From contig JAPPCZ010000023.1 of assembly GCA_028824685.1 (NCBI GenBank), positions 257 through 64,256 on the forward strand: DNA of 64,000 bases. Reading direction: 5' to 3'. Numbering within the stretch: position 1 is the first letter of the stretch; the number at the start of each line of letters is the position of its first letter. The notes beneath the pieces were generated by a model, which ran no database searches, was not told where the DNA came from, and worked only from the letters and a program-made list of their open reading frames with translations. Of this stretch, positions 1 to 64,000 are shown piece after piece. The position numbers were made by a program, and so were the translations under genes. The stretch is from Candidatus Poribacteria bacterium. GTDB lineage: Bacteria; Poribacteria; WGA-4E; WGA-3G.

Positions 1-274
1 CTCGCAATGTTTTTCACAAAGTGTCATATACACAGAGTGAAAAAAACAAAAAATCGCGTCACAATCCTTGTCTTGACAGACTCCTGCACGTACGTCCCAA
101 GGACGTGCAAAACGTCCTAAATGTGACGTGCAACGTCCCAAGTGAATGTGTAAATCGGGCAGGGCGAAGTGAAACTCAACCGACAATATGCTTTGTACGA
201 AAACTTTACATACTCATACAAAAAAGGTGCGATTGGGAAACCGCACCTACCAGGGATAATCGCATATTTTATGC

Positions 275-1693
275 TTAACCATCCAGATGGAAGATAGCCA
301 TCTTCAACTCAGTCATCTCTTCAATAGCATATTTCGGACCCTCTTTGCCCATACCGCTCTCTTTAACACCGCCATAAGGCATCAAATCCGCACGCCACTG
401 CGTACCCCAGTTCACCATCAGATTACCTGAATCAACCTCACGGACAAACCGCATTGCCCAATCAATGTTCTGGGTGAAGATGGCGGCACTCAATCCGTAG
501 TTTGTATCGTTTGCGAGAGTGATCGCTTCGTCAATGTCGTTGACACGCGTCACACCGACAGCCGGTCCGAATACCTCATCACAAGAGATTTTCATCTCAG
601 GTTTTACGTTAGCAAGGATAGCAGGCGTGACAAACTGATCCTGTTTTTCACCGCCTGTGAGCAGTTCCGCACCGTCTGATACCGCTTCCTTAATCCATTC
701 GGTAACGCGGGTAGCATCTCCTTCGCGAATCATCGGTCCCATCCGCACACCAGATTCCAGCGGATTGCCGATACCGATTTGGGAAACTTCTGCTTGGAAT
801 GCATCCAAAAAATCACCATAGATTTTCTCGTGCGCGATGACGCGCTGCGTTGAGATACACACCTGTCCAGCATTAGAATAGCCGGACGCTGCCGCCGCAC
901 GTGCGACCTTCTCAGGATCCGCGTCGGGCATAACGATGAGTGGTGAATTCGAACCGAGTTCCATAGTAACCCGTTTCAATCCTGCAACCTTACAGATATG
1001 TTCACCAACATCACGACTACCAGTAAAGGTAATCTTTCGGACGCGACGATCTGCGCACAACGTATCACCGATTTCACCACCGGGCCCCGTCACACATTGA
1101 ATCGCTTCAGGAGGCGTGCCTGCTTCTAAAAAGAGTTCCACTAATTTCAACGCGGAAAGTGGTGTATCCGTTGCAGGTTTGATAATAATAGCATTTCCAC
1201 CAGCAATGGCAGGACCCGCTTTATGACAGACAAGATGCAACGGGAAGTTGAAAGGACTAATACCAGCGACAATGCCGCAAGGCACACGCACCGTAAAACC
1301 GAGTCTGTTTTTTACACCGGGCGCACCTTCAAGTGGAATCGTTTCGCCGGTCAACCGTTTCGCTTCTTCTGCGGAGAGCGCGATAATTTCGGAAGCACGG
1401 GTTGCTTCAACGGTCGCTTCGGCTAATATCTTCCCTTCTTCACGGGTGATAACTTCGGCAAGTTCTTCCGCTTTTTCGACCATCAAATCCGCGACTTTTC
1501 GCAAAATTTCATAACGTTCATAACCGGTCAACCCCGCCATGATTTTTGCGCCGCGTTCTGCGGTTTGAATAGCGGTTTCAACGTCGTTAGCGTCCCCTTT
1601 CGGCACGGTATCAACAACTGAACCGTCAAAAGGACTCAGGACATCTATTTTGTTAGATTTGTCAACCCATTCTCCACCAACATGCATTTGCAT
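275..1693 (-). CDS. NAD(P)-dependent aldehyde dehydrogenase family protein
   Basis: 484-aa ORF with ALDH hallmarks (GQVCISTQRV catalytic Cys region, ELGSNSP, glycine-rich NAD fold). The likely start is the ATG at 1693 (MQMHVGG), preceded by a GGAGA RBS, rather than the upstream tool start at 1729. Confidence 0.8.
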   Translation of the reverse strand: MQMHVGGEWVDKSNKIDVLSPFDGSVVDTVPKGDANDVETAIQTAERGAKIMAGLTGYERYEILRKVADLMVEKAEELAEVITREEGKILAEATVEATRASEIIALSAEEAKRLTGETIPLEGAPGVKNRLGFTVRVPCGIVAGISPFNFPLHLVCHKAGPAIAGGNAIIIKPATDTPLSALKLVELFLEAGTPPEAIQCVTGPGGEIGDTLCADRRVRKITFTGSRDVGEHICKVAGLKRVTMELGSNSPLIVMPDADPEKVARAAAASGYSNAGQVCISTQRVIAHEKIYGDFLDAFQAEVSQIGIGNPLESGVRMGPMIREGDATRVTEWIKEAVSDGAELLTGGEKQDQFVTPAILANVKPEMKISCDEVFGPAVGVTRVNDIDEAITLANDTNYGLSAAIFTQNIDWAMRFVREVDSGNLMVNWGTQWRADLMPYGGVKESGMGKEGPKYAIEEMTELKMAIFHLDG

Positions 1694-1742
1694 AGTGTGT
1701 TTTCTCCATTTCTGTTTCGGCACACGCATGTGCCTTTTTAAT

Positions 1743-2510
1743 TTACTTTTTGGACTTTAGCAAACCCCAAGTAGTGGTTGCTTTTCCTGCTGCCTCAACA
1801 GCAGCATAATCTGCTAAGCCAGTATCCATAACATCGTTGACTTGTACTTCCGTAAGTGCTTTCGTGAAAAAACCAACTTCATCAAAGAGTCCGGTTGCAG
1901 CAACGTTGCCAGGGCGCGCACCTATCCAAATCGGTGATTTACTGGTATCAAGTTTTCCACCACTCGCCTTTTCACCTTCTAATTTACCATCAACAAACAT
2001 CTGAACCTTACTGCCATCATAGACTTTCGCGATATGATGCCATTGACCATCTGCAACGATGGTTTTACCATCAATACGACCAACTTGACCCTTCACATGC
2101 CACATAAATACTGGATAATCGGCATCGTGAATCCATATATCAAGGTGACGGACATTTTCCGGTTCGGGCCAAACATCTCCATTCCGCCAAACGACGTATT
2201 GCCATGAGGCAGCATTCAACTTAACCCAAGAAACAAAGGTATACGGGTCGGAGTTGAAAACGTCATCATGGTCAACACGAACGTAACTATCACCTTTGCC
2301 GGGGAATTCCAACGCACCACCGAATTTGCCATCACCTACCCACTTTAGGTTGCCTTTGATGTCACCATCGTGTCCACTGACAATATCTTTAACTACTTTT
2401 CCACCGTTTTCATTGAATAACCATGCACTTGCTAAACCGAGTTGCGCCGCATGTGCAGTAAAAACTGTTCCGATGATAAGTATTGTCAAACACAAAATAG
2501 TCGTTTTCAT
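1743..2510 (-). CDS. secreted LamG/concanavalin A-like domain protein with C-terminal TTTWG-type tail
   Basis: N-terminal signal peptide (MKTTILCLTILIIGTVFTAHAA). LamG-like signature near the C-terminus (LFDEVGFF). The protein ends ...KATTTWGLLKSKK. Confidence 0.5.
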   Translation of the reverse strand: MKTTILCLTILIIGTVFTAHAAQLGLASAWLFNENGGKVVKDIVSGHDGDIKGNLKWVGDGKFGGALEFPGKGDSYVRVDHDDVFNSDPYTFVSWVKLNAASWQYVVWRNGDVWPEPENVRHLDIWIHDADYPVFMWHVKGQVGRIDGKTIVADGQWHHIAKVYDGSKVQMFVDGKLEGEKASGGKLDTSKSPIWIGARPGNVAATGLFDEVGFFTKALTEVQVNDVMDTGLADYAAVEAAGKATTTWGLLKSKK

Positions 2511-2543
2511 GTTGTTTCCTCCTTTGAGGTTACTAAAACGATT

Positions 2544-3548
2544 TTAGACGCGGCAATTGTCAAGCGCGTCCTCATCTAATTCAACGCCTAATCCTGGTTT
2601 ATCTGGTATAGTCGCATATCCGTCCACAAGCGGAATAGTTGAAGGTGTAACAATGTCAAAGGCACGCAGCGCATTTAAAGTAATTGAAGGCATAGTCGCA
2701 TTCCGCATAACCGCAGCAAGATGCATCACATAAGTGGTCGTTATGCCGAGACCAACAATTTGTATCCACACAGGAAGATGCGCTGAGTCTGAAATTATTG
2801 CTTCACGTTTAGCGTTAGCAGCACGCGAGTCTGGGTAAGCAATAATAAACGAATCGTTCATCTTTGCCCGAATCGCCTCAACAGGATCGGGATTTCCGAA
2901 GTGAATTGTTATTGGCATATCCGTGTGTTGCTTGATTTCTTGGTATCCGGCAATATCCGACTGTGGAATCGGGGTTTCAAACGATTCAATATTGTAGTCT
3001 TGAAGTTGTCGGGCAACTTCAAGGGTGTGTTCTGGTGTTTGAAAAGAATCATTTGCATCCACGCGAAGTTGAAAATCATCTGGCACAACCTCTGCGATTG
3101 CGTCTACCTGTTCACGCACTTCAAACCACGGACGTGCCTTGATTTTATGGAGTCGGTAGCCGAGTGAATATGCATGTTTTGCCTCTGCAGCCCACTCCTC
3201 TGGTGTCATATCAATAGACCAATATCCGAACGATGTTTTGTCGTTAACCTTTTCACCTAAAAGTTGATGTACTGGCACACCAAGGGACTTGCCCATGATG
3301 TCGTAAAAGGCTTGTTGTAGCGGTGTCGGTGCCCATCCATTCATAAATTCAAACGGGTTTCTGCCGATATACCGTTGAACTGCTTCCTCCGATTGAAACG
3401 AACCATCGCCAATGCCGGTTATTCCCGCATCAGTATGCACCTTGTAAACATGGTCAATTTGATAAAGATTACGACGCGTCATCAGTTCGTAAATGCCATC
3501 ATGGTAAGGCACTCTGACCTTGATAACTTCAATTTGCGTAATTTTCAT
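2544..3548 (-). CDS. enolase-superfamily enzyme (mandelate racemase/muconate lactonizing enzyme-like)
   Basis: N-terminal capping-domain pattern MKITQIEVIKV... followed by barrel motifs (KIKARPWFEV, LRVDANDSF metal-ligand motif). Length 334 aa. Confidence 0.6.
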   Translation of the reverse strand: MKITQIEVIKVRVPYHDGIYELMTRRNLYQIDHVYKVHTDAGITGIGDGSFQSEEAVQRYIGRNPFEFMNGWAPTPLQQAFYDIMGKSLGVPVHQLLGEKVNDKTSFGYWSIDMTPEEWAAEAKHAYSLGYRLHKIKARPWFEVREQVDAIAEVVPDDFQLRVDANDSFQTPEHTLEVARQLQDYNIESFETPIPQSDIAGYQEIKQHTDMPITIHFGNPDPVEAIRAKMNDSFIIAYPDSRAANAKREAIISDSAHLPVWIQIVGLGITTTYVMHLAAVMRNATMPSITLNALRAFDIVTPSTIPLVDGYATIPDKPGLGVELDEDALDNCRV

Positions 3549-3629
3549 GATTCTGCCTCCCCGTATCCGAATAACGATCTTCTGTCTACTGCTTGTGGAT
3601 ATAGAATGTTATTTAGCGTTTTTAGATTA

Positions 3630-4082
3630 CTATTCGTCACGCCGAATCCAGCTGACGACATCTTCCGCTTCACCTGTCCCGCCTTCTACGCCATCGCTCC
3701 CAAATGAGATAAGGTCGTACCCGTATCGGTCATGCACACCCGGACGAATGTAAATGTATGGGTTACCCCACGGGTCCTCCGTAATTGGGATTTGAATGTA
3801 TGGAACTAACCAATTTATAGGAAGTGGTGGTTCTTCGGGTTTCTCCCAAAGTGCTTTCAATCCCTGTTCAGTTGAAGGATAATCTCCATTGTCCTTAGCA
3901 TATCTATCAAGAGCGATGCCAAGCGTTTCAATGTCTTCAGCTGCACGTGTTTGTAATGCACGGCCTGCTTGCCCAAGCAATCGCGGTGCCAAAATCACAG
4001 CGGCAATCACACCAAGAACAACAACGACAACTAATATCTGGACAAGTGTTAACCCCGATTGTTTTGAATCAATTTGTATCAC
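3630..4082 (-). CDS. gspG: type II secretion/type IV pilin-like major pseudopilin (GspG-like)
   Basis: Prepilin N-terminal segment G|LTLVQILVVVVVLGVIAAV. GspG-specific core motifs (DIETLGIALDRYAKDNGDYPSTEQGLKAL, DPWGNPYIY, ISFGSDG). Confidence 0.75.
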   Translation of the reverse strand: MIQIDSKQSGLTLVQILVVVVVLGVIAAVILAPRLLGQAGRALQTRAAEDIETLGIALDRYAKDNGDYPSTEQGLKALWEKPEEPPLPINWLVPYIQIPITEDPWGNPYIYIRPGVHDRYGYDLISFGSDGVEGGTGEAEDVVSWIRRDE

Positions 4083-4230
4083 GTATGCGTCTCCGCGCTT
4101 TCTAATAATGAGATAATTTTGAATGTCTGCAAGAGTTTATCACATGTCGCTGATTGTGTCAACTATAACTATTTCATTCTCCAGAGCCATTCAATTCTCC
4201 AATAATCGCACAGGCTACATCTGTTGCTTC

Positions 4231-4297
4231 TTGTAGGAGCGATCTCCGAATCGCGACAAAACACAAGGATAGTCGGGAATCGGAGTTCCCTCCTACA
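4231..4297. repeat. palindromic MITE-like repeat, family 1 (TGTAGGAGCGAYCTCC...GGAGnTCCCTCCTACA)
   Basis: Inverted arms tgtaggagcgatctccgaatcgcgac / gtcgggaatcggagttccctcctaca. Related copies occur at 4395-4422, 33045-33090, 44191-44250 and 46184-46339. Confidence 0.6.
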
Positions 4298-4487
4298 ATA
4301 CAATTAAATGGAAAAACCCGACAATTGAATGGCTCTGTTTCATTCTCAGAGTCATTAATTCTCAAATAATTTCTTTTTTATTTAAAACCTCTTTCTGTAG
4401 GAGCGACCTCCTGGTCGCGACCTTGCCTTAAATATTGAGAAAACGCGAAAACTGAATGACTCTATTTTAATCTCATGATCATTCAGT

Positions 4488-4525
4488 CTGTAGGTCGGGT
4501 AGAGCGTAAGCGAAACCCAGCACCT
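4488..4525. repeat. MITE-like repeat family 2 terminal segment (TGTAGGTCGGGTAGAGCGnAAGCGAAACCC)
   Basis: Same 35-nt motif seen at 29125-29160, inverted at 29251-29284, and split at 42643-42750. Confidence 0.55.
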
Positions 4526-4536
4526 CACTAAAAACG

Positions 4537-4791
4537 CTAAGAATTCTCTATTTGCGAATAAGTTTCCCATAATCCTTTCGGATTTTCAACAGAAAGACCT
4601 ACGTTGCCACATTCACCACAAACAGTTGCTCTTAACGCTTCCCTATGAGACTGCTTGAAAATTAAGGCATCAGGATTCCCCTGTACTTCAACTTCTAAGT
4701 CTTGTCCTAATCCCCGTTCATAGCGATCCCGAATTCGCAAGTTGGGCATGATATTTTCAGAATCGCACCGTGGACATTTCATTGTAGCCAT
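4537..4791 (-). CDS. small zinc-ribbon protein (two CxxC pairs), function unknown
   Basis: 84-aa ORF with CPRC...CGEC. Strong RBS (AAGGAGA) 7 nt upstream of the ATG. Confidence 0.4.
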   Translation of the reverse strand: MATMKCPRCDSENIMPNLRIRDRYERGLGQDLEVEVQGNPDALIFKQSHREALRATVCGECGNVGLSVENPKGLWETYSQIENS

Positions 4792-4835
4792 CTGTTTGTC
4801 TCCTTATCTCAATGATTGATTAACAGCATTTGCAT

Positions 4836-5975
4836 TCAATTGATTGCATCGCTGGATACGTCCTTTTTCCATCTTTCCAATGGATGTTCGCGTGGCGTTA
4901 ACGGCATGGACACCCTGCCTTTTCGCCGATGCGATTCCCACGTTGCATGAATCATCTCAAGACAATCACGTCCATCTCTACCACTCGCGAAAGGGTCTCG
5001 ATCTTTTTCAATCGCTTCAATAAGATCGCGCAACATAAGACGTTGCAAAAGCAGTCTTATGGAACCTTTATCACGCGGATTTCCATTCTCGTCAAGGTCC
5101 TCCTCAGGTAAGTGAATCTGTTCCCACGCTTGTGCGGGTGTTTGGTGTTGACCTCTATGGATGAACATTGTTGTGCCAACGCTCTCTCGAATAGCGATGC
5201 GTCCTTCAGTCCCAATAATATCTATGCCGTAGGCGTCATCATTGGTTTGGGGTTGCGCGAGAAATTGCACATCTGCATGGATGCCGTTCTTGAAACGAAA
5301 GGATGCATGTCCGCGTTCTCCAAGCACGAGACCAGCATCTCGATCATGAGGGTGAACCTCTTGCGTATGTTTGATGTCATCAACGGTGGATTCACGTCCA
5401 GCCATCTGCACAAGGTGTGCGTGTGTCCACTCCACATCTCCACCGAAAAGTCGTATCCAATCGTAGAGATGTGTTCCCATTTCCATCAGCGAGTTACCCG
5501 CTTTACGTCCACCTTTGTCGGTTGCCTTCATCAAGACAACATCGCCAATTTCACCCATTTCAATTAAGGAAAGGACATATCGGTTATAAGGACTGGCACG
5601 TTTGATGTGGTTAATCGCAAACTTGACGCGATACTTGTCGCAGATTCCAACCATTTCATCAGCTTGAATGAGGTTGAGCGCAATCGGTTTTTCACAGAAG
5701 ACGTGGATGCCACGCTTGGCAGCCGCAATCGTTGGTGGGTGGTGCATAGGTGCTTGCGTTGGCACAATAACGATATCCGGTTTTTGCTCATCAAGCATCT
5801 TTTCATAATCGTCATAGATGGCTTTGACACCGAATCGCTCACCCCATGCTTTTGCTCGTTCTGGATTGATTTCTGCTCCTGCGATGAGTTCACAGTTCGT
5901 CTCTAACTTTGCTGCCTGGGCATGGTGACCTCCCATACCTCCCAAGCCGATAATCGCAATGCGGTATTTTTTCAT
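4836..5975 (-). CDS. Gfo/Idh/MocA family NAD(P)-dependent oxidoreductase
   Basis: N-terminal Rossmann motif MKKYRIAIIGLGGMGGHHA. Typical Gfo/Idh/MocA length. The likely ATG at 5975 is preceded by GGAGA; the tool start at 5987 is a TTG. Confidence 0.8.
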   Translation of the reverse strand: MKKYRIAIIGLGGMGGHHAQAAKLETNCELIAGAEINPERAKAWGERFGVKAIYDDYEKMLDEQKPDIVIVPTQAPMHHPPTIAAAKRGIHVFCEKPIALNLIQADEMVGICDKYRVKFAINHIKRASPYNRYVLSLIEMGEIGDVVLMKATDKGGRKAGNSLMEMGTHLYDWIRLFGGDVEWTHAHLVQMAGRESTVDDIKHTQEVHPHDRDAGLVLGERGHASFRFKNGIHADVQFLAQPQTNDDAYGIDIIGTEGRIAIRESVGTTMFIHRGQHQTPAQAWEQIHLPEEDLDENGNPRDKGSIRLLLQRLMLRDLIEAIEKDRDPFASGRDGRDCLEMIHATWESHRRKGRVSMPLTPREHPLERWKKDVSSDAIN

Positions 5976-6105
5976 GCATGTCTCCAAGTTGTTAAAAGAA
6001 ATCCTCGTATCCGACTATCATAGCAACATCAAAACGAAAGTGCAATAAAAAACGGCACAGTAGGACAACCGTGCCGAATTAATATCGTAGCAATGATATG
6101 TAAAA

Positions 6106-7101
6106 TTACTGGCTTTTCACGTTTGCCCAAGTGGTTGTCAATTTATCTATATCTGGACTAACATCGTAAACACCTTCAGTATCCAAAGCGATTCCTGCTA
6201 CATAATTCAAACCAGTCAAAATGTCTGTGACATTAGAACCATCAAGGTTTGCACGTCTGATTTTACCCTTGCGATTCTGTGTATCTCTTTCTACCCAGTA
6301 CATTTTGCGGGAATGTAGATCTAAGGCAATATCGCTTGGATAACTCAATTCTTCTAATAGGGTTTCCTTATTATCGCCACCAAGTGATGTCCTTCTAATC
6401 TGGCCCAAGGAGATGTGGGTCCAATACATATCGCGGTTGTGTAAGTCAAGTGCAAGTCCGACGTGATCTATTATACTGAGAACAAGTTCTTCGTAATTAG
6501 AGCCGTCAAAGTTCACATGAGCAATATTATCATTTAAGGAGTCTAAAAAATACATCTTACCCGCCTTCACATCAAGTTGGATTTTCTCAGCATCAACTCT
6601 TGGCCCAAATACGGCACCATCCACAGGCTTAATTATAATGTCCTCAATATTGGAACCGTCATTATTTGCACGCGAAATTCCCCACGGTCCAATCCAATTA
6701 CCCCAATATATTTTATCCGCATTTGTATCTATGGCGATGCAGCCGGGAGAATGTAGACGTTTATTCTGTTCTGCAATCTGTGCTTCACGATTGAAAATTA
6801 CTTCAATATTCGAGCCATCAAGGTTTGACCGGTAGATTTTTGAGGTGTCAAAGTTAAATTTGTTAACCCAGTACATCTTACGGTTGTGTAGGTCCAAGGC
6901 AATATCTCGAGGCCATTTCAATACCGTTAGGATGTCTTCTACATTGGACCCATCAAGATTCGCCCGTCTGATTTTATCTGTTTCTGTCCAATATATTTTG
7001 GCACGTCCTTGCCCGTAACATATACCTTGGACAATAGTAGTCAACAAAATCACAACCGAAATAAATACGATACGCTTTTGTGTTAATACCTGATTTTTCA
7101 T
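6106..7101 (-). CDS. secreted YWTD (LDL-receptor class B-like) β-propeller repeat protein with TTTWA C-terminal tail
   Basis: Repeated ~43-aa units KIYWTE/KMYWVN...RANLDGSN(V/I)E(D/V)I. Signal/TM segment present. Ends KLTTTWANVKSQ. The probable ATG is at 7101. Confidence 0.6.
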   Translation of the reverse strand: MKNQVLTQKRIVFISVVILLTTIVQGICYGQGRAKIYWTETDKIRRANLDGSNVEDILTVLKWPRDIALDLHNRKMYWVNKFNFDTSKIYRSNLDGSNIEVIFNREAQIAEQNKRLHSPGCIAIDTNADKIYWGNWIGPWGISRANNDGSNIEDIIIKPVDGAVFGPRVDAEKIQLDVKAGKMYFLDSLNDNIAHVNFDGSNYEELVLSIIDHVGLALDLHNRDMYWTHISLGQIRRTSLGGDNKETLLEELSYPSDIALDLHSRKMYWVERDTQNRKGKIRRANLDGSNVTDILTGLNYVAGIALDTEGVYDVSPDIDKLTTTWANVKSQ

Positions 7102-7124
7102 GTCAGTACTCCTGCTTGTAAACA

Positions 7125-8120
7125 TTATTGAATTTTCATGTTTGCCCAAGTGGTTGTTAGTTTATTTGTATCAGGGTCTACATCGTAAAACCCTTCGGTG
7201 TCTAAAGCAATACTCGACGAAATATTCAAACCCGTTAGAATACCTCTCACATTGGATCCATCAAGATTTGCGCGTTGGATTTTATACGTAGATGCTTCCC
7301 AATCCCAAACTGTCCAGTATATTTTACGTGAGCGCATGTCTAATTCAATACCACGCGGAAATTTTAATCCCGTAACGATGTCCTTAACATTCCGTCCATT
7401 AAGATTTGAACTTTGTATCTTACCTGTAACTATATTCGACCAGTACATCTGACGCGTTTGTAAATCAAGTGCTAAACCATATACCCCTTGGTTCTTGGTA
7501 ACAAGGTCTTTAGCATCGGATCCATCGAGGTTCGCACTTGCAATTTTTTTGCCGAACACATCAGTCCAGTACAACTTTCTCGCTTTCAAGTCCAATTCTA
7601 TGTTCTGTGCAGAAACAAATTGATGAATTAAGAAATTCTGAGGTAAAATTCGTTCTTTGATAGGAAGACTCTCAACATCGGATCCGTCAAGGTTTGCACG
7701 CTGAATAATATCTCTGCGCCAGTTTCCCCAGTAAATCTTGTTTGATTTGACATCTAAAGCAATGCAGTTTGGCGAAATTGTTAAAGTGTCTTTTTTTACT
7801 ATAACTTCAATATTTGTACCATCAAGGTTTGAACGTTGGATTTTTTCTGCGGTACGGTCAGTCCAGTACATCTTACGGTTTTGAAAATCCAAAGCGATAT
7901 CCACCGGTCCGAACAGTCCCGTTACAAGATCCTCGGCAGCGGTTCCATTAAGGTTCGCTCGTTTGATTTTACCTATATCAGATCTCCAAGCCTCTGCTGT
8001 TTCTGTCCAATATATCTTACCTCTTCCCTGTGCGTTGCTTATGCTTTGGATAACAAAAACGAATAAAACCGCAACTAAAATGAATACGATCCGATTTTGT
8101 GTAAAAACTCGATTTTTCAT
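7125..8120 (-). CDS. secreted YWTD β-propeller repeat protein, tandem paralog of 6106..7101
   Basis: Same repeat architecture (KMYWTD, KLYWTD, KIYWTV). Ends KLTTTWANMKIQ. The 3' nucleotide sequence is nearly identical to its neighbour. Confidence 0.6.
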   Translation of the reverse strand: MKNRVFTQNRIVFILVAVLFVFVIQSISNAQGRGKIYWTETAEAWRSDIGKIKRANLNGTAAEDLVTGLFGPVDIALDFQNRKMYWTDRTAEKIQRSNLDGTNIEVIVKKDTLTISPNCIALDVKSNKIYWGNWRRDIIQRANLDGSDVESLPIKERILPQNFLIHQFVSAQNIELDLKARKLYWTDVFGKKIASANLDGSDAKDLVTKNQGVYGLALDLQTRQMYWSNIVTGKIQSSNLNGRNVKDIVTGLKFPRGIELDMRSRKIYWTVWDWEASTYKIQRANLDGSNVRGILTGLNISSSIALDTEGFYDVDPDTNKLTTTWANMKIQ

Positions 8121-8167
8121 GTCATAGTCTCCTTTCATGTGAAAGTTGTGACTTGGTCAGAACCCTT

Positions 8168-10519
8168 TCATTTCCTAATAAGCATTTTGCGTGTAGCGGA
8201 GAAGTCGCCAGCATTGATCGTATAGAGATAAACACCACTACTCACAGATTCACCTTTATCATTACGACCATCCCAGTGAACTGCTTGCGATTGTGAAGAA
8301 TAATCTCCCGCAACCATTATCCCTGGTGATAGAGATCGAACCAACTGACCTGTCGGGGTGTAGATGCGAATGGTTACATCACTTTTGTCCGCAAGTTTAA
8401 ACGGAATCCAAGTTTCCGGATTGAAGGGGTTAGGAAAGTTTTGTAGTAGCTGGTTTTTCTTTATCTGCCCAAGTGTGACAAACTGCTTGCCTTTAGGTTC
8501 AACAGGATAGGGTAGGAATGATAACATGTTATTTAAATCCCATAATTGATACTCTCGCTGTGAATTATGCGTAAGTAATAATGATCCATCTTGACTCATG
8601 TTCAGAAACCATGGCAGAGACGGTTGATTGATTAGTCTACTCCTCTGCCAATCCCAGATTTGGAAGTTTTCATCTCGGTATGCAAATAGATAGCGGTTAT
8701 CAACACTAAATTGTATAGGAAACTCTCCATCCAACGTTGTTAAAAGCAGTGGTTTATCCGGTAAGAGTTTCCAAATATGGATTCCATCTTTACCGTTTCC
8801 TGCTAACACTGTAGAACCGTCTGCGTCGGTCATAAATGCAGGTGATGAAGCAAATGCTCCTTCCCATGCATATTGAAAGACGAAAGTATTTTCCTCGCGT
8901 TTCCACAACAGAATCCAATATTTATGGTTATTATCATCTATTTTTGTTCTTCCCGATGTTACAAAATGTCTATCATTTTCACTGAAACCTATCTGATAGC
9001 TGCTGGATAATCCCACTTCAAATGGTGGGATGAGGCGCTGTTTGTTTTCAGGAAATTCAACGTTCAAGATATCTGTCCTACCCCAATGATCTTTAACTGC
9101 AAGCCATTTTCCAGAAGAACTAAAGGTAATCTTCTCAGGAAGTTGGACGTAATGCGGAAATTGTGTTTCAACTTTACCCGTTTGAATGTCACGTATTTCA
9201 ACAAAAGGTTCTTTACCGACTGCGAATTTTTGACTGTCAGGAGAGATAGTGACCGTGTTAAATTTATAGTCTCCTGCTGAAACAAGTAGCCGCATCTGTT
9301 GAGAAGCAACATCCCACGATTTAATAAAGTGTGAAGATATGGCAATTACAGTTTTACCGTCAGGGCTTAACGCAACACTTTTATTATCAGTAGGCCACCA
9401 AGGCCACCAAGCAGCGATGAAATCTGTCCACATCCGGTGTATCCGTTTATTTTCAATGTCCCACATGATTTCGCCATCCGTATATAATAAAAGTGCCTTT
9501 TTACCGTCGGGTGAAATTGTTATAGTTTGTAAACCTTTGAATTCTGTCTCAAACATATCAATCTGTTGTCCTGAATTGACATCCCACACGCGTACTCTCT
9601 CATCCCAACCTACCCATGGATTAGGACCAGTCATACTTATGCTACCTGTTCTTGATGCGACATACAGTCGTTGGCTGTCCGGACTGAATGTCACCATTGT
9701 AACGCTTCCGATTGCGCTTTTCGCCTTCCATAATAAGTGTTGTGCCTTCGTGTGCCACACATAAACAAAACCTGCTATCCTATCAAAGGACGCGATATAT
9801 TTTCCATCAGGACTGATAACCACACCGTTAACCCAGTTTCCGATATGTCCTTCAAGGTGACCTTCTAATTGTAGTCTTTCAACATTCCACAATTCAATAT
9901 CTGGCCGCATTGAGGCGACAATGAGATAGCGACCATCCGGGCTAAAAACCGATGCAAAATCACGAATAGGACTTCGACAAGTCCTCCAACGACCGTTGAC
10001 GTAGTAACATGTGTCCGCGGGTCGACGATCTCCTATCATCGTTCCAATGAACTCACCGGTTTGCCAATTCCAAAGATGAATCTCATCGTCAACAGAGATA
10101 GCAAGCAATGGTTGGATAGGGCTAAATGCTGCGACATCGTTATCGCCTTCAATTTCCCACGTGGCTATCCGTTCAAGGGCATTAACATCCCAAATTTCGA
10201 CTTTAGTTTTCTGTGGATGTCCAAACGAATTAAAAATTGCAAGATGTGTACCATCTGGACTAAACACAACATCGCTGTAATATGTCAGATTGCCAAATTT
10301 ATCCATGACCTCACCTGTATTGGCATCAACAACCTGAATGTGTGATGGGACAACGCGCAGGATTGTCCCGTTGTCAAGGTAGGCATGTTGTTTTGGTAGA
10401 GGCTGTCCAATCTTAGCAATGGGTTCAATTGCAGACGAAATGTAAGGCATGCAGACGATGCAAATCATTGCTATATAAACTTGCAAGTATTGTCTAAATT
10501 GGATGGTAAAGGTTGTCAT
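8168..10519 (-). CDS. secreted WD40/β-propeller repeat protein with T9SS-type (Por_Secre_tail-like) C-terminal domain
   Basis: Many FSPDG/ISPDG/WDV WD40-like blades. The C-terminal ~85 aa (FPNPFNPETWIPFKL...IRIYTPTGQLVRSL...WDGRNDKGESVSSGVYLYTINAGDFSATRKMLIRK) match the T9SS C-terminal sorting domain consensus. Confidence 0.6.
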   Translation of the reverse strand: MTTFTIQFRQYLQVYIAMICIVCMPYISSAIEPIAKIGQPLPKQHAYLDNGTILRVVPSHIQVVDANTGEVMDKFGNLTYYSDVVFSPDGTHLAIFNSFGHPQKTKVEIWDVNALERIATWEIEGDNDVAAFSPIQPLLAISVDDEIHLWNWQTGEFIGTMIGDRRPADTCYYVNGRWRTCRSPIRDFASVFSPDGRYLIVASMRPDIELWNVERLQLEGHLEGHIGNWVNGVVISPDGKYIASFDRIAGFVYVWHTKAQHLLWKAKSAIGSVTMVTFSPDSQRLYVASRTGSISMTGPNPWVGWDERVRVWDVNSGQQIDMFETEFKGLQTITISPDGKKALLLYTDGEIMWDIENKRIHRMWTDFIAAWWPWWPTDNKSVALSPDGKTVIAISSHFIKSWDVASQQMRLLVSAGDYKFNTVTISPDSQKFAVGKEPFVEIRDIQTGKVETQFPHYVQLPEKITFSSSGKWLAVKDHWGRTDILNVEFPENKQRLIPPFEVGLSSSYQIGFSENDRHFVTSGRTKIDDNNHKYWILLWKREENTFVFQYAWEGAFASSPAFMTDADGSTVLAGNGKDGIHIWKLLPDKPLLLTTLDGEFPIQFSVDNRYLFAYRDENFQIWDWQRSRLINQPSLPWFLNMSQDGSLLLTHNSQREYQLWDLNNMLSFLPYPVEPKGKQFVTLGQIKKNQLLQNFPNPFNPETWIPFKLADKSDVTIRIYTPTGQLVRSLSPGIMVAGDYSSQSQAVHWDGRNDKGESVSSGVYLYTINAGDFSATRKMLIRK

Positions 10520-10618
10520 GATGTATCTCCGATTTTTTAGGTGTTGAAACTTGTAGGTAATCCAAGTGCTTTCGCTGAGGAATTGACTGAATTATAATAT
10601 CCTCATGATTTGACAGAT

Positions 10619-13600
10619 TTAAAAACCCATCATCGCTCGCACATACGTTATATTACTCGTTGTATGCTGGAACAGGTGCGTGGTTCTGCGGTAGCCTGCA
10701 AGAATGACAATATGGAAACCGAGACGTTCACCTTTGTTGATGGCTTGGATTTCAAAAATACGAGTCCGCAGGTCAGGACGGTATAGGTTTGGAACGTTAA
10801 CGTCAGCTGCGAAATTTCGCAGATAATTCTTGAAGTTTTTATCCCGATTAATGAACTCCCTATATTGGAATCCACCAAGGACTTTGGTTCTTTGCGTAAA
10901 CCTATAATCAAGACGGACACCGAGAATATCCTCTCGACTTCTACGATTGAATCGCAAATATTCAACTGTTTGATCATCGGTTGGAAGAAACAAGTCAGGG
11001 TTGAGTGTTTTGGGAATTTCATCGGCAGTTCGGTCAAAAGCAAGGTCCCAGACGTACTTAACCATAGGAGTTAGCACTAAATCATCACTAAATTTATTAG
11101 CAAATGGAATTTTGTTAACAAATGGGAGAACCTCAAGTGGGATTTCGTAACTCGCCTTCAAAATGGTTAGTTGATTACGAATGTTCCGTTCGGGGTAACG
11201 TCGTGTTTTCCAGTTCGCAGCGTCATAGATTAAACCGGTGTCAGACGGATCAAGTGCGTTAATTCCATGATCAGGATAGAACGGATGTTCACGCCTTTCT
11301 CCGCTAATCCGCACCTGCTCAATAGGCACCATAAAGTCAACACGTTCATCAGGTTCAAAGTTCTCTGAAACTGGGTCGTATTCAACATCTGTGAAAAGTG
11401 CTTTTTCTACATTCTGTTCAAACTGTTTTTGCATGACAACCAAGCATTTAGCTTCAAGTGTCAAGTTTGATATTGCGGTATAGAGGCATTGGAGTGTTGT
11501 TGTATTTGAGCGAACGTTAAAAAAATCAAGTTCGTCATTAATTTGCATCACTTCCAATTCTCCAACAGGCAAAGTAATTGTATAATCTGGAATATCATCC
11601 TGCACTCGGACAAAGCGATTTTGGAAGTTAAAGCTACCAAAATCAGGGATGTCGCGTTCGTAAGTAACATGAATGTATTTTGAGTTATTTTTACGTCTAC
11701 TTGAAATTTCGCTCTCGTTTAACCAACCAACTTGGATAGCGAGGTTATCAAGTAGGTCATATCTTGCTTTAAGATGATAACCCTGACGGTCTATTCCGTA
11801 TTCGTATTGGGGTTCAAAGTCATCCTCAATTGAATCAATAGTGCCGTTATTATTTAGATCGATAGGGTTGGTAAACATAGGAGGGTCAACATCAAAAATA
11901 AGAAAATCTTCTTGATAGTCTAATACCCCGTTCTGATCTCGGTCATCAGCACGTGGAAGTACCCCATCAAAGTCAATGTCATCGGGCCAGCCATCTCCGT
12001 CATCGTCATCCTCAATCAATGTATAATTGATTGCATCCCATGAAGGCAGTTCGTCTAAAGGATCTTGTTGTACAGGCCGAACGCGTTCAAGCATGAAAAG
12101 TTGACCTCGGTTGGCATGTGCACCGAAATTCAGGTAGTTGGTTGTGTAGCCTGGATCAATATGATACAAAACACCTTCTAAGTGTAGTTTTTCAAAGCGA
12201 GATTCAAGTTGGACGAACCACGCCGTTTCTCTACCGAGTTTTCCGTTGTCACCTACATCAGTTCCGTCACCGCCTAAAAAACCTTCAAATCGTTCACCTT
12301 CGGTTTCAGAGTAGGTAGGAATACCATTTGCGTCTACTGGGAGTCCGCTGCGGCGATCAATAGAGACGCCCGTTGATTCCTCACCGCCGCGGGTCTTAAC
12401 AGTGGTTTGGGTTCGACTAAACCCTACCTTATCTTTGGGAACAGTCGGATACTGTTTATACTTACCATTTATAGAATATTGTGCCCTGACGCGAACATTA
12501 CCGACAGTCCCTTCAAGGTCAATTCCGTAGAGAGTAGCAGCACGTGCGGCACCATAACGGTACCGGACTTTCCGAGGTCTTCCTTCACCTTTCCATTCAC
12601 TGGGATTATCTATAAGTTTTTCCCTATTTTGGGTGTAATCTGGAGATTGCCCATAATTCCCTGGTGCCTGAATTATGTCGCGATACGGCATCTGAATGTG
12701 ACCATCTTCAGTTTTAATCCATTCTTGTAATTCGGGGTTTGACGTTGCTTGATTTGCTCTACTAAAACCGATAACCGCTATATTATAATCGCCTGCAACA
12801 ACCATCTCAAATACAACGGATTTGACTGTTCTCGGGTCAATATTAATCTTATCATCAGTGAGAACAAGATCATATTTCATTTTGTTGAAACCGTTGACGA
12901 TTTTCCATTTCCCATCAACGGAATCACGTATTTGGGATTGTCCTCCGGCGTGATTAACCGGCACAAGCTGGTCTGCGTAGACCTCAAAATGATGAGTCTG
13001 CTCAGGTAGATGATCAGGTTCAATACCTTCTTCTATATCTTCAGGAATTAATTCTTCAAGTTCTTGTGTGACGACGGTAATCTTCATGCTTTTAAAAGCT
13101 GCACCGACACCATCTTGGATATTACCGCTATGTTCGTCTGGATTATAAGCATCAAAATCAGTGAAAGCTCTTGTGTGATTATCCTCAGGCGAGTCATCAC
13201 GAAAAACAATGGAAATTTTTTCAGGAGGAGTATTTGCAACGGTCCCCATTAATGAATTTATCAAGCGTTCAGGATGTACTTTATGCATATTTACATAAGT
13301 AAATCCGACACGGAAATTTTCACCTAAAAGACCCTGGCCACGAAAACCTACGAGTCGAGCGTCTTCAATGTTCCTGACACCAGACAATGCGTTGAGTCCG
13401 CTTCGGCGTCCAAGCTCACCTGCAAGTCTCTGTGTTCCGCCTGGCGATTCTTCTAATCGCATAGGATTTGAAATACGTGAATGGATGAGACTAAAGAGAT
13501 GGTGCTCTTGGGCAAAAGAGATATCCCACCGAAGTCCATCAAACTCAGTTTTGTAAAGAATATATCGATTTGGAAACAGGGTATCGGGTTTGAATCGCAG

Positions 13601-13984
13601 GTGATCACCAATAGCAAACTCTGTATACCTACCGAGAAAAGTTTCTTCAACCAAGATGGCACGGTCCAATTGAGTTGTGAAGCGAAGAGTATCAAGCTGA
13701 CCTGACCAGCCAACAACTAATTTACCATTCTTATCAAATTCTTTTCGATCAGTGTATGTGTTAAGTTCGTTGCCTTCCAGAATCTCTTTTCCGTAAAGGT
13801 CATGAAAGAATTGCGGTTCTTCTTCTAATTGGAATCTATCTGAGAATTTGGCTTCACTCTCAATGATAGGTAAGAGGGGTTCATGCGGTCCGAGACTATC
13901 CGCACCACAGCCATAGAAAACCGATGTACTAAGGATGCAAGTCGCTACAAGGAGAGAATAAATCGCTCGTTTTAACTTCTTCAT
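10619..13984 (-). CDS. large secreted/outer-membrane protein with Asp-rich calcium-binding (thrombospondin-type-3/dockerin-like) loops; C-terminal Phe
   Basis: 1121 aa. Signal peptide with Cys (VFYGCG). Asp-rich segment DDDDGDGWPDDIDFDG...NGVLDYQEDFLIFDVD. Ends ...AMMGF, an OM β-barrel-like terminal aromatic. Paralogous segment in 29337..31289. Confidence 0.4.
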   Translation of the reverse strand: MKKLKRAIYSLLVATCILSTSVFYGCGADSLGPHEPLLPIIESEAKFSDRFQLEEEPQFFHDLYGKEILEGNELNTYTDRKEFDKNGKLVVGWSGQLDTLRFTTQLDRAILVEETFLGRYTEFAIGDHLRFKPDTLFPNRYILYKTEFDGLRWDISFAQEHHLFSLIHSRISNPMRLEESPGGTQRLAGELGRRSGLNALSGVRNIEDARLVGFRGQGLLGENFRVGFTYVNMHKVHPERLINSLMGTVANTPPEKISIVFRDDSPEDNHTRAFTDFDAYNPDEHSGNIQDGVGAAFKSMKITVVTQELEELIPEDIEEGIEPDHLPEQTHHFEVYADQLVPVNHAGGQSQIRDSVDGKWKIVNGFNKMKYDLVLTDDKINIDPRTVKSVVFEMVVAGDYNIAVIGFSRANQATSNPELQEWIKTEDGHIQMPYRDIIQAPGNYGQSPDYTQNREKLIDNPSEWKGEGRPRKVRYRYGAARAATLYGIDLEGTVGNVRVRAQYSINGKYKQYPTVPKDKVGFSRTQTTVKTRGGEESTGVSIDRRSGLPVDANGIPTYSETEGERFEGFLGGDGTDVGDNGKLGRETAWFVQLESRFEKLHLEGVLYHIDPGYTTNYLNFGAHANRGQLFMLERVRPVQQDPLDELPSWDAINYTLIEDDDDGDGWPDDIDFDGVLPRADDRDQNGVLDYQEDFLIFDVDPPMFTNPIDLNNNGTIDSIEDDFEPQYEYGIDRQGYHLKARYDLLDNLAIQVGWLNESEISSRRKNNSKYIHVTYERDIPDFGSFNFQNRFVRVQDDIPDYTITLPVGELEVMQINDELDFFNVRSNTTTLQCLYTAISNLTLEAKCLVVMQKQFEQNVEKALFTDVEYDPVSENFEPDERVDFMVPIEQVRISGERREHPFYPDHGINALDPSDTGLIYDAANWKTRRYPERNIRNQLTILKASYEIPLEVLPFVNKIPFANKFSDDLVLTPMVKYVWDLAFDRTADEIPKTLNPDLFLPTDDQTVEYLRFNRRSREDILGVRLDYRFTQRTKVLGGFQYREFINRDKNFKNYLRNFAADVNVPNLYRPDLRTRIFEIQAINKGERLGFHIVILAGYRRTTHLFQHTTSNITYVRAMMGF

Positions 13985-14595
13985 TGGTTTTGTTCCTTCT
14001 TAGGGATGAAAGAACCGTAGTCTAACAGATTCCGATGCCAATCAATCTCTATCAATCACGTGTTAATATTGGCGCAAATTTTGTGCCAAAGATATTTGAC
14101 AAAGAAGCGCAGAAATACTATATGAGGTGGGATTGAATACGAATTGCCTGCACAAGAACGTGCAACGGCACCTGACATTGCACGATTTTGGGCATACCCT
14201 GAACAATCGTCTATTCTTTATTGAACAAATAATTGAGATTGCCAACATTGGGTGTAAAGAGGATTGCAATGCCATTAATACCGTCTCATTTTAAGATAAG
14301 CATTTTGCATGTAGCAGTTGGTTTCATCTTATCTGTCCCAGTGTAACCAACTTTTTCCACGAGGCCCAACTGGATAAGGTAGGAAATTTAGCAGATTTTA
14401 GGTATCTCAGATTTGGAATTGTCCCTACACCCGGTACGATATTAGAACGGAACCATCTTGGCTGAGAAAGTTATATTCTGGAAAAGGCTCACGCTAAGTA
14501 GATCTACTTGTCTGCCAGTCCCAGATTTGCAAGTGATTGTCTTGATTTGCAAGAGATAGCGACTATCTGGACTAATTGCTCGGGATCATCTCCAT

Positions 14596-15534
14596 TTAAC
14601 GCTTAAGTTTTGCCCATGTAATTGTAAGTTTTCCCGTAGGTTCAATAGCAAGTGCTGAATTATCTGCCCAAGTCAAACCATAAGCAGAATAAGGTATTTC
14701 AACGAGGCGTCGCATTTTAAAAGTGTGTCGAGAAATAGTATATAATACACTTGACCGAGTTTCATGATAATAGGAAAAAAATGCAATATAATTATCATCA
14801 GGTGACCACGCTACTTGATAGGTTCGATATGAACCATTTGGATTTAACCTGCGATGATTGGTACCATTCGCCTTGGCAATGTAAACACCCCCATCACCGG
14901 CTACTGAACCGTATGCAATATGCTTGCCATCGTGTGAAAAGCTAAAGAAAGCACCGGGTGTGCCGAAGAATGAAGCACCTTTGTGAAATAGATTATGCTC
15001 TTTGGGCCTTCTTGGTTTTGGAATATCAATTTCCCAATATTTTTTCCGACTCGTATTAAAATCCATATAAAAAATCGAACGTGAATCTGGTGCCCATGCG
15101 AGACGTCGTAGACGTCGTTGATGGGATGTTAATTGGCGGCTTTCTCCGCTTTTAACCGAGATGAGAAAGATTTCAGAAAACTCAGGAATTCCAAGATACG
15201 CAATCCACTTTCCATCAGGAGACCACGCGAAATCAAAATATAGTCGAGCATCAAGTTTTATTTCTTTGATACGCTTGCCAGTTCCTGTTTCAAGTATCTC
15301 AATAACCTTTCCCGGTTGCCACACGGCCAAATATTGACCGTCATGTGATGGTCGGGCGGCAGGTACATCAAACAACTTTGTATGTTTAGTTCCGTTAGTC
15401 CTGATTGCATAGACACCTTCACCTCTGGCAGTATAGATTATATAGCCTTTTGCCCAGCATAGGTTTGCAATAAATAAACTACCGATTACAGACCAAAATA
15501 TAACTGTCAGAAGAATTCTTTTTGAAGATTTCAT
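14596..15534 (-). CDS. secreted PD40/TolB-like β-propeller repeat protein with TTTW-type C-terminal tail
   Basis: PD40-like repeats (AWSPDGKWIAY, AWAPDSRSIFY, AWSPDDNYIAF). Signal peptide present. Ends KLTITWAKLKR. A 4-nt overlap with the upstream gene suggests an operon. Confidence 0.55.
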   Translation of the reverse strand: MKSSKRILLTVIFWSVIGSLFIANLCWAKGYIIYTARGEGVYAIRTNGTKHTKLFDVPAARPSHDGQYLAVWQPGKVIEILETGTGKRIKEIKLDARLYFDFAWSPDGKWIAYLGIPEFSEIFLISVKSGESRQLTSHQRRLRRLAWAPDSRSIFYMDFNTSRKKYWEIDIPKPRRPKEHNLFHKGASFFGTPGAFFSFSHDGKHIAYGSVAGDGGVYIAKANGTNHRRLNPNGSYRTYQVAWSPDDNYIAFFSYYHETRSSVLYTISRHTFKMRRLVEIPYSAYGLTWADNSALAIEPTGKLTITWAKLKR

Positions 15535-16385
15535 TTTTTAAGTTTTCCCGATGTGGTTGTGAGTTTACTTTGCGCTTCTACCGGCATAGCACCACTCCTC
15601 CAGAGATCATAACCGTTCTCCGTTTCATCTTTAAACCTTCCAGACCAAGGTGCTTCATCAAAGTGCCAGAGAGAAATCGTGTGTTCATCTATTCTGAATT
15701 TTCCTTTCGGAACTTTCCACTCTGGACCTTTATATCGCACGATATTTGAGATTCGGACTTCATCAATATACCCACGTAATTTCAGATTTTCTCCTTTAAA
15801 ATGCGATTTATTTACGTTTTGTGCAACGATTCCACCGATGCGAAGTGGTTTATCTGATCTGATAAGATGCCCACCCGGACAACATGCATTTCCTCCTTTA
15901 CCGTTAACTCCGTCTCCGGCTGATGCGTCGTAAAGCGCAACGACGTGCACCCATTTCCTTGTCGGTAGTGAGTCTCCTCCAGCAGAGAGTCCGTGATCTG
16001 CTCCTTCAGCATACCCCCATGTGCCTAATGTGTCTTTATTACCACCGTAAAGCACCAAACCAAAGCGTCCCTCCTGACCGATGATTGTCCAGAAAGTGCC
16101 AAATTCAGGTGGTTCTTCAAAATATATCCATGCTTCAGCGGTCAATCCTTCAAACTGTTCATCGGGAAACCACGCCTCACTTGTTCCAACAAAATCGTGT
16201 GTTTCATCCAGACGCAACATCCTGCCACCCGCAGGAGACGGTGGCACTGCGTTAGCACTCAGCAATATCCAAGTGAGTAAAATGATACATGTGACGAGTT
16301 GTTGAAATATAGTTTTCAGAAATCTTTTCCGCGCGATTCCAGAAACCGTCACGTATTGTGCTAAAAAATTAGTAAATTTTTTCAT
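15531..16385 (-). CDS. secreted LamG/concanavalin A-like domain protein with C-terminal tail (paralog A)
   Basis: LamG signature FKGENLKLRGYIDEVRISNIVR. Ends KLTTTSGKLKK. The likely start at 16385 (MKKFTNFL) overlaps the upstream stop in an ATGA arrangement; the tool start at 16403 falls inside the upstream gene's tail-coding sequence. Confidence 0.55.
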   Translation of the reverse strand: MKKFTNFLAQYVTVSGIARKRFLKTIFQQLVTCIILLTWILLSANAVPPSPAGGRMLRLDETHDFVGTSEAWFPDEQFEGLTAEAWIYFEEPPEFGTFWTIIGQEGRFGLVLYGGNKDTLGTWGYAEGADHGLSAGGDSLPTRKWVHVVALYDASAGDGVNGKGGNACCPGGHLIRSDKPLRIGGIVAQNVNKSHFKGENLKLRGYIDEVRISNIVRYKGPEWKVPKGKFRIDEHTISLWHFDEAPWSGRFKDETENGYDLWRSGAMPVEAQSKLTTTSGKLKK

Positions 16386-17182
16386 TTTTTTAGTTTTCCC
16401 CATGTCATTGTGAGTTTTCCTTGTGCTTCTACCGGCATAGCACCACTTCTCCAGAGGTCATAACCGTTCTCCGTTTCATCTTTGAAACGACCTGACCACG
16501 GTGCTTCATCAAAGTGCCACAATGAAATGGTATTTTTATCTACTTTAAATTTATGTCGTGGAACTTTCCAATTGGGTCCTTTATATCGGACGATATTTGA
16601 AATTCGCACTTCATCTACGTAGCCTCGGAATTTGGCGTTTTCTCCTACAATATGTGAGCGATTAACCGTATCTTGTGGGACAATTCCACCAATACGAAAT
16701 GGATTATCGGATTTGATAAGATGCCCTTTGGGACAACACCAATTTCCGCCTTTTCCATCAACACCTTTTCCAGGGGAGGCATCAAATAATGCAGCGACAT
16801 GCACCCATTTATTCTTATTAAAAAGACTGCCACCAATTCCAATATCGGAACCAGCATCAATACCATAACCCCATACACCTAATGAAAGTAGATTTGCTTT
16901 TTCCAGTCGTCTACCTAAGAGAATCAAACCGAAACGTCCTTCCTGACCAAAGATAGTCCATAAATCTGGTGGTTTAGGAATCTCTTCCATATAAATCCAA
17001 GCTTCAACGGTTAATCCTGTAAATTCTGCCTCTGGGAACCAAGCCTGACCAGTGCCGATGAAATCGTGTGTTTCATCTAACCGCAACATCCTGCCACCCG
17101 CAGGAGACGGTGGCACTGCGTTAGCACATAGTGAAATCAATGTAAGTAATAGTACACATGTAAATATGCGTGGATATATCAT
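16382..17182 (-). CDS. secreted LamG/concanavalin A-like domain protein with C-terminal tail (paralog B)
   Basis: About 65% identical to 15531..16385 and shares stretches of near-identical DNA. LamG signature AKFRGYVDEVRISNIVR. Ends KLTMTWGKLKK. Its start forms an ATGA overlap with the stop of the upstream lipoprotein gene. Confidence 0.55.
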   Translation of the reverse strand: MIYPRIFTCVLLLTLISLCANAVPPSPAGGRMLRLDETHDFIGTGQAWFPEAEFTGLTVEAWIYMEEIPKPPDLWTIFGQEGRFGLILLGRRLEKANLLSLGVWGYGIDAGSDIGIGGSLFNKNKWVHVAALFDASPGKGVDGKGGNWCCPKGHLIKSDNPFRIGGIVPQDTVNRSHIVGENAKFRGYVDEVRISNIVRYKGPNWKVPRHKFKVDKNTISLWHFDEAPWSGRFKDETENGYDLWRSGAMPVEAQGKLTMTWGKLKK

Positions 17183-17601
17183 TCATTTTGCTCCTTTCTG
17201 TCTGCAATCGTGTAAAACTGAACCGTGTCAATATGACCGGTTCCTGTCGTTGAAGGTTTTATGATTTTTATAGCGTCTGTCTCAGCAATAAGTATGATTT
17301 CATACGGAAAACTAATTCCCCCATGTACTTTCTTCTTCGGTTCCCATCGATTGCGCTTATCGCGCACATAAATTTCAATGTTTTGGATTTTTCCATATCC
17401 AAGAAGTTTAATTTTGCGAACATTTGCTTTTTCTGGCATAGAATAAATCATACCGTAGAATACCGCCTTTTCTGTGACTGGCTGATTAATCAAAACATAT
17501 TCCTGTTCTGTAAAAAGTGCAGCACAACCTCCGAGTAATAATAAACTGAGCAGTATAAGAAATAGTTTCTTCTGTAGATGCATAGTTTTCTCCATATACA
17601 T
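17179..17601 (-). CDS. small lipoprotein, function unknown
   Basis: Lipobox LLLGGC. Paralog of 17632..18021 with shared motifs (TEQEY, VRDKRNRWEPKK/VRDEKNQWKP, HIDTVQFYT). Confidence 0.45.
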   Translation of the reverse strand: MYMEKTMHLQKKLFLILLSLLLLGGCAALFTEQEYVLINQPVTEKAVFYGMIYSMPEKANVRKIKLLGYGKIQNIEIYVRDKRNRWEPKKKVHGGISFPYEIILIAETDAIKIIKPSTTGTGHIDTVQFYTIADRKEQNE

Positions 17602-17631
17602 TCTGTTGGCAAGGAATTACCAGAGCACCGT

Positions 17632-18021
17632 TTATTCGTATTTATTTGTAAACGTGTAAAACTGAATCGTATCAATGTGGCCTTTTCCAACTATAGAACG
17701 TTGTGAAATCTTGACAGCATCTGTCTCAGCAGAAAGTAAAATCTCAAAAGGAAACTCAATTGCCTTTGTTATACGGGTGACTGGTTTCCATTGATTTTTT
17801 TCATCACGGACAGCAATATCAAAATTTTTAATTCTTCCTTTCCCGATAAGCACAATTTTTCGAACTTGTGAACTTTTCGGCATATAATAAATACTACCAG
17901 TGTTTATTATCTTTTCTGAGACTTTTTCATCTATCAATCTATACTCTTGCTCTGTTAAAAGTGCAGCGCAGCCCGTGAGTACGAAACAGATCAAAAGTAG
18001 GTATTTCAATCGAATCATCAT
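17632..18021 (-). CDS. small lipoprotein, tandem paralog of 17179..17601
   Basis: Lipobox VLTGCAALL and the same conserved blocks as its neighbour. Confidence 0.45.
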   Translation of the reverse strand: MMIRLKYLLLICFVLTGCAALLTEQEYRLIDEKVSEKIINTGSIYYMPKSSQVRKIVLIGKGRIKNFDIAVRDEKNQWKPVTRITKAIEFPFEILLSAETDAVKISQRSIVGKGHIDTIQFYTFTNKYE

Positions 18022-18356
18022 ATTTTCTCCTCAATACGGTTGATTAAAGGAACGAATCCGTAATTCCTTACTTGCAACATAAAGCAATTTTTATGCCAAA
18101 GATAATGTTATAATAAAAGAGGTCTAAATCAAGAATTTTCACCGATACGTCCGACAAAATGCTTGGTTGCTGTTCAATATCTGGACAGATCTGTTTAAAG
18201 TGTAGCCTTAACTTTAGATTGGTAAATGACTTCAGAATTTCTTGACGCGCGTCAATTTCTCAAGTATACTTGAGCATCGTAAAGAAATACCATCTTTAAA
18301 AAAAGAAACCTCGTTATCTTATCGTTAAGTCTCACTAACTTAACAACGGGGGTTGG

Positions 18357-20792
18357 ATGTTGAAACATTTTTTTTCTGTAGCAATCCTAATTGGAATCAT
18401 TTTGGGCGGGGATACTTTGGCACAGTTGAAACAAGACAAGGAGGAGTCTATGGTGGAACGTTGGGGAGTATATGAATTGACGCTGAACGGTCCGGATACG
18501 GGAAATCCATTTGTTGAGGTCGAATTAACAGCAGAATTTAAACGCAGTGACATAAAAGGGGGTCGCACTTTTGAGCCACAAGGGTTCTACGATGGAAACG
18601 GAATATACAAAATACGATTCATGCCCGACGAAGTCGGAGAATGGACATATATCACAAAAAGTAACAACACCGAACTCAACGGTAAAATAGGTCAGTTTAC
18701 ATGCGTTGAACCTTCCGAAGGCAACCACGGACCTATGCGAGTACATAAGGATTTCTACCTACAATACGCCGATGGTACGCCGTATCATCAGTTTGGCACA
18801 ACTTGTTATGCCTGGGCACATCAAGGCGATGCGATGGAGGAACAAACGCTCAAAACACTCGCTGAGGCTCCTTTCAACAAAATGCGGATGTGCATCTTTC
18901 CCAAAGATTACGTCTACAACAAAAACGAACCAGTTTACTATCCCTATGAAGGAAAACCGCTGACAGATTGGGACTTTACTAAATTCAATCCCGAATTCTG
19001 GCAACATTTTGAGCAGCGCGTTCAAAACCTGTTAGACCTCGGTATTGAGGCAGACATCATCTTATTCCATACCTATGACCGATGGGATTTTGAGAATATG
19101 GATGCTGAAAGCGATGATCACTACATCCGTTATGCTGTAGCACGTTTAGCTGCTTTTCGTAACGTGTGGTGGTCCCTCGCGAATGAATATGACATCATGC
19201 CTGCGAAAGAGGAATCCGACTGGGATCGCTTTTTTCAGATTATCCGCGATCATGACCCGTATCAGCGTTTACGGGGTATCCACAACTGCAGAGGCTGGTA
19301 TGACCACAGTAAACCTTGGGTAACACACACCAGTATCCAAACCTCAAATATGGCGCAAGGTATCCGTTATCGCACTCAATACGGTAAACCTGTTATCTAT
19401 GATGAATGTCGCTACGAAGGAAATATTCCACACGGATGGGGAAATATCACTGCACAACAGATGGTGCAAAACTTTTGGGCAGGCACTGTATCAGGCTGCT
19501 ACGTCGGGCACGGAGAGACTTATGAACATCCTGAAGACCTGCTGTGGTGGGCAAAGGGCGGCGTTTTACGTGGTGAAAGTCCACCTCGGATAGCATTTCT
19601 CAAAGATTTCATGGCAGACGCACCACAGTTTAACACGCTTGAACCGGTGGGTGATGACGCTGGACGCTACGTCCTTGCCAAACAGGAAGAATACTATCTG
19701 GTTTACACGACTGAACCACAAACAGTAACGGTAGAACTTTACGGAGACCGACCATATAAAATCGATGGTATTGATACGTGGAACATGGAAATATTGCCTA
19801 TTGGGACCGCACAGCCTGGTGAATATACATTCGCTTCACACCGCAGCGATTTTGCATACCGTTTTACGCCTTATGCCCCAGGTGAAAAACTTCGTCCTGA
19901 AGCAAAAGCATCTGCAAATGTCGTTCAAGGCAGCGCACCGCTCACTGTTGCCTTTTCGGCAGCAGGTGATTTGACACAGCATTGGGATTTCGGTGATGGT
20001 ACAATTTCCGATGAATCAAATCCAATACACGTCTATGAAAACCTTGGACAATACACCGCGATACTCAAGGTAACAGATGCGGAAAGCACATCGTCAACAA
20101 CCGCCCTCACAATTAATGTGTTACCTGAAGCACCCGCTGACATCGGCACGCACACAGAATTTCCCGGTTCACGCGACGGCCTTGTGTTTTTCTGGCACGG
20201 CACGCTTGAAGGCAGTAGTGAAATTGAATCGCGCGACGATGCATTAATTACTCAAGATGGACAAATGAACTTGACGGGTGGCGCATTCCTCGCTCAGAAT
20301 GTGAATGGGACACTACTTGCGGCATGTCAAGAAAGCAATCAATTAACGCTTGAGTGTCTTGTTACCACAGACAACCTGAATCAGAGCGGTCCGGCGCGCA
20401 TTATCTCATTTTCAAAGGATATTACCCATCGCAACTTTACCTTGGGACAAGATGGTAACCGTTTTGCGATGCGAATTCGTACACCGCGCACCGGCGAAAA
20501 TGGTCTTGGTAGCGAATTTTCCTTTGGCAAGATTGAATCAAACAAACCGACACACGTCATCATGAGTTATTTTGAAGGAAACGTCTACTGCTATATTAAC
20601 GGTGAACTTGTCCAAGTCAGCAATGGTACGCAGGGAGACTTCAGCAATTGGGAGTTATACCCGCTCCTATTCGGTGATGAGGCAAGTGGTGGTAGAAATT
20701 GGGAAGGGAAACTTAGCCACGTGGCAATTTATAGCCGGTTTGTTGGTTTGGAAGAGGCTGCGCATAAGTTTAAATTAATTCAGGGTGAGTGA
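18357..20792 (+). CDS. secreted multidomain glycoside-hydrolase-like protein (DUF5060/DUF4038 GH140-like TIM barrel, then PKD domain, then LamG-like domain)
   Basis: Signal peptide present. Clan GH-A-like motif SLANEYD. PKD-like segment PLTVAFSAAGDLTQHWDFGDGT...YTAILKVTD. C-terminal LamG-like signature (KLSHVAIYSRFVGLEEA). Confidence 0.5.
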   Translation: MLKHFFSVAILIGIILGGDTLAQLKQDKEESMVERWGVYELTLNGPDTGNPFVEVELTAEFKRSDIKGGRTFEPQGFYDGNGIYKIRFMPDEVGEWTYITKSNNTELNGKIGQFTCVEPSEGNHGPMRVHKDFYLQYADGTPYHQFGTTCYAWAHQGDAMEEQTLKTLAEAPFNKMRMCIFPKDYVYNKNEPVYYPYEGKPLTDWDFTKFNPEFWQHFEQRVQNLLDLGIEADIILFHTYDRWDFENMDAESDDHYIRYAVARLAAFRNVWWSLANEYDIMPAKEESDWDRFFQIIRDHDPYQRLRGIHNCRGWYDHSKPWVTHTSIQTSNMAQGIRYRTQYGKPVIYDECRYEGNIPHGWGNITAQQMVQNFWAGTVSGCYVGHGETYEHPEDLLWWAKGGVLRGESPPRIAFLKDFMADAPQFNTLEPVGDDAGRYVLAKQEEYYLVYTTEPQTVTVELYGDRPYKIDGIDTWNMEILPIGTAQPGEYTFASHRSDFAYRFTPYAPGEKLRPEAKASANVVQGSAPLTVAFSAAGDLTQHWDFGDGTISDESNPIHVYENLGQYTAILKVTDAESTSSTTALTINVLPEAPADIGTHTEFPGSRDGLVFFWHGTLEGSSEIESRDDALITQDGQMNLTGGAFLAQNVNGTLLAACQESNQLTLECLVTTDNLNQSGPARIISFSKDITHRNFTLGQDGNRFAMRIRTPRTGENGLGSEFSFGKIESNKPTHVIMSYFEGNVYCYINGELVQVSNGTQGDFSNWELYPLLFGDEASGGRNWEGKLSHVAIYSRFVGLEEAAHKFKLIQGE

Positions 20793-20918
20793 AATCTTTA
20801 CACTGTAAGGCGAGGTTTCTGTGTCTTGCTCTACAGTGCTGGAAAAGTAGCATTTAAGTAAACTTGTTATTCTCAAAATAGTCTTATAGACATCTTGTTA
20901 CCCAAGGAAACTGACGCA

Positions 20919-22517
20919 ATGAAATCAAGGACATTCTATCTGAATTTGCTACTAAAGGTTTTACTGTGTAGTATCGTCTTAACGCTATATCTGCCGACCA
21001 GTTTTGCCCAAAACTATACGCAGCTGGGGCTGCCCGAAGGTGCTAAAGCGCGCCTTGGCAAAGGTCGTATTGAGAATATGCTATATTCGTCTGATGGAAA
21101 TGTACTTGCAGTCGTTAGTTCCATCGGTATATGGTTATATGAAACACGTAACTATCAAGTTTTATCCTTCATACCTATAAGGATAAATAGATATGGCGGA
21201 ATTTCGTCTAATAGCATCTCGTTTAGTGCTGACAGTCAAACTGTTATGAGTAGCGATACTGACACAAAATCCTTTCTCCAGTGGGATGTAAATACTGGAA
21301 AACCCAAACAAACACTTAATAATGAAGAAACCCCATCCAGTTCTGATAAACCAAGACCTTCCAACGGAAGTGAAAATAAAAGCCTGCAACGTTGGAATGA
21401 AACAGATGAGAACCTATACAATTTTTTAAAAGAAACAGATGAAGAAATCTCATATATGACTATGACTTTCAGTCCAGATGGACATCCTTTTGCCGCAGCA
21501 GATACACACAATATCATTCGAATATGGGATTTAAGCACACGGAAACTAAAGCGAAAAATTATGGAACATGCAGATTTTGCTTACGTTAAAAAAGTCTCGC
21601 TTAGTCCAGATGGACGTACACTCGTAAGTCTGAACCCGACTGAGCCTATCCAACTCTGGGATGTTAAAACTGGAAAACACAAGAAAACTCTGGCAGGATA
21701 TAAAGTTACCAGTAGAATTAAACCAAAGATTATCTTAGAATTATTGTATGATGAGATTGATAGTGTTGCATTTAGTCCTGATGGAAATACACTTGCAAGC
21801 GGGGGAGAGGATGCAACCATCCGTCTATGGAATATCAAAAGCGGAAAACTTAGAAAAACGTTGAATGGACATTTTGGTTTTATAAAATGCATGGCTTTCA
21901 GTCCAGATGGAAAGTTACTCGCAAGTGGAAGTGGTGACAAGACTATTCTTCTATGGGATTTAGAAAGTGGAACACATGAAGCATTCCTTGCGGAGCGGAT
22001 GAATATGATTGCTTCTATAGCGTTTAGTCAAGATGGTAGCATGTTGGTCGGTGGCAGTACAGTTGGTCACATACATCTGTGGGATGTTGAAACAGGAAAT
22101 CAAAAAAAGACATTTATAGGGCATATTGAAGAAATTAGCAACCTATTGTTTAGTCCAGACGGAAGTGCTATATTAAGTGTCAGTTGGGATGGTACAGTGC
22201 GCTTGTGGGATGTCAATACTGGAGAACAGAAACGGATAGTTACAGGACGAGTCGATAGACATGGAAGGAACTATTGGGGTACTGCGTGGTTTACTTCCGA
22301 TGGGATACCAATTGCGATTAGAAATAATTTTGGTACTATGTATTTATGGGATATAACTAACGGTCAATACATCGGAAGTCTCAAAGGACATTCTTCCTCT
22401 GTCAAAAGTTTATCGTTGAGTGCAGATAGGAAGACACTTGCAACGAATAGTGCTGATGGAACAGTGCTGCTGTGGGATGTTCCTTCCTTGATAAAAGAAA
22501 CATATAGAACAGAATAA
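20919..22517 (+). CDS. secreted WD40 repeat protein (LPEGAKARLGKG N-terminal motif family)
   Basis: Signal peptide present. Many WD40 blades (FSPDG...LASGS.D.TIRLWD). The ATG at 20919 (MKSRTF) is preferred over the TTG tool start at 20895. Confidence 0.65.
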   Translation: MKSRTFYLNLLLKVLLCSIVLTLYLPTSFAQNYTQLGLPEGAKARLGKGRIENMLYSSDGNVLAVVSSIGIWLYETRNYQVLSFIPIRINRYGGISSNSISFSADSQTVMSSDTDTKSFLQWDVNTGKPKQTLNNEETPSSSDKPRPSNGSENKSLQRWNETDENLYNFLKETDEEISYMTMTFSPDGHPFAAADTHNIIRIWDLSTRKLKRKIMEHADFAYVKKVSLSPDGRTLVSLNPTEPIQLWDVKTGKHKKTLAGYKVTSRIKPKIILELLYDEIDSVAFSPDGNTLASGGEDATIRLWNIKSGKLRKTLNGHFGFIKCMAFSPDGKLLASGSGDKTILLWDLESGTHEAFLAERMNMIASIAFSQDGSMLVGGSTVGHIHLWDVETGNQKKTFIGHIEEISNLLFSPDGSAILSVSWDGTVRLWDVNTGEQKRIVTGRVDRHGRNYWGTAWFTSDGIPIAIRNNFGTMYLWDITNGQYIGSLKGHSSSVKSLSLSADRKTLATNSADGTVLLWDVPSLIKETYRTE

Positions 22518-22574
22518 ATAAAAAGGGATATGTTCTGATAAAATGCATATTTTTTAATTGAGGAGTCTTATGCA

Positions 22575-24686
22575 ATGAAAATCAAGATATATATCACTTT
22601 ATTAATGGTTGGTGTTGTCTCAAGTTTTCTGTTGTTTCGGTATGTTTTTACACCTGATCATCCAAATTCTTTTATACATGATACTCCACAGTTGCATCTT
22701 CCAAAAGACGTTAAAGCACGTCTTGGTAAAGGTTTCATAAGGGATGTTGCTTATGCTCCAGATAGTCCACAATTAGCAGTCGCGAGTTCAACTGGTATCT
22801 GGCTCTATGATGCAAATACTTTGGAAGCACAAGCACTACTTTCAGGTCACACGGCTGCTGTGTCAAGTGTTGCGTTCAGTCCGGATGGGAGAACCATCGC
22901 AAGTGGAAGTTTTGATAAGACAATACGGCTTTGGGATATTGCCACAAGAAAAAGTAAGGCGGTATTCATACATGATGTTATGAGATATGATTATGAAATT
23001 AACAACTTGTCATTTATAGGTGATGGTGAGACACTTATAAGTACAACTATATTTGGGATGGATATGTGGGACATCACCACAAGTACATACAAAAAGAGTC
23101 TCAATGCGAGTCGGAGAACTGTTGCCTATAGTCCTGATGCCAAACTAATCGCAAGCGCAGATTCATCCCGAAAAATATATCTTTGGGATGTTGTGGAGAA
23201 CAAGGAATTACATATCCTTGAAGGTCACACAGAATCAGTAAGGTGTTTGGCGTTTAGTCTGGATGGGAAAACCCTGGCCAGTGGTGGTTTTGATGATGTG
23301 ATTCGACTTTGGGATGTTGCAACGTGGACAGAGAAGAAAATTCTCAAGGGACATAAAAAGAGTATCAAAAGCCTTGCCTTTAGCCCAGATGGGCGCACGC
23401 TTGCAAGCGGAAGTAGAGACGATACTGTTCGCTTATGGGATGTTGAATCAGGAAAACGTAAGAAAACACTTAAAGGGCATTCAGAAGAACTTGAAAAGGT
23501 ATTATTCAGTCTGGACGGTCAAACCCTTGTGAGTTGGAGCCAAGACAATATCATTTATCTCTGGGATGTTGCCACTGGGAAGCGAAAGAATACACTCAAA
23601 GGACACACTAATTTTGTCTATGAAGTGGCACTTACTACAAATCCTGACAGGAACAACGTACCGCTTGTTCTACTAATGCGACAGTTTGCGAATAGCGTAT
23701 CTTTCTGTGCTAATGGACAAACACTTGCAAGTATGGGTAAAGATTGGACTATCCGTTTATGGGATGTCAACACTGGGAAACATACAAAGATACTTAAGGG
23801 GCATAAGAGAGAAATTGCCAGTATGGCAATCAGTCCTGACGGTTTGACGATAGCAAGTGGAAGCAGTGATAAGACTATACGGCTGTGGGATATTGCTACG
23901 GGAAAAAGTAAGAAAACATTAAAAGGACACTCATCTGTTGTTTCTACTGTGGCATTCAGTGCTGACGGAACAATGTTAGCGAGTGGAAGCTGGGACAAAA
24001 CCGTACTGTTATGGGACGCTACAACGGGAAGATATAAACAAACGTTTAGAGGACATACAGATGTTGTCAGAAGTGTGATCTTCAGTCCAGATAGCAAAAC
24101 TCTTGCAAGTGAGAGTAACGATGAAACAATCCGTTTATGGGATATTGAAACAAGGACGCATAAAAAAACACTTAAGGGACATAATGCTGTTATCTTTGGT
24201 ATGTTTTTTAGTCCAGATGGGAAAATACTCGCAAGTGGCAGTGTGGATAAAACTATCCGCCTCTGGAACGTTTATAATGGAGAACACAGGAAGACACTCA
24301 AAGGGCATACAAGTACGATTGAAAACATGTCGTTTAGTCCGGATGGAAAAACTCTCGCAAGCGCGAGTTGGGATAATACCGTTCGGTTGTGGGATGTTGC
24401 ATCAGGTGAGCACAAACAAACGCTTGAAGGGCATACAAGTTTTGTCAGAACCGTAGTGTTCAGCCCTGATGGAAAATTTCTTGCAAGTGGGAGTATTGAT
24501 GCCACCTTACAGCTCTGGGATGCTGGCACCGGTGAGCACAAGCAAACTCTTAAAGCACATACAGGTGGTGTTAATATTGTTACTTTCAGTCCGGATGGGA
24601 AAACCCTTGTAACTGGTAGTCAAGACGGGACGGTGCTTGTATGGGATTTCCCTTCTTTGATGGATAGTATCGACACCGCAAAATAG
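22575..24686 (+). CDS. secreted WD40 repeat protein (LPKDVKARLGKG N-terminal motif family)
   Basis: About 14 canonical WD40 repeats (GH...FSPDGKTLASGS.DKTIRLWD). RBS AGGAG upstream of the ATG. Confidence 0.7.
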   Translation: MKIKIYITLLMVGVVSSFLLFRYVFTPDHPNSFIHDTPQLHLPKDVKARLGKGFIRDVAYAPDSPQLAVASSTGIWLYDANTLEAQALLSGHTAAVSSVAFSPDGRTIASGSFDKTIRLWDIATRKSKAVFIHDVMRYDYEINNLSFIGDGETLISTTIFGMDMWDITTSTYKKSLNASRRTVAYSPDAKLIASADSSRKIYLWDVVENKELHILEGHTESVRCLAFSLDGKTLASGGFDDVIRLWDVATWTEKKILKGHKKSIKSLAFSPDGRTLASGSRDDTVRLWDVESGKRKKTLKGHSEELEKVLFSLDGQTLVSWSQDNIIYLWDVATGKRKNTLKGHTNFVYEVALTTNPDRNNVPLVLLMRQFANSVSFCANGQTLASMGKDWTIRLWDVNTGKHTKILKGHKREIASMAISPDGLTIASGSSDKTIRLWDIATGKSKKTLKGHSSVVSTVAFSADGTMLASGSWDKTVLLWDATTGRYKQTFRGHTDVVRSVIFSPDSKTLASESNDETIRLWDIETRTHKKTLKGHNAVIFGMFFSPDGKILASGSVDKTIRLWNVYNGEHRKTLKGHTSTIENMSFSPDGKTLASASWDNTVRLWDVASGEHKQTLEGHTSFVRTVVFSPDGKFLASGSIDATLQLWDAGTGEHKQTLKAHTGGVNIVTFSPDGKTLVTGSQDGTVLVWDFPSLMDSIDTAK

Positions 24687-24800
24687 TTTTTGGGTTGGGT
24701 TACTCCGTCCTTTAATTCTGCGTATGAAATGTTTTAATGGCATAATTACTGCTAAAAAAACTTCAATGGCAGACTCAACAGACTGAAGGATAACATTAGC

Positions 24801-27800
24801 ATGATTAAGATATTAGATGAAAGCGATCCTCTCTTAACGGCTTACAAACCGTTGTACACACCTCTGACTCCAATAGTCCGTATCCTATTATTGCTATCTC
24901 TCCTACTGATTATCGGGTGCGGTCCATTAGGCATAACTGACCCACAATCCGATTCGCCCCACGCCGATTCCCGCTCAAATTCAAAACCCACAAAAACGTG
25001 GCCCATCAAACGCACACTTATCAGCAACGAAGTCAACTGTATTGCTGCCGATTCAGAGAATGTATGGATTGCAACAGCGAAAGGTGTCTCACGTTGGCTA
25101 CGCAGTGAAAACAGATGGCTTCACTATACGATGGAAAACGGATTAGCAAATGATATGGTCAACGCTGTTGCGGTTGATGGTAAATGGGTTTGGTTCGCTA
25201 CAGATGAAGGTGTGAGTCGATACGACAGCGAAACCGATGCCTTTTCAACCTTCCGTGACATTGACGGACTCGCAAGCGATCAGGTTTCCTCCATCGCTGT
25301 GGATGGCATCTACGTCTGGTTCGGAACATCTAACGGGCTGAACCGTTATGACAAAACAATTGATAGCTGGGCAGTCCGCACACGCAAAGATGGGTTAGTT
25401 AGCAGAATAATTACAACAATCGCAGTTGAGCCTGAGTATGTCTGGGTCGGCACTGATAGAGAAATTAACCCTGATCCGCATGGATGGGATGAAGATCCGA
25501 GATTCAGCAGAGGCGGTGTCAGCCGTTATCACCGAGACACAGATTCTTGGAACAACTATACAAGATCGGATGGCTTAATAGACAACGAAATTGCCACAAT
25601 TGCCGTAGATGACGACAGTGTTTGGTTTGGCACACAACATAGAGGCGTTAGTCAATACAATCAGGTTGACCAAACATTCGTGAAAACGTTCACCAAAACC
25701 GATCTGTTAAAAAGTAATTTCATCTCCTCAATCCGCTCTGACGGGTTTCAGGTTTGGTTTGGGACCGCCAATGCAGGCGTGCATCGTTTTATCAAACCTG
25801 TTAACACTTGGGTGCATTATACCAAAGCAGACGGATTGGCGAGTAATAATGTGAGTTGGATTACGACACAAGGCAATGATGTTTGGTTTGCAAGCAAAGA
25901 AGATGGCGTGAGCCGCTTTGATAAGGTTAGCGGTGAATGGACAATCTATAAACAAGCCGATTTTCTGGCGGATAACGATGTTCGGGATATAGCACGTGAT
26001 GCTGATGGAAACCTCTGGATAGCAACAGTCGCTGGTGTCTCTGTTTACAATCCCCAAACACGTAATTGGGAGGTGTTCTCTAAAGAAGATGGACTGCCAA
26101 CCCCTTATGTCATGTCAGTAGATGTAGCGTCCCAATCATCTGAATCTGACCTGAGCAAATTGAGCAAAATACCAAAAGGACAAATATGGATCGGCACAGC
26201 ACGAGGACTCGGTTCATGCACACATCTTGGTGGACAGTGGACATTTCACGGTCCCGCTCAAGGGGAAGCGTTTGTTACCGCTGTTGCCACTGGCAAGGTT
26301 TCAGATAATCCCAGTGACACAGGACAAATTTGGCTTGGAACGAATTTGGGCCCCGCGATGTATGACACAGACTCTCAGAAATGGACGCAACTTTCATTCT
26401 CAGAATCACCTCAAAATCCACTGATATTGTCTGTTCTTATCCATGATGGATATGTTTGGTTCGGCGGTGTAAAAGGCGTTTGGCGATATTCAGTTGCGGA
26501 TAAAAAGATGCATCGGGTTACCAAAGGACTTAAAAATCCTTACGTTAACGTGCTGCTTTCCGTAGACAATGTGGTTTGGGCAGGGACACAAGGAGGGCTC
26601 GCAAAATATGACAGTAAACAGCAGCGGTGGATACCTATTTCCTTAGTAACTAAATCGAAAGAAAAATCCCCTCCAAGTATTACAGCCCTCGCTTACCGAG
26701 AAGGTGTGCTTTGGATCGGCACACCGCAGGGATTAGGAAGTTACACGATTGCAACTGAAAAATGGAATTCCCTCAAAAAACCCTACAACATTCGTGACAT
26801 TGTGTGTGATCAAGATAAGAGGCTTTGGTTAGCAACATCTACCGGTCTCATTGAACATCACCTTCAGAATGGTGAAGAGATAACACACCAATCCCGTCCC
26901 GTCCGCGAGCCTTTAGTTGAAACGCGCGTTTCACAAATCAAATTTGATGGAGATTACATCTGGTTTTCTAACTGGGGAGCATCAAGAAATGGCGGAATTT
27001 TACGGTTTCACCGTCCAACAAAAACGTGGCAGCGTTTCACCCGATTGGATATTTTCCAGTCTACTCAGAAAAAAACGATGACAGTGTTGCGTTGGACTTA
27101 TGTAGATAAAGATGCCGTTTGGTTCACCACAGATTTTGGTGTACTTCGCTATGATAAAGCAAAAGATACCTGGCAACATTTTACGATGAAGGATGGACTT
27201 TCTGTAGACGATGTGGACAAGATTGCTGTCAGTGAAAAGAGTGTATGGATTGCCCCGATGATGGGTATGGAATTGAACCGTTACGATAAGGCATCAGGAA
27301 CGTGGGAGATTATCACGCAACCTGAAAGGCAAGAACATAGGGAAAGCTTAAGAGGATTTGCTGTTGATGGACCGGAGGTATGGTTCGGTTCAGGAGATGC
27401 ACTCACGCTTTACAATGATGATACGAAGGAGTGGAAGGAATATAGACCGAGAGATGGTTTAGCAGGCAGGGGTGCCGAATGGATTACAATAGACAAGGAT
27501 TTCGTCTGGGTTGCGCGATCCGAATGGGATAGAGGTAGCAACCGTCCCTTGTCACGATATGACAAAAAGACAAAGAAATGGGCAACATTCTCTACCAATG
27601 ACGTGCTTGCTGCAAAAACCATTAAGCGCATCATCGCAACAGAAAACGATGTTTGGATACAATACAGACCTTGGGACAATGCAGTTACTCGATACGATAG
27701 ACTCAACAAGGAGTGGACAACAATCACATCTGATCGTGGCACTCTTGAACTTGCCGCTGACAAAGACTATCTCTGGTTAGCCGCACCCAATGATGGACTT

Positions 27801-29003
27801 CGACGCTTTCATTTCGCTTCCGGCACCTGGACTTCGTTTAAAAATATTAAAGGGCTGTTGCATAACCATGTCGGTGAATATGCACTTGCTGTCGATGAAG
27901 ACTATGTATGGGTTGGAACAATCCGTGGCCTTTCCCGCTATGACAAAAAAAAGGAATCCTGGATGCCTCTTGCACCTTTGCCAACGCTTTCAGGACGTAC
28001 CGTCCGTACAGTAGATACAGATGAACGTTTCGTGTGGGTAGGCACAGATAGCGGATTATCTCGTTATGATAAAGATTTAGGCACATGGAAAAACTATAGG
28101 CAGACGGGCGGATCCGAGGAAATAGCAACACACAACGGACACTGGCACCGTCATAGACCTAAATCACGAGGCATGCTCTCCGATAACGCCGTCAGTTCTA
28201 TAGTCGTTGATGATCAATACGTTTGGGTAGGCACTCGAGATGGCGCGAATCGGTTTGATAAAATCGCACTTAGATGGGACCAATACAAAACCGAACATGG
28301 ATTACCCGCAAACAGTGTGACATCTGTAAGCACTGATGGCAACAACATCTGGGTCGGCACACATTCTGGGATAGGAAAATATCCACGAACCGCTGATGAC
28401 CTCAATGCCTGGATTGCTTATACTTCTGGCACTGAAATTCAACCTTCTGCCGTGTCCAAAGAGTTCGCTGAATCATTGGTTACTGATGAAATCTGGTGTA
28501 TCACGGCAAGCAAAAAACATGTCTGGGTTGGCACACGCCGAGGCGTAAGTAAATACGATATTGGTAGAGACATTTGGAAGACAATCACAGCGGAGGACGG
28601 TCTCGCAAGTGATGAAGTCAGTTGTATCGCCGTTGATGGAGACCGCATCTGGTTTGGCAGTGATCGTGGCGTGACATTTTACAATGAAGGAACTGAAGAG
28701 TGGCGTGCCTATACGACTAAAGAAGGTCTCGCAAGCGACAAGATTACGACTATCGGCGTGGATGGGACTGATGTATGGATCGGCACTTACAACGCAGGGA
28801 TTAGTCGGTACGACCAACTGAAAAATAACTGGACAACTTACACAAGGGAAGATGGTTTAGCGCATAATGGCATACTTTCTATGGCTATCGGTAATACGTA
28901 CGTCTGGTTCGGCACTTATCGAGGATTAAGTCGTTATGATAAACGTACAGGAATCTGGACAACCTTTACAGAGGCTTATGGACCAGAAGATATTTTGAGA
29001 TAG
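24801..29003 (+). CDS. giant lipoprotein composed of ~24 two-component-regulator-propeller (Reg_prop-like) repeats; no kinase or other output domain
   Basis: Lipobox LLIIGC. Repeating ~45-aa units (VW(F/I)GT..G(V/L)SRYD....W..YT..DGLAS(D/N).V.SIAVDG). Confidence 0.5.
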   Translation: MIKILDESDPLLTAYKPLYTPLTPIVRILLLLSLLLIIGCGPLGITDPQSDSPHADSRSNSKPTKTWPIKRTLISNEVNCIAADSENVWIATAKGVSRWLRSENRWLHYTMENGLANDMVNAVAVDGKWVWFATDEGVSRYDSETDAFSTFRDIDGLASDQVSSIAVDGIYVWFGTSNGLNRYDKTIDSWAVRTRKDGLVSRIITTIAVEPEYVWVGTDREINPDPHGWDEDPRFSRGGVSRYHRDTDSWNNYTRSDGLIDNEIATIAVDDDSVWFGTQHRGVSQYNQVDQTFVKTFTKTDLLKSNFISSIRSDGFQVWFGTANAGVHRFIKPVNTWVHYTKADGLASNNVSWITTQGNDVWFASKEDGVSRFDKVSGEWTIYKQADFLADNDVRDIARDADGNLWIATVAGVSVYNPQTRNWEVFSKEDGLPTPYVMSVDVASQSSESDLSKLSKIPKGQIWIGTARGLGSCTHLGGQWTFHGPAQGEAFVTAVATGKVSDNPSDTGQIWLGTNLGPAMYDTDSQKWTQLSFSESPQNPLILSVLIHDGYVWFGGVKGVWRYSVADKKMHRVTKGLKNPYVNVLLSVDNVVWAGTQGGLAKYDSKQQRWIPISLVTKSKEKSPPSITALAYREGVLWIGTPQGLGSYTIATEKWNSLKKPYNIRDIVCDQDKRLWLATSTGLIEHHLQNGEEITHQSRPVREPLVETRVSQIKFDGDYIWFSNWGASRNGGILRFHRPTKTWQRFTRLDIFQSTQKKTMTVLRWTYVDKDAVWFTTDFGVLRYDKAKDTWQHFTMKDGLSVDDVDKIAVSEKSVWIAPMMGMELNRYDKASGTWEIITQPERQEHRESLRGFAVDGPEVWFGSGDALTLYNDDTKEWKEYRPRDGLAGRGAEWITIDKDFVWVARSEWDRGSNRPLSRYDKKTKKWATFSTNDVLAAKTIKRIIATENDVWIQYRPWDNAVTRYDRLNKEWTTITSDRGTLELAADKDYLWLAAPNDGLRRFHFASGTWTSFKNIKGLLHNHVGEYALAVDEDYVWVGTIRGLSRYDKKKESWMPLAPLPTLSGRTVRTVDTDERFVWVGTDSGLSRYDKDLGTWKNYRQTGGSEEIATHNGHWHRHRPKSRGMLSDNAVSSIVVDDQYVWVGTRDGANRFDKIALRWDQYKTEHGLPANSVTSVSTDGNNIWVGTHSGIGKYPRTADDLNAWIAYTSGTEIQPSAVSKEFAESLVTDEIWCITASKKHVWVGTRRGVSKYDIGRDIWKTITAEDGLASDEVSCIAVDGDRIWFGSDRGVTFYNEGTEEWRAYTTKEGLASDKITTIGVDGTDVWIGTYNAGISRYDQLKNNWTTYTREDGLAHNGILSMAIGNTYVWFGTYRGLSRYDKRTGIWTTFTEAYGPEDILR

Positions 29004-29124
29004 TTAATTGCTAAAAGCCCTGTGATATCTACTGTTATACCCGCTTTGTAGCGTGCATAGCAAGGCGTATCGTTAATTGTAGATTCCTATATTTCCATTT
29101 CTATGTGATTATATCGCATTATTT

Positions 29125-29284
29125 TGTAGGTCGGGTAGAGCGAAGCGAAACCCGACAAATGCCATACACACAGGAAGCATTGGTTTGTGAAAATACAACA
29201 TGTGGTATTAGCGTTGATTTGGACACATAATAATTGGTTATGAATATCCATGTCGGGTTTCGCAAACTCTATCCGACCTACAGG
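29125..29284. repeat. MITE-like element, family 2, with ~35-bp terminal inverted repeats
   Basis: tgtaggtcgggtagagcgaagcgaaacccgaca at 29125-29157 and its inverted complement tgtcgggtttcgcaaactctatccgacctaca at 29251-29282, flanking ~95 bp of AT-rich core. Confidence 0.6.
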
Positions 29285-29336
29285 TAATTTTTACAGAAAA
29301 GCGATATGATAATCTGTCAATTAGATTTGGTATAAT

Positions 29337-31289
29337 ATGGACATAAAAACAGGCACCCGAAAATGTCTTCTCTGGTGCTTTTTTCTATTATCGTTAAACT
29401 TCTCCTCTATGTTCCACGCTGAAGCAGAAGATGTATACAGTCTGTTCGGCAAATTGTTCCTGTCTGGGCGCGTCGAATACGACTTCACAAACAGACGTAA
29501 CTTCCTTGCAGATACAGAGGAAGAACGAGTCAGACAAGACAATTTTGATTTTGACCGCCTCTTTCGGCGTGGCTTCCATAGTGTTTTGGTGATTGAGGAG
29601 ACCGCTGGTAGCGTGAAAAATATCTTGAGTCTTGGTGAAGTGCCAACGACTTTTACAAATTTCACCTTTGATCAGATTGACCTAAACGGCGTCCGTTGGG
29701 AGGTGCGTTCCAACTACACCGATTGGACTATCCTAATGGTACCAGGCACGCTCAATCGACTGAACGGTCAAGAAAGCAACATGGAAGGATCAGGTATCGG
29801 GTTACGCGAAGTTACAAAATTCGGTAAATCGCAGTTAGGACTCTCTTGGTATTTCCGTGAAACACCTGTTTGGGCGGTTGATATGGAAACCAATTTCGCC
29901 AATTATGGATTGAAGGCAGAGGTAGCGGTAACACCAAAAAACGCATTACAGAAAAACTTGCGTTCACGTTTCGACGCAACGACAACCGTGTTCAAAGCAT
30001 TCAGAACCCTTGGAGACACGCTCTTTCAAGCGGAGGCGTTTCGCATCGGTCCACGATTTGATGCCTCCCGCTCTGTCGGCGACAACGATGACCAGGACAG
30101 ATATTCCGATAATACATTTCCTGACCCACCTTCCCTGATTATTCCCGGTGACTTAGATAAAAACAATAACGGTATTTTCGACTACGAGGATGATATTCTG
30201 CTGTTTGATGTTGATGAGGATTTCCTTGATGAAACTGACCGAAACAACAACGGCATACGTGACGAAGAAGAAAACGATCAGGATCCAAATTACGAATTTG
30301 ATGTAGGATTGGAAGGTGTACGGCTTTTCATGAACCAAACAATGAGTCGTGAAAAGAGTGTCATTGACCTGGACCTTGGACTACAAATTGAGAAAAACCT
30401 AAAATTTCGAAATATCCCCACCTCCAGAAAAGCGTTCGTCAACATGATTTACAAGAAACAATTGCCTCGCGCTTCCTCACTTGTTTTTGAAAATGAACTT
30501 AAATTAGTAAAGGACAATATCCCTGACGAAACGTGGTATTATGCAGGATTTTTGGGCAGACAAGATGAAAGAATCTATCGGGCACAACCGGAAACACAAG
30601 AGATGGTGGAGGAAGGAGATCTGCAGTTTTTCTATGTTGATGGCGGAGTTGAAGTCGAAAAACGCCGCCCAGACCCCTTGCTAATGCAGAACGATCTGAT
30701 TAACACTGCCAAAATTACATGGGAATATCACGGTATAGACCGTATGATCACAACGGCTCGTGCCAAGCTGCAATACGATATAGATTTTGACGGTGATAAT
30801 GAACACTACGAAGTCGGCATTTTCAAAACCCTCTACCGACTACGACCTTCCAAGTCGTTGGAAATCAGTCCAATGTTTAAATACACTGTCCGGAACGGTT
30901 TCCGTATGGCAGAAGACCGGTTTGAATACCTAAAACTACAGGGAAGAGTTGACGATAGGGACATTTCACGCGATATCAGATTGCGTCAAATTGAACAAGC
31001 ACATGTGCGTGATATGACTCCGGCGCTTATTCTCAAGGTCGTGTATCAGTTCACAAAAACAATTAAACTCACCGGTGGTGGGCAAATTCTGCTGTTCAAT
31101 GATCTGCTGAAGGATGATAATGATTTCGTCCGCCAAGCTCTATTAGCAGAAATGGAAAAGAGTTTTTTCGCTTATCGAAAGCAGCTTTTTCTACATATCG
31201 GAGCGCGATACATAGACCAGCGAGCGATTGGGGATGTTAACGATCAAAACTTCATGGAAATTTTTGTGCGGGTCTTTGGAAAATTCTAA
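29337..31289 (+). CDS. secreted/outer-membrane protein with Asp-rich calcium-binding loops, paralog of 10619..13984; C-terminal Phe
   Basis: Signal peptide present. Asp-rich segment DLDKNNNGIFDYEDDILLFDVDEDFLDETDRNNNGIRDEEENDQD is homologous to the Asp-rich segment of 10619..13984. Ends ...RVFGKF. Confidence 0.4.
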   Translation: MDIKTGTRKCLLWCFFLLSLNFSSMFHAEAEDVYSLFGKLFLSGRVEYDFTNRRNFLADTEEERVRQDNFDFDRLFRRGFHSVLVIEETAGSVKNILSLGEVPTTFTNFTFDQIDLNGVRWEVRSNYTDWTILMVPGTLNRLNGQESNMEGSGIGLREVTKFGKSQLGLSWYFRETPVWAVDMETNFANYGLKAEVAVTPKNALQKNLRSRFDATTTVFKAFRTLGDTLFQAEAFRIGPRFDASRSVGDNDDQDRYSDNTFPDPPSLIIPGDLDKNNNGIFDYEDDILLFDVDEDFLDETDRNNNGIRDEEENDQDPNYEFDVGLEGVRLFMNQTMSREKSVIDLDLGLQIEKNLKFRNIPTSRKAFVNMIYKKQLPRASSLVFENELKLVKDNIPDETWYYAGFLGRQDERIYRAQPETQEMVEEGDLQFFYVDGGVEVEKRRPDPLLMQNDLINTAKITWEYHGIDRMITTARAKLQYDIDFDGDNEHYEVGIFKTLYRLRPSKSLEISPMFKYTVRNGFRMAEDRFEYLKLQGRVDDRDISRDIRLRQIEQAHVRDMTPALILKVVYQFTKTIKLTGGGQILLFNDLLKDDNDFVRQALLAEMEKSFFAYRKQLFLHIGARYIDQRAIGDVNDQNFMEIFVRVFGKF

Positions 31290-31337
31290 TAAAAAGTGAA
31301 AATAAAAACACGTACATTTCATTGTAGCATTGCTATT

Positions 31338-31658
31338 TTACACGCCTTTGCGTTTAAAGCGAGATAGGATATTTGTAAAAAAAGGTAAATTGGGCTGCTT
31401 TGTTGGTTTTGTGTTATCTATTTCAATCTCAACAAATTCTGCTGTAACATCTGAAGATGTCTGATCAGGCAATTTTGAAGTGGGCTTTGGAACAATTTCT
31501 CCATCTTCTTGTAGACACTCAATATGAAATTTCATTGCATCTGCGATTTCCTCCCGTGTTTCTTCAAGCGTATCGCCTACTGCTACACATACAGGAAGAT
31601 CCGGAACATACGCACTATAATTCATATCGCCTTGTTCAAAAATCACAAGATAACGCAT
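31338..31658 (-). CDS. hicB: HicB-family antitoxin
   Basis: MRYLVIFEQGDMNYSAYVPDLPVCVAVGDTLEETREEIADAMKFHIECLQEDGEIVP matches the HicB/UPF0150 N-terminal domain. Confidence 0.7.
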   Translation of the reverse strand: MRYLVIFEQGDMNYSAYVPDLPVCVAVGDTLEETREEIADAMKFHIECLQEDGEIVPKPTSKLPDQTSSDVTAEFVEIEIDNTKPTKQPNLPFFTNILSRFKRKGV

Positions 31659-31674
31659 TAGTTTAAGTTTCCTT

Positions 31675-31859
31675 TATTGTAAACCTGCTTGTCTAAGAAT
31701 GGAATTTAATGTACGAGGGTGAATATCTTTACCCATTTTGCCCGGAACTGTTACTTTGCCTGATTTTGTTGGGTGTTTAAAATGTCTGTGACTGCCTTTC
31801 GTTCGGTGAGAAACCAACCATCATCTTTAAGTAATTTGATGATTCCTCTAACTTTCATT
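31675..31859 (-). pseudogene. hicA: hicA toxin gene disrupted by a 1-nt frameshift (or sequencing error)
   Basis: Reading the minus strand from the ATG at 31859 gives MKVRGIIKLLKDDGWFLTERK, then a frame shift into GSHRHFKHPTKSGKVTVPGKMGKDIHPRTLNSILRQAGLQ*. Together these cover the full HicA consensus. The break is at an aaagg homopolymer. Confidence 0.6.
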
Positions 31860-32025
31860 GTTGATGTACGAGTTTAACGACTACCGCAGAGGTAATATTA
31901 GAATTTTACTTGAGATATTAAACCACAAAAATTACCAAAAGTCAAAAAATGTCTAAATGAAAATCAATAAGCTGCTTACTACATTTGAAATTTCTGTAAA
32001 ATTACGCATATTTTCGAAAATTAAC

Positions 32026-32054
32026 TTGATATATAGAGTAAATGATACTATTAT
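32026..32054 (+). promoter_or_regulatory. putative sigma70-like promoter (TTGATA-17-TATTAT) upstream of the LamG-tail gene
   Basis: TTGATA at 32026-32031, a 17-nt spacer, then TATTAT. Followed by AATGATACT...CACGTGAGC, a motif also found at 33103-33147. Confidence 0.3.
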
Positions 32055-32197
32055 TCACGTGAGCTTGGAAAAAGATTTAGGGTTCTTATAAAATTTGTAG
32101 AAGGGTTATGCTCAGCTCAACGAATCAAATTCAGTTTGTTCAATCAACAGAGCAACGGCAACATCTGCCGTTGCTGGAACAAGAAAAGGAGTCTAAA

Positions 32198-32974
32198 ATG
32201 TATTATAAAATGTTAGTCATAGCATTTGCTGTTATAGCAACCGTTTTCATGTGTGGAAACATAGCGAAAGCTCAAGTGGTTACGAAAGGTTTAGTTAGCT
32301 ACTGGACCTTTGATAAGGCTGATGTAGATGGTGATACTGTTGAAGACGTTTTTGGTAAACATAATGGCACCATGAAAGGAGACCCCAAAGTAGTTGAAGG
32401 TAAGGTCGGTCAGGCTCTGGAGTTTGATGGTGATGATTATGTGGATTTCGGAGATACCGAGAGCTTGAATATAGATCCGCCACTTACAGTTTCAATGTAC
32501 ATAAATAACAAGGATGCGTCCGCCAGTTTTATATGGCAGGGCGGTGAAAAGAGTGGATCGACTAAGAACTATATTTATGTGAGGGGTGATGGCGGGATGA
32601 ACGTTGGTCAATGGCCTCCTGGCGGTGGAGATCTGAATTCTCCCAAGGGGCTTCTTGAAACGCGGGGTGAATGGTATTACATCACTGCTGTTTTTGATGA
32701 CAAATATCTTCTTTATGTTGATGGATCTTTAGAGGGTGAACTCAAAGCGGAAGTTTATTCAGGTCCGACCCCTACAGCTTGGTTACTTGGAACAAGGCTA
32801 TTCCCTGCTAATGCTGCTTATTACTTCATAGGTCTCGTTGATGAACTTGGTGTTTATGATCGAGCACTAAGCGAAGACGAAATCAACCAGAACATGAATG
32901 CAGGAGGATGGGCTGCTGTCCAACCTGTTAATAAGTTAGCACTCACTTGGGGTGATCTAAAAGCCTCAAGATAA
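32198..32974 (+). CDS. secreted LamG/concanavalin A-like domain protein with C-terminal TWG tail
   Basis: RBS AAGGAG upstream of the ATG at 32198 (MYYKMLVIAFAVIATVFMCGNIAKAQ signal). LamG signature YYFIGLVDELGVYDRAL. Ends KLALTWGDLKASR. Confidence 0.55.
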   Translation: MYYKMLVIAFAVIATVFMCGNIAKAQVVTKGLVSYWTFDKADVDGDTVEDVFGKHNGTMKGDPKVVEGKVGQALEFDGDDYVDFGDTESLNIDPPLTVSMYINNKDASASFIWQGGEKSGSTKNYIYVRGDGGMNVGQWPPGGGDLNSPKGLLETRGEWYYITAVFDDKYLLYVDGSLEGELKAEVYSGPTPTAWLLGTRLFPANAAYYFIGLVDELGVYDRALSEDEINQNMNAGGWAAVQPVNKLALTWGDLKASR

Positions 32975-33044
32975 CCTAATACCATTTCTAAATAATGATA
33001 GGACATTATTTCATAGATCGGTTGTCCGAATGCAATACTCTCTT

Positions 33045-33090
33045 CTGTAGGAGCGACCTCCCGGTCGCGACCAGGAGGTCGCTCCTACAA
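33045..33090. repeat. perfect 46-bp palindrome, MITE family 1 (CTGTAGGAGCGACCTCCCGGTCGCGACCAGGAGGTCGCTCCTACAA)
   Basis: The arm tgtaggagcgacctcc is repeated as an exact reverse complement around the GGTCGCGACC centre. Confidence 0.65.
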
Positions 33091-33251
33091 AGAAACTCAA
33101 AATTGGAATGATACTTTGTCAATTAGAAATGGTATTACACGTGAGCTCTAAATCTTTTTCGAATTCACGTTAATAAAAATAAGCGAATTCCCAAAAATTA
33201 TCTATTTTCTACAAAATTTTCGTAAAAATAACGAACTTTTTCTATTTTAAC

Positions 33252-33310
33252 TTGACAAACATATCTACAGGATATATAATACTATTGTTCCGTATTTAGA
33301 AATAGTATTT
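33252..33310 (+). promoter_or_regulatory. consensus sigma70 promoter (TTGACA-17-TATAAT) with overlapping palindromic operator, upstream of blaI
   Basis: TTGACA at 33252-33257, a 17-nt spacer, TATAAT at 33275-33280. Inverted repeat AATACTATT-N14-AATAGTATT (33279-33310) overlaps the -10 and +1 positions, as expected for an autoregulated BlaI-family repressor. Confidence 0.5.
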
Positions 33311-33412
33311 TAATATAGTATTTCAAGCACTTAATTGAGAACATTCGCGTTGATATTTTGTCTCATAGTTTAAGGAATTTACCCATAACCCTCCAGATGA
33401 GGATAGAATCAG

Positions 33413-33811
33413 ATGAAAAACAATAAATTACACCATTTAGAACTTGAGGTGATGAAAGTGGTGTGGAAACTGACGCGTGCCACAGTCAATGATGTTCTTG
33501 ACAACATTGACCGAAAACTCGCGTATACCACAGTCGCTACTACTATGAAAAGCCTTGAAAAGAAAGGGTTTTTGTCGCATCAAGTGGATGGTCGGACATT
33601 CGTTTACCAGCCTTTAGTCAAAGAAACGGAGATTACACATTCCATGCTCAACGATTTACTTGAACGGCTCTTTGACAATTCGGCAGAAAAACTGGTTAAC
33701 ACGTTACTTGAAGTCCGACAAACCACTCCGTCTGAACTTGACCGTTTACAAAAACTTATCAATGACTACCAACCCGAAGAAATATCTGAAATTCAACATC
33801 ATAAGGAGTAA
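33413..33811 (+). CDS. blaI: BlaI/MecI/CopY-family transcriptional repressor
   Basis: Winged-helix N-terminal region LHHLELEVMKVVWKL...TVNDVLDNI...YTTVATTMKSLEKKGFL. 132 aa. Stop overlaps the RBS of the downstream blaR1-like gene. Confidence 0.8.
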   Translation: MKNNKLHHLELEVMKVVWKLTRATVNDVLDNIDRKLAYTTVATTMKSLEKKGFLSHQVDGRTFVYQPLVKETEITHSMLNDLLERLFDNSAEKLVNTLLEVRQTTPSELDRLQKLINDYQPEEISEIQHHKE

Positions 33812-33814
33812 CCG

Positions 33815-36800
33815 ATGACTAAGCAAATCCTGCTTTCTTTACTTAACTGTTCATGGCAATGGGGATTATTAGGTGGTTTGACATGGCTTATCTCAAGACG
33901 TTTCCGTCGCACAAACAGCACAGCCCATCTGCTTTGGTTGCTGTTTCTACTCAGTTTACCAATTCTATTCGTTTTAAATCAGTTTGTGCCAGCAATTTCA
34001 ATCGGTAACACGGTGACTGAATTACCGAAAGCACAACCTGTAGAGATTTCAGGTTTAGCTGCACAGACTGCAGATATGTCAGAGATTTCATTCACTGAAA
34101 GCAACATGCAATCGCAGGAACGGACGGTTACTGGCAGCCAGTTCTCCTTTAATTGGACTACGACGAATCTAATACTCTGCATCTGGGCTATTGGGACACT
34201 TGCTATGTTAATGCGCGTTGCTCTTGGTTTGTATCGAATCCATCGACTCCATCGCACCGCAACAGTGGCTGATGGTGCATATCAGGCAGTCTGTAAACGC
34301 TTGGCTCAGAAACTGAACATAAATCGTCCGGTCACCGTCTGCTTCTCGGATCGGATAGTATCACCGATTTCATTTGGTTGGTTATCGCCCTACATTCTGA
34401 TTCCAAAAAAGTTAAATCTTGAGCAGTTTGAGTTGGTGGCAGCACACGAATTAGCGCATGTGCAAAGGTTGGATTGGTTAACAAATCTCTTTTCACATCT
34501 GGTTGGTGCTATTTTCTTTTTTCACCCGATTTACCATTTTCTCAACCGAAAACTTGTCCATCTACGGGAACGAATCTGTGATGATTGGGTTATCCAATTG
34601 ACAGGTGCAAGGAAAAATTATGCCCAATGTTTATTAGATATGGTTTACCACAAAGAAAAGTCCATCCCGCTAACTTTGGGGTTGAATCAACCAACACAAT
34701 TAGAATCCCGAATTAACTCCATTTTGAAAAATAATCGACAACTTGACTTGCAACCGAGGCGACGCTTGCGTGTGGTGGCAGTAACCTTACTTTTAACTTG
34801 TCTGCCTTTGCTTGCGATGGCACAGTTGGTCCCGTTGAGAACTGTTCAACTCTCACTATTCGCACAGACACCTCAGGAATCGGAAAAAGCGACTCAAAAA
34901 GTTGAAAAGAAGCGTGGTGAGCAGAAAAAACTTGCTGAAATGAAGGATAAGAAGGAAGACAAGGAAGACAAATCCATAAAGGTTTTGGACCCGTCAGCGT
35001 TTAATAAATCACAAGAAAACCGTCTGTACTCCGGACCGCAACCCGGTGAAAAACTTCCTCCGTTGAAGGTGACTGGCATTTCTGGCGAAATTGATGGCAA
35101 GACATTTGACATTACCACTGAGTCAGATGGGAAACCCCTCGTGTTGTTCTTGCAAGACACCAATGGAGTCGGTATAAAAGGGCTTGTTGGTGTGTCTAAT
35201 CTGCTCCTTAAAATTGATGCGTTCCAAAAAAGACATGGCAAAGCAATAGGTGCCGAAAAATCTAATCAAGGGCTCCAGATAGGTGTTGTGTTACTTGCAG
35301 ACGATCTTGAAACCTTGCCCGAATGGGCTTATAACATGTTAAAAACAGAGATCGCAAGTGATGTATTAACAGGGATATCTCCCGATGGTCGTGAAGGACC
35401 GGGAAGTTATGGACTGAACCGCAACGTAGCACAGACAGTCATTGTTGCTAAAGATGGGAAGGTGCTGCACAATTTTGCTTTCACACAACCGATGCTTTAT
35501 ACCGATCCACATTTCCTCGGTGCCATCGCACAAGCAATTGAAGTAGAACCCGCTACATTGGAAAAGTCGCTGAATAGCGCACAAACAGAACGTTCCGAAA
35601 GAAAGATTGTGAGGACCAGGTTAGTTGGCACAAGGTTTGATGGACTTCGAGATTCCTTTCTGAAACTTCATGATGCTGTCATGAACGGGAAAGTATCAAA
35701 AGAAGAGGCAGCAGAAAAGCTTAAAAAGCTGGGAATCACATGGAAAGAAGGCGAGGCACTTCTCAAGAAAGAACAGAACGGTGATAAGGCAATGGACAGA
35801 AAACAGCAATATGAAAATCGCCGTCAAGTGAGAATAGCGGACCCCAAAAATTTCAGCACATCCCAAGAAAAGCAGATATTTTCCGGACCGCAACCCGGTG
35901 AGAAACTTCCACCATTAAAGGCAACCGGTATAAGCGGTGTAGCAAAAGGTAAAACATTCGATTTTATTGCCAAAGCTGATGGACAACCGCTTGTGCTTCT
36001 GTTGCAAGACGAAAGTGGTGTAGGTTTGCGTGGGTTATACGATATTTCGCGTATGGTTGAAAAAATCTCCAATGAATCTAAGCAAAAACTACAGATGAGC
36101 GTTGTGTTTCTCAGCGATGATCCCGCCGCGTTGAAACAAATCACACGGCATGTACCAGAGAACGTTTTAGTCGGTATTTCTCCGGATGGTCGTGAGGGAC
36201 CAGGGAACTATGGACTGAACCGCAATGTAGCACAGACGATCATTATCGCTAAAGAGGGCAAAGTTCTCCATAACTTTGCCTTCACACAACCTTTGCTCTT
36301 TGCTGATCCACATGTCCTTGGTGCCATAGCAGCTGTAATTCAGGAACAACCAGAAACAGTCGCGAAATGGCTGAACGAAAAACCTGATGAAGACAAACGG
36401 ATGCAGCGTGATAGAGAAAAAATGGAACGCGAAGGGGAACGCGATCCTTCTCCAGAAGAACGCATCAGGCGCGATGGAGACCCAAAGGTGAGTCCTGAAG
36501 GTAGACGAATGGAACGCGAGGACAAACGTGATCCATCCCGAGAAGAACTCGTCAAGCGGTTCGACAAAGATGGCGATGGCAAATTGAATCGAGAAGAAGG
36601 TTTAGCAGCTCGCCGTGCTTTAGCAAATCGAGAGAATCAAAACCGATACCGCAATGCTCGTGTTGATGTAAAAGATCCCGCTGAGTTCAAAAAGACTCAG
36701 AAAAAGGAGCTTTTCTCTGGACCACAACCCGGCGAGACACTCCCAGAATTGAAGGTTAAGGGCATTAACGGTGAAACTAAAGGTAAAACGTATGATGTCA

Positions 36801-37567
36801 TCGCCAAGGCGGACGGACAAGTGCTTGTTCTCTTCCTCCAAGACGAAAGTGGTCTCGGTTTACGTGGGTTAGTTGGTTTTTCACGTTTACTCACTCAAAT
36901 CGCCGAAAAATCTAAACAGACAATGCTTATGAATGCTGTGTTTTTAGGTGACACACCAGATACTTTGGAGAATCAAGCCAGTAAGTTAATCCCGCATATT
37001 TCAAACGGTGTCTTACTCGGTATTTCTCCGGATGGTCGTGAAGGACCGGGCAGCTACGGTCTCAATCGCAGTGTGGCGCAGACAGTCATTGTCGCCAAAG
37101 ATGGAAAAGTGTTACACAACTTTGCTTTCACGCAACCAATGCTCCGTGCCGACCCGCATGTGCTTGGTGCTATCGGAGAAGCAATTGGGATAAAACCTGC
37201 CACGCTGGAAAAATGGTTGAACGCAAAAAATCCTGTAATCGAAATTAAAAACCCTACTGAAGGTGAAAAAACTGGCAAAATGCTCTTAAGCGGAACATTT
37301 GTATTAGACGGAAACGTTGTACACTTAGATGGAACCGTTGTACAGTTTGATGAATTGCTTACGTTCCTCCGTAACTTGCCTGAAGAACAAAAAGCTATGC
37401 TTATTACCCAATCTGGACCAGATGTGCCTCATGCACAGATTGTCAAAGTAATGGATATAGCAAAAGAGGCAGGTATTGATAAAATTGGATTCGGAATTAG
37501 TGGGGCTGAAAAGAAGCGAATGGACCCTGACAAAGCAAAGGAACACCGTAGCAAGGATTCCGATTAG
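33815..37567 (+). CDS. BlaR1-like M56 peptidase-domain membrane sensor fused to three ~280-aa tandem repeat modules, an EF-hand and a C-terminal ExbD/TolR-like segment
   Basis: TM helices then HELAHVQRLDW (M56 HEXXH). Three repeats FSGPQPGE(K/T)LP.LK..GI.G...GKT(F/Y)D...ISPDGREGPGSYGLNRNVAQTVIVAKDGKVLHNFAFTQP, with long near-identical DNA stretches. DKDGDGKLNREE is a canonical EF-hand loop. C-terminal segment VVQFDELLTFLRNL...KVMDIAKEAGIDKIGFG. Confidence 0.7.
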   Translation: MTKQILLSLLNCSWQWGLLGGLTWLISRRFRRTNSTAHLLWLLFLLSLPILFVLNQFVPAISIGNTVTELPKAQPVEISGLAAQTADMSEISFTESNMQSQERTVTGSQFSFNWTTTNLILCIWAIGTLAMLMRVALGLYRIHRLHRTATVADGAYQAVCKRLAQKLNINRPVTVCFSDRIVSPISFGWLSPYILIPKKLNLEQFELVAAHELAHVQRLDWLTNLFSHLVGAIFFFHPIYHFLNRKLVHLRERICDDWVIQLTGARKNYAQCLLDMVYHKEKSIPLTLGLNQPTQLESRINSILKNNRQLDLQPRRRLRVVAVTLLLTCLPLLAMAQLVPLRTVQLSLFAQTPQESEKATQKVEKKRGEQKKLAEMKDKKEDKEDKSIKVLDPSAFNKSQENRLYSGPQPGEKLPPLKVTGISGEIDGKTFDITTESDGKPLVLFLQDTNGVGIKGLVGVSNLLLKIDAFQKRHGKAIGAEKSNQGLQIGVVLLADDLETLPEWAYNMLKTEIASDVLTGISPDGREGPGSYGLNRNVAQTVIVAKDGKVLHNFAFTQPMLYTDPHFLGAIAQAIEVEPATLEKSLNSAQTERSERKIVRTRLVGTRFDGLRDSFLKLHDAVMNGKVSKEEAAEKLKKLGITWKEGEALLKKEQNGDKAMDRKQQYENRRQVRIADPKNFSTSQEKQIFSGPQPGEKLPPLKATGISGVAKGKTFDFIAKADGQPLVLLLQDESGVGLRGLYDISRMVEKISNESKQKLQMSVVFLSDDPAALKQITRHVPENVLVGISPDGREGPGNYGLNRNVAQTIIIAKEGKVLHNFAFTQPLLFADPHVLGAIAAVIQEQPETVAKWLNEKPDEDKRMQRDREKMEREGERDPSPEERIRRDGDPKVSPEGRRMEREDKRDPSREELVKRFDKDGDGKLNREEGLAARRALANRENQNRYRNARVDVKDPAEFKKTQKKELFSGPQPGETLPELKVKGINGETKGKTYDVIAKADGQVLVLFLQDESGLGLRGLVGFSRLLTQIAEKSKQTMLMNAVFLGDTPDTLENQASKLIPHISNGVLLGISPDGREGPGSYGLNRSVAQTVIVAKDGKVLHNFAFTQPMLRADPHVLGAIGEAIGIKPATLEKWLNAKNPVIEIKNPTEGEKTGKMLLSGTFVLDGNVVHLDGTVVQFDELLTFLRNLPEEQKAMLITQSGPDVPHAQIVKVMDIAKEAGIDKIGFGISGAEKKRMDPDKAKEHRSKDSD

Positions 37568-37586
37568 GGTTATAGAGGAGAACATA

Positions 37587-38948
37587 ATGAACGCAGTAAA
37601 ACGATGTGATGGTATCAGCCGCCGCGACTTTCTACGCGTTGGTGGATTGGCAGCACTCGGATTAGGATTAGGCGACTTTTTTCACCTGCAACGCGCCTTT
37701 GCAGGCAAAAATACGCTCACAGCAAAAGCAAAATCCTGTATCCTGATATGGCTGGATGGAGGTCCCAGTCATCTGGAAACTTTTGATCCAAAGCCAGATG
37801 CACCGCAAGAGGTTCGCGGGCCACTAAAGACTATTCCCACGAATGTAACGGGCGTGCGTATCAGTGAATGTTTGGAGCAAACAGCAGCCATTATGGATAA
37901 AATTGCTATCATTCGCTCAATGACATCACCGCTTGGTGAACACAGCCTCGGCACCCAATACCTGATGACAGGATATAAACCTACGCCTGCTTTGGAATAT
38001 CCGACTTTTGGTGCAACGGTTGCTTATGTCAGATCTCAAAATAGCCAAAACATTTCTGGAGATGCGCTGTCTGCTTTACCTCCTAACATTGCAGTTCCGA
38101 ATTTCACCGGTCAAGTATCGGGAAACGGATATTTACCGAGTGCCACACGCCAATTTTCTGTTGGTGGTGATGCCAAAAGGTCTGATTTTAAAGTTCGTGA
38201 TCTTGATTTTTATCAAGGTATTGATATTGATCGCCTTTCAAGACGAAGACAATTTGTCAACGCACTTAACGAATTCAGTAGTGCCAAAGATGCTGGCGCA
38301 AAATCAGTTTCGGACCCAGAGTTGGAACGTGCCTACAATCTTATTACATCACCCGAAGCCAAAGCGGCATTCACGCTTTCCGAAGAACCGCAAGAGGTGC
38401 GCCAGCGATATGGCACAGGCGGTGTGAACGGAATCGGGTTGAGTTGTTTATTGGCGCGACGACTTGTTGAAAGAGATGTGCCATTTGTGACAGTCAATCA
38501 TGCTGGTTGGGATACACATCAAGATATATTTAAACTCAAAGAACGTTACCCGACAGACCGAAATGCCCATCTACCATCACTTGATCGGGCACTCAGCGCG
38601 CTGATTCAAGACCTTACAGACAGGCGTATGTTAGATGAGACACTCGTGGTAGTTATGGGTGAGTTTGGTCGCACACCGAAGATTAACTCGCAAGGGGGAC
38701 GCGATCATTGGCCCAACGTGTTCAGTGTGATGCTGGCTGGCGGTGGTGTGCAAGGCGGGCAAATTATTGGCAGCAGCGATTCCCTTGGCGAATTTCCAAA
38801 GGAACGTCCTGTAACGCCATCGGATCTGTCAGCAACAATCTATACGTTACTCGGTATTGACCCAAGTTTAGAACTACATACCAGTGATGGTCGCCCTGTC
38901 CGTGTCGCTCCTGATGGTGCAAAAGTCGTTTTGGAATTGTTTGCATAA
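37587..38948 (+). CDS. DUF1501 family protein (sulfatase-like fold) with Tat signal
   Basis: Tat motif SRRDFLRVGGLAALG. DUF1501 core WLDGGPSHLETFDPKP. RBS GAGGAG before the ATG at 37587. The longer tool ORF from 37476 overlaps the upstream gene and is rejected. Confidence 0.75.
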   Translation: MNAVKRCDGISRRDFLRVGGLAALGLGLGDFFHLQRAFAGKNTLTAKAKSCILIWLDGGPSHLETFDPKPDAPQEVRGPLKTIPTNVTGVRISECLEQTAAIMDKIAIIRSMTSPLGEHSLGTQYLMTGYKPTPALEYPTFGATVAYVRSQNSQNISGDALSALPPNIAVPNFTGQVSGNGYLPSATRQFSVGGDAKRSDFKVRDLDFYQGIDIDRLSRRRQFVNALNEFSSAKDAGAKSVSDPELERAYNLITSPEAKAAFTLSEEPQEVRQRYGTGGVNGIGLSCLLARRLVERDVPFVTVNHAGWDTHQDIFKLKERYPTDRNAHLPSLDRALSALIQDLTDRRMLDETLVVVMGEFGRTPKINSQGGRDHWPNVFSVMLAGGGVQGGQIIGSSDSLGEFPKERPVTPSDLSATIYTLLGIDPSLELHTSDGRPVRVAPDGAKVVLELFA

Positions 38949-39021
38949 ACTAAAATGGATAATTGTATCACTCTAACCAGAGAGGCATTGTTTATCATTA
39001 ATTGAAACTACAGAGAGATTT

Positions 39022-40368
39022 ATGAAACACATACACACAATAATTCTAACCATTATATTTCTCGGAGTGTTTGTTTTGTCTTACGCACAAGATGAGATGA
39101 AAGAGAATTATTGGAATCAGTTCCGTGGTCCGAATGGAGATGGTACGGTAACTTCCATTAACCTACCTATCGAATTTAACGAAACAAAGAACGTTCGCTG
39201 GAAAACACCAATTCACAATAAAGGCTATTCATCACCTGTTGTTTGGGGAAATCAGATTTGGGTGACAACCGCGCGTGAGGATGGAAGCGAACTTTTTGCT
39301 GTCTGTGTGGACTTGAATAGTGGCGACATCATATACGACATCAAGGTTTTTGATGTGTTGAAGCCGCAACTTGAACATCCCGATCTCAATAGTCATGCTT
39401 CTCCTACCCCTATTGTGGAGGATGGACGTATCTATGTTCATTATGGAACTTATGGCACTGCTTGTCTGGACACCAAAACGGGTGATAAACTTTGGGAACG
39501 AAGAAATCTCAAATGTGATCATCGGGTGCGTCCTGCCTCTTCGCCTATTATTGATGGTGAGACAATATTTCTGACATTCGATGGCGTTGATGTGCAGTTT
39601 ATTGCCGCACTGAACAAAAATACTGGTGACACCTTGTGGTTAGAACATAGAAAGGTTGATTCAGATTTTGAGGCTGTCCTCAGAGCGAAGGGCATTACCG
39701 ATACCGAAAAAACCAAAAAGGAAAAACCGAACGATAACAGGAAATCTTACGCAACGCCGGCAATCATCACATATAATGGAAAGAAGCAATTGGTGAGTCC
39801 CGCTGCAGAAGTCACAATTTCTTATGACCCGAAAACAGGTGATGAACTCTGGCGAATTCGGCATGAAGGATGGGGTTGGAACGTGGCATGCCGACCAATT
39901 TTTGCGCACAATCTCGTCTATTTTACTACCGGCATTGAAAAACGGTTAGTGGCGGTTGATCCTTCTGGCACAGGCGATATTACCGATACGCACATTGTTT
40001 GGAGCATCCGCAAGGGTGTACCTGAAATACCATCACCGCTGATTGTGAACGACTTAATGTTTATGGTCAACGAGAGCGGTGTAGCTTCTTGTGTAGATGC
40101 AAAGAATGGGAATCCTATATGGAAAGGGCGCCTCGGTGGAAAATATTGGGCATCACCTCTATATGCAGATGGAAAAATCTACTTTTTTAGCATGGACGGG
40201 AGAGTGTCAGTTATTTCTGCGGGACGGAAGTTCAAATTGCTTGCACAGAACGAATTTGATGGTGAATTCATCGCATCTGGTGCTGTCGCAGGCAATACGT
40301 TAATTCTACGTTCACTCACCCATCTATATTGTATTGAAGAACCAAATCCATCCGAGATTGAGGAATAA
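39022..40368 (+). CDS. secreted PQQ-like β-propeller repeat protein
   Basis: Signal peptide present. Repeated G(D).LWR/LWE motifs (GDKLWERRN, GDTLWLEHR, GDELWRIRH, NPIWKGRLGG) typical of PQQ/BamB-like propellers. Confidence 0.6.
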   Translation: MKHIHTIILTIIFLGVFVLSYAQDEMKENYWNQFRGPNGDGTVTSINLPIEFNETKNVRWKTPIHNKGYSSPVVWGNQIWVTTAREDGSELFAVCVDLNSGDIIYDIKVFDVLKPQLEHPDLNSHASPTPIVEDGRIYVHYGTYGTACLDTKTGDKLWERRNLKCDHRVRPASSPIIDGETIFLTFDGVDVQFIAALNKNTGDTLWLEHRKVDSDFEAVLRAKGITDTEKTKKEKPNDNRKSYATPAIITYNGKKQLVSPAAEVTISYDPKTGDELWRIRHEGWGWNVACRPIFAHNLVYFTTGIEKRLVAVDPSGTGDITDTHIVWSIRKGVPEIPSPLIVNDLMFMVNESGVASCVDAKNGNPIWKGRLGGKYWASPLYADGKIYFFSMDGRVSVISAGRKFKLLAQNEFDGEFIASGAVAGNTLILRSLTHLYCIEEPNPSEIEE

Positions 40369-40394
40369 AATAAAGATTAGACAAGGACGGAACA

Positions 40395-42638
40395 ATGAAA
40401 GCAATTCAGTCAACCCTCATAACATTGACATTAACAGCTTTGCTTTTCTTGTATGGTTATGTATACCAAAATATATCCTTAGCAAACAACGATCAAACTA
40501 ACTTTGATACATTAAAACAAAACATCGCGAAACCGTCTGACCGTGTTGACTTTGAAAATGACTTGATACCGATTTTTACTAAGTTTGGGTGTAATGCGGG
40601 GGCATGCCACGGTTCAGCCGCTGGTAGGGGCGAGTTCAAGTTATCACTCTTTGGTGGAAATCCGCAATCAGACTATGAGACGATGGTCCGACAACTTGCT
40701 GGACGGCGTATCAATCTGATGCACCCGAAACAAAGCCTTGTCATCCTAAAACCGACAGCACAAACCAGCCATGGTGGCGGCCATGTTCTGGACGAAAATG
40801 GGGAAGCCGCACAATTACTCCACGACTGGATTCAACAAGGCGCACGTTATGAAACGCTGCGTCAGTTGGAACGCGTTGAAATATCACCACAAAAACAGGT
40901 TATAGCGAATCCCGCAAACCCTATCCAACTAAGTGCAAATGCTCATTTTTCAGATGGAACAATGAAAGATGTTACGCGATGGACTGTTTTTACGCCAGAG
41001 GATACCTCAGCGATTGAAATTGACGCAGCCACTGCCGTAGCCAAATTGCATCGCCGTGGTCGGCACATCATTCTTGCTCGCTATCTCACGGAAGTTGTCC
41101 CGATTGAACTTATCGCTCCTTTGAACGAAACACCCATAAAGAATAACCAAAAAAGGGACGAAACGCACATATCTTCTGGAACGGTTGATACAAGTATTGA
41201 TAGTGAAATTCTTAAATTGCTCTCAACGCTGCGGTTACCTGTGTCCCCAGCTGCCGATGATGCCACCTTCTTGCGTAGAGTGACGCTTGATCTCACTGGA
41301 CGTCTCCCAACGCCAGATGCAGTGACTGCATTTCTTGCAGATTCAGATACAGATAAACGGAAAACGTTGGTAGATACCTTACTTCAGTCGGATGAATTTA
41401 ACGAGTATTGGACACTGCAGTTAGCGAAGTTGCTACGGATTGGCGCACGGGATAGAAACACACAAGGCGCGTTTGTCTACCATCAATGGCTATCGGAACA
41501 GATTCGCGAAGGTGTTGGATATGATCAGGTAGCGCGTTCGGTTATTTTGGCAATAGGTGATTCCCACGAGGTCGGCCCGGCGAATTTTTACCGCACCGTT
41601 GATGGGCCGCGTGAACAAGCCGAATTCATGAGTGAACTCTTTATGGGAGCGCGACTGCGATGTGCAAACTGCCATAACCATCCGCTTGACAAGTGGACAC
41701 AGGACGACTATCACGGATTAGCGGCGATTTTTGCCAAAATGGAAACTGAACAGGTCGTCAAGGTAAAACAATCTGGTGAAATTATCCATCCCGCAACACG
41801 CGAAAAAGCTGCGCCGCGGATTCCCGGGGATCAGTTTTTGCCTACCAATGTCGCTGACGGTCGTCTCGAATTGGTGGACTGGCTAACAAGCGCAGATAAT
41901 CCGTATTTTGCCAAAGCCATCGTCAACCGATTGTGGAAGGCGATGATGGGACGCGGATTGGTCGAACCTGTTGACGATTTTCGGTCTACCAATCCTGCCA
42001 CGCATCCTGAATTGCTGACAACGTTGGCAGCTGATTTTGTGGCGCACGGCTACGACCTGAGACGGACCCTCAAGCGTATAACGCTTAGTGAGACTTACGA
42101 GCGTAGTTCAAACGCGCTTCCGCAAAACAAGGCAGATGACCGATTCTATTCTCATGCGCTACAGAAACCGCTTGCGCCAGAGGTGTTGGCTGATGCTATT
42201 TCGGATGTGCTCGGTGTGCCTGATATCTATGGAGATCAACCAGAAGGGACACGCGCTATCTCTCTGTTTAATCCGAATACCGAATCCGATGCACTGGATA
42301 TTCTTGGCAGATGTTCGCGTGAAACTTCATGTGAGAATTCTACTGAAGCAACGGATGGACTTCAACGTAAACTGCATCTGTTCAATGGCGACCTTCTCAA
42401 CGCACGCATCGGTGTTCCGAATAGTCGACTTGATAAGCTGATGTCAGATGGCAAATCACCGATGGAGATTGTGAATGAATTTTATCTCGCAGCGTTAAGT
42501 CGGCAACCAACAGATAAAGAGCAGCAGTTCTGGAAACAGCACATTGATATTGAGGCATCTGCCAATTCCCAACGAGCAGTCCTTGAAGATATGGTTTGGA
42601 GTCTACTAACTTGCAGTGAATTTGTAACCAATCACTAA
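40395..42638 (+). CDS. PSCyt2 (DUF1549) / Ig-like / PSD1 (DUF1553) domain protein
   Basis: FENDLIPIFTKFGCNAGACHGS (DUF1549 Cys motif) and ...RCANCHNHPLDKWTQDDYHGLAAIF (DUF1553 motif). Architecture typical of Planctomycetes/Verrucomicrobia. Confidence 0.75.
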   Translation: MKAIQSTLITLTLTALLFLYGYVYQNISLANNDQTNFDTLKQNIAKPSDRVDFENDLIPIFTKFGCNAGACHGSAAGRGEFKLSLFGGNPQSDYETMVRQLAGRRINLMHPKQSLVILKPTAQTSHGGGHVLDENGEAAQLLHDWIQQGARYETLRQLERVEISPQKQVIANPANPIQLSANAHFSDGTMKDVTRWTVFTPEDTSAIEIDAATAVAKLHRRGRHIILARYLTEVVPIELIAPLNETPIKNNQKRDETHISSGTVDTSIDSEILKLLSTLRLPVSPAADDATFLRRVTLDLTGRLPTPDAVTAFLADSDTDKRKTLVDTLLQSDEFNEYWTLQLAKLLRIGARDRNTQGAFVYHQWLSEQIREGVGYDQVARSVILAIGDSHEVGPANFYRTVDGPREQAEFMSELFMGARLRCANCHNHPLDKWTQDDYHGLAAIFAKMETEQVVKVKQSGEIIHPATREKAAPRIPGDQFLPTNVADGRLELVDWLTSADNPYFAKAIVNRLWKAMMGRGLVEPVDDFRSTNPATHPELLTTLAADFVAHGYDLRRTLKRITLSETYERSSNALPQNKADDRFYSHALQKPLAPEVLADAISDVLGVPDIYGDQPEGTRAISLFNPNTESDALDILGRCSRETSCENSTEATDGLQRKLHLFNGDLLNARIGVPNSRLDKLMSDGKSPMEIVNEFYLAALSRQPTDKEQQFWKQHIDIEASANSQRAVLEDMVWSLLTCSEFVTNH

Positions 42639-42642
42639 TTCT

Positions 42643-42750
42643 CGTAGGTTGGGTAGAGCGATGAATGACCAAAAACTCTTCTGCCTATCAAGCATTCCTT
42701 ATTTTCAATGACACATTCATGGAAACAGGATTATAGCGAAACCCAACAAA
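42643..42750. repeat. MITE family 2 copy split by a ~75-bp insertion
   Basis: cgtaggttgggtagagcg ... [insert containing the gaatgacc/cattcat inverted segment] ... agcgaaacccaacaaac. Confidence 0.45.
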
Positions 42751-42797
42751 CAAGTTGATTAAGGTTTACCATTTCGGAATATATCGGAGATTCATCA

Positions 42798-44150
42798 ATG
42801 AAGCGCGAGCAGCCCCCAAATTTAGCAGTACCTATCTTTAGTTTCATATTTGTCCTGATGGCTGTGTCCTTTGCTATCTCCGCAGATTCCAAAGCAGAAA
42901 TTGATTTTGAGAAACAGATTCTACCTATCCTTCAGAATCGCTGCTTCAGTTGCCACAGTGCGCCAAAGATTGATGCCGATGGGAACATCACGAAGCCAAA
43001 AGGAGATGTCCAACTGGATAGCGTCAAAGGTATTGAGGAGAGCAGGCACGGAGAGGTTATTATCGCAGGTGAACCTGATGATTCCCTTCTCTATCAACGT
43101 ATAACCTTGCCCGAAGGCAATACCGGCATTATGCCGCCGCCAGAGGAAGGCGATCCCTTGACGGAGCAGCAAACTGACCTTATACACAAGTGGATTGAAG
43201 ATGGGGCAAACTATGGTAATTGGAAAGGAAATCAATCTCAGATCAAACCATCAAGTGCCGATAACAATCCTCCCCAACTTACCGTCATGCCACCGATAAC
43301 TTCTCTTGCGTTTTCTCACGATGGAAAATCTGTTGTGGCATGTTCACAAGCGGGTTTGCAGGTTTTCGATTGGCCAACACTCAACCTACAGAAGATTATT
43401 AAGGTTCAATCTAATAACATTCACGATCTCGCGTTTTCATCTGATGGAAATCAGTTAGCTGTTGGCGGAGGGAATCCTGCAACCGAAGGCATCGTAGAGA
43501 TTTTTTCATGGCCTGAAGTAAAATCGCTGCGTGTACTAAAGAAACATCACGATTCAGTCACGGCAGTGGCGTGGCGAGATGAATCAGTTCTCGCCTCAGC
43601 GAGTTTGGACCGGCGTATTATCCTTTGGGACCTGCACACTGGGACTCCGATTCAAGACCTGAAAGGTCATTCAAAAGGAGTGTCATCCCTCTGTTTCCTG
43701 AATGATAAAGAAAAACTTGTGAGTACGGGAATAGATCAAAGTGTCCGCGTTTGGGATTTGACGTCTGGTGAACTGAGCCGAAGCATGAACAATCATACGC
43801 TGCCCGTGCATGACCTTGCACTGCGTCCGGGTGAGGCAGAGCTTCCTGTGATAGTCTCAGTAGGTGATGACCGTACCGTCCGATTCTGGCAGCCAACCAT
43901 TGGTAGAATGGTGAAGTTTGCACGGCTCAAGGTAGCACCACTTGACGTGGTATGGTTAGAAGATGGTTCAAAGGTTGTGGCATCTTGTGCCGATGGGGTT
44001 ATCCGTATCATTGACCCAGATTTGGTAGAGGTTACAGATAAAATTCCTGCCTTAAGCGGTTGGGCATATTCCCTAACCGTTCATCCCACAGACGGTAGCA
44101 TCGTTATCGGTGGACAGAATGGACAAATCAAACGGGTTATTCCTAAATAA
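42798..44150 (+). CDS. secreted PSCyt1 (planctomycete cytochrome-c-like CxxCH) domain protein fused to WD40 repeats
   Basis: ILQNRCFSCHSAPKIDADGN (PSCyt1 motif). Then WD40 blades (WDLHTGTP, VRVWDLTSGE, VRFWQPT). RBS GGAGA upstream. Confidence 0.65.
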   Translation: MKREQPPNLAVPIFSFIFVLMAVSFAISADSKAEIDFEKQILPILQNRCFSCHSAPKIDADGNITKPKGDVQLDSVKGIEESRHGEVIIAGEPDDSLLYQRITLPEGNTGIMPPPEEGDPLTEQQTDLIHKWIEDGANYGNWKGNQSQIKPSSADNNPPQLTVMPPITSLAFSHDGKSVVACSQAGLQVFDWPTLNLQKIIKVQSNNIHDLAFSSDGNQLAVGGGNPATEGIVEIFSWPEVKSLRVLKKHHDSVTAVAWRDESVLASASLDRRIILWDLHTGTPIQDLKGHSKGVSSLCFLNDKEKLVSTGIDQSVRVWDLTSGELSRSMNNHTLPVHDLALRPGEAELPVIVSVGDDRTVRFWQPTIGRMVKFARLKVAPLDVVWLEDGSKVVASCADGVIRIIDPDLVEVTDKIPALSGWAYSLTVHPTDGSIVIGGQNGQIKRVIPK

Positions 44151-44190
44151 CTGGAATAGTGGAGTGTCTACCGAAATTTTGCAGGTAAAG

Positions 44191-44305
44191 GTCGCGATTC
44201 GGAGATCGCTCCTACCAATACTGCCTGCTCTTTGTAGGAGGGAACTCCGGTGAATGCCTAAATGGCATTCATACCCAGGGAACGCCTATAGGCGTTCATA
44301 CCGTT
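44191..44305. repeat. composite repeat: MITE family 1 arms plus two short hairpins (GAATGCC-taaat-GGCATTC and GAACGCC-tata-GGCGTTC)
   Basis: gtcgcgattcggagatcgctcctacc and tgtaggagggaactccgg are family-1 arms. They are followed by two near-identical perfect hairpins. Confidence 0.5.
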
Positions 44306-44446
44306 GATTTCTTGATTTGGATTCCCGACTATTGCTGATACTTACAATTTTAGACCGGACAGACTAATGGTATTGTGCCACAGATTATCAGGTGCTACTG
44401 CAGGTTCCAATGGTCTAATTCACGTTATACTTCAGGAGAATTATAA

Positions 44447-45265
44447 ATGCAAAAATACCAATGGTTAGTTGTTATCCTTTTAATTGGTTGGACGGTTTCC
44501 TTTGTGAGTTGCACGAAAGTGCAGCAAAAGTCTATACCAGTTGTCTCTGTCTCTGGTGTATTGAATGCAAAACCGGTGGATGTATTGATTTATACAGGTA
44601 GCGCCTCGTGGATAACATTGGAAAATGCAAGACTTGAGGCGAAAACGGCACAAGGACATTTAGAATCCAAGGGAATTCGAATAGCGATTACAGAAAATGA
44701 TGAAACACTTAAGAACTGGATGGTGGAGACAACAGAAAACGGTGCAGTGAATGTCTGCATCCTTTATGGCGTTTTACCCTCAACAATCTATGCCCCAGGA
44801 AATACTGAACCCGACGGATCAATCGTTGAAAACTGGATTGAAACAACAGATGGTGATACGATTTTGAATCAGGGAGATTATTTAGGCTATTACAGTTCAG
44901 ACGATACACCCAACTATAAGGCACCTCTGCAAAACCTTATGGATCTTCCTGATATTGATATTAATGTTGAGCATTTTGAGGACCTATTTATGCAGGTCAC
45001 TGAGAGCGGCAGAACATTAACCCCAAGTTTAGCCAATTTTGAATCGGACAGACCCTTCCCTTTGGAACAACTCGGAGCTGAATGGTCCGCTGAAAAGATA
45101 TTTGCAAGTGATACCGGGGATATTCAGGCGACATTGGCAGATCCTATAATTCTTCGAGATGGCAATCGAGGTAGACTTGCGATGGTTCACCAAACACATC
45201 ATGGAGATAATCCGAAAGGGGCAGTTGCGGCGGAGATAATCATCAATTATCTATTAGCTAAATAG
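44447..45265 (+). CDS. lipoprotein of unknown function (paralog of 46801..47661)
   Basis: Lipobox SFVSC. Conserved block VNVCILYGVLPSTIYAPGNTEPDGSIVENWIETTDGDTILN is shared with the paralog. Confidence 0.45.
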   Translation: MQKYQWLVVILLIGWTVSFVSCTKVQQKSIPVVSVSGVLNAKPVDVLIYTGSASWITLENARLEAKTAQGHLESKGIRIAITENDETLKNWMVETTENGAVNVCILYGVLPSTIYAPGNTEPDGSIVENWIETTDGDTILNQGDYLGYYSSDDTPNYKAPLQNLMDLPDIDINVEHFEDLFMQVTESGRTLTPSLANFESDRPFPLEQLGAEWSAEKIFASDTGDIQATLADPIILRDGNRGRLAMVHQTHHGDNPKGAVAAEIIINYLLAK

Positions 45266-45334
45266 GTTTAAGTATAATACTATCCAAACTACTTATCTGA
45301 TAAAATAAAACTATGATCTTCATTCAGTACAATT

Positions 45335-46057
45335 CTAATCCTGTTTATATTCCAAACAAGACAAAACATCATATAGATTTGAGATCAAATAGTCTGGTTG
45401 TGCATCCGCTATTTTGGGGATTGATATACCAGATTGACGATCTATCAAAACGCTTGTCATACCTGCCCGATTAGCACCAATAATGTCATTTTGAATGGAA
45501 TCTCCCACAAGTACAGCCTCTTTCAGCAAAACGTTAGCACGTTCACAAGCCACTTTGAAGATTTCAAATTTCGGTTTCCGCACACCGATTTCACCCGAAA
45601 TTGTCAACGACTGAATACGTTCGGTTAGTCCCAGGTTTTGAACTTTAGAAAGTTGACTGTCAGTATGTTCATCGTGTGCACCATTTGTAATGATACCGAC
45701 ATGGTATGCATGTAATTTTTCAAACACTGCAACATCTTCAAAAAGACGTAAACTCGTGATATAGCGCGTACTGAGAAAGTCGTTGAGTTCTTCTGTAAAT
45801 TTACTTAGGGACAGATTAAGTTCTTTGAATAAATGTGGGAAGCGTGAGTCTCTCACTTCTGCCATAGAGCATTTCCCCGCATCAAGTTGCTGAAAGAGAT
45901 TCTGATGAACTTTTGCCCATGCCTTTGTAAGTGCCTCTTCCGAAACATCTGGCTCATGCTTGCAAAAAAGTTTAAATGTTTCTCTTACTGCGAAATTCCA
46001 TGCTGTATCGGAGTCACAAAGTGTATTATCAAGGTCAAAGAATACTGCCTTAATCAT
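45335..46057 (-). CDS. HAD-superfamily hydrolase (subfamily IA-like)
   Basis: Motif I FFDLDNTLCDS. Motif III/IV region LVGDSIQNDIIGANRAGM. 240 aa. Confidence 0.75.
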   Translation of the reverse strand: MIKAVFFDLDNTLCDSDTAWNFAVRETFKLFCKHEPDVSEEALTKAWAKVHQNLFQQLDAGKCSMAEVRDSRFPHLFKELNLSLSKFTEELNDFLSTRYITSLRLFEDVAVFEKLHAYHVGIITNGAHDEHTDSQLSKVQNLGLTERIQSLTISGEIGVRKPKFEIFKVACERANVLLKEAVLVGDSIQNDIIGANRAGMTSVLIDRQSGISIPKIADAQPDYLISNLYDVLSCLEYKQD

Positions 46058-46059
46058 AT

Positions 46060-46450
46060 TTCCTCACATTAAGAAATTCGAATGGTTTTTTCGAAATAAC
46101 GGCATAATGAGCAATAAGTCTCCCATGTTTGAGACGTAGCGAATCGTGTTATAGTAAATTATGTAAATAAGTTTACATATATTCTGTAGGAGCGATCTCC
46201 GAATCGCGACGAAACCACCAATAGTCGGGAATCCAAATCAACGGTATGAATCATGGCGAATCATGTAGAATACCAAAAGCGTATTCTACCAAGCGCATTC
46301 GTTTTTAGGCATTCGCCGGAGTTCTCTCCTACAGTTCAGGTGTAAAGTTAATTGTAGAATCCACTATAATAAATTCGGATGGTTTTTTGAAATCACGACA
46401 TAAGGAACAGTAAAACTTCCCTGGTTTGAGACGTAGCGAATCGTGTTAAA
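46060..46450. repeat. composite repeat region: ~90-bp direct duplication flanking an interrupted MITE family-1 copy
   Basis: ttcgaatggttttttcgaaataacggcataa...tttgagacgtagcgaatcgtgtta at 46070-46150 is repeated at 46370-46447. Between the two copies, the MITE family-1 arms (46184-46233 and 46316-46339) are separated by an ~85-bp insert containing the GTAGAATAC-caaaagc-GTATTCTAC palindrome. Confidence 0.45.
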
Positions 46451-46800
46451 ACGTGCCATCATAAAAATTTGCTACTGACCGTATTGCATAGTATAATTTC
46501 ATAGACACTTTATTTAAACCCAAGTTGCCACTTATTTAATACCATTCTATTAATTATTGTCTCATTTTAAGGTTATTCTGATTGTAATGTCTTAGGACAC
46601 AAACTAAAAGTTTGTGCTACAAAAAGAGACATTATTTGTTAGAAATGGTATAAGACCCCTCTTGTAGGAGGGGTTTTTAACCCCGATTTAAAACAGAAAT
46701 CATCGGAATCAGTGCAAAAACCTGGTTTTCAATAAAAAACAAAGTCTTTCTGTTTGAAATCTTATAGGTAGCAACTTAGGTAATTTAAGGAGAATTATTA

Positions 46801-47661
46801 GTGATAAAATATCAATGGTTAGTAATTGTCGTTTTAATTGGTTGTATAGTTTCCTTTGCCAGTTGCAATAAAACGCAGCAATTAAAGGTATCGGTTGTAC
46901 CGGATGTAGAACCTGCAGAAATAGTGGAACAGGAAACAACAGATATTATACCAGTTGATCCTATAGACGGTTCAGTAGATGTTTTGATTTATATAGGTAA
47001 AACCTTGTGGATAAGCCCGGAAAATGCAGAAAATGAAGCGGAAATGACAAAATTTCTCTTAGAATCAGAGAGTGTTCAAGTGGAGATAACAAAAAGTAAG
47101 GAAGCTGTCAGAGATTGGATGCTGCAAACAACCGCAAACGGTGTCGTCAATGTTTGCATCCTTTACGGTATTTTACCTTCCACGATTTATCCATCAGGAA
47201 ATGCGCAACCCGATGGTTCTGTCGCCGAAAACTGGATTGAAACAACGGATGGTGATACAATTTTGAATCATGCGGATTATTTTGGGTATAACAGTTCAGA
47301 AGGGACAGCCAACGAACGTGGTGCTATGCAAAATCTAATGGACCTCCCTGAAATTGAGATTGATGTATATGAACACAACGTACCTATGTATGTTACAGCA
47401 GAAGGTAGTAGATTAGCCCCAAGCATGGTACATTTTAGTTCTGATAGACCTTTTCCTTTAGATCAACTTGAGGATGAATGGTTTGCTGAAAAGATCCTTG
47501 CGAGTAATACTGGGAATACCCAGCAGGCAACCTTGGCAGATCCCATCATTGTGCGAGATGGTGATCGTGGTAGATTAGCGATTGTTTTTCATACCCTATA
47601 TAAAAATAATCCGAAAGCCGAAGTTGCTGCACAGATAATCAACTATCTCTTAACGCAATAG
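46801..47661 (+). CDS. lipoprotein of unknown function (paralog of 44447..45265)
   Basis: GTG start with AAGGAG RBS. Lipobox SFASC. Shared blocks VNVCILYGILPSTIYPSGNAQPDGSVAENWIETTDGDTILN and LADPIIVRDGDRGRLA. Confidence 0.45.
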   Translation: MIKYQWLVIVVLIGCIVSFASCNKTQQLKVSVVPDVEPAEIVEQETTDIIPVDPIDGSVDVLIYIGKTLWISPENAENEAEMTKFLLESESVQVEITKSKEAVRDWMLQTTANGVVNVCILYGILPSTIYPSGNAQPDGSVAENWIETTDGDTILNHADYFGYNSSEGTANERGAMQNLMDLPEIEIDVYEHNVPMYVTAEGSRLAPSMVHFSSDRPFPLDQLEDEWFAEKILASNTGNTQQATLADPIIVRDGDRGRLAIVFHTLYKNNPKAEVAAQIINYLLTQ

Positions 47662-47718
47662 GATCAAGCAGATTGCCTATACAAGACGCTCATCTGTCAG
47701 AATAGACTGTGGTGCTTG

Positions 47719-48687
47719 TTATTGAACCATCTCAACGACAATGCCGAAGTCTTTTGACTCCGCCTCTTTCAGTACCGCTGATGCTGCGACTGCATCTTGC
47801 ACTGCCACGCCTACCGATTTGAAAAACGTGATTTCGTCATCTGACTGCCTCCCCTGCTTATCACCGTTGACGATTTCTCCGATTTCAGCATCAATATGGG
47901 CATTCGGAATAATCAGGTCCCCCGCCTCCTCTAAACAGGCTTCACGTGAATCTACCACAATTCGGTTTGTGCGTCTGATTGTTGTTGTATCAACTTCCCG
48001 TTTTTCTGGCACAAACGTGCCGACTGCTGTGATATGTGTTCCCGATTGTAAGTCATTGCCATCAAAAAGTGGAGTTGACGATGTTGTCGCACAAATAACA
48101 ATATCAGCATCCGCTACGACCTCTTGCGGCGTAGGAGCGAGATTGACTTCAGGGGCATCTGTCCACTCCGAAATCTCAGCGGCAAGTTGCTGTGCGGAGG
48201 CTTGTGTGCGACTGATGAGGCTGACATGTTCTATGCCTCTAACTGCCATCACTGCCCGCAACTGGGCCCGTGCTTGTACACCTGCGCCGAACAATCCAAC
48301 TTTTTTTGCGTCCTTTCGTGCAAGCAGATCGGATGCCACACCACCACCTGCCCCTGTTCGGATAGCAGTAAGACTGGCACCGTCCATAAATGCTTTTGGC
48401 GATCCTGTCTCTGGGTCAAGCACTAAGACTGTTGCGGTAATGCGAGGTAAGTTGAGATTCGGATTATCGTCATAAACGGAGACGACTTTGATGCCGAATT
48501 CACTACGTTCTGGGAGATAGGCGGGCATGATGAGCGTAACGCCTTTGTCGGTAGAGATATGTTGTCGTGGCGGGGCAATCGCCTTGCCTGCTGAAAGTTG
48601 ACTGTAGGCGTGCCGCATCGCATCAATTGCTTTGGGCATGGGTAAGGCTGCGCGAACATCTGCGGCAGAAAGAATTCTGATGGTCAT
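47719..48687 (-). CDS. ornithine cyclodeaminase/mu-crystallin family protein
   Basis: MTIRILSAADVRAALPMPKAIDAMRHAY... N-terminus and a Rossmann segment (VGLFGAGVQARAQL) typical of the OCD/mu-crystallin family. An alternative TTG start lies at 48708. Confidence 0.65.
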   Translation of the reverse strand: MTIRILSAADVRAALPMPKAIDAMRHAYSQLSAGKAIAPPRQHISTDKGVTLIMPAYLPERSEFGIKVVSVYDDNPNLNLPRITATVLVLDPETGSPKAFMDGASLTAIRTGAGGGVASDLLARKDAKKVGLFGAGVQARAQLRAVMAVRGIEHVSLISRTQASAQQLAAEISEWTDAPEVNLAPTPQEVVADADIVICATTSSTPLFDGNDLQSGTHITAVGTFVPEKREVDTTTIRRTNRIVVDSREACLEEAGDLIIPNAHIDAEIGEIVNGDKQGRQSDDEITFFKSVGVAVQDAVAASAVLKEAESKDFGIVVEMVQ

Positions 48688-48691
48688 AAAA

Positions 48692-49837
48692 TCATTCCAC
48701 TTGCACAACCGCTTCGCCTAAAACGTCCATATCAGGTATAATACCTAAACCGGGTTGCTCTGAGGCTGCCATTCTTCCATTGACTCGCTGTGGTGCGCCT
48801 TCCGCTGTGCTGACGGTGACATAACTGTTGAAATCGGTTGCTGTAAACAGAAATTCTGTCGGTGTGCTGTGAGCGAGATGAGCAATCGCGGCAGTTGTAA
48901 TGTCTCCACCCCAGCTATCTTCAATCGTCATTGCAACGCCAAGTTCAACGCAGAGATCTCTCGCTAATTTCGCTTTAGTCAACCCGCCGAATTTGCTAAT
49001 CTTTATGTTCACAACATCCATTGCTCTATCAGCATGACCGCGTAATAACGCATGAATGCTATCAATCGTCTCATCAAGAACGAAGGGGTGATCAGTTCGT
49101 TCGCGAATAGCAAGACATTCTTCATAAGAGAGGCAAGGCTGTTCAATGTAGACATCCACATCACGCACGCCTCGGACGACGCGGGCAGCCTCGTGCATCA
49201 ACCAACCCGTATTTGCATCCGCAATAAGCACATCCCCCGGTTCCATCAATTCGGAGACAGCATGAATACGTTCAATGTCAGTGTTTGGATCGCCGCCAAC
49301 TTTCAACTGGAATTTGCGATACCCTTCCGCGCGATAGATTGCCACTTTTTCTGCCATCTCATCGGGAGATTGTTGGGAAATCGCACGATAGAGCATGAAA
49401 TCCTCACCATATCTGCCGCCGAGAAGGGTACATACTGATTGATCTGAAACCTTGCCGAGAATATCCCAACACGCGATGTCAATTCCAGTTTTTACATAAG
49501 GATGTCCTTTAAGCACTGTATCCATAAGTTGGTTGAGCGGAAGAAGTTGTGACGGGTCTTCGCCAATAAGGTGTGGTGCAAGTTCAGTAATGCCAGCGCG
49601 AACACCTTCTGCATAAGCAGGGAGATAGAACGGTCCCAGCGGACAAACTTCACCGTAACCAGTGATACCTTCATCTGTTTCAACAGCAACAATTGTGCTA
49701 TCAAAAACGGATACAGATTTTCCACCCGACCAGTTGTAACTGCCTTCGTGAAGTGGAAGGTCAACTTGATATGCTTTTATACTACGAATTTTCACATAAA
49801 CTCCAAACGCAAAAACAGGTAAGGGTTTCAACTCCAA
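48692..49837 (-). CDS. enolase-superfamily enzyme (MR/MLE subgroup), possibly an amino-acid or hydroxyproline dehydratase/epimerase
   Basis: [35 protein letters not shown]. These are the KxK and metal-ligand motifs of the enolase superfamily. Confidence 0.65.
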
Positions 49838-49945
49838 TAGAACTTTTATACTATCATCCGATTATAAATTCTGGAGAATGATTTACTAATGATAATGGTA
49901 TCCGCCACCAGACTTGCCAACTCATAGAGGGATGCAACGTAAAAA

Positions 49946-50500
49946 TCACACCTTGAGGATTAATTTGTTTCCAACTGACTTGCTTACTTGTTCCCATTGG
50001 GATGGGGTGAGTTGGTGAAGATATCTACCTTCTACGTATACTATTTGATAGATATGATGTCTACCGCTATCATCATCTACTTTGCGATAAGATATAGATA
50101 AAAAATTGGCCCTATCGGTATTTAGGTATTCCGTCATATCTTCAAAGTTCCCTTCAAATCGCCCTAACCGATGTCCTGATAACACCAAATGTGGTTTCTT
50201 TTCATCACCAGCTTTTATCTGTTTTATTTCCCCAGATTTGATGTGTAACGGATAGACTACACCATTCACCCGAACTCGGATATCTGCTTGATCATCGTGC
50301 CCGCCTTCCTGCCAAGTGGCATGATGACCGGCAGTGCTATCTGATTGAATGGATTTAAATACAAGTTCCTTTAATTTCCATCTCGAACAACGACCTCCAT
50401 CAAATAACTCATGATATTTTTTTAAGTTATGTTGAAATGTCTGTTTCATTCCATTTGTCAATTGATACACCTTCAAACTCCTATAAGCACGATGTATCAT
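49946..50500 (-). CDS. hypothetical protein in RM island (candidate restriction endonuclease or accessory protein)
   Basis: 184-aa ORF immediately downstream of the DNA methyltransferase. No recognisable family. AT-rich. Confidence 0.3.
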   Translation of the reverse strand: MIHRAYRSLKVYQLTNGMKQTFQHNLKKYHELFDGGRCSRWKLKELVFKSIQSDSTAGHHATWQEGGHDDQADIRVRVNGVVYPLHIKSGEIKQIKAGDEKKPHLVLSGHRLGRFEGNFEDMTEYLNTDRANFLSISYRKVDDDSGRHHIYQIVYVEGRYLHQLTPSQWEQVSKSVGNKLILKV

Positions 50501-50531
50501 AGATTTGAAAATCTATGATTTTGTAGCATAA

Positions 50532-51461
50532 TTATCGTTCAAAAAGTTTTGTTTGTCTATTGTTATCTGTATCACGAAATTTACCCACATTCTTGCCTTT
50601 TGATTTGCGTTCCTTAAAGGTCATCTCTACTTGATGCAACCCAAGTTCTTCTTGGATTTTAGACATCTCACTGTGAGCATTAGCTAATCTGTCGATCGTC
50701 ATTTTCATATATTCTTCGCTTCTGTCAATGCCAATGTATTTATGTCCTAAAAGTTTTGCAGCAACAGCAGTAGTACCGCTGCCAATATAGGGATCTAACA
50801 CAATGCCTTGTGTCTCTGTATCTAAAATTGATATAATTACGCGTGCTGGTAACCAGAGCGGAAATGGTGCTGGATGCGGATTATTTTTCCCATTTTCAGG
50901 AACACCGCGCCATATAGATGTCAACTTGGCATCGCAGGATCTCAATTCTTTGCCAATTAATTTGTTTCCTATAGGCTTATACAGCCAATAAATACGCTCT
51001 TCTACTTGCCAAAACCGCCAACCCCTTATGTTTCCTGCGATCATTCTGTCCCAAATGATTTCTTGTTTCACCGTCCATTCAGTTTTACGCAACCAGTCCA
51101 TCGGATGATACATGTTGCCTCTATCCCATCGAACTTTGTGATTATAAAAAAAAGAACCTCCTGGTGCAGTTATACGGTAAATCTCATTCAGTACATCTAC
51201 TTGGTGCTGCTGATATTCAGGTTCTGGGACAGCATCTTTGTAGACATCATAAACCACGTTTTTGACAAGCCAACCTTTATGCTTCTCTTGCTTGTTATAT
51301 GGCGGTGAAGTGACGCCAACATTGACGACATCATCATCTATTTTACCGAGAACGCTAAGGGTATCGCCTTCAATGAGTTTGCCTTCTCCAAGCATGTCTG
51401 CCGTAATCTGCTTATGCTCCAGTGAATTGTCTTTAATAAGATGCTGATCAGCGATATTCAT
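50532..51461 (-). CDS. DNA methyltransferase (N4-cytosine/N6-adenine class, SPPY motif IV)
   Basis: GVTSPPY (motif IV; the S-P-P-Y form is typical of N4-cytosine MTases). LDPYIGSGTTAVAAKLLGHKYIGID (motif I, AdoMet binding). Confidence 0.8.
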   Translation of the reverse strand: MNIADQHLIKDNSLEHKQITADMLGEGKLIEGDTLSVLGKIDDDVVNVGVTSPPYNKQEKHKGWLVKNVVYDVYKDAVPEPEYQQHQVDVLNEIYRITAPGGSFFYNHKVRWDRGNMYHPMDWLRKTEWTVKQEIIWDRMIAGNIRGWRFWQVEERIYWLYKPIGNKLIGKELRSCDAKLTSIWRGVPENGKNNPHPAPFPLWLPARVIISILDTETQGIVLDPYIGSGTTAVAAKLLGHKYIGIDRSEEYMKMTIDRLANAHSEMSKIQEELGLHQVEMTFKERKSKGKNVGKFRDTDNNRQTKLFER

Positions 51462-52126
51462 TTTCCATTCTTCTCCAAATAATTGAACACGGGGCCTGTT
51501 ATGTAGGGTTTTGCTTTGATGAGTTCCTGTATAGGCGCGATATGAATTATTTTCAAACTTTCTACATCTTTGTAATGCTTAAATGTAAATTTTACGCTCC
51601 GCTTGTATTCACCAGCCTTTCTACCAGAGGGAAATTGGCGTTTAAGTTGTTCTTCCAATCGGAACGTGAAACTTTGTTCGTTGAAATTGAACCCTACTAT
51701 AAAAATGAGGTGTCCATCTACAAATCCACCAATCAGCATTTTAGGGTTTTCTCTTTGGTGTTTTTTAAACCTTTCCAAAGTGTAATCGGTGAAATTACCC
51801 CCACCATTTAATTTCGAGGGACTCTTTGCCGTGGAATCGGTGCGATAATTACGAGGTTTGATTTCACAGTGTTCTGTCTTCCCTGTAAGCGTATTATGCC
51901 TAAAACCGTTATAACCTAACTTTTTGAGGTTAGGCACATATCCAGCGATTAAAGCTACAACTATCTCGCGCATCGTAGAAGAATTTAAATCGTTGAAATA
52001 CATTGTGAGCAGGTCTGTAAGTATCGAAATCAGATTATTTTTAGATTTACCAAGTAGGTTGACGTTAATTTCAGGGTGTTCTTTTGTAGCATAATCTATC
52101 ATAAGTTGTTCAAGGTCTTTGTTCAT
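51458..52126 (-). CDS. hypothetical protein in RM island (candidate cognate restriction endonuclease)
   Basis: 222-aa ORF overlapping the MTase start by 4 nt. Possible PD-(D/E)XK-like E-x-K (TEHCEIKP). No confident family assignment. Confidence 0.3.
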   Translation of the reverse strand: MNKDLEQLMIDYATKEHPEINVNLLGKSKNNLISILTDLLTMYFNDLNSSTMREIVVALIAGYVPNLKKLGYNGFRHNTLTGKTEHCEIKPRNYRTDSTAKSPSKLNGGGNFTDYTLERFKKHQRENPKMLIGGFVDGHLIFIVGFNFNEQSFTFRLEEQLKRQFPSGRKAGEYKRSVKFTFKHYKDVESLKIIHIAPIQELIKAKPYITGPVFNYLEKNGK

Positions 52127-52452
52127 ACAGATTCCTCACTTGAAGTTGTGGTAGGGAACGCAGCAAAAATATCTATTGGTTTCGGTAGAGACCGATTTAG
52201 GCAATCATACTACAAGAATTATAGTCTATCAAGTCAAGGACTACTAATTTCATACAATAATCACATCATATTGCTTTCCTGACTTAATTAGTTCTGGCAA
52301 TATCTTTATTGTGTCGTCAATTATGATAGTGTTAGTGAACGTATCTGCCTTCATGTTTTGTTCCGATTATTTCATTCCGTTTTGTGCGATTTACCAATCA
52401 AATTCATCTCTAAATTGAACGTGTATTCTTTTCAGTGGATACAGTCCAAATA

Positions 52453-53181
52453 TCAGTTACTGCTTGGCACTTGTGCTATGATACGGTCAGCAAGTTTTGA
52501 AAAAGGCAAACTTTGGAGGTAAACGGTGCCTGTGCCTTGCAGGGTCGCCAAGAAAAGTCCTTCACCACCGAAAAACATCGACTTTAAACCTTTGACCATT
52601 TCAATGTCATAATCAACACCAGACGTAAAGGCAACAAGGCAACCTGTATCAATGCGGAACGTATCGTTGACGAGTTCTTTTTTTATAACTGACCCGCCAG
52701 CATGCACAAAAGCCATGCCGTCTCCGAGTAATCGCTGGAGGATAAAACCTTCACCACCGAAAAAACCTGCGCCCAATCTGCGTGAGAAGGCAATGTTGAG
52801 TTCGGTCCCTAAGGCGGCACATAGAAATGCGTCCTTTTGGCAGAGCAGTTCTCCGCCCATTTGAGAAAGATCAATAGGAATAATATGACCGGGATAAGGA
52901 GCAGCGAAAGCCACTCGCCTTTTGTTACTACCCGTATTGGTAAAGTGAGTCAAAAACAGTGATTCACCAGTAAGTGCACGCTTGCCAGCACTAAAGAGTT
53001 TTCCCATTAAACCCTCGTCACCACCGGATCCATCCCCCATTTTTGCTTTAAAGACAATGTCATCCTCCATCCAGTTCATTGCGCCCGCTTCCGCGATAAT
53101 TGTCTCGCCCATGTCAAGTTCTACCTCAACGACTTGCATATCGTTGCCGAATATTTCGTAATCTACTTCGTGGCTTTGCAT
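52453..53181 (-). CDS. AIM24/TIGR00266 family protein
   Basis: [38 protein letters not shown] matches the conserved TIGR00266/DUF124 N-terminus. 242 aa. Confidence 0.65.
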
Positions 53182-53319
53182 TTTTGTTCCTCTCAGTGAT
53201 TTGTTGAATTATGATGCAGCAATAGTTGTGAAAACTACCCAGCCCAATATGTTGTATTTTGTTTGTGCAATTAGAATGATAGCAGGTTTGACTAAAACCT
53301 ACAAGAAAAAGCAGTGCTA

Positions 53320-55230
53320 TCATTCTTCCCAAACTGGTCCAAACAGAAGAATTGTCCCATCCGTGGCACCAGTTGCAAGTATTTTTCCATCAGGACTAAA
53401 CGCAACAGTTCCAACATTACCTATATGCCCAGTAAGTGTTTTTATATGTTTCCCGGTAGCAACTTTCCATAGGTGAATCTCGCTATCCCAGCTTCCACTT
53501 GCAAGTATAGATCCGTCAGGCGTAAACGCCATGCTGATGAATTCAGTAGATCTAACATTACCACGTATATCTGCGAAAAGCGTAGTTTTGTGTTCACCAG
53601 TGGCTGTATCCCATAACCGCGCAGTTTCCTCACTTCCGCTTGCGAGTATTTTCCCATCTGGACTGAACGCTAAACTTGAAACGGTTTTCGTATGTCCGAT
53701 AAGTGTATTTATGTTCTCTCCTGTGATGACATTCCATATCCGCACTGTTTGATCATAACCGCCAGTTGCGAGTGTTTTTCCATTCGGGTTGAACGTCACA
53801 CAACCGATATTTCTCGTATGTCCTTCAAGAATAGTGATTATTTTTCCAGTCGTGACATTCCACAAACGAACTACATTTTCATTGTCACAGAAGCTGGCAA
53901 GTGTTCTATTGTCGGGACTGAACACTACCTCTCTAACTAAGTTTGTATGACCTTTAATCATTTTTTTCTGTCTGCCTGTGGTCGCATTCCACAAACGTAT
54001 TGTTCTGTCGCTGCTGCCGCTTGCTAAAGTGTTCCCATCCGGACTAAACGCCACACTGAGAACTATATCTGTATGCCCTTTGAGAGTCTTTTCATGTTTA
54101 CCTGTTGCGATATCCCAAAAATGAATCTCACCATCCCAATCTGAACTTGCGAGTGTCTTACCGTTCGGATGGATTGCAATACTGAGCACATTTTTTGTAT
54201 ACCCTGTAATTGTCGTTGCATCCCATAACCGAATTGTTCCATCTCGACTTACACTTGCGAGTGTGTTATTATCATGACTGAATGCAACACTTAAGATTAT
54301 CTCCGAATGTCCAGTAAGCGTGATGTTGTGTTTGCCTTTGGCAACATCCCACAAACGTATAGTGTTGTCAGAACTTCCACTCGCAAGCAGTTTACCGTCA
54401 GAAGTGAACGCAATACACATGACGTTGTCTGTATGTCCTTTGAGTGTTTTTTTACGCCTTCCTGTCTTAGCACTCCATAACCGTACTGTATTATCTTTGT
54501 AACCTCCACCACTCGCTATGATGCTACCATCCTGATTGAACGCAAGACCGTTGACGTGCCCCTTGTGTCCTTTCAAGATCGAAATGTTCTGACTTGTTGT
54601 AACATCCCATAGCCGTATTGTTTTATCGTCACTACCAGTCGCAAGAATTTTTCCATCTGGACTGAATGCTACATTCCTGACATAGTCGGTATGTCCATAT
54701 AATGTGTTGATATGTTGTCCTGTTGCAACGTCCCACAACCGCACTGTTTCATCACCTTTCTGAGGTAAACTGCTATGGAGACCATAAGTATATCCACATC
54801 CACTTGCAAGCATATTCCCGTCTGGACTGAATGCTACACTTAACACACTTCCTGTATGCTTGAGGATAGCAACCCGTTTTCTCGTGGAAACATCCCACAA
54901 ATATGCCGTTTTGTCCCAGCTACCACTTGCGATCAGGTTGCCATCAGGGCTGAATGCTACACATTGGACATGTGCGGTGTGTCCAGTGAGCAGAGAAACC
55001 TCTTCGTAGGTTCGCACATCATAAAGCCAAACGCCTATTGAGCCAGCAACCGCGAGCAGGTTGCCATCTGGAGAGAACGCTATCTCATGTGCTTCACCTT
55101 TTCCAAGCCGGGCAAGCGCACCTTCAGGGAGTGCAATTTGAGTGCTGGGTTCATATTCTGCAATACTGGTTGATGAGATGACACTTATGATTATCAGTAA
55201 CGTCAGAAAAGAAAAAAATATTGTTTTCAT
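53320..55230 (-). CDS. secreted WD40 repeat protein (LPEGALARLGKG N-terminal motif family)
   Basis: Signal peptide present, followed by ~14 WD40 blades (GHT..V..VAFSPDG..LASGS.D.TIRLWD). Confidence 0.7.
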   Translation of the reverse strand: MKTIFFSFLTLLIIISVISSTSIAEYEPSTQIALPEGALARLGKGEAHEIAFSPDGNLLAVAGSIGVWLYDVRTYEEVSLLTGHTAHVQCVAFSPDGNLIASGSWDKTAYLWDVSTRKRVAILKHTGSVLSVAFSPDGNMLASGCGYTYGLHSSLPQKGDETVRLWDVATGQHINTLYGHTDYVRNVAFSPDGKILATGSDDKTIRLWDVTTSQNISILKGHKGHVNGLAFNQDGSIIASGGGYKDNTVRLWSAKTGRRKKTLKGHTDNVMCIAFTSDGKLLASGSSDNTIRLWDVAKGKHNITLTGHSEIILSVAFSHDNNTLASVSRDGTIRLWDATTITGYTKNVLSIAIHPNGKTLASSDWDGEIHFWDIATGKHEKTLKGHTDIVLSVAFSPDGNTLASGSSDRTIRLWNATTGRQKKMIKGHTNLVREVVFSPDNRTLASFCDNENVVRLWNVTTGKIITILEGHTRNIGCVTFNPNGKTLATGGYDQTVRIWNVITGENINTLIGHTKTVSSLAFSPDGKILASGSEETARLWDTATGEHKTTLFADIRGNVRSTEFISMAFTPDGSILASGSWDSEIHLWKVATGKHIKTLTGHIGNVGTVAFSPDGKILATGATDGTILLFGPVWEE

Positions 55231-55245
55231 TGTAATTATCCTATG

Positions 55246-56844
55246 TCACTTTTTATTCTTTTTTCCTGCTTCCACAGAAATATTAGCCTGAAAAGCGTTG
55301 ACGTTTCCCTTTCCACTGAACCAAGTGCCTGTCGCACCCAATTGAAAAACTTTACCCTCGTCAAAAGGATATTGTATTTTTCCGCTCTGTCCGGACGGAA
55401 TATCCCATACAGAGGTAAGTGCTTCGGTAGGAATCCCTTTTGTAGGCAATTCGGTTTCACTATCAAACAGGTCAAACGATCCGCCAGATTTGGCACTCCC
55501 CATCCGAATATCAATCATAAGCGTGCCACCATCTTCAAACGCAGTAGTATCTATTATAATAACGTTGTAGTCTTGGTCGCCGTATCTTGGCGCGCGAAGA
55601 ATGTGTAAAACCTCTTGCTCAGGATGTTTTTCATTCAGGACAACGTTTGAACCAGTCAAAAGAGAATCTGATGTATTTTCACCAAATCCAGGGAACTTTG
55701 CATCTAAGGAATCGTTCAGGAATGCAAGGTAACCATCCTCTTCCGTGATACCCCTTCGTGTGCAGTCACCAAAGAAATCATTAAGAGGAAGTTTTCCCAT
55801 CACATCTAATTCCGGGGAGATTACCATGCAATCCACAGGCGAATCTTCTTTCCATCCTTTCATAATCGCTTGTGCTAAGGGATGTGTTCTATTAAACGTT
55901 TTGGATTTACGCTTAGGTCTTTTCACCATGTAGGCTTTCTTTCGAGGGGTCCGTTCTAACTCAACGTTAGAAACCCATGTGTTAATAAAGTTTTCGTTCA
56001 GAAATTCGATAATTCGATCCCAATAGAGGACAACTGCCCTCAAACCTTTGCCGCTTCCTCAGCAAGATTCATCATGTAATGGCCCGTCTATAGAGATAAC
56101 ATGAATTAACTTCATCTGTTCCTCAGCCAACTCCACTGCTTTCTCCGGTGGCACCCAATTTATCTGCGCTATTTCGTAGAAACGAAGTATCAGTGCCTGT
56201 TCCGCTTCTTTCTGTGTTATAGCTTCCGTGAAGTCAGCATTCTGCATTTCGTTTTCTATTCCTGAGCGGAGTTCTATTTGGGGACATAGACCTGCATCTG
56301 TGCTTCTATAAGGTTGATCTTTGTACTTTTTCCAAGTGATATCGAGGTTAACTGTGCCTTCAGGGACGTACATTTTGAAGAAAGTTACTTTATTTTTTCC
56401 CCTGTCAATTATCAGATTTCCTTTGAACTGTGAAGGTGTTAACGTACCATCTGCAAAGTTAAATGCTGCGTGAATCCGAAAGGTGATGTCTGCAAATTTA
56501 TCGTTATATGCGCGGAGACATCCCCACAACCCGCGTGGATCATCAGTATCAATGTCTATTTTTATTAATTTCGGATTTGGATGCAGTTGCCGAAGCAATT
56601 CCGTAACACCGGCTTCTTCAATCTGCCAGCACTCACCTACTGAAACCGGTTCCGGTGGAAGAAAAGACTGGAATACTGATGTTGGATAATCCTTTTCTGG
56701 TTCGGCAACACGCAAGTTGGCCAACGCATCCCACTCTATATGAAAATGGGAAAGCGTATGCTCAATCGGTGCAATGAAACCTTTAACAGATACTATTTCA
56801 TCGTTCTTAAGATTGAGTGTAATCTTGTTTGGTGAGGTTTTCAA
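55246..56844 (-). CDS. cassette 1 of novel two-domain family: A domain (ORF 56059..56844) joined in frame through TGA (56059-56061) to B domain (ORF 55246..56043); candidate selenoprotein with ...DESC-U-GSGKG... junction
   Basis: The A ORF ends HDESC followed by TGA. Five codons later (GSGKG) the B ORF continues in the same frame. The only B 'start' is a TTG. A hairpin lies 18-36 nt downstream of the TGA. Confidence 0.4.
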
Positions 56845-58437
56845 TTATTTATTCTCCTCTACAGAAATTTTTGCGTGAAAAGCGTTTATGCCGCCTACTC
56901 CGCCCCATTGGTCTCCAGTTGCACACAATTTGAAACGTTGACCACGATTAAACTGATAGGCAATTCGCCCAGCTTGATTGGGGAATATACCCCAGAGCTT
57001 GGTAAGTGCATCAAGTGCCTTCTCATATTCATCACTTTCTTGACTGTGCCACTCTGTGGGATCAATTCCTTCTCGCACTTTCTCAGTTGGCAATTTTTTA
57101 TCTCCATCCAGTAAAAAAAATAATCCGATTGCATCATCTCTACCGACTTGGATATCAATAGTAAGTGTACCACCATCTGAAAATGCAGTGGTGTTGATAC
57201 CGACAACTGTGTAATCCTGATGTGCCATTTTCGGAGTGTGAATAGTGTCTAATACCTCTTGCGAAGGTTGTTCAGGTGTAAGGATGATGTCTCCCAAGCC
57301 AGGGCGTTTCCCTTCCAAGGAATCCTTGAGAAATTGCATGTATGCTACAGGTTCATCCTCAGGTCGTTGCAGGTTGTCAAGGAATTCATTGAAGTCAACA
57401 CTTCCCATCAAATCAAAATCGTGTGAGATAACGAAACAGTCTACTGGTGAACCTTTTACCCATCCTTTCATTATAGTTTTTGCTAAGGCGTGGTTTGTAT
57501 TGAAGGTTATTCCTTCCTGCTCACGTCTTCTTGCAATAGGGTCTTGCAAGCTGCCTGTCCGTCCTAATTCTGCGTTTTCCACCCAAGTGTTGATGAAATT
57601 TTCGTTCAGGAATTCAATAATTGCGTTTTTAGAGAGAACACCTGTCCTCAAGATTCTGCCGGTGCCTCAGCACGACTCGTCAAAAAGCGGTCCATCTAAT
57701 GAGACAACATGTATCGGTTTCTGTTGAACAGGAGCCAGTTCAAACGCTTCCACAAGCGATACCCAGTTGATTTTGTGGAACATGTAATAATGTGATATTA
57801 GTGTGCGTTCTGCTTGTTCCTGTGTGATTGATGTTTTGTATTCCACATCAGTAGGATATAAGCCCGCGCAGAGCTGAATCTGTGGGCAATAACCGATCTC
57901 CGCAAAATAGTTCCCATCTTCTTGTTTCCAACCGGCATCAAAGTTCAGTGTTGTTGGTGGAACGAACATTTTGAAAGACACAATTTTCTGCTGAATTCGG
58001 TCTATCACTAAATGCCCTGCAAACTGTGATGGCGTGAATTTGCCCTTCTCCATGATAAATTCTGCGTGAACGCGGAACGCGATTTCAGCGAGTGTATCAT
58101 TGTGAGCACGTAGACATGCCCATATTCCCGTGTATTCCTCATCATCATTTTGCAGTCTCAGTTTTGGATTGGGATAAAGTTGCTTCAGCAACGTTAGCAC
58201 ATTTTCTTCTTTAATCTGCCAGCATTCACCCACCGCAACCGATTCCGATGGGAGAAATGCTTGAAAAACAGATGCAGAATACTGCTTTGCCGGTTCAGCA
58301 ACCCGAAAGTTCGCTAATTCGTCCCACTCCACGTGGAAGTTATATTGCGTGTATTCAATCGGCGCGATGAAGGCTTTGACAGACACTTCTGCATTGCCAT
58401 CAAGGTTAAGTGTGATTTTGTTTCCTAAGGTTTTCAT
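56845..58437 (-). CDS. cassette 2: A domain (57667..58437) joined in frame through TGA (57667-57669) to B domain (56845..57651)
   Basis: The mRNA junction reads ...FDESC UGA GTGRI L(TTG) RTGVLS... The hairpin gaggaca-gg-uguucuc (plus strand 57634-57649) follows the TGA. Confidence 0.4.
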
Positions 58438-58438
58438 T

Positions 58439-59971
58439 TCAATTTTCCTCTATAGAGAGCGTCGCTTGAAAAGCGTTGATGCTTCCCTTTTCGTTAGATC
58501 CCCATCCCATGCCAACCAGTTTATAGATTTGTCCATGTTCAAAACGATGTGTCATCTGACCAATTTCGCATGGATCATACCAGCCTACGTCGTATGCACT
58601 ATCAAACATGGTAGCATCTGGTCGTTTGTTAACTGCATCAAAGGAAAGTTTATGTTCTGCATTAAGCAGAAAGAATGAACCATACGCTTTATCGTTTCCC
58701 AATTCCATATCAATAGTGAATGTTCCACCGTTTTCAAACGCAGTCGTATCAATCACGACAACGGTGTAATCCTGATGCCCATATTCTGGCGTGCGAAAAA
58801 CATCTAATACTGTTTGTGAAGGCTGATCAGGGGTAAGAACAATATTTCCTAATCCAGGAAGTTTTCCTGCTAAGGAATCTTTGAGAAACAACAGGTAATT
58901 TTCACTTTCCAAAGTTCCGTCCTCACGTCTGTTGTCTCCCAGATAATCATTGACTGAGACATGTCCTATAGTCTCAAGTTCTGGAGTAATTATCCATGTA
59001 TCTACTGGACCTCTTCGCCATTTATTACTGATGATTGTATGTGCTAAAGGTGGTATTTGCTCTACCTCTATGGTTTCATGCAAGCGTTTCAACTCAACAC
59101 TACGTATCCATGTGTTAATATAATTATCATTTAGTAAATTTATAATTCGTTCGTCGGAGAGGACACCTGCCCTCATGTTTTTCCCGCTTCCTCAGCACGC
59201 TTCATCGTCAAGAGGACCAGCAATTGAAATAGCATGGATCGGTTTCTGCTCTGCTTGTGCTATTTCATAAGCTTCTTCAAAAGGTAACCATTCAATTCGC
59301 TGTGATTTGTAGAATTTCTGTATAAGTATATGTTCCGCTTTTTCCCGTGTAATGCACGCTGTGTACTCTGTATCTTTCAGGACATCTCGCGTCCCACCGT
59401 AGAGTTCAATTTTCGGGCAAACACCACCACCTGTACTATAACCGGATTCATCTTTATGTTTTTTCCAGTTGACATCAAACCAATTTTTATCAGGAACGTG
59501 CTGTTGAAAATAAACAACATCTTCATTAATTCGGTCAATAATGAGATCCCCCGCAAAGTGAGAAGGAGTAAACCAACCGTCTTTTAGTGCAAATTCTGCG
59601 TGGATACGAAACACGATATGAGCATGTTGATCATTATATGCAAGTAAGCATGCCCACAATCCAGAGGAATCTCCAATATCAATATGCATATCCAGATTGG
59701 GATTAGGATTTAGTTGTCGTAGTAGCTCCAATGCACCAGTTTCTTCAACCTGCCAACATTCTCCAACAGCAACAGGATTATTAGGGAGAAAGGCATGGAA
59801 AACTGATGAGAAATACTCCTTTTCTGGTTCGTGAATACGCAAATTCGCCAAGGCATCCCACTCTTCGTGGAAGTTAGGACTCATGTCCTCAATCGGCGCG
59901 ATGACACCTTTGACATTCACTTTTTCATTACTAATCAGATTAAGTGTGATTTTGTTTCCTACGGTTTTCAT
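58439..59971 (-). CDS. cassette 3: A domain (59192..59971) joined in frame through TGA (59192-59194) to B domain (58439..59176)
   Basis: The mRNA junction reads ...DDEAC UGA GSGKN M RAGVLS... This is the only copy with an ATG at the B-domain position. Confidence 0.4.
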
Positions 59972-59972
59972 T

Positions 59973-61535
59973 TTAGTTCTCCTCTACAGAAATTTTTGCC
60001 TTAAAAGCATTGGTGCTGCCTTTCTCACTCCTACCGTAACACCCGGTAGCACCCAACTTAAAAAACTGACCTCGGTCAAAACGATGCGTGAGTTGCCCTG
60101 TCTCATCGGGTTCCAACCACTTCATCGCAAGTACCATGTGTTTAGTCACTCTTTCTGTTGTAGGGAGGTCGTCGTCACCATCAACCAAATAGAAGTGACC
60201 TTCCGCATCGGCTCTACCGGTTTCAATATCAATAGTTAGCGTGCCACCATTTTCAAACACCCTTGTGTCAATTACAACGACTGTGTAATCCTTATAACCA
60301 ACCGTCGGTGTTCGGAAAACATCCATGACCTCCTGAGAAGACATCTCACTGTTGAAAATAATATTACCCAACCCGGGCTGCTTCCCTTCCAAGCACTCCT
60401 TGAGAAACATAAGGTAACTCTCCTCGTCTCGGAGTTTAAATTTATTCCAATTGTAGTCGAAGAATTCATTGACAAGCAGCCTGCCCATCAATTCAAACTC
60501 TGGTGATATGACGAAACAATCCACAGGCGAACCTTTTTTCGATCCGGTCTTCCACCCCTTTATGATTGCTTGTGCCAATGGATGGCTTGTGTCAAATGTC
60601 TTGCCTTCACGTTCGCGTCTTTTGGCAATCGGTTCTCGCAAACTCTGGATACGCCCTAATTCGGCATCTGCTATCCAAGTGTTGATAAAGTTTTCGTTCA
60701 GGAATTCAATGTTTTGGTCGTCAGAGAGCGCACCTGCTCTCAGGCTTTTGCCACTCCCTCAGCACGACTCGTCCGCAAGCGGTCCACCTGATGAAATGGC
60801 GTGAATTGGTTTTTGTAATGCGGATGCCAATTCCAACGCTTCCTCCAGCGGGACCCAGTTAATTTGCGCTGACTTGTAAAAACATAACATTAATGTGTGC
60901 AATGCTTCCTCTTGGGTTATTGCTTCCGTGAATTTGGCATCTTGCAAAACATCTTGTTCACCTGCACAGAGTTCCATTTGCGGACAAAAACCGATGTCCG
61001 CTCCGCAGAGTCCATCTCTAATTTTCCAACGTGCATCAAAGTTCAGTGTGGCATCCGGAACGTGCATCTTGAAGGAGGCAACTTTCTTTTCGTGCTGGTC
61101 GATAACCAAATGTCCAGCAAACTGCGATGGCGCAAACCAACCTCTTTCTAAAACGAATTCCGCATGGACACGGAACAGGATCTCAGCAAACGCATCATTG
61201 TAGGCGCGTAGACATGCCCACAAACCGAAAGAATCCGCTCCAGCAACGTCCAACTCCAATTGCGGGTTTGGATTGAGTTGTCGCAGCAGCGTTAATGCGC
61301 CTTCTTCTTGAATTTGCCAGCATTCACCCACAGAAACCGATTCCGATGGCAGAAATGCTTGAAAAATGGAGGTAGGATATTGCTTCTCTGGCTCAGCAGC
61401 CCGAAAGTTCGCTAATTCGTCCCAGTCCACGTGGTAGTTGCGTTGGGTGTATTCAATCGGTGCGATGAACCCTTTGACTGAGACTTCTGCATCACTGTCA
61501 AGATTAAGCGTGATTTTATCTGATAAAGTCCTCAT
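59973..61535 (-). CDS. cassette 4: A domain (60759..61535) joined in frame through TGA (60759-60761) to B domain (reading frame open from 60758 through the tool ORF 59973..60641)
   Basis: The mRNA junction reads ...ADESC UGA GSGKS L(CTG) RAGALSDDQNIEFLNENFINTW... There is no ATG, GTG or TTG at the expected B N-terminus, only CTG. The tool ORF therefore starts 39 codons later at an internal TTG. Confidence 0.4.
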
Positions 61536-61536
61536 T

Positions 61537-63543
61537 TTAATGCTCCTCTACAGAAATTTTTGCGTGAAAGGCATTTATACGTCCCTTCTCACCGTACCAG
61601 TCGCCTGTGGCTCCAAACTTAAAGACTTTGCCTCCTGCGAAACGATGTCTAATTTTTCCTGCTTTACCGGGTCTAATTCCGGACACAGAGCTGATCGCTT
61701 CAGTCGGATAACCTTCTGTTGGCGGTTCGGTATCGTCCCTAAAGAGGTCAAACGAACCTGAAGTGTCACCACTCCCAACATGGATATCAATAATTAACGT
61801 CCCACTGTTTTCAAAAGCTGTTGTATCAATATTGACAACCGTGTAATCCTGATAACCGGGGCCGGGTGCCCGAAAAGCGGCTAATATCTCCTGTGAGGGA
61901 TGTGCCTTGTCCAGTACGACATCTGGCGTGTCCTCATTCGATTCAAGACGTTTTTCTTCCAAAGGTTCCGTTTGATTCTCCACTACAGTAATTTTTGCGC
62001 GAAAAGCGTTGATACATGGTTCGTTTCTCGCCCAATGTCCGGTGGCACCCAACTTAAAAAATTGACCTTGATCAAAACGATGTATGATTTGACGGGTGTC
62101 ACCGGGTTCTCCCCATGTCCAAGTAAGCATGCCTTTTGGAATCTCTTCTGTTGTGGAGAGTTCGTTATCGCCATCAAACAGATAGAACCCTACTTCCCCC
62201 TCTTCCCTACCGATTTCAAGATCAATGATGAGTGTGCCTCCGTTTTCAAACGCGGTGGCATCAATCACAACTACGGTATAATCCTGATGATTTCCAGCCG
62301 TTGGTGTCCGGAAAAGATCCAACACAAACTGCGATGGCTGCTCAGCAGTAAGAACAATGTTCCCCAATCCAGGTGCTTTCCCTTCCAAGGCTTCCTCAAG
62401 AAATGCAAGATAGTACTCTTGTCTCCAGAGGCCGCTACGTTTACTGTCTTTGCTGAGGTCGTTGACCAATAGTCTACCCATCAGTTCAAATTCGGAGGAT
62501 ATAACCAAACAATCTACCGGTGAGCCTTTTTTGGATCCGGTTTTCCCACCTTTAATAATAGCTTGTGCTAAGGAGTGCGATGTGTCAAAGTGCTTACCTT
62601 CGCGTTCGCGTCTTTTGGCAATCGGTTCCCGTAAGCTATGAATACGTCCTAATTCACAGTTGGGTACCCATGTGTTGATGAAATGTTCGTTCAAAAATTC
62701 AATAATTGTGTCTCTTGAGAGGACACCTGCCCTCAGGCTTTTGCCACTCCCTCAGCAGGATTCGTCCAAGAGCGGCCCATCTATTGAGATCGCATGGATC
62801 GGTTTCTGTTGTATCGGTGCTATCTCCAACGCTTCTTCAAGCGATATCCAGTTAATGTGCTGCGATTTGTAGAAGCAAAGCGTCAACTGGTGCTCCACCT
62901 CTTCTTGCGTAATGGATTCAACGAATTCAGTGTCTCGCACGATGTCTTCTATCCCGGCGCGGAGTTCCATTTGCGGGCAGAAACCGCTATCCGTAATATG
63001 CCCTTCCTCGTCTGGATCCTTCTGCCACCAAGTGTCAAAATTTATGATGCCGTTAGGAACGTACATCTGAAAGAAGGCAACCGATTTTTTAATTCTATCA
63101 ATAACAAGATGTCCCGTAAACTGGGAAGGCGTGAACCAACCGTCCTTTAGATCAAATTGCGCGTGGATACGGAACACAATGTCAGCGAATTCAGCGTCGT
63201 AGCCGCGGAGGCATGCCCACAGGCCTTGAGATTCGTTTTTATGGGTCAGATCCCAACGCATACCCAGAGATGGATTCGGATGAAGCTGCTTCAGCAATTC
63301 CAGAGCACCGGCGTGCTCAATCTCCCAAGGTGTACCCACGGAGACAGCTTCCTTCGGAAGAAAATCGCAGAAAATTGAAACGGGATACTGTTTTTCTGGT
63401 TCAGCAACCCGAAAGTTCGCCAATGTATCCCAGTCCACGTGAAAGTTGCTTCCGGAATACGCAATCGGTGCGATGCAGCCTGTGACAGACACTTCTGCAT
63501 CACTGTCAAGATTAAGCGTGATTTTATCTGATAAAATACTCAT
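61537..63543 (-). CDS. cassette 5: A domain (62752..63543) joined in frame through TGA (62752-62754) to a B domain carrying an extra partial B-domain duplication (reading frame open from 62751 through the tool ORF 61537..62694)
   Basis: The mRNA junction reads ...LDESC UGA GSGKS L(CTG) RAGVLSRDTIIEFLNEHFINTW... The B portion (385 aa) contains a second, N-truncated B-like module (...TAFENSGTLIIDIHVG...NAFHAKISVEEH). Confidence 0.4.
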
Positions 63544-63721
63544 TTTAATTCTCCTCTACAGAAATTTTATTCGCTTATACACATTTTCGGATGCAGTTTT
63601 GCGAATTATTGTGGAGAAATAAAATGAGTTCTAAAGATAGACACTGATTGATCGGACATAACTACATAAAAACAGGGTATCCAATAACGCTGAAGTAGTT
63701 TGAAACGGGCAGACTTTGTGT

Positions 63722-64000
63722 CTATAAGCGATTTTGGTTTTCATACGCAGCAATGTCCGTTTCATACTGCAAAGTCCAACCAATTTCATCAAGACCATTT
63801 AGCAAACAATACTTTTCAAAATCACCAATTTCATAGGTGTGTGCAGTGCCATCAGGACAGATAACCGCTTGCTCTTCTAAATCTACCATCAGTCGATATC
63901 CTTCGGTGTCGTGTGCTTCTTGACTAAGCGATGCGATAACGTCGGCAGGTAAGGCGATAGGTAGGATACCGTTCTTATAACAATTGTTACGAAAGATGTC
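63722..64000 (-). CDS. leuD: 3-isopropylmalate dehydratase small subunit, C-terminal part (5' end lies beyond the window)
   Basis: The minus-strand translation ...GYRLMVDLEEQAVICPDGTAHTYEIGDFEKYCLLNGLDEIGWTLQYETDIAAYENQNRL* matches the LeuD C-terminus (NGLD.IGLTLQ...I..YE). Confidence 0.6.
   Translation of the reverse strand, partial: DIFRNNCYKNGILPIALPADVIASLSQEAHDTEGYRLMVDLEEQAVICPDGTAHTYEIGDFEKYCLLNGLDEIGWTLQYETDIAAYENQNRL

Follow-up and report, generated by a model that had tools for sequence, protein, structure and literature searches.

A lineage-restricted C-terminal peptide on exported proteins of Poribacteria, also found at the border of T9SS-type C-terminal domains, probably contributes a new element to a protein-sorting or anchoring signal

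The window, that is, the whole 64-kb stretch of poribacterial DNA analysed here, contains seven genes whose products end in K-x-[TA]-x-T-W-[GA]-x-Φ-K followed by one to three residues (7/7; Table 1), with Ser (TCG) in the copy at 15531-16385 at the position where Trp (TGG) is otherwise invariant. A sequence-only reading of this DNA had described these genes; the seven ORFs and their quoted ends were confirmed, and the assignment of the products to LamG, YWTD and PD40 folds was upheld by matches to Laminin_G_3, Ldl_recept_b and PD40. Translating the window in all six frames gave exactly seven matches to the strict motif [KR].[TA].[TS][WS][GA]..K, always one to three residues from the stop codon of a long ORF and nowhere else. 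The degenerate DNA pattern of the motif also gave seven matches; 100 dinucleotide-preserving shuffles of the window gave none (mean 0.00, maximum 0).

Table 1. Genes of the window that carry the tail or its junction form, and a tail-less control; tail-only sequences run to the stop codon
Gene (strand)	Protein	C-terminal architecture	Position of module or tail	Sequence
1743..2510 (-)	LamG (Laminin_G_3) secreted protein	tail-only	module and stub, 1746-1805	…AAVEAAGKATTTWGLLKSKK
6106..7101 (-)	YWTD (Ldl_recept_b) β-propeller secreted protein	tail-only	tail, 6109-6165	…YDVSPDIDKLTTTWANVKSQ
7125..8120 (-)	YWTD (Ldl_recept_b) β-propeller paralogue	tail-only	tail, 7128-7184	…YDVDPDTNKLTTTWANMKIQ
8168..10519 (-)	WD40/PD40 protein	composite; T9SS type-A CTD, 8171-8449	degenerate module, 8459-8503	PVEPKGKQFVTLGQIKKNQ / VEPKGKQFVTLGQIK
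14596..15534 (-)	PD40 β-propeller secreted protein	tail-only	tail, 14599-14652	…LAIEPTGKLTITWAKLKR
15531..16385 (-)	LamG (Laminin_G_3) secreted protein	tail-only, Trp->Ser (TCG)	tail, 15534-15587	…MPVEAQSKLTTTSGKLKK
16382..17182 (-)	LamG (Laminin_G_3) paralogue	tail-only	tail, 16385-16438	…MPVEAQGKLTMTWGKLKK
32198..32974 (+)	LamG (Laminin_G_3) secreted protein	tail-only	tail, 32912-32971	…AAVQPVNKLALTWGDLKASR
44447..45265 (+)	control, family without Pfam match; paralogues elsewhere tail-bearing	tail-less		

The seven proteins had been taken as unrelated. Their folds do differ, but the two YWTD genes are recent tandem paralogues, as are the LamG genes at 15531/16382, and the window therefore represents about four or five independent tail lineages rather than seven. 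The motif was present as quoted, but the conserved element proved longer, with seven more conserved positions upstream, Φ-[ASP]-V(96%)-[EDS]-[PA](90%)-x-[GD]. The full module thus comprises ~17 residues, Φ-[ASP]-V-[EDS]-[PA]-x-[GD]-K-L-T-T-T-W-[GA]-x-Φ-K. The reported lack of a hydrophobic helix plus basic tail was borne out, since no hydrophobic segment was found in the last 45 residues (maximum 15-mer Kyte-Doolittle value 1.58, mean 0.66) and no C-terminal transmembrane segment in any of 140 tail proteins; most of them end in R, K, Q or N. The tail is covered by no Pfam or NCBIfam model and by no paper found in our literature searches, and the tail peptides alone gave no model match at E<=10. 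The tail is an undescribed peptide, outside existing family models, in agreement with the initial impression that it matches no known sorting signal.

A back-translated motif scan over 185,579 species genomes, including the search of relatives that had been recommended, yielded at least 120 loci from at least 87 assemblies, and 110/120 of those listed are labelled Poribacteria. Nearly all genome-scan matches (134/136) lie 1-6 residues before a stop codon, and a relaxed motif was found 160 times at ORF ends and 0 times internally in 441,485 ORF residues. The hosts, which extend beyond the window paralogues, form at least 28 clusters without BLAST links and carry LamG, CBM9, CBM4_9, F5/8-C, weak PA14, PD40, Kelch, YWTD, HmuY and DUF4960 domains; a DUF1080-type domain, a reprolysin-like protein with ankyrin and giants of 970-1680 aa are also represented. 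A hydrophobic, signal-peptide-like N-terminus is present in 136/140 tail proteins against 186/503 control ORFs, so the tail is not equally common on cytoplasmic proteins; a lipobox occurs in 4/140.

Within families, the tail is both well conserved and optional. Among the 120 listed orthologues of the LamG protein 1743..2510 all have a tail variant, and a 69-sequence alignment (52-95% identity, plus one window paralogue at 32%) shows no change at Trp or at the last Lys. Homologues of the PD40 protein 14596..15534 retain near-consensus tails at just 31-41% identity, and two ENA metagenome contigs of unchanged gene order encode a protein identical to 16382..17182. The control gene 44447..45265 lacks the tail, but among its homologues detected by BLAST there are tail-bearing members in L057 and L030 and one tail-less member in L057; the tail is modular, since some members of one and the same family have it and others do not. 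The window paralogue of this gene, 46801-47661, is tail-less too.

The near identity of the tail DNA within each of the two window paralogue pairs might suggest a shared DNA element (a repeat, a terminator or a mobile sequence), or the conserved last β-strand of one family. We give practically no credence to either origin. Codons vary between the non-paralogous window copies and the DNA downstream of the tails is unrelated, in line with the early claim that conservation is at the protein level; the hosts fall into 28 unlinked clusters; the AF2 model of 1743..2510 places the tail (pLDDT about 66) after the LamG domain, without confident packing on it and not as a strand of the sandwich; and one family has members with and without the tail. 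These data refute both origins. Together, the results describe a lineage-restricted, strictly C-terminal and modular tail, under purifying selection, on proteins with export signals.

The tail had originally been set against the T9SS CTD of the neighbouring protein 8168..10519. This contrast did not hold, as that protein has a degenerate module, recognised through alignment with 59 homologues, right before its CTD and separated from it by 3 residues. Its residues 695-781 match TIGR04183 and PF18962, which none of the seven tail-only proteins do, and the CTD fold, a 7-stranded β-sandwich, matches the CTDs of PorU, PorZ, RemZ and NucA. In the AF2 model the CTD reaches pLDDT >90, the module has <50-74 and is not placed in the CTD sandwich; such low predicted confidence is in itself no proof of partner binding. 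Canonical Trp-containing modules 3 residues upstream of T9SS type-A CTDs occur in many poribacterial and metagenomic proteins, and 48/101 of the listed CTD proteins having enough upstream sequence carry the module. The spacer from Lys to LLQNYP is exactly 3 residues in 40/40 composites, and Trp lies 101 residues from the C-terminus in 96/114 metagenomic composites, whose unselected upstream positions recover V (85%), P (73%), K (90%) and T (83%) of the consensus. Both architectures occur together, within the window as well as on metagenomic contigs. The tail-only proteins end at the point where a CTD would start, with a stub of modally 3 residues (range 1-8) and never of 0 after Lys (0/156), and the residues after Lys are [SRTA]-x-[R] in these proteins versus [RQK]-T-x in composites. 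On these sequence features, the best description of the tail is a junction module that belongs to a T9SS-type C-terminal unit and is used alone. For a new family, the poribacterial VEPxGK-LTTTWGxΦK C-terminal module, we propose as a rule a motif within about 10 residues of the C-terminus, or exactly 3 before a type-A CTD, together with a signal peptide; this describes 7/7 tail-only window genes and, in degenerate composite form, 8168-10519, and the module pattern is also present in 160 further ORFs and 114 composites.

That tail-only proteins end exactly at the CTD junction, and that one window copy lacks Trp, would be compatible with a module that is a mere linker or N-terminal extension aiding CTD folding or presentation, tail-only genes being functionless leftovers of CTD loss. 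However, CTD remnants downstream of tail-only genes were found in 0/166, and these genes are not recent truncations. Random truncation would not give 134/136 ends inside a 6-residue window, conservation of the tail equals or exceeds that of the domain core (in the 120 LamG orthologues listed and in the distant PD40 homologues), all synonymous codons are in use and well mixed in the tail-gene set, and the module lies outside the modelled CTD sandwich. The remnant, end-position, conservation and codon data largely refute this explanation, which we regard as very improbable.

We favour, with modest confidence, the view that the tail is a lineage-specific short linear motif that sits at the passenger/CTD junction, serves also as a stand-alone C-terminal tag and is read by a processing or anchoring machinery. 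The motif would mark where a Sec-exported passenger gives way to its C-terminal sorting apparatus. In one architecture (passenger, module, 3 residues, T9SS type-A CTD) it would lie where T9SS cargo is normally cleaved from the CTD; in the other, that of the seven window genes (passenger, module, 1 to 8 residues, stop), the CTD would be omitted, and the protein would be made with a C-terminus like that expected for the mature, CTD-cleaved end. After Sec export, a trans-acting envelope factor would bind the flexible module, and the bound factor would retain, anchor or process the protein. The likeliest factor would be the machinery that processes or anchors CTD cargo, either a sortase/attachment complex of the PorU type or a receptor that recognises the mature C-terminus; in a transpeptidase variant, the leaving group would be the CTD in composites and the short stub in tail-only proteins. 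Partner binding, the identity of the partner and the final location of the proteins are all inferred. We consider, more tentatively, that the ~17-residue peptide, devoid of a transmembrane segment, may constitute an envelope-sorting signal of a new kind and be the actual recognition element for a sortase-like transpeptidase or for a docking receptor at the surface or outer membrane, the CTD of composites being only an export handle and leaving group, and the tail-only stub of 1-8 residues a leaving group.

A difficulty for the junction-motif view comes from the known T9SS rules, under which export depends on the ~80-aa CTD (PMC10994853), so that tail-only proteins may never meet a surface-located PorU-type enzyme. 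In addition, the residues after Lys differ between tail-only and composite proteins, and the near lack of shared passenger families between the two sets, in the samples compared, might reflect two distinct pathways. Along this line, the tail could be a self-contained tag for sorting or anchoring, served by a dedicated protease, transpeptidase or docking receptor and independent of T9SS, its position before the CTD being a second, separable use. A strictly C-terminal, modular tail would suit such a tag, as would a tail-only consensus (K-L-T-T-T-W) tighter than that of composites (K-x-x-x-T-W; W/L/F in some lineages), a difference confounded by the DNA-pattern selection of the tail-only set and by the many composites that are orthologues of the window protein. 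The reported absence of Por structural genes from poribacterial single-cell genomes (Kamke et al. 2014; PMC3909097) points in the same direction, and the T9SS-type pathway of these organisms is putative; in the 64-kb window no sortase or T9SS core component (SprA/Sov, PorV, PorU, GldKLMN) was recognised. On the other hand, the 3-residue spacing to the CTD and the distance between Trp and the C-terminus are both fixed, which favours a functional unit of module and CTD. The neighbourhoods of tail genes were searched for candidate readers; the recurrent neighbours belong to generic poribacterial families, with no dedicated gene among them, which speaks against the junction-motif view as well as against the autonomous tag. 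Two uncharacterised OMP-like paralogues do flank tail genes in the window, which would fit an own reader, but elsewhere they turned up solely at loci of close relatives that are orthologous. The tail may conceivably have a dedicated protease, transpeptidase or anchor as its partner; we think a T9SS-independent tag rather unlikely.

It is also conceivable, though improbable in our opinion, that the tail is a minimal export signal that alone takes proteins across the outer membrane, through the translocon for CTD cargo or another one. A tighter stand-alone consensus would be expected if the tail supplied all the binding energy, but the sampling of both sets confounds this difference; the cargo (lectin-like modules, propellers, HmuY, a metalloprotease) does resemble surface or secreted proteins. 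We know of no 17-residue signal without a transmembrane segment for export across the outer membrane. Furthermore, T9SS recognition needs the folded shape of the 7-stranded β-sandwich in the SprA/PorV cavity (PMC10994853), a sandwich that the tail (about 17-22 residues, pLDDT about 66) does not form in the AF2 model of 1743..2510.

Comparison with known systems helps to place the junction motif. T9SS type-A CTDs (TIGR04183/PF18962, Por_Secre_tail) are, like the tail, C-terminal on Sec-exported cargo of many families (propellers, lectin-like modules, proteases), and the module adjoins them in the same organisms, the window gene 8168..10519 included. However, the tail is a peptide of ~17 residues with low AF2 confidence, as opposed to a domain of 70-100, has no CTD motifs and lies outside the boundaries of both models. 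To our knowledge, no conserved pre-CTD junction motif exists in characterised Bacteroidota T9SS cargo, and none was found in our literature searches; PorU cleavage sites in Porphyromonas are not known to be strongly sequence-conserved. Sortase/LPXTG and PorU-type cleavage and transpeptidation share with the tail a conserved short motif close to the C-terminus and, after it, a dispensable segment, here the CTD or the 1-8-residue stub, which could act as a leaving group; in LPXTG substrates this segment is a hydrophobic helix plus basic tail, whereas the tail proteins contain no LPXTG and no C-terminal helix. The PEP-CTERM/exosortase, GlyGly-CTERM, MYXO-CTERM and PGF-CTERM systems also use lineage-restricted short C-terminal tags on unrelated secreted proteins, and the upstream V-E-P of the tail loosely resembles (V)PEP. 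These tags consist of a signature motif, a transmembrane helix and, at the extreme C-terminus, a basic (Arg/Lys) cluster and are served by a membrane-embedded sortase, unlike the tail with its lack of a hydrophobic segment, and no TIGR/NCBIfam or Pfam CTERM model matches it. The β-signal of outer-membrane proteins is likewise a short, aromatic-containing C-terminal motif of Sec-exported diderm proteins, but it is the terminal strand of a β-barrel, with an aromatic residue (Phe, Tyr, Trp) at its end, whereas the tail comes after soluble domains and its last 1-8 residues are variable and polar or basic. It was rejected as an explanation, the hosts being soluble LamG, propeller or CBM domains.

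Poribacteria are uncultivated, dominant symbionts of sponges, and the foremost candidates for host contact are their repeat proteins of lectin-like and eukaryote-like types (LamG, YWTD, Kelch, WD40/PD40, ankyrin). Those among them that are handled together are defined by the common C-terminal tag, and a simple sequence rule predicts the set across the phylum; the motif merits its own HMM in annotation pipelines. Its presence at a fixed distance from type-A CTDs, and also without them, makes the motif a concrete candidate, accessible to mutation, for the ill-defined step from CTD cleavage to surface attachment, and prompts the question how T9SS-type cargo is dealt with in a phylum in which no such machinery has turned up. 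If the reader were identified, the motif could be used as a short targeting or anchoring peptide. Furthermore, if the tail is indeed the recognition element, it would represent the first sequence-specific junction signal for the attachment of T9SS-type cargo and a CTD-independent route to the same anchor.

The seven open reading frames that the sequence-only reading had described as sharing a C-terminal peptide were all present in the window, with the ends it quoted. In the six-frame translation of the whole window the strict motif [KR].[TA].[TS][WS][GA]..K occurred seven times, always close to the end of a long ORF whose stop codon followed 1-3 residues later, and nowhere else; the corresponding degenerate DNA pattern gave seven matches against 0.00 expected from 100 dinucleotide-preserving shuffles. 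Pfam agreed with the three folds proposed: four genes have Laminin_G_3, two have Ldl_recept_b (YWTD) and the seventh has PD40. The description of these proteins as unrelated held for the folds but not for every gene; as the two YWTD genes and the LamG genes 15531-16385 and 16382-17182 are recent paralogue pairs, about four to five independent lineages are represented.

Features of the window considered in this analysis
Feature	Positions	Strand	Remarks
Tail gene	1743-2510	-	LamG
Tail gene	6106-7101	-	YWTD
Tail gene	7125-8120	-	YWTD
Tail gene	14596-15534	-	PD40
Tail gene	15531-16385	-	LamG; tail at 15537-15566
Tail gene	16382-17182	-	LamG
Tail gene	32198-32974	+	LamG
Composite gene	8168-10519	-	degenerate module, T9SS type-A CTD
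Lipoprotein-like gene	17179-17601	-	LxGC lipobox
Lipoprotein-like gene	17632-18021	-	LxGC lipobox
OMP-like paralogue	10619-13984	-	1121 aa; ends in Phe
OMP-like paralogue	29337-31289	+	650 aa; ends in Phe
Propeller protein	24801-29003	+	1400 aa; many Reg_prop (two-component regulator propeller) repeats, no CTD
BlaI-like repressor and BlaR1/M56-type sensor	33413-37567	+	sensor of 1250 aa
Gene without tail	44447-45265		
Gene without tail	46801-47661		
Methyltransferase region	49946-52126	-	N6/N4 DNA methyltransferase at 50532-51461 (PF01555)
AIM24-family gene	52453-53181		adjoins methyltransferase region
Five tandem A/B cassettes	55246-63543	-	two genes each
A-type genes	56059-56844, 57667-58437, 59192-59971, 60759-61535, 62752-63543	-	about 256-263 aa; all end …DE(S/A)C
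B-type genes	55246-56043, 56845-57651, 58439-59176, 59973-60641, 61537-62694	-	222-385 aa; shared C-terminal end

As had been proposed, the tail is conserved at the protein level: non-paralogous copies differ in their codons and have unrelated 3' flanks, and among the loci listed from our scans every degenerate codon position of the tail showed the full synonymous-codon mix. The differing codons and the unrelated downstream DNA ruled out a DNA repeat or a terminator. A conserved strand of the LamG fold was ruled out by the variety of hosts and by the AlphaFold model of the LamG window protein (mean pLDDT 89.4), where the β-sandwich is confident to about residue 230 and tail residues 232-253 are a low-confidence appendage (pLDDT about 66) forming no strand of the fold. 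Neither a DNA repeat nor a strand peculiar to one family can therefore be the source of the similarity. In the recent paralogue 15531-16385 a single-base change placed Ser (TCG) where all other copies have Trp (TGG); this copy may be in decay or may have diverged in function. The protein of 16382-17182 was found in exact copies, with identical gene order, on two ENA metagenome contigs.

Three of the tail genes lie in an apparent operon (14596-18021) with 4-nt overlaps, except that none exists between its two small, paralogous lipoprotein-like genes, which are followed by the two LamG genes and the PD40 gene; the lipoprotein and the LamG orthologue occur together again at another locus (L053). 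Elsewhere in the window, the BlaR1/M56-type membrane sensor has an unusual architecture, its extracytoplasmic part consisting of three internal repeats of about 300 aa, and the methyltransferase, placed between two ORFs without family match, probably belongs to a restriction-modification module. The A/B cassettes are an uncharacterised, expanding gene-pair family; B-type proteins end in …NAF(Q/H/K)A-x-(I/L)-(S/T)-(V/I)-(E/V)-E-(N/H), in some plus a few residues, the five members scanned had no Pfam match, and no signal peptide is obvious at the N-termini.

The pattern K-[LVIMF]-T-T-T-W-[GA]-x-[LVIMF]-K, back-translated to DNA (about 35 bits) and scanned against 185,579 species, each represented by a single genome, was found at no fewer than 120 loci from at least 87 assemblies. 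Among the loci listed (at least 120), 110 were labelled Candidatus or uncultured Poribacteria, with sponge, coral, deep-ocean and hot-spring sources; the others were seven unnamed MAGs and one locus each labelled Planctomycetota, Pseudomonadota (its sponge sample also yielded a Poribacteria bin) and Synechococcus, the last an evident chance hit, 45 residues from the stop. A stop codon followed the motif within 1-6 residues in 134 of the 136 matches listed, and at 8 residues in one more. In the 441,485 residues of ORFs of at least 70 aa from the listed loci and the window, a relaxed motif appeared 160 times within 9 residues of the ORF end and never internally. A profile search with the last 45 residues retrieved only nine short fragments, apparently because it favours matches of query length, and yielded the first Poribacteria label; the first named relatives were likewise Poribacteria.

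A MAG of deviating composition (SRP200020_co5_420, locus L080; GC 64.6% vs a median of 47.6%) carried, at positions 363-7993, two Kelch proteins with canonical KLTTTWGAMK tails beside five PD40/TolB-like proteins with the variant end …R-x-x-(M/V/T)-W-G-W-L-K, followed by Q-L-x-x-G-x-R-x-x or A-T-G-R. Therefore, the core W-G-x-Φ-K may have lineage-specific flanks missed by the strict pattern. These sequences suggest that lineage-specific versions of the tag exist outside typical Poribacteria, and the true distribution of the tail is probably wider than sampled.

The tail had been taken to be about 12 residues long. The C-terminal peptide is real, but its conservation reaches seven positions further upstream, which among the matches listed read Φ (L/T/F), [ASP], V (96%), [EDS], [PA] (90%), x and [GD], although the pattern did not select for them; we therefore define a module of about 17 residues, Φ-A-V-E-P-x-G-K-L-T-T-T-W-G-x-Φ-K. 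The search pattern biases the logos within the core, but neither those further upstream nor the sets of orthologues. A tail variant was present in all 120 orthologues listed for the LamG window protein, and Trp and the final Lys were invariant in an alignment of 69 LamG orthologues (52-95% identity). PD40 homologues with 31-41% identity kept near-consensus tails; none of 144 generic PD40/WD40 matches had one, and an exhaustive HMMER search with the PD40 protein confined the tail to close full-length homologues and revealed no alternative C-termini in the family.

With the tail removed, the hosts of the listed loci fell into at least 28 BLAST-unlinked clusters. Pfam domains comprised LamG, CBM9, CBM4_9, F5/8 type C, weak PA14, PD40, Kelch, YWTD, HmuY, DUF4960, 3-keto-disaccharide-hydrolase (DUF1080-type) and a reprolysin-like metalloprotease with ankyrin repeats; several clusters had no Pfam match, and giant multidomain hosts reached 970-1680 aa. 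Such tail-only giants lie at the Poribacteria genome loci L094, L019, L033 and L106. In those of L094 and L019 a conserved segment of about 100 aa (…LxxFRPxRD…VVIxWxTxSELNNAGFxIxRS…YYYQIEDVSLDG…) precedes the tail; it may be an uncharacterised Ig-like domain, and that of L094 had no Pfam match at E<=0.01.

The module is thus not limited to the window paralogues, although the assembly and cluster counts do not measure genome-wide enrichment as such. Nor does it occur equally in cytoplasmic proteins: an N-terminal hydrophobic segment was present in 136 of the 140 complete tail proteins of the listed loci, vs 186 of 503 other ORFs there, and only four of the 140 had a lipobox. It is also not the conserved β-strand of one family, its presence varying within a family besides its low confidence in AF2; it is missing from 44447-45265 and 46801-47661 in the window, and their paralogues at L057 and L030 bear it as an extension of about 20 residues past the end of homology.

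The CTD protein 8168-10519 had been presented as a contrast to the tail. Instead, its TIGR04183 match (residues 695-781) is closely preceded by a degenerate copy of the module, PVEPKGKQFVTLGQIKKNQ followed by LLQNFPNPFNPETW, alignable with the consensus AVEPxGKLTTTWGxIKxxx. When the window CTD region, its degenerate segment swapped for the tail consensus, was used as a probe, 2132 proteins were retrieved; in 101 of the best 120 the sequence ahead of the CTD was 22 residues or longer, and in 48 of these 101 the module lay directly ahead of LLQNYPNPF (e.g. GIEPDGKVTSTWGRLKENKLYQNYPNPF in P0156 and AVDPAGKHATTWGKLKRTAVFQNYPNPF in P0167). Several of the matches listed were named Poribacteria T9SS type-A sorting-domain proteins, and the spacer from Lys to LLQNYP was exactly three residues in 40 of 40 matches listed. 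An independent DNA scan of metagenome contigs with W-G-x-Φ-K-x3-L-x-Q-N-[YF]-P-N-P-F-N-P gave 114 composites at 110 loci, whose upstream positions, not selected by the pattern, matched the module: [AS], V (85%), [ENTQD], P (73%), x, [GDN], K (90%), x-x-x and T (83%). In 96 of the 114 the distance from Trp to the C-terminus was exactly 101 residues. Tail-only genes share contigs with composites; L158 and L218, for example, have four tail-only genes apiece. The coupling between the tail and T9SS type-A CTDs is both physical and evolutionary.

In the AlphaFold model of the window module plus CTD, the CTD sandwich (pLDDT >90) matched the CTDs of PorU, PorZ, RemZ and NucA, and the module (pLDDT <50-74) lay outside it; AF2 thus gives no support to the module as an integral strand of the sandwich. 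Trp is not equally conserved in the tail-only and the composite proteins, but with both samples biased this was set aside as evidence. Fresh truncation of CTD genes was rejected as the origin of the tail-only genes, with CTD-like coding remnants within 360 nt downstream in 0 of 166. That the tail is a functionless remnant seems to us highly improbable: Trp and the final Lys are kept throughout the aligned LamG orthologues.

No Pfam 2025 or NCBIfam release 20 model covers the tail, in proteins or as isolated peptides, in line with the earlier statement that it matches no known sorting signal, and the literature searched, on the motif itself and on sorting or the T9SS in Poribacteria, contained nothing relevant. 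Judged by what defines T9SS CTDs, PEP-CTERM-type tags, LPXTG signals and the OMP β-signal, the tail is none of these; the absence of a PEP-CTERM- or LPXTG-type helix was borne out, with a C-terminal hydrophobic segment in 0 of the 140 complete tail proteins.

PorU sortase cleaves the CTD and links the cargo to anionic LPS. We conclude that the tail, a short linear motif, forms part of a lineage-specific C-terminal unit, in which it lies where passenger and CTD meet, and that it is also used alone; tail-only proteins end at the point that composites would reach once the CTD is removed. On balance we lean towards its being bound by a trans-acting envelope factor from the apparatus responsible for processing, anchoring or receiving CTD cargo. 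The stub after the module's last Lys comprised 1-8 residues among the matches listed (mode 3, mostly polar or basic), and none of the 156 tail-only proteins listed ended at Lys itself; this constant presence of at least one residue fits cleavage or transpeptidation with a leaving group, though it is no proof.

Several observations count against this binding by a CTD-cargo factor. Passenger families largely differ between the tail-only and composite proteins compared; among the composites are proteins with NHL, WD40, FG-GAP/VCBS and esterase-like passengers. A study of poribacterial single-cell genomes reported that they lack Por structural genes (PMC3909097), and by known rules CTD-less proteins do not pass the T9SS translocon (PMC10994853). 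The tail might instead act as a minimal export signal, which we judge improbable. The main rival, in which the tag works entirely by itself through a dedicated reader, is unlikely, though those differing passengers speak for it; it shares with the preferred reading the difficulty that no reader gene was found beside tail genes or in the window. Across about 120 loci listed, recurrent neighbours were only generic, abundant poribacterial families (Gfo/Idh/MocA, PhyH, FG-GAP/VCBS, TPR, SDR, FGE-sulfatase, and A2M with PBP1C).

The two OMP-like paralogues have in common a region of Asp-rich repeats of the DxDxDG type (33% identity over about 150 aa), each adjoin tail genes, and have an orthologue after a tail gene in L079. 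Together with the two small lipoproteins they had no Pfam, NCBIfam or PDB match and were discarded as candidate machinery, recurring only in orthologous loci. The propeller protein was rejected as a PorZ orthologue, its partial model match (87.6 bits vs a cutoff of 260) running through the Reg_prop repeats only.

In summary, the proposal of a new C-terminal sorting or processing tag is confirmed and much extended as an observation and partly supported as an interpretation, the mechanism being inferred. The tail belongs with the T9SS-associated C-terminal sorting signals of diderm bacteria, and is not categorically new.

Follow-up and report, generated by a model that had tools for sequence, protein, structure and literature searches.

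The closest described relatives of the system analyzed here are the BlaR1/MecR1 sensors of Staphylococcus aureus and Bacillus licheniformis, in which an M56 protease region with an HExxH motif and a downstream Glu is followed, after the last transmembrane (TM) helix, by an extracytoplasmic domain. Their partner, BlaI/MecI, is a winged-helix repressor whose gene lies immediately upstream, with a palindrome at the promoter. In a 2026 InterPro survey, transpeptidase-type BlaR made up ~6% among 254 M56 architectures, and ~96% of M56 proteins were found near a BlaI homolog, most of them with non-penicillin C-terminal regions (PMC13492132). Clostridioides difficile CenIR, the BlaR-like proteins of Mycobacterium tuberculosis and M. 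abscessus, and the M56-TonB_C proteins of Bacteroides all pair M56 with BlaI and have a C-terminus unrelated to penicillin-binding proteins. A second system that bears on the locus is the four-gene DUF1501 plus PSCyt/PSD cluster of PVC bacteria described by Kamneva et al. in 2012 (PMC3542564).

The DNA comes from Candidatus Poribacteria, an uncultivated sponge symbiont, and all positions refer to the window, by which we mean the whole analyzed stretch of 64,000 nucleotides (Table 1). An ORF scan revealed a single ATG-initiated ORF of 1250 aa (33815–37567, plus strand) that starts 3 nt after the stop codon of blaI. As the original prediction had proposed, its product is a BlaR1-like M56 membrane protease, and the catalytic motif is intact. 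Pfam PF05569 (Peptidase_M56) matched aa 21–302 (E = 3.7e-35), and the active site consists of H211-E212-x-x-H215 (HELAH, nt 34445–34459) and E252 (nt 34568–34570). The M56 region aligned to the cryo-EM chains 8exs and 8exp of S. aureus BlaR1 (residues 95–315), and in the 8exs alignment H211, E212, H215 and E252 were paired with BlaR1 residues 201, 202, 205 and 242. We take BlaR1 residues 201–205 (the HExxH) and 242 to be the zinc ligands in that structure. Hydropathy peaks were observed at aa 36–54, 115–137 and 320–338, the first N-terminal helix of the sensor scoring under the threshold used, and together with the alignment to the BlaR1 TM/protease region they gave a multi-pass topology with an extracytoplasmic region after the last helix, TM4 (aa 320–338, nt 34772–34828).

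Table 1. Features of the Poribacteria sensor locus, in window coordinates.
Feature	Residues	Position	Strand	Basis
Consensus sigma-70 promoter TTGACA-17 nt-TATAAT upstream of blaI		33252..33280	+	
Putative BlaI operator		33279..33324	+	Palindrome position, conservation
BlaI/MecI-type winged-helix repressor, 132 aa		33413..33811	+	Pfam Penicillinase_R, E = 6.9e-32
M56 transmembrane zinc-protease region	1–345	33815..34849	+	Pfam, BlaR1 structure alignment
Linker 0, Lys/Glu-rich, 51% charged	346–388	34850..34978	+	
Module 1, cysteine-free, predicted thioredoxin-fold domain	389–593	34979..35593	+	
Linker 1-2, with helix-loop-helix motif AVMNGKVSKEEAAEKL (35675–35722)	594–672	35594..35830	+	
Module 2, cysteine-free, predicted thioredoxin-fold domain	673–860	35831..36394	+	
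Linker 2-3, Arg/Asp/Glu-rich, carries EF-hand-like loop	861–950	36395..36664	+	
Module 3, cysteine-free, predicted thioredoxin-fold domain	951–1142	36665..37240	+	AlphaFold2, Foldseek
ExbD/TolR-like periplasmic domain	1143–1250	37241..37567	+	Pfam, PDB profile matches
DUF1501 protein, twin-arginine signal SRRDFL		37587..38948	+	Pfam DUF1501, E = 4.6e-104; weak TAT_signal
Secreted PQQ/BamB-like beta-propeller protein		39022..40368	+	Pfam PQQ_2, E = 8e-25
PSCyt2 (DUF1549)/PSD1 (DUF1553) protein		40395..42638	+	Pfam, E about 1e-41 for each domain
PSCyt1 (CxxCH) + WD40 propeller protein		42798..44150	+	PSCyt1, E = 2.9e-9 on N-terminus; Pfam WD40

The penicillin-binding sensor is absent, as was originally noted: no transpeptidase or penicillin-binding domain had a Pfam match in the 1250-aa ORF, and the NCBIfam model blaR1_generic was covered only at positions 30–329 of 585 (94 bits versus a cut-off of 400). 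The extension beyond TM4 spans ~905 aa, not the 850 aa first estimated, and where BlaR1/MecR1 have a transpeptidase sensor it has three predicted thioredoxin-fold modules, an EF-hand-type loop and an ExbD-like domain. This replacement had been thought unusual; however, because most M56 proteins have no penicillin-binding sensor, the sensor is a variation on an already known M56 theme. It differs from other non-canonical BlaIR systems in having well-folded repeated domains, as opposed to short or disordered tails, and in that its sensor domain is traceable to a specific neighboring gene system.

The repeated module (MOD) has a period of 278–284 aa, in agreement with the three tandem ~280-aa modules described earlier, although the folded core is only 188–205 aa and the remainder is highly charged linker. 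Three motifs recur in modules 1, 2 and 3, namely SGPQPGE (aa 406, 690 and 968), ISPDGREGPG (aa 521, 788 and 1070) and HNFAFTQP (aa 552, 819 and 1101). The nucleotide stretches near 35380, 36175 and 37020, which had been described as near-identical and the product of a recent triplication, do belong to a repeat family (35338–35574, 36139–36375 and 36985–37221), but its members are only 71–75% identical. Between whole modules, identity is 58–62% at the amino acid and 64–68% at the nucleotide level, with longest exact nucleotide matches of 20–25 nt, and the triplication is therefore not recent. Each module was nearest to the module at the same position in 17 three-module proteins of other Poribacteria genomes, and the order of modules 1, 2 and 3 is common to 17 genomes, chromosome-level assemblies included. 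Judging from these sequences, the triplication is ancient, each module has kept its position across Poribacteria, and the copy number is not a product of mis-assembly.

MOD matched neither a Pfam or NCBIfam family nor any PDB sequence, in keeping with the original description of a module of unknown function, but structure prediction did give it a fold. The AlphaFold2 model of module 3 had a pLDDT of ~91–98 over the module (about 95), and Foldseek comparison of the module model with the PDB returned DsbE/ResA/thiol-disulfide oxidoreductases and peroxiredoxins among the matches (3gl3, 4nmu, 1su9 and 3drn; target-normalised TM 0.65–0.76, E about 1e-6 to 1e-5). The matches to these two protein groups had target-normalised TM 0.72–0.76 at E about 2e-6. 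Weak sequence echoes were also found, of AhpC-TSA in 3 of 60 family members and of Thioredoxin_8 and Redoxin. Based on the model, MOD is a thioredoxin fold of the TlpA/ResA/peroxiredoxin type with a redoxin-type N-terminal extension. It shares its fold and periplasmic location with TlpA, ResA, CcmG, DsbE and the peroxiredoxins, but is without a CXXC or peroxidatic Cys, is 13–20% identical and stays under Pfam thresholds, and its conserved motifs (SGPQPGE, DGREGPGSYGLNR) are other than those of redoxins. No cysteine is present after aa 329 of the sensor, hence none in any module, and MOD is on that account not a thiol redox enzyme. The consensus of 60 family sequences likewise has no conserved Cys, and its CXXC-equivalent stretch is variable. 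In the same sequences SGPQ is invariant, and PGE, GREGPGxYGLxR, T, N, Q and DP are invariant or nearly so; from the topology of the model, these residues would lie on the face that carries the active site in canonical thioredoxins.

The EF-hand loop and the ExbD/TolR-like tail that had been predicted were both recognizable, but each scored below threshold in this protein. The loop, DKDGDGKLNREE (aa 917–928, nt 36563–36598), is the only one in the extension; it departs from the 12-residue DxDxDG pattern only at the position following the final Glu, and EF-hand Pfam families gave E about 0.01. EF-hand loops have helices on both sides and usually come in pairs. Most Poribacteria orthologs and stand-alone planctomycete homologs have kept a loop of this type and several Poribacteria orthologs are without it, while some relatives have paired EF-hands and one homolog (P0141) has EF-hand matches above the Pfam cut-off. 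The AVMNGKVSKEEAAEKL motif of the preceding linker resembles the SHOCT-like C-terminal tails of stand-alone MOD homologs. Within the tail the best ExbD match is at aa 1166–1227 (nt 37310–37495), and the tail alone gave E = 4.3e-5 with the ExbD Pfam model (24.0 bits versus a cut-off of 25.4); orthologs reached E = 1.3e-7 and an M56 relative (P0122) 6e-14, both of which pass the threshold. The six best PDB matches to a profile of four tails were all ExbD periplasmic domains (E = 2e-3 to 9e-3). Across these relatives, the loop and the tail are by sequence recurrent features of the sensor family, with weak scores in the present member. Unlike ExbD/TolR, whose periplasmic domain it resembles and whose genes accompany ExbB/TonB or TolQ/TolA, the tail is without an N-terminal TM helix with the conserved Asp, forms the C-terminal tip of a large sensor, and has no adjacent ExbB or TonB gene among the 17 neighboring ORFs scanned. 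A C-terminal envelope-contacting domain recurs among M56 proteins, as TonB_C in Bacteroides and as the ExbD-like domain here.

Downstream of the sensor, the DUF1501 gene begins 19 nt past the stop codon and is preceded by GAGGAG. The gaps from the sensor to the WD40 gene are 19, 73, 26 and 159 nt, all genes are on the same strand, and no terminator-like match falls between genes, the only two on the plus strand being inside coding sequence. We infer that blaI, blaR, DUF1501, PQQ, PSCyt2/PSD1 and PSCyt1/WD40 are co-transcribed as an operon. The PSCyt2/PSD1 protein has GCNAGACH near its N-terminus and CxxCH at aa 423, and the PSCyt1/WD40 protein has CxxCH at aa 49. The PQQ/BamB-like gene occupies the same position in many, not all, Poribacteria loci. 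The twin-arginine DUF1501, PSCyt2/PSD1 and PSCyt1/WD40 genes match three of the four in the cluster of Kamneva et al., and MOD may be gene 2, a signal-peptide protein “with conserved regions without characterized signatures”, whereas a thioredoxin-fold component and BlaIR control are not in that description (PMC3542564). A PPC-domain signal was not found in MOD.

The original prediction missed this link between MOD and the cluster immediately downstream. Outside Poribacteria, in Planctomycetota, MOD is a stand-alone secreted protein of ~300 aa that adjoins the widespread PVC cluster of DUF1501, PSCyt2/PSD1 and PSCyt1-WD40 genes; the Poribacteria form is an M56 fusion encoded immediately ahead of this gene set. 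DUF1501 directly followed MOD in 37 of the 39 Poribacteria loci, and in 18 of the 19 non-Poribacteria loci the next gene was PSCyt2/PSD1 or DUF1501. All three partner genes lay within 9 kb in 32/39 and 15/19 of these loci, respectively, whereas M56 and BlaI were present in 28/39 Poribacteria loci and in 0/19 of the others. The M56 domain was deleted in frame and the MOD array kept in several Poribacteria lineages, of which L012 and L036 retained blaI and L023 did not, and ~ten further Poribacteria have a signal-anchored MOD array without BlaI or M56. Because these M56-less lineages keep the array, it appears to work without the protease, and regulation to be dispensable. This distribution argues that MOD is a stand-alone periplasmic component of the DUF1501/PSCyt cluster and not a dedicated sensor domain.

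An alignment with MecI (1sd6, E = 1.4e-11) spans the entire 132-aa regulator. The Asn of N101-F102, presumably the MecI cleavage site, is kept in the alignment and is followed by Thr. NCBI annotates this protein as BlaI/MecI/CopY family; a CopY/TcrY type was rejected, as its C-terminus (...LINDYQPEEISEIQHHKE) has no Cys and no CxCxxxxCxC motif and the NCBIfam CopY_TcrY model gave 73 bits versus a cut-off of 122. The promoter before blaI is the sole 12/12 match within 29–46 kb, and both of its boxes are kept in ~24 Poribacteria blaI upstream regions. A palindrome, ATACTAT-N16-ATAGTAT (33279–33308), which has one exact copy in the whole window, overlaps the -10 box and likely transcription start, and a second ATAGTAT half-site is located 13 nt downstream. 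Of 32 Poribacteria blaI upstream regions, most have an inverted repeat with the same 23-nt spacing. Based on its position and conservation, the palindrome is a putative BlaI operator, with TACTAT...ATAGTA in place of the classical TACA/TGTA of the BlaI/MecI box.

We hypothesize, with a probability of roughly 55%, that the locus encodes a BlaIR-family switch in which the sensor derives from a periplasmic subunit of the very system under its control. The sensor probably switches on the DUF1501/PSCyt cluster, which would be the likely target here in place of the resistance gene of BlaR1/MecR1 systems. By analogy with known systems, the MOD array, possibly with the Ca loop and ExbD-like tip assisting, would bind a ligand or a DUF1501/PSCyt partner, and the signal would pass via TM4 to activate the cytoplasmic Zn site. 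The protease would then, again by analogy, cleave BlaI sitting on the palindrome that overlaps the -10 box, and the operon from blaI to PSCyt1/WD40 would be derepressed. A more tentative suggestion is that MOD is the recognition subunit, for a ligand or partner, of a PVC-specific DUF1501/PSCyt machinery, and that three specialised copies were wired to a BlaR-type protease, through which the cluster's own substrate or assembly state would induce its expression. If true, the sensor would be a natural reporter for what the DUF1501/PSCyt machinery acts on.

The M56-less variants, which keep a TM4-like signal anchor, the MOD array and the ExbD tail at the same genomic position, also fit a rather unlikely explanation, that the array serves the DUF1501/PSCyt machinery as a structural subunit in the periplasm, with the M56 region mainly an inner-membrane tether and the ExbD-like tip a tether to peptidoglycan or the outer membrane. 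Any BlaI/M56 signaling would then answer a cue other than MOD occupancy, e.g., envelope stress or ExbD-like contact, as has been suggested for the M56-TonB_C proteins, whose architecture ranks second in frequency among M56 proteins (PMC13492132, PMC10350073). The long charged linkers do look like periplasm-spanning spacers, and in Planctomycetota MOD is secreted as a free protein. Such an anchor is, however, at odds with the intact M56 catalytic residues and with BlaI and the conserved promoter and palindrome, which go with the M56 form in 28 genomes; in BlaR1, moreover, it is the domain after TM4 that is the sensor, and the neighbors examined include no ExbB/TonB genes. A Ca2+-responsive switch made of the EF-hand loop and three tandem thioredoxin folds (cf. 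calsequestrin) would fit a loop (DKDGDGKLNxEE) that is kept in most orthologs and in stand-alone homologs and is paired or above threshold in some relatives. We consider this improbable, as there is a single, sub-threshold loop in 905 aa that is absent from several Poribacteria orthologs, the modules are not acidic (pI 5.3–8.8, 22–23% charged residues), unlike calsequestrin, and the strongest residue conservation is in MOD, not in the linker.

The fold matches to ResA, DsbE and peroxiredoxins, and the CxxCH-motif proteins encoded by neighboring genes, raise the question of whether the modules act as thiol-disulfide oxidoreductases or peroxiredoxins, e.g., with a CcmG/ResA-like role for those neighbors. 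Thiol chemistry by MOD is ruled out by the absence of Cys, and with the variable CXXC-equivalent stretch and the sub-threshold Pfam redoxin models this makes the proposal highly improbable; non-catalytic binding of the CxxCH-motif neighbors by MOD is possible. The least credible explanation is that the copy number stems from mis-assembly, which the original prediction had allowed for, or that the ORF is a pseudogene, either fused or decayed. The sequence does come from a metagenome-assembled genome, and split or truncated relatives exist (L007, L013, L037 and L042, and an orphan fragment, P0007, in L001). Nevertheless, exact identity of ≤25 nt between modules is too short for assembly collapse or expansion, the three-module order recurs in the 17 genomes, the 1250-codon frame is uninterrupted, and the identical protein is encoded on a second contig. 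A 7-aa tandem duplication was also observed in the ExbD-like tail region (37304–37345).

Comparison of the 1250-residue M56 protein (the sensor; MDE0481593.1, a "hypothetical protein" in the Poribacteria MAG annotation) with known proteins agreed with the original prediction that it is a BlaR1-type sensor. Its first 345 residues are a Peptidase_M56 domain (Pfam E = 3.7e-35), and this region aligns with the cryo-EM chains of S. aureus BlaR1 (8exs/8exp, residues 95–315). In this alignment H211-E212-x-x-H215 is matched with BlaR1 residues 201–205 and E252 with residue 242, zinc ligands in that structure, a correspondence that makes the protease look catalytically intact. Hydropathy analysis revealed strong hydrophobic segments at residues 36–54, 115–137, and 320–338, and, as in BlaR1, the ~905 residues after residue 338 would lie outside the cytoplasm. 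No penicillin-binding domain was found in the sensor with Pfam or NCBIfam, in keeping with the proposal that the penicillin sensor has been replaced, and the NCBIfam BlaR1 model was matched by the N-terminal half only (94 bits versus a cut-off of 400). The ORF upstream, blaI, aligned over its full length with MecI (1sd6, E = 1.4e-11); a CopY-type metal repressor was ruled out, as the C-terminal Cys motif is absent.

Positions of the blaI–sensor features and of the genes downstream (nucleotides of the window unless marked aa)
Feature	Position	Strand	Details
Sigma-70 consensus	33252-33280		TTGACA-17-TATAAT; sole 12/12 site in 29-46 kb
Palindrome (putative operator)	33279-33308		ATACTAT-N16-ATAGTAT; overlaps promoter; extra half-site 13 nt downstream
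blaI, BlaI/MecI-type repressor	33413-33811		132 aa; Pfam Penicillinase_R E=6.9e-32; ends 3 nt before sensor
Sensor	33815-37567	+	1250 aa; ATG start; single frame
Module core 1	aa 389-593		in sensor
Module core 2	aa 673-860		in sensor
Module core 3	aa 951-1142		in sensor
DUF1501 protein	37587-38948	+	SRRDFL twin-arginine signal; 19 nt after sensor stop
PQQ/BamB-like propeller protein	39022-40368		
PSCyt2/PSD1 protein	40395-42638		
PSCyt1(CxxCH)-WD40 protein	42798-44150		

The architecture as such, suggested as possibly novel, is of a known kind. A survey of ~15,000 M56 proteins found 254 architectures, with the transpeptidase type at ~6% and ~96% of proteins near a BlaI homolog (PMC13492132). 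Absence of a penicillin sensor is thus the norm among M56 proteins, which makes the general architecture of the sensor unsurprising. What appears to be new here is a thioredoxin-fold family that is free of cysteine and lacks annotation, the tight linkage of this family to the DUF1501, PSCyt2/PSD1, and PSCyt1-WD40 genes (the DUF1501/PSCyt cluster), and its Poribacteria-specific recruitment, in 1–4 positionally conserved copies, as a BlaIR sensor.

The fold of the module was revealed by structure only, since searches with the module sequence gave no significant match in Pfam, NCBIfam, or the PDB. An AlphaFold2 model of module 3 and the tail, built from a 60-sequence alignment, had a mean pLDDT of 87 (91–98 over the module). 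Foldseek comparison of the module 3 model with the PDB returned thiol-disulfide oxidoreductases and peroxiredoxins (DsbE 3gl3; 4nmu; ResA 1su9 and 2h1g; 3kcm; Bcp 3drn and 3hjp; Aeropyrum Prx) at 9–20% identity (13–20% for the best-fitting oxidoreductases). The DsbE/ResA-type oxidoreductases matched with E of ~2e-6 to 3e-5 and target-normalised TM of 0.68–0.76, the small peroxiredoxins 3drn and 3hjp with TM of 0.65–0.69, and larger peroxiredoxins with TM of ~0.42–0.58. Weak matches to AhpC-TSA (3/60 family members, best E = 8e-4), Thioredoxin_8 (one member), and Redoxin (the homolog P0144) agree with this fold. The structure prediction that had been suggested for the sensor, run on module 3 and the tail, thus yielded a thioredoxin fold. 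The sensor has no cysteine after residue 329 and none is conserved in the family, which excludes thiol redox chemistry and hence an active thiol oxidoreductase or peroxiredoxin. Across the 60 sequences S-G-P-Q is invariant, P-G-E nearly so, and a DD pair is conserved; in the stretch D-G-R-E-G-P-G-x-Y-G-L-x-R, the G-P-G and the last R never vary and most other positions hardly do, with T, N, F, Q, and D-P conserved further toward the C-terminus. The conserved motifs include SGPQPGE and GREGPGSYGLNR. Based on the order of secondary structure and the usual redoxin topology, we infer that the conserved segments flank the former redoxin active-site face. They would correspond to the N-terminal "GxPAPxF"-like strand, the loop that leads up to the cis-Pro position, and the strand that follows this position.

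A scan of genome contigs confirmed at least 567 relatives among at least 599 pattern matches, and a search with one module returned 143 proteins. Apart from fragmentary calls close to the sensor, the listed matches are proteins of 190–323 aa that consist of a signal peptide, a charged segment, a single module, and a short, SHOCT-like helical tail (e.g., GKLTREEAGEVYQAAFP); the named stand-alone proteins among them are mostly from Planctomycetota, with one from Poribacteria. Judged by sequence, the module is a domain family absent from Pfam and NCBIfam. Neighbouring proteins of the window were mapped onto 76 fetched loci, including 39 Poribacteria loci with ≥6 kb downstream and 19 loci from other taxa. 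The gene following the module gene encodes DUF1501 in 37/39 Poribacteria loci, and PSCyt2/PSD1 (14/19) or DUF1501 (4/19) in the others. DUF1501, PSCyt2/PSD1, and WD40 genes all occur within 9 kb in 32/39 and 15/19 loci, respectively, and BlaI and M56 are present in 28/39 and 0/19. The planctomycete-type cassette of module, PSCyt2/PSD1, DUF1501, and WD40 genes, in some cases with paired EF-hands, was also present in five loci (L053, L057, L065, L067, and L069) whose contigs had been binned as Gammaproteobacteria, Acidiferrobacterales, or Alcaligenaceae, which suggests mis-binning or horizontal transfer.

All three motif sets quoted in the original prediction were found in the sensor, and the linkers flanking the module cores (43, 79, and 90 aa) contain 42–57% charged residues. 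The triplication had been described as recent, with long near-identical nucleotide stretches. A repeat family does exist at 35338/36139/36985, but its members are only 71–75% identical, and a recent origin is contradicted by the cores themselves, which share 58–62% amino acid and 64–68% nucleotide identity, use the same codon at only about half of their identical residues, and have longest exact matches of 20–25 nt. The nearest relatives of the sensor in a scan of species-representative genomes were all Candidatus Poribacteria. When 17 proteins with three modules from other Poribacteria were compared with the sensor, each of their modules was nearest to the sensor module at the same position (1, 2, or 3); two-module proteins mostly have modules 1 and 3 (modules 1 and 2 in L037 and L045), and in the sole four-module protein module 2 is duplicated. 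This positional orthology places the multiplication before the split of these species, across which each module position is separately conserved. Several of the genomes with this module order are chromosome-level assemblies. That the copy number is an artefact is very unlikely given exact matches of ≤25 nt and positional orthology in 17 proteins; an assembly artefact in particular, which would have undermined the prediction, is ruled out because the modules are too diverged.

M56-module fusions carry one to four modules; an ExbD-like tail may be present or absent, and some end in a SHOCT-like tail instead. In ~10 loci all that accompanies the array is a signal anchor with homology to TM4 and the following segment, and BlaI and M56 are absent. 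In-frame internal deletions of M56 that keep the array were found in L012 (8843-10843), L036 (8648-10738), and L023 (8945-10867), the MTKQI... N-terminus being joined to the TM4 region; L012 and L036 keep blaI upstream, so that the repressor would lack its protease there, and L023 has lost it. These two groups argue that the array functions independently of the protease and that the regulatory add-on is evolutionarily labile. An orphan module-ExbD-like ORF (P0007, L001 8001-8951) was rejected as a stand-alone gene, as it lacks a signal peptide and lies, in another Poribacteria genome, between two copies of a duplicated 678-aa gene; probably it is what is left of a sensor gene.

Two accessory elements had also been predicted; in the sensor both score below the Pfam cut-offs, and both recur in orthologs. 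The loop DKDGDGKLNREE at residues 917–928 fits the EF-hand pattern, although its Pfam E-value is only ~0.01. Most Poribacteria orthologs share the loop together with its surroundings, xVKRFDKDGDGKLNxEEG, and the loop also occurs in stand-alone planctomycete module proteins, some relatives having paired loops or supra-threshold hits. The loop is an accessory motif, genuine and recurrent, with putative Ca2+ binding. The tail scores 24.0 bits against Pfam ExbD, below the cut-off of 25.4, but orthologs reach E = 1.3e-7, a related M56 protein with LRRs 6e-14, and the six best PDB matches of a four-tail profile were ExbD periplasmic domains (E = 2e-3 to 9e-3), with TolR lower. By these matches the tail is a predicted ExbD-type periplasmic domain without the ExbD transmembrane helix, similar in position to the C-terminal TonB_C of the common M56-TonB_C architecture (PMC13492132; PMC10350073). 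No ExbB or TonB genes were found among 17 neighbouring ORFs. A 21-nt (7-aa) tandem duplication inside the tail (37304-37345, LDGNVVH/LDGTVVQ) is part of a 13-aa insertion missing from three orthologous tails.

The genes from blaI to PSCyt1-WD40 share a strand and are spaced by 3, 19, 73, 26, and 159 nt. No plus-strand terminator-like hits were found between them (the only two are inside coding sequence), and the genes are presumably co-transcribed. Rfam gave no hit in 31–46 kb. The promoter and palindrome upstream of blaI are kept in position and sequence in most of 32 Poribacteria loci. BlaI is predicted to bind this palindrome, of which the window has no further exact copy.

It is very common for a BlaIR-family switch to have no known signal, and most sensors of such switches are unassignable, whereas this sensor can be traced to a conserved periplasmic family and a specific, likely target operon. 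We hypothesize, with a probability of roughly 55%, that the sensor is a BlaIR-family switch for the DUF1501/PSCyt cluster, with a periplasmic sensor made of three specialised copies of the secreted thioredoxin-fold subunit that belongs to the cluster itself. If it works as BlaR1 does, occupation of the modules would activate the zinc protease, which would cleave BlaI and induce the operon; the signal is likely to be a substrate of the DUF1501/PSCyt machinery or one of its partner proteins. Tuning or anchoring of the array may be the role of the Ca loop and ExbD-like tip. It is unlikely that the array is instead a scaffold or anchor and not a sensor, and a Ca sensor or calsequestrin-like Ca buffer, which the EF-hand loop might bring to mind, is also unlikely, the modules not being acidic.

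In Planctomycetes, Verrucomicrobia, and Poribacteria, few gene sets are as expanded and as poorly understood as that of DUF1501, PSCyt2/PSD1, and PSCyt1-WD40, and a cysteine-free thioredoxin-fold partner with a dedicated regulator offers two concrete handles on its function. These three window genes (with a TAT-type DUF1501) have counterparts in the four-gene PVC cluster of Kamneva et al. 2012, proposed to be electron-transport-related but of unknown function (PMC3542564); He et al. 2017 likewise noted that nothing is known on the function of PSCyt genes (PMC5615132). The module may plausibly correspond to gene 2 of the Kamneva cluster, which codes for a signal peptide protein whose conserved regions are uncharacterised. 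The PSCyt2/PSD1 protein of the window has an N-terminal GCNAGACHG (C-x4-CH) where its relatives have the PSCyt1 CxxCH, and its first 270 residues have no Pfam hit.

Large WD40-repeat proteins are unusually dense in the window (540, 703, 450, and 636 aa at 20895-24686, 42798-44150, and 53320-55230), which also has a 1400-aa Reg_prop/PorZ-like propeller protein (24801-29003). The stretch separating the LamG gene from the blaI promoter contains a 44-nt near-perfect palindrome, TGTAGGAGCGACCTCCCGGTCG / CGACCAGGAGGTCGCTCCTACA (33046-33089), one arm of which recurs at 4396-4417 with 1 mismatch and no inverted partner. By chance no such occurrence would be expected, and the palindrome may be a repeated element of the REP-like kind. 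A 650-aa secreted protein (29337-31289) had no Pfam or NCBIfam hit, and its AlphaFold model with 21 orthologs gave no usable fold (pLDDT 37). Its conservation among Poribacteria is extreme (72–100% identity in 120 listed homologs), and it lies upstream of the sensor or module gene in the large majority of Poribacteria loci covering the region. Its sequence contains repeats that are rich in Asp/Asn and resemble Ca-binding ones (DKNNNGTFDYEDD, DRNNNGIRDEEEND), and its C-terminal residue is Phe, as in outer-membrane barrels.

What the first reader, a model, noticed from the sequence alone, without database searches (positions are those of the whole stretch)
55246..63543. Five tandem A–B cassettes joined in frame through a conserved TGA with a Cys-TGA-Gly junction: candidate novel selenoprotein family (C-U-G redox motif) mis-called as ten ORFs
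**Architecture.** Ten back-to-back minus-strand ORFs alternate between two paralogous families. Family A is ~260 aa and always ends GPL.DE(S/A)C. Family B is ~250 aa and begins (L/M)R(A/T)G(V/A)LS...F(L/I)NEN(F/Y)INTWV.

**In-frame junction.** In all five pairs the A stop is TGA. The B reading frame is the same frame, and it follows a conserved linker: ESC-TGA-G(S/T)G(K/R)x-(L/M)-RAG. The intervening sequence is 12 nt in pairs 1-3 and is open without stops in pairs 4 and 5.

**No consistent B start codon.** At the position equivalent to the B 'initiator', the codon is TTG, TTG, ATG, CTG and CTG in the five copies. Two copies therefore have no plausible start codon. This argues that B is not independently initiated and that A-TGA-B is a single ~520-aa polypeptide made by recoding.

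**Selenocysteine hypothesis.** Cys immediately followed by UGA then Gly (S-C-U-G) mirrors the C-terminal GCUG Cys-Sec redox motif of thioredoxin reductases. Sec is often paired with a neighbouring Cys.

**Context.** The copies are diverged (roughly 60-75% aa identity), so this is an old, maintained array directly downstream of leuD and not a recent assembly artefact.
Basis: partly seen in the sequence, partly recalled or inferred. Interest (0 to 1): 0.9.

Follow-up and report, generated by a model that had tools for sequence, protein, structure and literature searches.

The report
Tandem bacterial selenoprotein N genes
The ten "genes" are really five tandem genes of a sponge-symbiont bacterium (Candidatus Poribacteria), each very probably read through a UGA as selenocysteine. 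The proteins are not a new family: they are bacterial relatives of the animal muscle-disease protein selenoprotein N, with the same S-C-U-G-S-G active-site motif.

Summary
There are five minus-strand cassettes (55246-63543). Each is one reading frame interrupted by a single TGA in the motif DE(S/A)C-TGA-G(S/T)G(K/R).

In 76 related Poribacteria loci the junction codon is TGA in 185 of 185 cases. The terminal stops of the same genes are TAA 82, TGA 77 and TAG 24.

A 6-bp hairpin with loop A-G-(G/U)-U lies 23 nt after the UGA in every copy. It meets every criterion of the published bacterial SECIS (selenocysteine insertion sequence) model, shows compensatory pair changes, and freezes synonymous sites.

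An AlphaFold model of an unsplit homologue puts the UGA position at the CxxC site of a thioredoxin-like domain, which the A/B split would cut in two.

Unsplit homologues carry Cys (CC-GSGK, no hairpin), Gly or Trp at this position. Animal selenoprotein N aligns across the junction (E = 5e-32) and is known to carry Sec in SCUG.

Published COG tables list SelA, SelB and SelD in Poribacteria WGA-3G, a genome that also carries these cassettes.

So the selenoprotein reading is strongly supported and the "novel family" reading is not. These are SelN-like proteins. The bacterial, SECIS-in-ORF, tandemly amplified branch appears in none of the Pfam, NCBIfam or review lists I could check.

The parts
61537..63543 (-). 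Cassette 5, first in the operon: a SelN-like selenoprotein gene of 668 codons. It has an N-terminal SelN-type beta domain, a thioredoxin-like domain and two C-terminal beta-sandwich domains.
   Evidence: One frame with a single internal TGA. SD GAGGAG precedes the ATG. Homology to SelN.
62752..62754 (-). Sec-UGA of cassette 5 (..LLDESC-U-GSGKSLRAG..).
62719..62734 (-). bSECIS-type hairpin of cassette 5: GAGGGC-AGGU-GUCCUC, with the loop 23 nt after the UGA.
59973..61535 (-). Cassette 4: SelN-like selenoprotein gene, 520 codons.
   Evidence: The A part against wombat SelN gives E = 9e-25, and the alignment ends at ..ADESC / ..DDQSC.
60759..60761 (-). Sec-UGA of cassette 4.
60724..60741 (-). Hairpin of cassette 4 in a shifted register: GAGAGC-AGGUGC-GCUCUC.
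58439..59971 (-). Cassette 3: SelN-like selenoprotein gene, 510 codons.
59192..59194 (-). Sec-UGA of cassette 3.
59159..59174 (-). Hairpin of cassette 3: GAGGGC-AGGU-GUCCUC.
56845..58437 (-). Cassette 2: SelN-like selenoprotein gene, 530 codons.
57667..57669 (-). Sec-UGA of cassette 2.
57634..57649 (-). Hairpin of cassette 2: GAGGAC-AGGU-GUUCUC. Relative to the other copies it carries a compensatory G.U-to-A-U change.
55246..56844 (-). Cassette 1, last in the operon: SelN-like selenoprotein gene, 532 codons, TTG start.
56059..56061 (-). Sec-UGA of cassette 1.
56026..56041 (-). Hairpin of cassette 1: GAGGGC-AGUU-GUCCUC.
63544..63726 (-). Intergenic region between leuD and cassette 5, the presumed promoter region. 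Its last 20 nt repeat the 3' end of a B part and supply the SD.
   Evidence: The promoter scan was uninformative.

Best explanation
The region is an operon of five paralogous genes, not ten. Each encodes a 510-668-aa cytoplasmic selenoprotein of the selenoprotein N (SelN) type.

Proposed mechanism (inferred):
1. Translation starts at the A-part ATG/TTG behind a GAGGAG Shine-Dalgarno sequence.
2. At codon ~259 the ribosome meets UGA.
3. A 6-bp hairpin whose A-G-(G/U)-U loop begins 23 nt downstream acts as a bacterial SECIS element. It recruits SelB-GTP-Sec-tRNASec, and selenocysteine is inserted.
4. Translation then continues through the 'B' part.

The Cys-Sec pair (D-E-S/A-C-U-G-S/T-G-K/R) lies at the N-cap of helix alpha1 of a thioredoxin-like domain, the place where thioredoxin-fold enzymes carry CxxC. 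That domain is assembled from the last strand of 'A' and the first ~110 residues of 'B'. The pair most likely cycles between selenol/thiol and selenenylsulfide, making the protein a thiol-selenol oxidoreductase, as is proposed for animal SelN. The N-terminal beta domain is shared with SelN. The C-terminal beta-sandwich domain is specific to the Poribacteria branch and doubled in copy 5. Both presumably bind the substrate, which is unknown.

Shown here: the anatomy, conservation of the UGA and the hairpin, RNA-level selection, the fold, homology to SelN, and Cys homologues.

Inferred: actual Sec insertion, the redox chemistry and the substrate.
For: 1. UGA conservation. The junction codon is TGA in 5/5 window copies and 185/185 junctions (177 distinct sequences) in 76 Poribacteria loci. 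The terminal stop of the same cassettes is TAA 82, TGA 77, TAG 24. The Cys at -1 is present in 185/185.

2. No usable start for B. The +6 codon is CTG 93, TTG 78, ATG 3 and never GTG. It is CTG in two window copies.

3. Hairpin criteria. All four criteria of the bSECIS model quoted in PMC13188914 are met in 177/177 sequences: a 4-nt loop (6 nt in the shifted register), a 6-bp stem, G at loop position 2, a 23-nt spacing, and mean MFE -8.8 kcal/mol (the published cut-off of -7.5 kcal/mol is met by 99% over the first 50 nt and by 89% for the hairpin segment alone).

4. RNA-level selection. A stem of at least 6 bp occurs in 98% of real sequences against 28% of synonymous-codon randomisations. Arg+7 is always AGR (background 35%). 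Ala+8 is GCA in 157/157 (background 38%). Gly+9 is GGT in 129/130. Leu+11 is CTC in 170/177. There are compensatory changes at two stem pairs: G-C/A-U/G-U, and G-U/G-C/A-U/U-A.

6. Sec/Cys pairs. Distant unsplit homologues read DESC-C-GSGK with TGY codons, no hairpin, and CGU for the Arg.

7. SelN homology. Wombat and Nematostella SelN align across the junction: E = 5e-32 to P0003 and E = 9e-25 to window A4, ending exactly at ..SC, with B starting at SG(K/R)xLR. SelN carries Sec in SCUG (PMC12839072).

8. Same signal elsewhere. The same UGA plus hairpin occur in other architectures and G+C backgrounds (L083, L084).

9. Sec machinery. SelA, SelB and SelD COGs are listed for Ca. Poribacteria WGA-3G (PMC5649159 Table S4), and that genome holds cassettes L011 and L058. 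Sec-type hydrogenases are reported in Poribacteria (PMC13582414).

10. Ordinary code. TGA is a normal stop in the other genes of the window.
Against: - There is no direct evidence of selenium incorporation.
- selA/B/C/D could not be looked for in the genome this window comes from. There is no tRNA-Sec in the window or in the 1.5 Mb of related loci.
- The closest unsplit paralogues inside Poribacteria have Gly (GGA/GGT) or Trp (TGG) at the position, not Cys. Some still keep the hairpin, so the hairpin alone does not prove a working SECIS.
- The GGG codon after the UGA forms an SD-like GGGAG 10 nt before the +6 codon. That could in principle support re-initiation.
- There is no Rfam hit, although Rfam has no general bacterial SECIS model.
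Confidence: 0.85

Rival explanations
1. True split genes. Translation ends at the TGA, and the B part is made separately by re-initiation at the +6 codon (TTG/CTG/ATG), using the SD-like GGGAG just after the stop. The A and B fragments then assemble non-covalently into a split thioredoxin-like domain.
For: GGGAG lies 10 nt before the +6 codon, and GGG is strongly preferred after the TGA (138/162). The +6 codon is always NUG. Gene callers and public annotation treat A and B as separate proteins.
Against: - CTG, a very poor bacterial start, is the +6 codon in 93 of 177 sequences. GTG never occurs and ATG occurs only 3 times.
- The final G of that codon is the first base of the hairpin stem, which already explains the NUG pattern.
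- A real stop would drift among TAA, TAG and TGA, as the terminal stops do.
- The split would separate strand beta1 from the active-site helix.
- Cys, Gly, Trp and animal homologues are single chains.
Confidence: 0.05
2. Recoding, but not to selenocysteine. The UGA is read as Cys by a SelB/SECIS-dependent tRNA-ReC-like tRNA, or as Trp, Gly, Arg or Cys by near-cognate readthrough that the hairpin stimulates.
For: Poribacterial paralogues have Gly (GGA/GGT) or Trp (TGG) at this codon, each one base away from TGA. tRNA-ReC-type UGA-to-Cys recoding with SECIS elements is discussed in PMC13582414.
Against: - The hairpin fits the SelB-type bSECIS model in every respect.
- The eukaryotic homologue has Sec at exactly this residue.
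- Sec machinery is reported in Poribacteria.
- If Gly, Trp or Cys were wanted, a sense codon would serve. Yet 185/185 diverged copies keep TGA while synonymous sites around them are saturated.
Confidence: 0.07
3. Pseudogenes or sequencing or assembly error: the TGAs are inactivating mutations or artefacts.
For: None beyond the presence of an internal stop.
Against: The same codon is at the same place in 185 junctions from 76 independent assemblies, including long-read complete chromosomes. dN/dS is 0.08-0.34 on both sides of the TGA.
Confidence: 0.01

Closest known systems
Selenoprotein N (SELENON / SEPN1 / SelN) of animals
   Same: - Sequence homology runs over the N-terminal beta domain and the thioredoxin-like domain (28% identity over 341 aa, E = 5e-32).
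- The active-site context is the same: (D/E)(E/Q)SC-U-GSG(K/R)xLR...LLNExFI(N/S)TW.
- Sec is at the same residue, and a Cys directly precedes it.
   Different: - No transmembrane anchor and no EF-hand.
- Cytoplasmic: the window copies have no signal peptide.
- An extra C-terminal beta-sandwich domain, present once or twice.
- The SECIS is a small hairpin inside the ORF, 23 nt after the UGA, instead of a kink-turn element in the 3' UTR.
- Five tandem paralogues instead of a single gene.
Bacterial thioredoxin-fold selenoproteins (UxxC/CxxU Trx-, DsbA-, Prx-like families listed in PMC13188914)
   Same: In-ORF UGA. A bSECIS hairpin that fits the consensus model. Sec at the redox site at the N-terminus of helix alpha1. 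Cys-containing homologues exist.
   Different: - The motif is C-U-G-S, with adjacent Cys-Sec, not UxxC or CxxU.
- The protein is large and has three domains.
- It matches none of the Pfam or NCBIfam models used for the listed families.
Thioredoxin reductase C-terminal GCUG redox centre
   Same: Adjacent Cys-Sec followed by Gly. This is expected to form an eight-membered selenenylsulfide ring.
   Different: In TrxR the motif sits on a flexible C-terminal tail of a flavoenzyme. Here it is internal, at a thioredoxin-fold active site, and there is no flavin domain.
DsbD-gamma / DsbH / Thioredoxin_7 / AGR / UAS-type thioredoxin-like domains
   Different: No sequence-level family hit. Those domains carry CxxC or no redox motif, and none carries Sec.

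Membership tests
Bacterial selenoprotein gene (SelB/SECIS-dependent UGA recoding) | In-frame UGA conserved among orthologues and paralogues, with coding sequence under selection on both sides | tested here: met
   TGA in 185/185 junctions, against a mixed set of terminal stops. dN/dS is 0.08-0.34 on both sides.
Bacterial selenoprotein gene (SelB/SECIS-dependent UGA recoding) | bSECIS hairpin: 3-9 nt loop, 4-16 bp stem, G in the first two loop positions, 16-37 nt from the UGA, MFE <= -7.5 kcal/mol | tested here: met
   The structural criteria (loop, stem, loop G, spacing) hold in 177/177 sequences; the energy criterion holds in 99% over the first 50 nt and in 89% for the hairpin segment alone. 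Model criteria are quoted from PMC13188914. The hairpin is far commoner than in synonymous-codon controls.
Bacterial selenoprotein gene (SelB/SECIS-dependent UGA recoding) | Homologues with Cys aligned to the UGA | tested here: met
   P0128, P0133, P0141 and P0147 read DESC-C-GSGK, and P0180 reads DEAC-C-ATGK. Codons are TGT/TGC. Closer paralogues have Gly or Trp.
Bacterial selenoprotein gene (SelB/SECIS-dependent UGA recoding) | selA, selB, selC and selD present in the same genome | tested here: inconclusive
   They are not in the 64-kb window. A published COG table gives SelA = 2, SelB = 1, SelD = 1 for Ca. Poribacteria WGA-3G, a genome that carries cassettes L011 and L058. tRNA-Sec was not seen.
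Bacterial selenoprotein gene (SelB/SECIS-dependent UGA recoding) | Selenium demonstrably incorporated (75Se labelling or mass spectrometry) | not testable with these tools
   The organism is uncultured and no proteomic data are available here.
Selenoprotein N (SELENON) family | Significant full-domain sequence similarity to animal SelN | tested here: met
   E = 5e-32 (P0003) and 9e-25 (window A4) against Vombatus SelN. Animal SelN proteins are retrieved by the family profile.
Selenoprotein N (SELENON) family | Sec in an SCUG motif within a thioredoxin-like domain | tested here: met
Selenoprotein N (SELENON) family | N-terminal transmembrane anchor and luminal EF-hand (ER calcium sensor architecture) | tested here: not met
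   Window copies start MKTLxxKITLNL with no hydrophobic segment and no EF-hand. They are therefore homologues of the SelN core, not orthologues of the ER sensor.
Selenoprotein N (SELENON) family | Eukaryotic-type SECIS in the 3' UTR | tested here: not met
   No Rfam SECIS hit. The recoding signal is an in-ORF bacterial-type hairpin.
Thioredoxin-fold thiol-disulfide oxidoreductases | beta-alpha-beta-alpha-beta-beta-alpha fold with the redox motif at the N-terminus of helix alpha1 | tested here: met
Thioredoxin-fold thiol-disulfide oxidoreductases | CxxC (or UxxC/CxxU) dithiol motif | tested here: not met
   The motif is C-U-G-S/T: an adjacent Cys-Sec, with Ser or Thr at the second-Cys position.
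Genome-wide UGA reassignment (genetic codes 4 and 25) | UGA not used as a terminator, and found in-frame throughout ordinary genes | tested here: not met
   TGA ends 10 of 33 non-array ORFs in the window. Only the five junctions show in-frame TGA with long open frames on both sides.

The most novel reading that the evidence does not exclude
The SelN core (beta domain plus a thioredoxin-like domain with a Cys-Sec centre) is an old and diverse bacterial family in which Sec sits at the same residue as in animals. It would follow that the animal disease gene SELENON descends from this bacterial family, or was exchanged with it, while the recoding signal switched from an in-ORF bSECIS to a 3'-UTR SECIS.

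In bacteria the domain is repeatedly attached to, or placed next to, ECF sigma factors. It is also amplified into arrays of up to seven Sec-containing copies in sponge symbionts. That would make it a redox-sensing or redox-repair module, and a tractable bacterial model for the still unsolved structure and substrate of SelN.
Probability: 0.4. Interest if true: 0.75.

Novelty: new variant of a known kind. Interest (0 to 1): 0.62.

Why it matters
- SelN is a human disease protein (SEPN1-related myopathy). A 2020 paper I read states that SEPN1 then had no solved 3D structure, my PDB sequence search found no solved homologue, and its catalytic chemistry is poorly defined. A large bacterial branch with the identical SCUGSG site would give soluble, EF-hand-free, membrane-free models for structure and enzymology. 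It would also bear on where an 'animal' selenoprotein came from.
- The family is absent from the curated models (Pfam, NCBIfam) and from the 2026 review list of prokaryotic selenoprotein families. Every member seen here is split into two 'hypothetical proteins' in public annotation. This affects hundreds of genes in Poribacteria genomes alone.
- Five to seven Sec-containing paralogues in a row is an unusually heavy investment in selenium for one locus in a sponge symbiont.

Tried and rejected
- Rfam at gathering and at permissive thresholds: nothing relevant.
- Pfam, NCBIfam and PADLOC on the A, B, fused and unsplit proteins: no family.
- PDB sequence search: nothing. Foldseek against PDB matched only the generic C-terminal beta-sandwich.
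- tRNA-Sec was sought with ARAGORN in the window and in all fetched loci: none in that 1.5 Mb sample.
- The promoter and terminator scan gave counts no better than shuffles.
- Literature searches for a described bacterial SelN homologue found none.
- I have an unverified recollection that a poribacterial SelN homologue was used in SEPN1 biochemistry. I could not confirm it in the 2020 PNAS paper or its supplement.
- Genome-wide UGA reassignment was rejected because TGA is an ordinary stop here.
- 'Hairpin present only with TGA' does not hold as a clean rule. Gly-form paralogues in Poribacteria keep a relic of it, whereas distant Cys forms do not.

Full report
**Observation.** The region 55246-63543 holds five back-to-back minus-strand cassettes. 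Each is a single reading frame with exactly one internal stop, always TGA. The context is ..GPLxDE(S/A)C-TGA-G(S/T)G(K/R)x(L/M)R(A/T)G(V/A)LS...FLNENFINTW... The codon that ORF finders take as the start of 'B' is TTG, TTG, ATG, CTG, CTG. Each 'A' has a GAGGAG or GAGGAA Shine-Dalgarno sequence 7-8 nt before its start, embedded in the ..VEEN-stop end of the preceding cassette. Cassettes are 0-1 nt apart. The partial ORF upstream is the C-terminus of LeuD. A WD40-repeat gene follows 15 nt after the array.

Synonymous sites are saturated, and dN/dS is 0.08-0.34 on both sides of the TGA. In the whole window only six in-frame TGAs have at least 100 open codons on both sides. Five are these junctions. 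The sixth is the real end of the array and has no hairpin. TGA ends 10 of 33 other ORFs, so the genetic code is standard.

**Comparative evidence for recoding.** A scan of species-representative genomes returned 76 loci, 69 with record titles naming Poribacteria and seven titled only 'uncultured bacterium'. In these plus the window I located 185 junctions (177 distinct sequences). They usually lie in tandem at ~1.5-1.6 kb spacing, with up to seven per 22-kb locus. The junction codon is TGA in 185/185, and the preceding D-E-x-C is invariant. The terminal stops of the same cassettes are TAA 82, TGA 77, TAG 24. A true terminator would drift in the same way.

The supposed B start is CTG in 93 of the 177 distinct sequences, TTG in 78, ATG in 3, and never GTG.

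**The RNA element.** A 6-bp hairpin follows every UGA, with its loop starting 23 nt downstream. The consensus is GAGGGC-AGGU-GUCCUC. Copy 2 has GAGGAC/GUUCUC, and copy 4 uses a shifted register.

The published bacterial SECIS model requires a 3-9 nt loop, a 4-16 bp stem, G in the first two loop positions, 16-37 nt from the UGA, and MFE <= -7.5 kcal/mol (PMC13188914). The structural criteria are met in 177/177 sequences. Mean hairpin energy is -8.8 kcal/mol, and the -7.5 kcal/mol cut-off is met by 99% over the first 50 nt and by 89% for the hairpin segment alone. The loop A-G-(G/U)-U fits the usual N-G-[G/U]-N pattern.

The structure is selected at the RNA level:
- After synonymous-codon randomisation only 28% of sequences keep a stem of at least 6 bp, against 98% of real ones.
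- Codon choice inside the element is frozen. Arg is always AGR. Ala is GCA in 157/157. Gly is GGT in 129/130. Val is GTT in 38/38. Leu is CTC in 170/177. Background use of these codons is 20-38%.
- Two stem pairs show compensatory changes.

The same UGA-plus-hairpin arrangement recurs in distant members with other architectures and base composition (L083, L084).

**One protein, and where the UGA falls.** Unsplit homologues of 526-606 aa align from end to end with A+B. An AlphaFold2 model of one of them (P0003, pLDDT 75.5) has three domains:
- An N-terminal beta domain.
- A thioredoxin-like domain, residues ~280-412.
- A C-terminal beta-sandwich.

**What the family is.** A profile search of 1.84 billion representatives gave 758 hits. 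Most end exactly at the Cys or start just after the junction, so the split is family-wide.

The hits that span the junction were the informative ones:
- Several bacterial proteins read DESC-C-GSGK. These are classical Cys counterparts, encoded by TGT/TGC, with no hairpin and with CGU for the Arg.
- Two are animal proteins, from Vombatus and Nematostella, with an EF-hand and ..WGALDDQSC..SGRTLRE..LLNEKFISTW. This is selenoprotein N.

BLASTP of wombat SelN gives E = 5e-32 against P0003 over 341 residues. Against window A copy 4 it gives E = 9e-25, ending exactly at ..SC, and the B part begins at the matching SG(K/R)xLR. SelN is known to carry its Sec in an SCUG motif of a thioredoxin-like domain (PMC12839072). 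The window proteins have the same S-C-U-G-S-G-(K/R). So the family is not new. It is the bacterial counterpart of the SelN core.

**Sec machinery.** None is in the window or the fetched flanks. Two published sources bear on it:
- Slaby et al. list SelA (2), SelB (1) and SelD (1) COGs in Ca. Poribacteria WGA-3G (PMC5649159 Table S4). That genome contributes two cassette loci here (L011, L058).
- Sec-type [NiFeSe] hydrogenases have been reported from Poribacteria (PMC13582414).

**Complications.**
- The nearest unsplit paralogues inside Poribacteria carry Gly (GGT/GGA), Trp (TGG) or Thr, not Cys. They have a signal peptide, are single-copy, and follow an ECF-sigma-like gene.
- One of them (L079) keeps the hairpin almost intact. 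I read it as a relic of a Sec ancestor, as has been discussed for Cys-type hydrogenases. It does mean the hairpin alone is not proof of function.
- The codon after the UGA is GGG far more often than expected. It gives an SD-like GGGAG that can also pair with the 3' arm of the hairpin. I cannot explain this.

**Mechanism and rivals.**
- Best explanation (0.85): five SelN-like selenoprotein genes are decoded by SelB at a bSECIS. They make cytoplasmic oxidoreductases with a Cys-Sec selenenylsulfide centre at a thioredoxin-fold active site. When selenium is short, termination at the UGA would release only the A fragment.
- Termination plus re-initiation (0.05): weak because of the CTG 'starts', the invariant TGA, and the cut through the fold.
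- Readthrough to another amino acid (0.07): cannot be excluded without proteomics. It is disfavoured by the SelB-type element and by the Sec in the animal homologue.
- Pseudogenes or sequencing errors (0.01): excluded by the comparative data.

**Novelty.** The SelN family and its SCUG site are known. I could not find the following described: the bacterial Sec-containing branch, its in-ORF SECIS, its C-terminal beta-sandwich domain(s), its tandem amplification in Poribacteria, and its links to ECF sigma factors. It has no Pfam or NCBIfam model. It does not appear in the 2026 review's list of prokaryotic selenoprotein families or in the other selenoproteome papers I could read. Targeted searches for bacterial SelN homologues also found nothing. 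The literature I can search is limited, so prior notice elsewhere is possible. I rate it a new variant of a known kind.

Noticed in passing
L077 8636-9952; L079 250-1581; L080 4796-5824; P0133; L083 696-2426: SelN-like domains are repeatedly tied to ECF sigma factors. The Gly- and Cys-form genes follow an ECF-sigma-like gene. P0133 (Cys) and P0211/L083 (Sec, with TGA plus hairpin) are direct ECF-sigma::SelN-like fusions. This suggests a sensor or anti-sigma-like role for the secreted forms.
   Followed up: partly
L084 4001-5950: An LRR::SelN-like selenoprotein in a 54% G+C organism. It reads 'WGALDNQSC-UGA-PSGTDLRAG', very close to animal SelN. Its hairpin GAGAGCA-GGUC-UGCUCUC lies 24 nt after the UGA, and it has no C-terminal beta-sandwich.
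   Followed up: partly
L079 (junction of gene 1626-3293): The Gly-form paralogue (TGC GGA GGG...) keeps the SECIS-like hairpin GAGGGC-AGUU-GCUCUC although no UGA is left. It is either a relic of a Sec ancestor or a sign that the hairpin has another role.
   Followed up: partly
window 61537-62694 (-): The B part of cassette 5 carries the C-terminal beta-sandwich domain twice (385 aa). About 31 of 183 B parts in related loci are equally long. P0076 is a B part fused in frame to the next A part.
   Followed up: partly
window 63544-63563 (-): The 20 nt before the first cassette's ATG (..GTAGAGGAGAATTAAA) repeat the 3' coding end of a B part. It is a duplication scar that also serves as the Shine-Dalgarno sequence.
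   Followed up: no
window, first codon after each UGA (e.g. 62749-62751): The Gly after the UGA is encoded by GGG in 138/162 Gly cases (background 17%). The resulting GGGAG is SD-like and can pair with the CUCUC of the hairpin's 3' arm in an alternative fold. Unexplained.
   Followed up: partly
window 53320-55230 (-): A 636-aa WD40-repeat protein with an N-terminal hydrophobic segment starts 15 nt after the array and is probably co-transcribed with it. WD40 repeats are strongly over-represented in Poribacteria (COG2319 counts of 50-120 in PMC5649159 Table S4).
   Followed up: no
P0016 (NCBI protein from Ca. Poribacteria): A B-part ORF of this family is named 'BrnA antitoxin family protein' in NCBI. 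No toxin-antitoxin or defence model matches the three family proteins I scanned (P0003 and the window's copy-5 A and B parts), so this looks like a mis-annotation.
   Followed up: no
window 50532-51461 (-) and 52453-53181 (-): A DNA methylase (N6_N4_Mtase) and an AIM24-family protein lie downstream of the WD40 gene. There is no obvious link to the array.
   Followed up: no

What the first reader, a model, noticed from the sequence alone, without database searches (positions are those of the whole stretch)
57630..57669. Conserved hairpin with compensatory mutations 18-36 nt downstream of each in-frame UGA, with an AGGU-type apical loop (SECIS-like)
On the mRNA, each of the five UGA codons is followed at about +18 by a stem-loop whose stem sequence differs between copies while pairing is preserved:
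- Copy 2: gaggaca-gg-uguucuc.
- Copies 3 and 5: gaggg-caggug-uccuc.
- Copy 4: gagagc-aggugc-gcucuc.
- Copy 1: gagggc-aguu-guccuc.

The loop is (c)AGGU(g) in four copies. This resembles the G/U-containing apical loop of the E. coli fdhF-type bacterial SECIS, which must lie within roughly 40 nt 3' of the UGA. Covariation across paralogs indicates selection on RNA structure, not only on the encoded L-R-A-G-V-L peptide.
Basis: seen in the sequence. Interest (0 to 1): 0.75.

Follow-up and report, generated by a model that had tools for sequence, protein, structure and literature searches.

The report
Selenocysteine insertion hairpins in Poribacteria genes
Five tandem genes of a sponge-symbiont (Poribacteria-type) genome each carry an in-frame UGA followed by a small conserved RNA hairpin that fits the bacterial selenocysteine-insertion signal, which points to an unannotated, much-amplified family of thioredoxin-fold selenoproteins.

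Summary
All five minus-strand paralogs (55246-63543) have one in-frame UGA in the motif D-E-[S/A]-C-UGA-G-[S/T]-G-[K/R]. A 6-bp hairpin with an A-G-[G/U]-U loop starts 17 nt after each UGA.

In Poribacteria DNA fetched from public collections, 250 of 263 homologous junctions carry TGA, and every one has the hairpin at the same place. 83% of the unique junctions meet all four criteria of the published bacterial SECIS model, against 1.2% of other codon positions in the same genes.

The hairpin codons are the most synonymously constrained stretch within about 200 codons either side. Arg is always AGR, although AGG is the rarest Arg codon in these genes. AGA appears only when its pairing partner is U.

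In the sister clade that has Gly or Thr instead of UGA, this excess constraint is absent and SECIS-critical positions have begun to vary.

TGA is a normal stop elsewhere in the window. Published COG tables list SelA, SelB and SelD in three Poribacteria genomes.

The protein matches no Pfam or NCBIfam model. Its middle domain has a DsbD/DsbH-type thioredoxin fold, with the Cys-Sec pair where CxxC normally sits.

Verdict: a genuine bacterial-type SECIS in a new selenoprotein family, that is, a new member of a known kind. No homolog has Cys at the Sec position, which is unusual.

The parts
61537..63543 (-). Paralog 1 (668 aa, read through one UGA). It has a duplicated C-terminal beta-sandwich.
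59973..61535 (-). Paralog 2 (520 aa, one in-frame UGA).
58439..59971 (-). Paralog 3 (510 aa, one in-frame UGA).
56845..58437 (-). Paralog 4 (530 aa, one in-frame UGA). This is the copy named in the finding.
55246..56844 (-). Paralog 5 (532 aa, one in-frame UGA).
62752..62754 (-). In-frame UGA (putative Sec codon) in LDESC-U-GSGK.
60759..60761 (-). In-frame UGA in ADESC-U-GSGK.
59192..59194 (-). In-frame UGA in DDEAC-U-GSGK.
57667..57669 (-). In-frame UGA in FDESC-U-GTGR.
56059..56061 (-). In-frame UGA in HDESC-U-GSGK.
62719..62734 (-). SECIS-type hairpin GAGGGC-AGGU-GUCCUC. Passes all four bSECIS criteria.
60724..60741 (-). SECIS-type hairpin GAGAGC-AGGUGC-GCUCUC (6-nt loop, shifted register). 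Passes all four criteria.
59159..59174 (-). SECIS-type hairpin GAGGGC-AGGU-GUCCUC. Passes all four criteria.
57634..57649 (-). SECIS-type hairpin GAGGAC-AGGU-GUUCUC. This is the weakest copy: it misses only the -7.5 kcal/mol cut-off and is not in the minimum-energy fold.
56026..56041 (-). SECIS-type hairpin GAGGGC-AGUU-GUCCUC. Passes all four criteria.

Best explanation
Each hairpin is a bacterial-type selenocysteine insertion sequence (bSECIS) lying inside the coding region.

**Proposed mechanism.**
- When the ribosome reaches the UGA, the 6-8 bp stem lies just outside the mRNA channel. Its loop A-G-[G/U]-U sits 23 nt downstream of the UGA.
- The stem-loop is bound by SelB carrying Sec-tRNA(Sec), so the UGA is read as selenocysteine and translation continues into the C-terminal half.
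- The product is a cytoplasmic protein of about 520 aa with three domains: an N-terminal beta-rich domain, a thioredoxin-fold domain and a C-terminal beta-sandwich.
- Cys-Sec sits at the N-terminus of helix 1 of the thioredoxin fold, where CxxC normally lies. It probably forms a vicinal selenenylsulfide redox centre.

**Shown here.**
- Conservation of the UGA and of the hairpin, and its position and loop features.
- RNA-level selection that is confined to the UGA-bearing clade.
- Normal use of TGA as a stop elsewhere in the window.
- The thioredoxin fold of the middle domain.

**Inferred.** SelB binding, Sec (rather than Cys) insertion and the redox chemistry.
For: **The UGA is conserved and read through.**
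- 250 of 263 homologous junctions in Poribacteria DNA have TGA.
- The frame continues straight after the UGA into G-S-G-K, which is conserved as protein but varies at synonymous sites.

**The hairpin fits the bSECIS model.**
- It is always at the same place.
- 187 of 224 unique junctions pass all four bSECIS criteria, against a 1.2% background. The criteria are taken from the review PMC13188914.

**Codon choice is dictated by the RNA.**
- Arg7 is AGR in 219 of 219, although AGG makes up 7% and AGA 20% of family Arg codons.
- Ala8 is GCA in 193 of 195; Gly9 is GGT in 165 of 166; Leu11 is CTC in 212 of 219.

**Synonymous constraint is local and clade-specific.**
- The identical-codon fraction is 0.77-0.82 over the hairpin against 0.50 region-wide. 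These are the top 7 of 373 windows.
- Resampling synonymous codons gives -4.25 kcal/mol against -8.78 observed.

**Covariation.**
- AGA is never paired with a C partner: 0 of 136 against 36 of 85, p = 4e-18.
- In a fixed register, 94% of cells are paired, against 44-82% when the partner is slid.

**Natural control (9 genes without UGA).**
- The hairpin window ranks 192 of 545 for synonymous constraint.
- The Cys codon is TGT in 4 of 8 against 1 of 219 in the Sec clade, p = 3e-6.
- A UUA Leu breaks the closing pair in 2 of 9, p = 0.008.
- The loop G is lost in one gene.

**Genetic code and machinery.**
- TGA ends 10 of 32 other long ORFs in the window.
- SelA, SelB and SelD COGs are listed for Poribacteria bin44, bin70 and WGA-3G in PMC5649159 Table S4. 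WGA-3G also carries this family (L012, L058).
- Sec-type hydrogenases are reported in Poribacteria in PMC13582414.

Against: - No homolog has Cys at the Sec position. [quoted passage not shown]
- The hairpin is still largely present in the Gly-type clade, so it is not strictly tied to the UGA. The test for relaxation there rests on only 9 genes.
- Whole-context folds are no more stable than shuffles, and the hairpin is absent from the minimum-energy fold of 2 of 5 window copies.
- RNAalifold keeps only 3 invariant pairs, because the stem occurs in two registers.
- No sel gene or tRNA-Sec lies in the window or in about 1.1 Mb of fetched loci.
- The model of the Cys-Sec loop has low confidence, pLDDT about 35.
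Confidence: 0.85

Rival explanations
1. The UGA is recoded with the help of the hairpin, but not to selenocysteine. Two routes are possible: Cys inserted by a tRNA(ReC)-type tRNA with SelB, or near-cognate read-through (Trp or Gly) stimulated by the downstream structure.
For: - tRNA(ReC) systems that read a SECIS-linked UGA as Cys are described in PMC13582414.
- Non-UGA relatives carry Gly (GGA) or Trp (TGG), each one base away from UGA.
Against: - The loop features and spacing match the SelB-type consensus.
- SelA, SelB and SelD are reported in Poribacteria.
- An adjacent invariant Cys inside a thioredoxin fold is a typical setting for Sec.
- A leaky stop would not need such a strictly conserved loop sequence.
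Confidence: 0.07
2. The hairpin is a passive by-product of the conserved peptide L-R-A-G-V-L-S plus codon bias, and has no RNA function.
For: - The stem is encoded by conserved residues.
- The three outer pairs never vary.
- The hairpin persists in Gly-type genes.
- Context folds are not unusually stable.
Against: - Codon choices go against family usage: AGG is 7% of Arg codons yet about 83% at this site, and CGN never occurs there.
- The strongest synonymous constraint in the +/-200-codon region lies over the hairpin.
- Synonymous resampling loses half of the stability.
- AGA occurs only when its partner is U.
Confidence: 0.04
3. The UGA is a real stop. The two halves are separate proteins, and the hairpin serves coupling, re-initiation or mRNA stability.
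For: Public annotations call the halves as separate ORFs.
Against: - There is no start codon or ribosome-binding site after the UGA. Protein-level conservation begins at the very next codon.
- Non-UGA relatives are single polypeptides of 526-606 aa spanning both halves.
- The UGA falls inside the thioredoxin fold, between strand 1 and helix 1.
Confidence: 0.03
4. The organism uses a genetic code in which UGA is a sense codon.
For: None beyond the five in-frame UGAs themselves.
Against: - TGA terminates 10 of 32 other long ORFs in the window.
- The only read-through candidates in 64 kb are these five sites.
Confidence: 0.01

Closest known systems
Bacterial SECIS consensus model (Zhang & Gladyshev 2005, bSECISearch; restated in PMC13188914 Fig. 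2A)
   Same: - Lies in the coding region directly 3' of the Sec-UGA.
- Loop of 4-6 nt and stem of 6-8 bp.
- G at loop position 1 or 2, followed by G or U.
- 23 nt between the UGA and the loop.
- Energy of about -7.7 to -8.9 kcal/mol in most copies.
   Different: - The stem is short, with no evident lower stem.
- About 17% of copies miss the energy cut-off.
- The stem occurs in two alternative registers across paralogs.
E. coli fdhF SECIS (own knowledge: GGUC tetraloop with G23/U24, a bulged U in the upper stem, 11-nt spacer)
   Same: - A small apical loop displaying G-G-U.
- The string GCAGGU is shared with fdhF.
- Rare family variants even carry a GGUC loop (L014, L027).
   Different: - There is no bulged U.
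- The G-U of the loop lies at +29/+30 rather than +23/+24.
- The spacer between UGA and stem is 17 nt.
[quoted passage not shown]
   Same: A thioredoxin fold of the DsbD/Thioredoxin_7/DsbH type, with Sec at the redox-motif position.
   Different: - No NCBIfam or Pfam hit. One member reaches only E = 0.045 to Thioredox_DsbH.
- The motif is C-U-G-S, not CxxU.
- It carries an extra N-terminal domain of about 250 aa and a C-terminal beta-sandwich.
- No Cys-form homologs were found.
Vicinal Cys-Sec selenoproteins: the mammalian thioredoxin reductase C-terminal GCUG (own knowledge), and the bacterial SaoC and KCU-star families with a CU motif (PMC13188914)
   Same: Adjacent Cys-Sec followed by Gly ([S/A]-C-U-G).
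   Different: The dyad is internal, inside a thioredoxin fold, rather than at a flexible C-terminus. The protein families are unrelated.

Membership tests
bacterial SECIS (consensus model) | Stem-loop in the coding region immediately downstream of an in-frame UGA | tested here: met
   5 of 5 window copies and 250 of 250 TGA junctions.
bacterial SECIS (consensus model) | Apical loop of 3-9 nt and upper stem of 4-16 bp | tested here: met
   Loops of 4 or 6 nt and stems of 6-8 bp.
bacterial SECIS (consensus model) | G in one of the first two loop positions, usually followed by G or U | tested here: met
   Loops are AGGU, AGUU, AGGUGA, AGUUGA, CGUG or GGUC. The loop nucleotides at synonymous codon positions are about 99% invariant.
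bacterial SECIS (consensus model) | 16-37 nt between the UGA and the apical loop | tested here: met
   23 nt, or 24 in the CGUG and GGUC variants.
bacterial SECIS (consensus model) | Free energy of -7.5 kcal/mol or lower | tested here: inconclusive
   Met by 4 of 5 window copies and 187 of 224 unique junctions. The copy at 57634-57649 misses it.
bacterial SECIS (consensus model) | Bound by SelB, and required for selenium-dependent decoding of the UGA | not testable with these tools
   Needs a reporter assay or a binding assay.
bacterial SECIS (consensus model) | The host encodes selA, selB, selC and selD | tested here: inconclusive
   None is in the window or in the fetched loci. The literature lists SelA, SelB and SelD COGs in Poribacteria bin44, bin70 and WGA-3G. 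selC was not checked.
E. coli fdhF-type SECIS | Bulged U in the upper stem, a GGUC loop with G/U at +23/+24, and an 11-nt spacer (features from own knowledge) | tested here: not met
   The stems are perfect, without a bulge. The loop G-U is at +29/+30 and the spacer is 17 nt.
Rfam RNA families | A match to any curated covariance model | tested here: not met
   Only two chance-level hits (E about 9) in 54000-64000. To my knowledge Rfam holds no bacterial SECIS model, so this result says little.
selenoprotein | In-frame UGA conserved across homologs, with coding conservation on both sides | tested here: met
selenoprotein | Cys-containing homologs aligned with the Sec position (the usual criterion) | tested here: not met
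   0 Cys among 263 junctions. The alternatives are Gly 9, Trp 2, Thr 1 and Ser 1.
Thioredoxin_7 / Thioredox_DsbH (Pfam) | HMM match and a CxxC motif | tested here: not met

The most novel reading that the evidence does not exclude
Sec in this family did not evolve from a redox-active Cys. The hairpin either pre-dated the UGA or outlived it.

- In a neighbour-joining tree, the Trp-type outgroup and the Gly-type sister clade are both secreted and lack Sec, yet the Gly clade carries nearly the same hairpin.
- On this reading, a coding-region hairpin that already existed was taken over as a SECIS, and a UGG or GGA codon next to a lone Cys mutated to UGA.
- That created a Cys-Sec centre, which then amplified to at least 5-8 copies per genome in a sponge symbiont.

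This would be a gain of Sec from a non-Cys codon, against the usual rule.
Probability: 0.2. Interest if true: 0.75.

Novelty: new member of a known kind. Interest (0 to 1): 0.6.

Why it matters
- **An unrecognised family.** It adds a selenoprotein family that current annotation splits into two "hypothetical" halves. One fragment is even labelled as a BrnA antitoxin. The family matches no Pfam or NCBIfam model, including the models that cover curated selenoprotein families.
- **Invisible to a standard search method.** Because no Cys-form homolog exists, search strategies based on Cys/Sec pairs cannot find it.
- **Large amplification.** Up to 6 tandem copies lie in one locus and at least 8 in one chromosome. 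372 stretches encoding a relative were found across species-representative genomes, and every one of the 77 distinct loci kept and listed is from Poribacteria or an unnamed uncultured MAG. This suggests Poribacteria invest heavily in selenium, which fits the reported enrichment of SelA and SelB in sponge symbionts.
- **A natural experiment.** The Sec-type and Gly-type sister clades allow a direct look at how a SECIS decays or arises.

Tried and rejected
- **Rfam scan of 54-64 kb:** nothing.
- **Pfam and NCBIfam on full-length proteins:** nothing.
- **PDB sequence-profile search:** nothing.
- **RNAalifold on 125 junctions:** only the 3 invariant outer pairs were kept, because the stem uses two registers. 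I therefore relied on per-sequence folds, codon statistics and contingency tests.
- **Whole-context fold z-scores:** not significant.
- **Metagenome scan for more Gly-type genes:** it returned only Sec-type loci. Gly-type DNA was obtained one protein at a time instead.
- **Majority-codon comparison between the two clades:** not significant, 5 of 5 against a 63% baseline, P = 0.10. The origin of the hairpin in the Gly clade stays open.
- **tblastn with E. coli SelA, SelB and SelD, and ARAGORN, on all fetched loci:** no sel genes and no tRNA-Sec.
- **Scan of the window and all loci for other read-through ORFs:** no other selenoprotein candidates.
- **First AlphaFold model (14 sequences):** poor, pLDDT 48. 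In the second model (118 rows, pLDDT 61) the middle and C-terminal domains are usable; the N-terminal domain and the Cys-Sec loop are not.
- **Genetic-code reassignment:** rejected.

Full report
**What is in the window.** Between 55246 and 63543 on the minus strand lie five head-to-tail paralogs of 510-668 aa, separated by 0-1 nt. Each is interrupted by exactly one in-frame TGA. The TGA always sits in D-E-[S/A]-C-TGA-G-[S/T]-G-[K/R]-x-[L/M]-R-[A/T]-[G/V]-[V/A]-L. A scan of all six frames for ORF pairs joined by a single TGA finds only these five sites in 64 kb. TGA terminates 10 of 32 other long ORFs, so the genetic code is standard. ARAGORN finds no tRNA in the window.

**The observation.** Counting the U of UGA as nt 1, nt 21-26 (GAGGGC, GAGAGC or GAGGAC) pair with nt 31-36, or with nt 33-38 in the copy at 60759. 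The loop is AGGU in three copies, AGUU in one and AGGUGC in one. Two corrections apply:
- The stems are 6 bp and the loops 4 or 6 nt.
- Among the five window copies the differences are one-sided changes or a register shift, not classical double compensations.

**Wider family.** Homologs are found in Candidatus Poribacteria, which are sponge symbionts.
- In 77 genome loci, 19 metagenome loci and the loci fetched for individual proteins, I located 263 junctions by tblastn with the junction peptide.
- Of these, 250 have TGA, 9 a Gly codon, 2 TGG, 1 ACT and 1 TCA. None has Cys.
- Up to six Sec-type copies stand in tandem (L031), and eight lie in two loci of one chromosome (L026 and L027).
- Every TGA junction has a hairpin at the same place. 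There are 97 different 24-nt versions, nearly all 6-8 bp and about -8.6 to -11.6 kcal/mol.

**Fit to the SECIS model.** The review PMC13188914 gives the bacterial consensus: a loop of 3-9 nt, a stem of 4-16 bp, G in the first two loop positions (mostly G[G|U]), 16-37 nt from the UGA, and an energy of -7.5 kcal/mol or lower.
- An explicit implementation passes 187 of 224 unique junctions. The usual solution has a spacing of 23 nt, a 6-bp stem and an AGGU loop.
- The failures mostly carry the same hairpin weakened by G.U pairs or a mismatch and miss the energy cut.
- The same test passes only 322 of 27010 (1.2%) other codon positions in the same genes.
- In the window, four copies pass. The copy at the finding's coordinates fails only on energy.

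**Selection on the RNA.** Codon tables for 219 unique junctions and family codon usage show:
- Arg7 is AGG or AGA in 219 of 219, although AGG is the rarest Arg codon of the family (7%), AGA is 20% and CGN is 73%.
- Ala8 is GCA in 193 of 195, and Thr and Ser at that position are ACA and UCA.
- Gly9 is GGT in 165 of 166, Val at that position is GTT in 46 of 46, and Leu11 is CTC in 212 of 219.
- Neighbouring Gly, Ser, Lys and Leu codons vary freely.

For 74 junctions less than 85% identical in the central 120 residues, the fraction of identical codons among same-residue pairs is 0.50 over +/-200 codons. It is 0.77-0.82 in the 7-codon windows covering the hairpin, which are the top seven of 373 windows. 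Resampling synonymous codons from family usage gives a mean of -4.25 kcal/mol against -8.78 observed.

**Covariation.**
- AGA at Arg7 never occurs when its partner would be C: 0 of 136 against 36 of 85, p = 4e-18.
- In a fixed register, pair 33-42 is GC 84, GU 8, AU 6, and pair 34-41 is GU 80, GC 15, AU 11, UA 4.
- 94% of cells are paired, against 44-82% when the partner is slid. The covariation score exceeds all 500 shuffles.
- RNAalifold keeps only the three invariant pairs, because two registers coexist.

**Natural control.** A sister clade lacks the UGA (Gly or Thr at the position). Its members are 553-606 aa, have signal peptides, and sit next to an ECF-sigma-like gene and ABC-2 permeases.
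- It still shows GAGGGC-AGUU-GCUCUC in most members.
- Within that clade the hairpin codons are no more conserved than the rest of the gene: 0.69 against 0.65, rank 192 of 545.
- Positions that are about 99% fixed in the Sec clade have started to vary. The Cys codon is TGT in 4 of 8 (p = 3e-6). Leu6 is UUA in 2 of 9, which breaks the closing pair (p = 0.008). The loop is AGUC in one gene and AACU in another.
- The sample is small, so this is supportive and not conclusive.
- In a neighbour-joining tree rooted on the two Trp-type sequences, the Gly clade is sister to the whole Sec clade. Whether its hairpin is a relic or a precursor cannot be decided, and a majority-codon test between the clades was not significant.

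**Energy caveat.** 90-nt context folds are not more stable than shuffles and contain the hairpin in 3 of 5 window copies. About half of all junctions show it when the UGA region is included. When nt 1-12 are removed, which I take as roughly what a ribosome paused at the UGA would occlude, 92% (214 of 232) show it. The 3' arm can alternatively pair with the UGA-GGG itself, because UGAGGG is repeated in the 5' arm.

**Sec machinery.** No sel genes or tRNA-Sec occur in the window or in about 1.1 Mb of fetched loci.
- Slaby et al. 2017 (PMC5649159) report SelA and SelB as enriched in sponge symbionts.
- Their Table S4 lists SelA, SelB and SelD COG counts of 2/1/1 for Poribacteria bin70, 4/1/2 for bin44 and 2/1/1 for Ca. 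Poribacteria WGA-3G.
- WGA-3G also carries this family (L012, L058).
- PMC13582414 reports Sec-type group 4 hydrogenases in Poribacteria. It also notes that SECIS-like stems can persist in non-Sec relatives.

**The protein.**
- There are no Pfam, NCBIfam or PDB sequence matches. One member touches Thioredox_DsbH at E = 0.045.
- An AlphaFold model of the Gly-type relative P0003 (118-row alignment, pLDDT 61) is confident for residues about 275-420 and 430-556.
- The C-terminal domain is a collagen-binding, PPC or GOLD-like beta-sandwich.
- The Cys-Sec dyad lies in the loop between strand 1 and helix 1, where CxxC sits in thioredoxins. That loop is modelled with low confidence.
- The selenoprotein inventory in PMC13188914 lists CU-motif families and a Trx7/PDZ family. 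The HMM libraries searched here gave no match, so this family appears to be undescribed there.

**Conclusion.** The hairpins are best explained as bacterial-type SECIS elements that direct Sec insertion at five UGA codons of a new, Poribacteria-specific, highly amplified thioredoxin-fold selenoprotein family with a Cys-Sec centre (confidence about 0.85).

It is a new member of a known kind. The mechanism is conventional. The family, its amplification and the complete absence of Cys-form homologs are the interesting parts.

Noticed in passing
all junctions (window 56059, 57667, 59192, 60759, 62752; loci L001-L110): No homolog has Cys at the Sec position. There are 250 TGA, 9 Gly, 2 Trp, 1 Thr and 1 Ser. 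This is unusual for selenoproteins and would hide the family from searches based on Cys/Sec pairs.
   Followed up: partly
L001:10001-11674; L098-L102, L108-L110: The Gly/Thr-type relatives have signal peptides and always lie between an ECF-sigma-like gene and two ABC-2 permease genes. The sigma-like protein ends in the family's own beta-sandwich motif (...EKGSVNAFHARISIR, L098 near 2950).
   Followed up: no
window, nt 1-6 and 19-25 after each UGA (e.g. 62749-62754 and 62730-62736): UGAGGG occurs twice: at the Sec codon and again in the 5' arm of the hairpin. The 3' arm CUCUC can therefore pair with the UGA region instead (86-100% of 224 junctions). This gives a mutually exclusive alternative helix.
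   Followed up: no
codon before each UGA (e.g. window 57670-57672): The Cys codon 5' of the UGA is TGC in 218 of 219 Sec-type junctions but TGT in 4 of 8 Gly-type genes. This looks like a constraint on the nucleotide context of the recoded UGA.
   Followed up: partly
L022:4426: One copy has TCA (Ser) instead of TGA, with a fully intact hairpin. It could be a very recent mutation, a pseudogene or a sequencing error.
   Followed up: no
protein P0076: A 541-aa ORF joins the C-terminal half of one unit to the N-terminal half of a diverged second unit ending ...VFDDESC. This suggests fused two-unit genes with two UGAs.
   Followed up: no
window 61537-63543: The first paralog carries a second copy of the C-terminal beta-sandwich domain (668 aa). 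Many database C-terminal fragments (374-409 aa) show the same duplication.
   Followed up: no
window 8168-10519, 20895-24686, 53320-55230: Several large WD40-repeat proteins are present, one directly downstream of the paralog array. There are also PSCyt2/PSD1 (DUF1549/DUF1553), BlaR1-type peptidase M56, AIM24 and a DNA methylase. This is gene content typical of Poribacteria.
   Followed up: no
L014:13151, L027:8386: A divergent pair of copies (peptide LRAGPLS) has a 7-bp stem with a GGUC loop. To my knowledge this is the same tetraloop as in E. coli fdhF.
   Followed up: no
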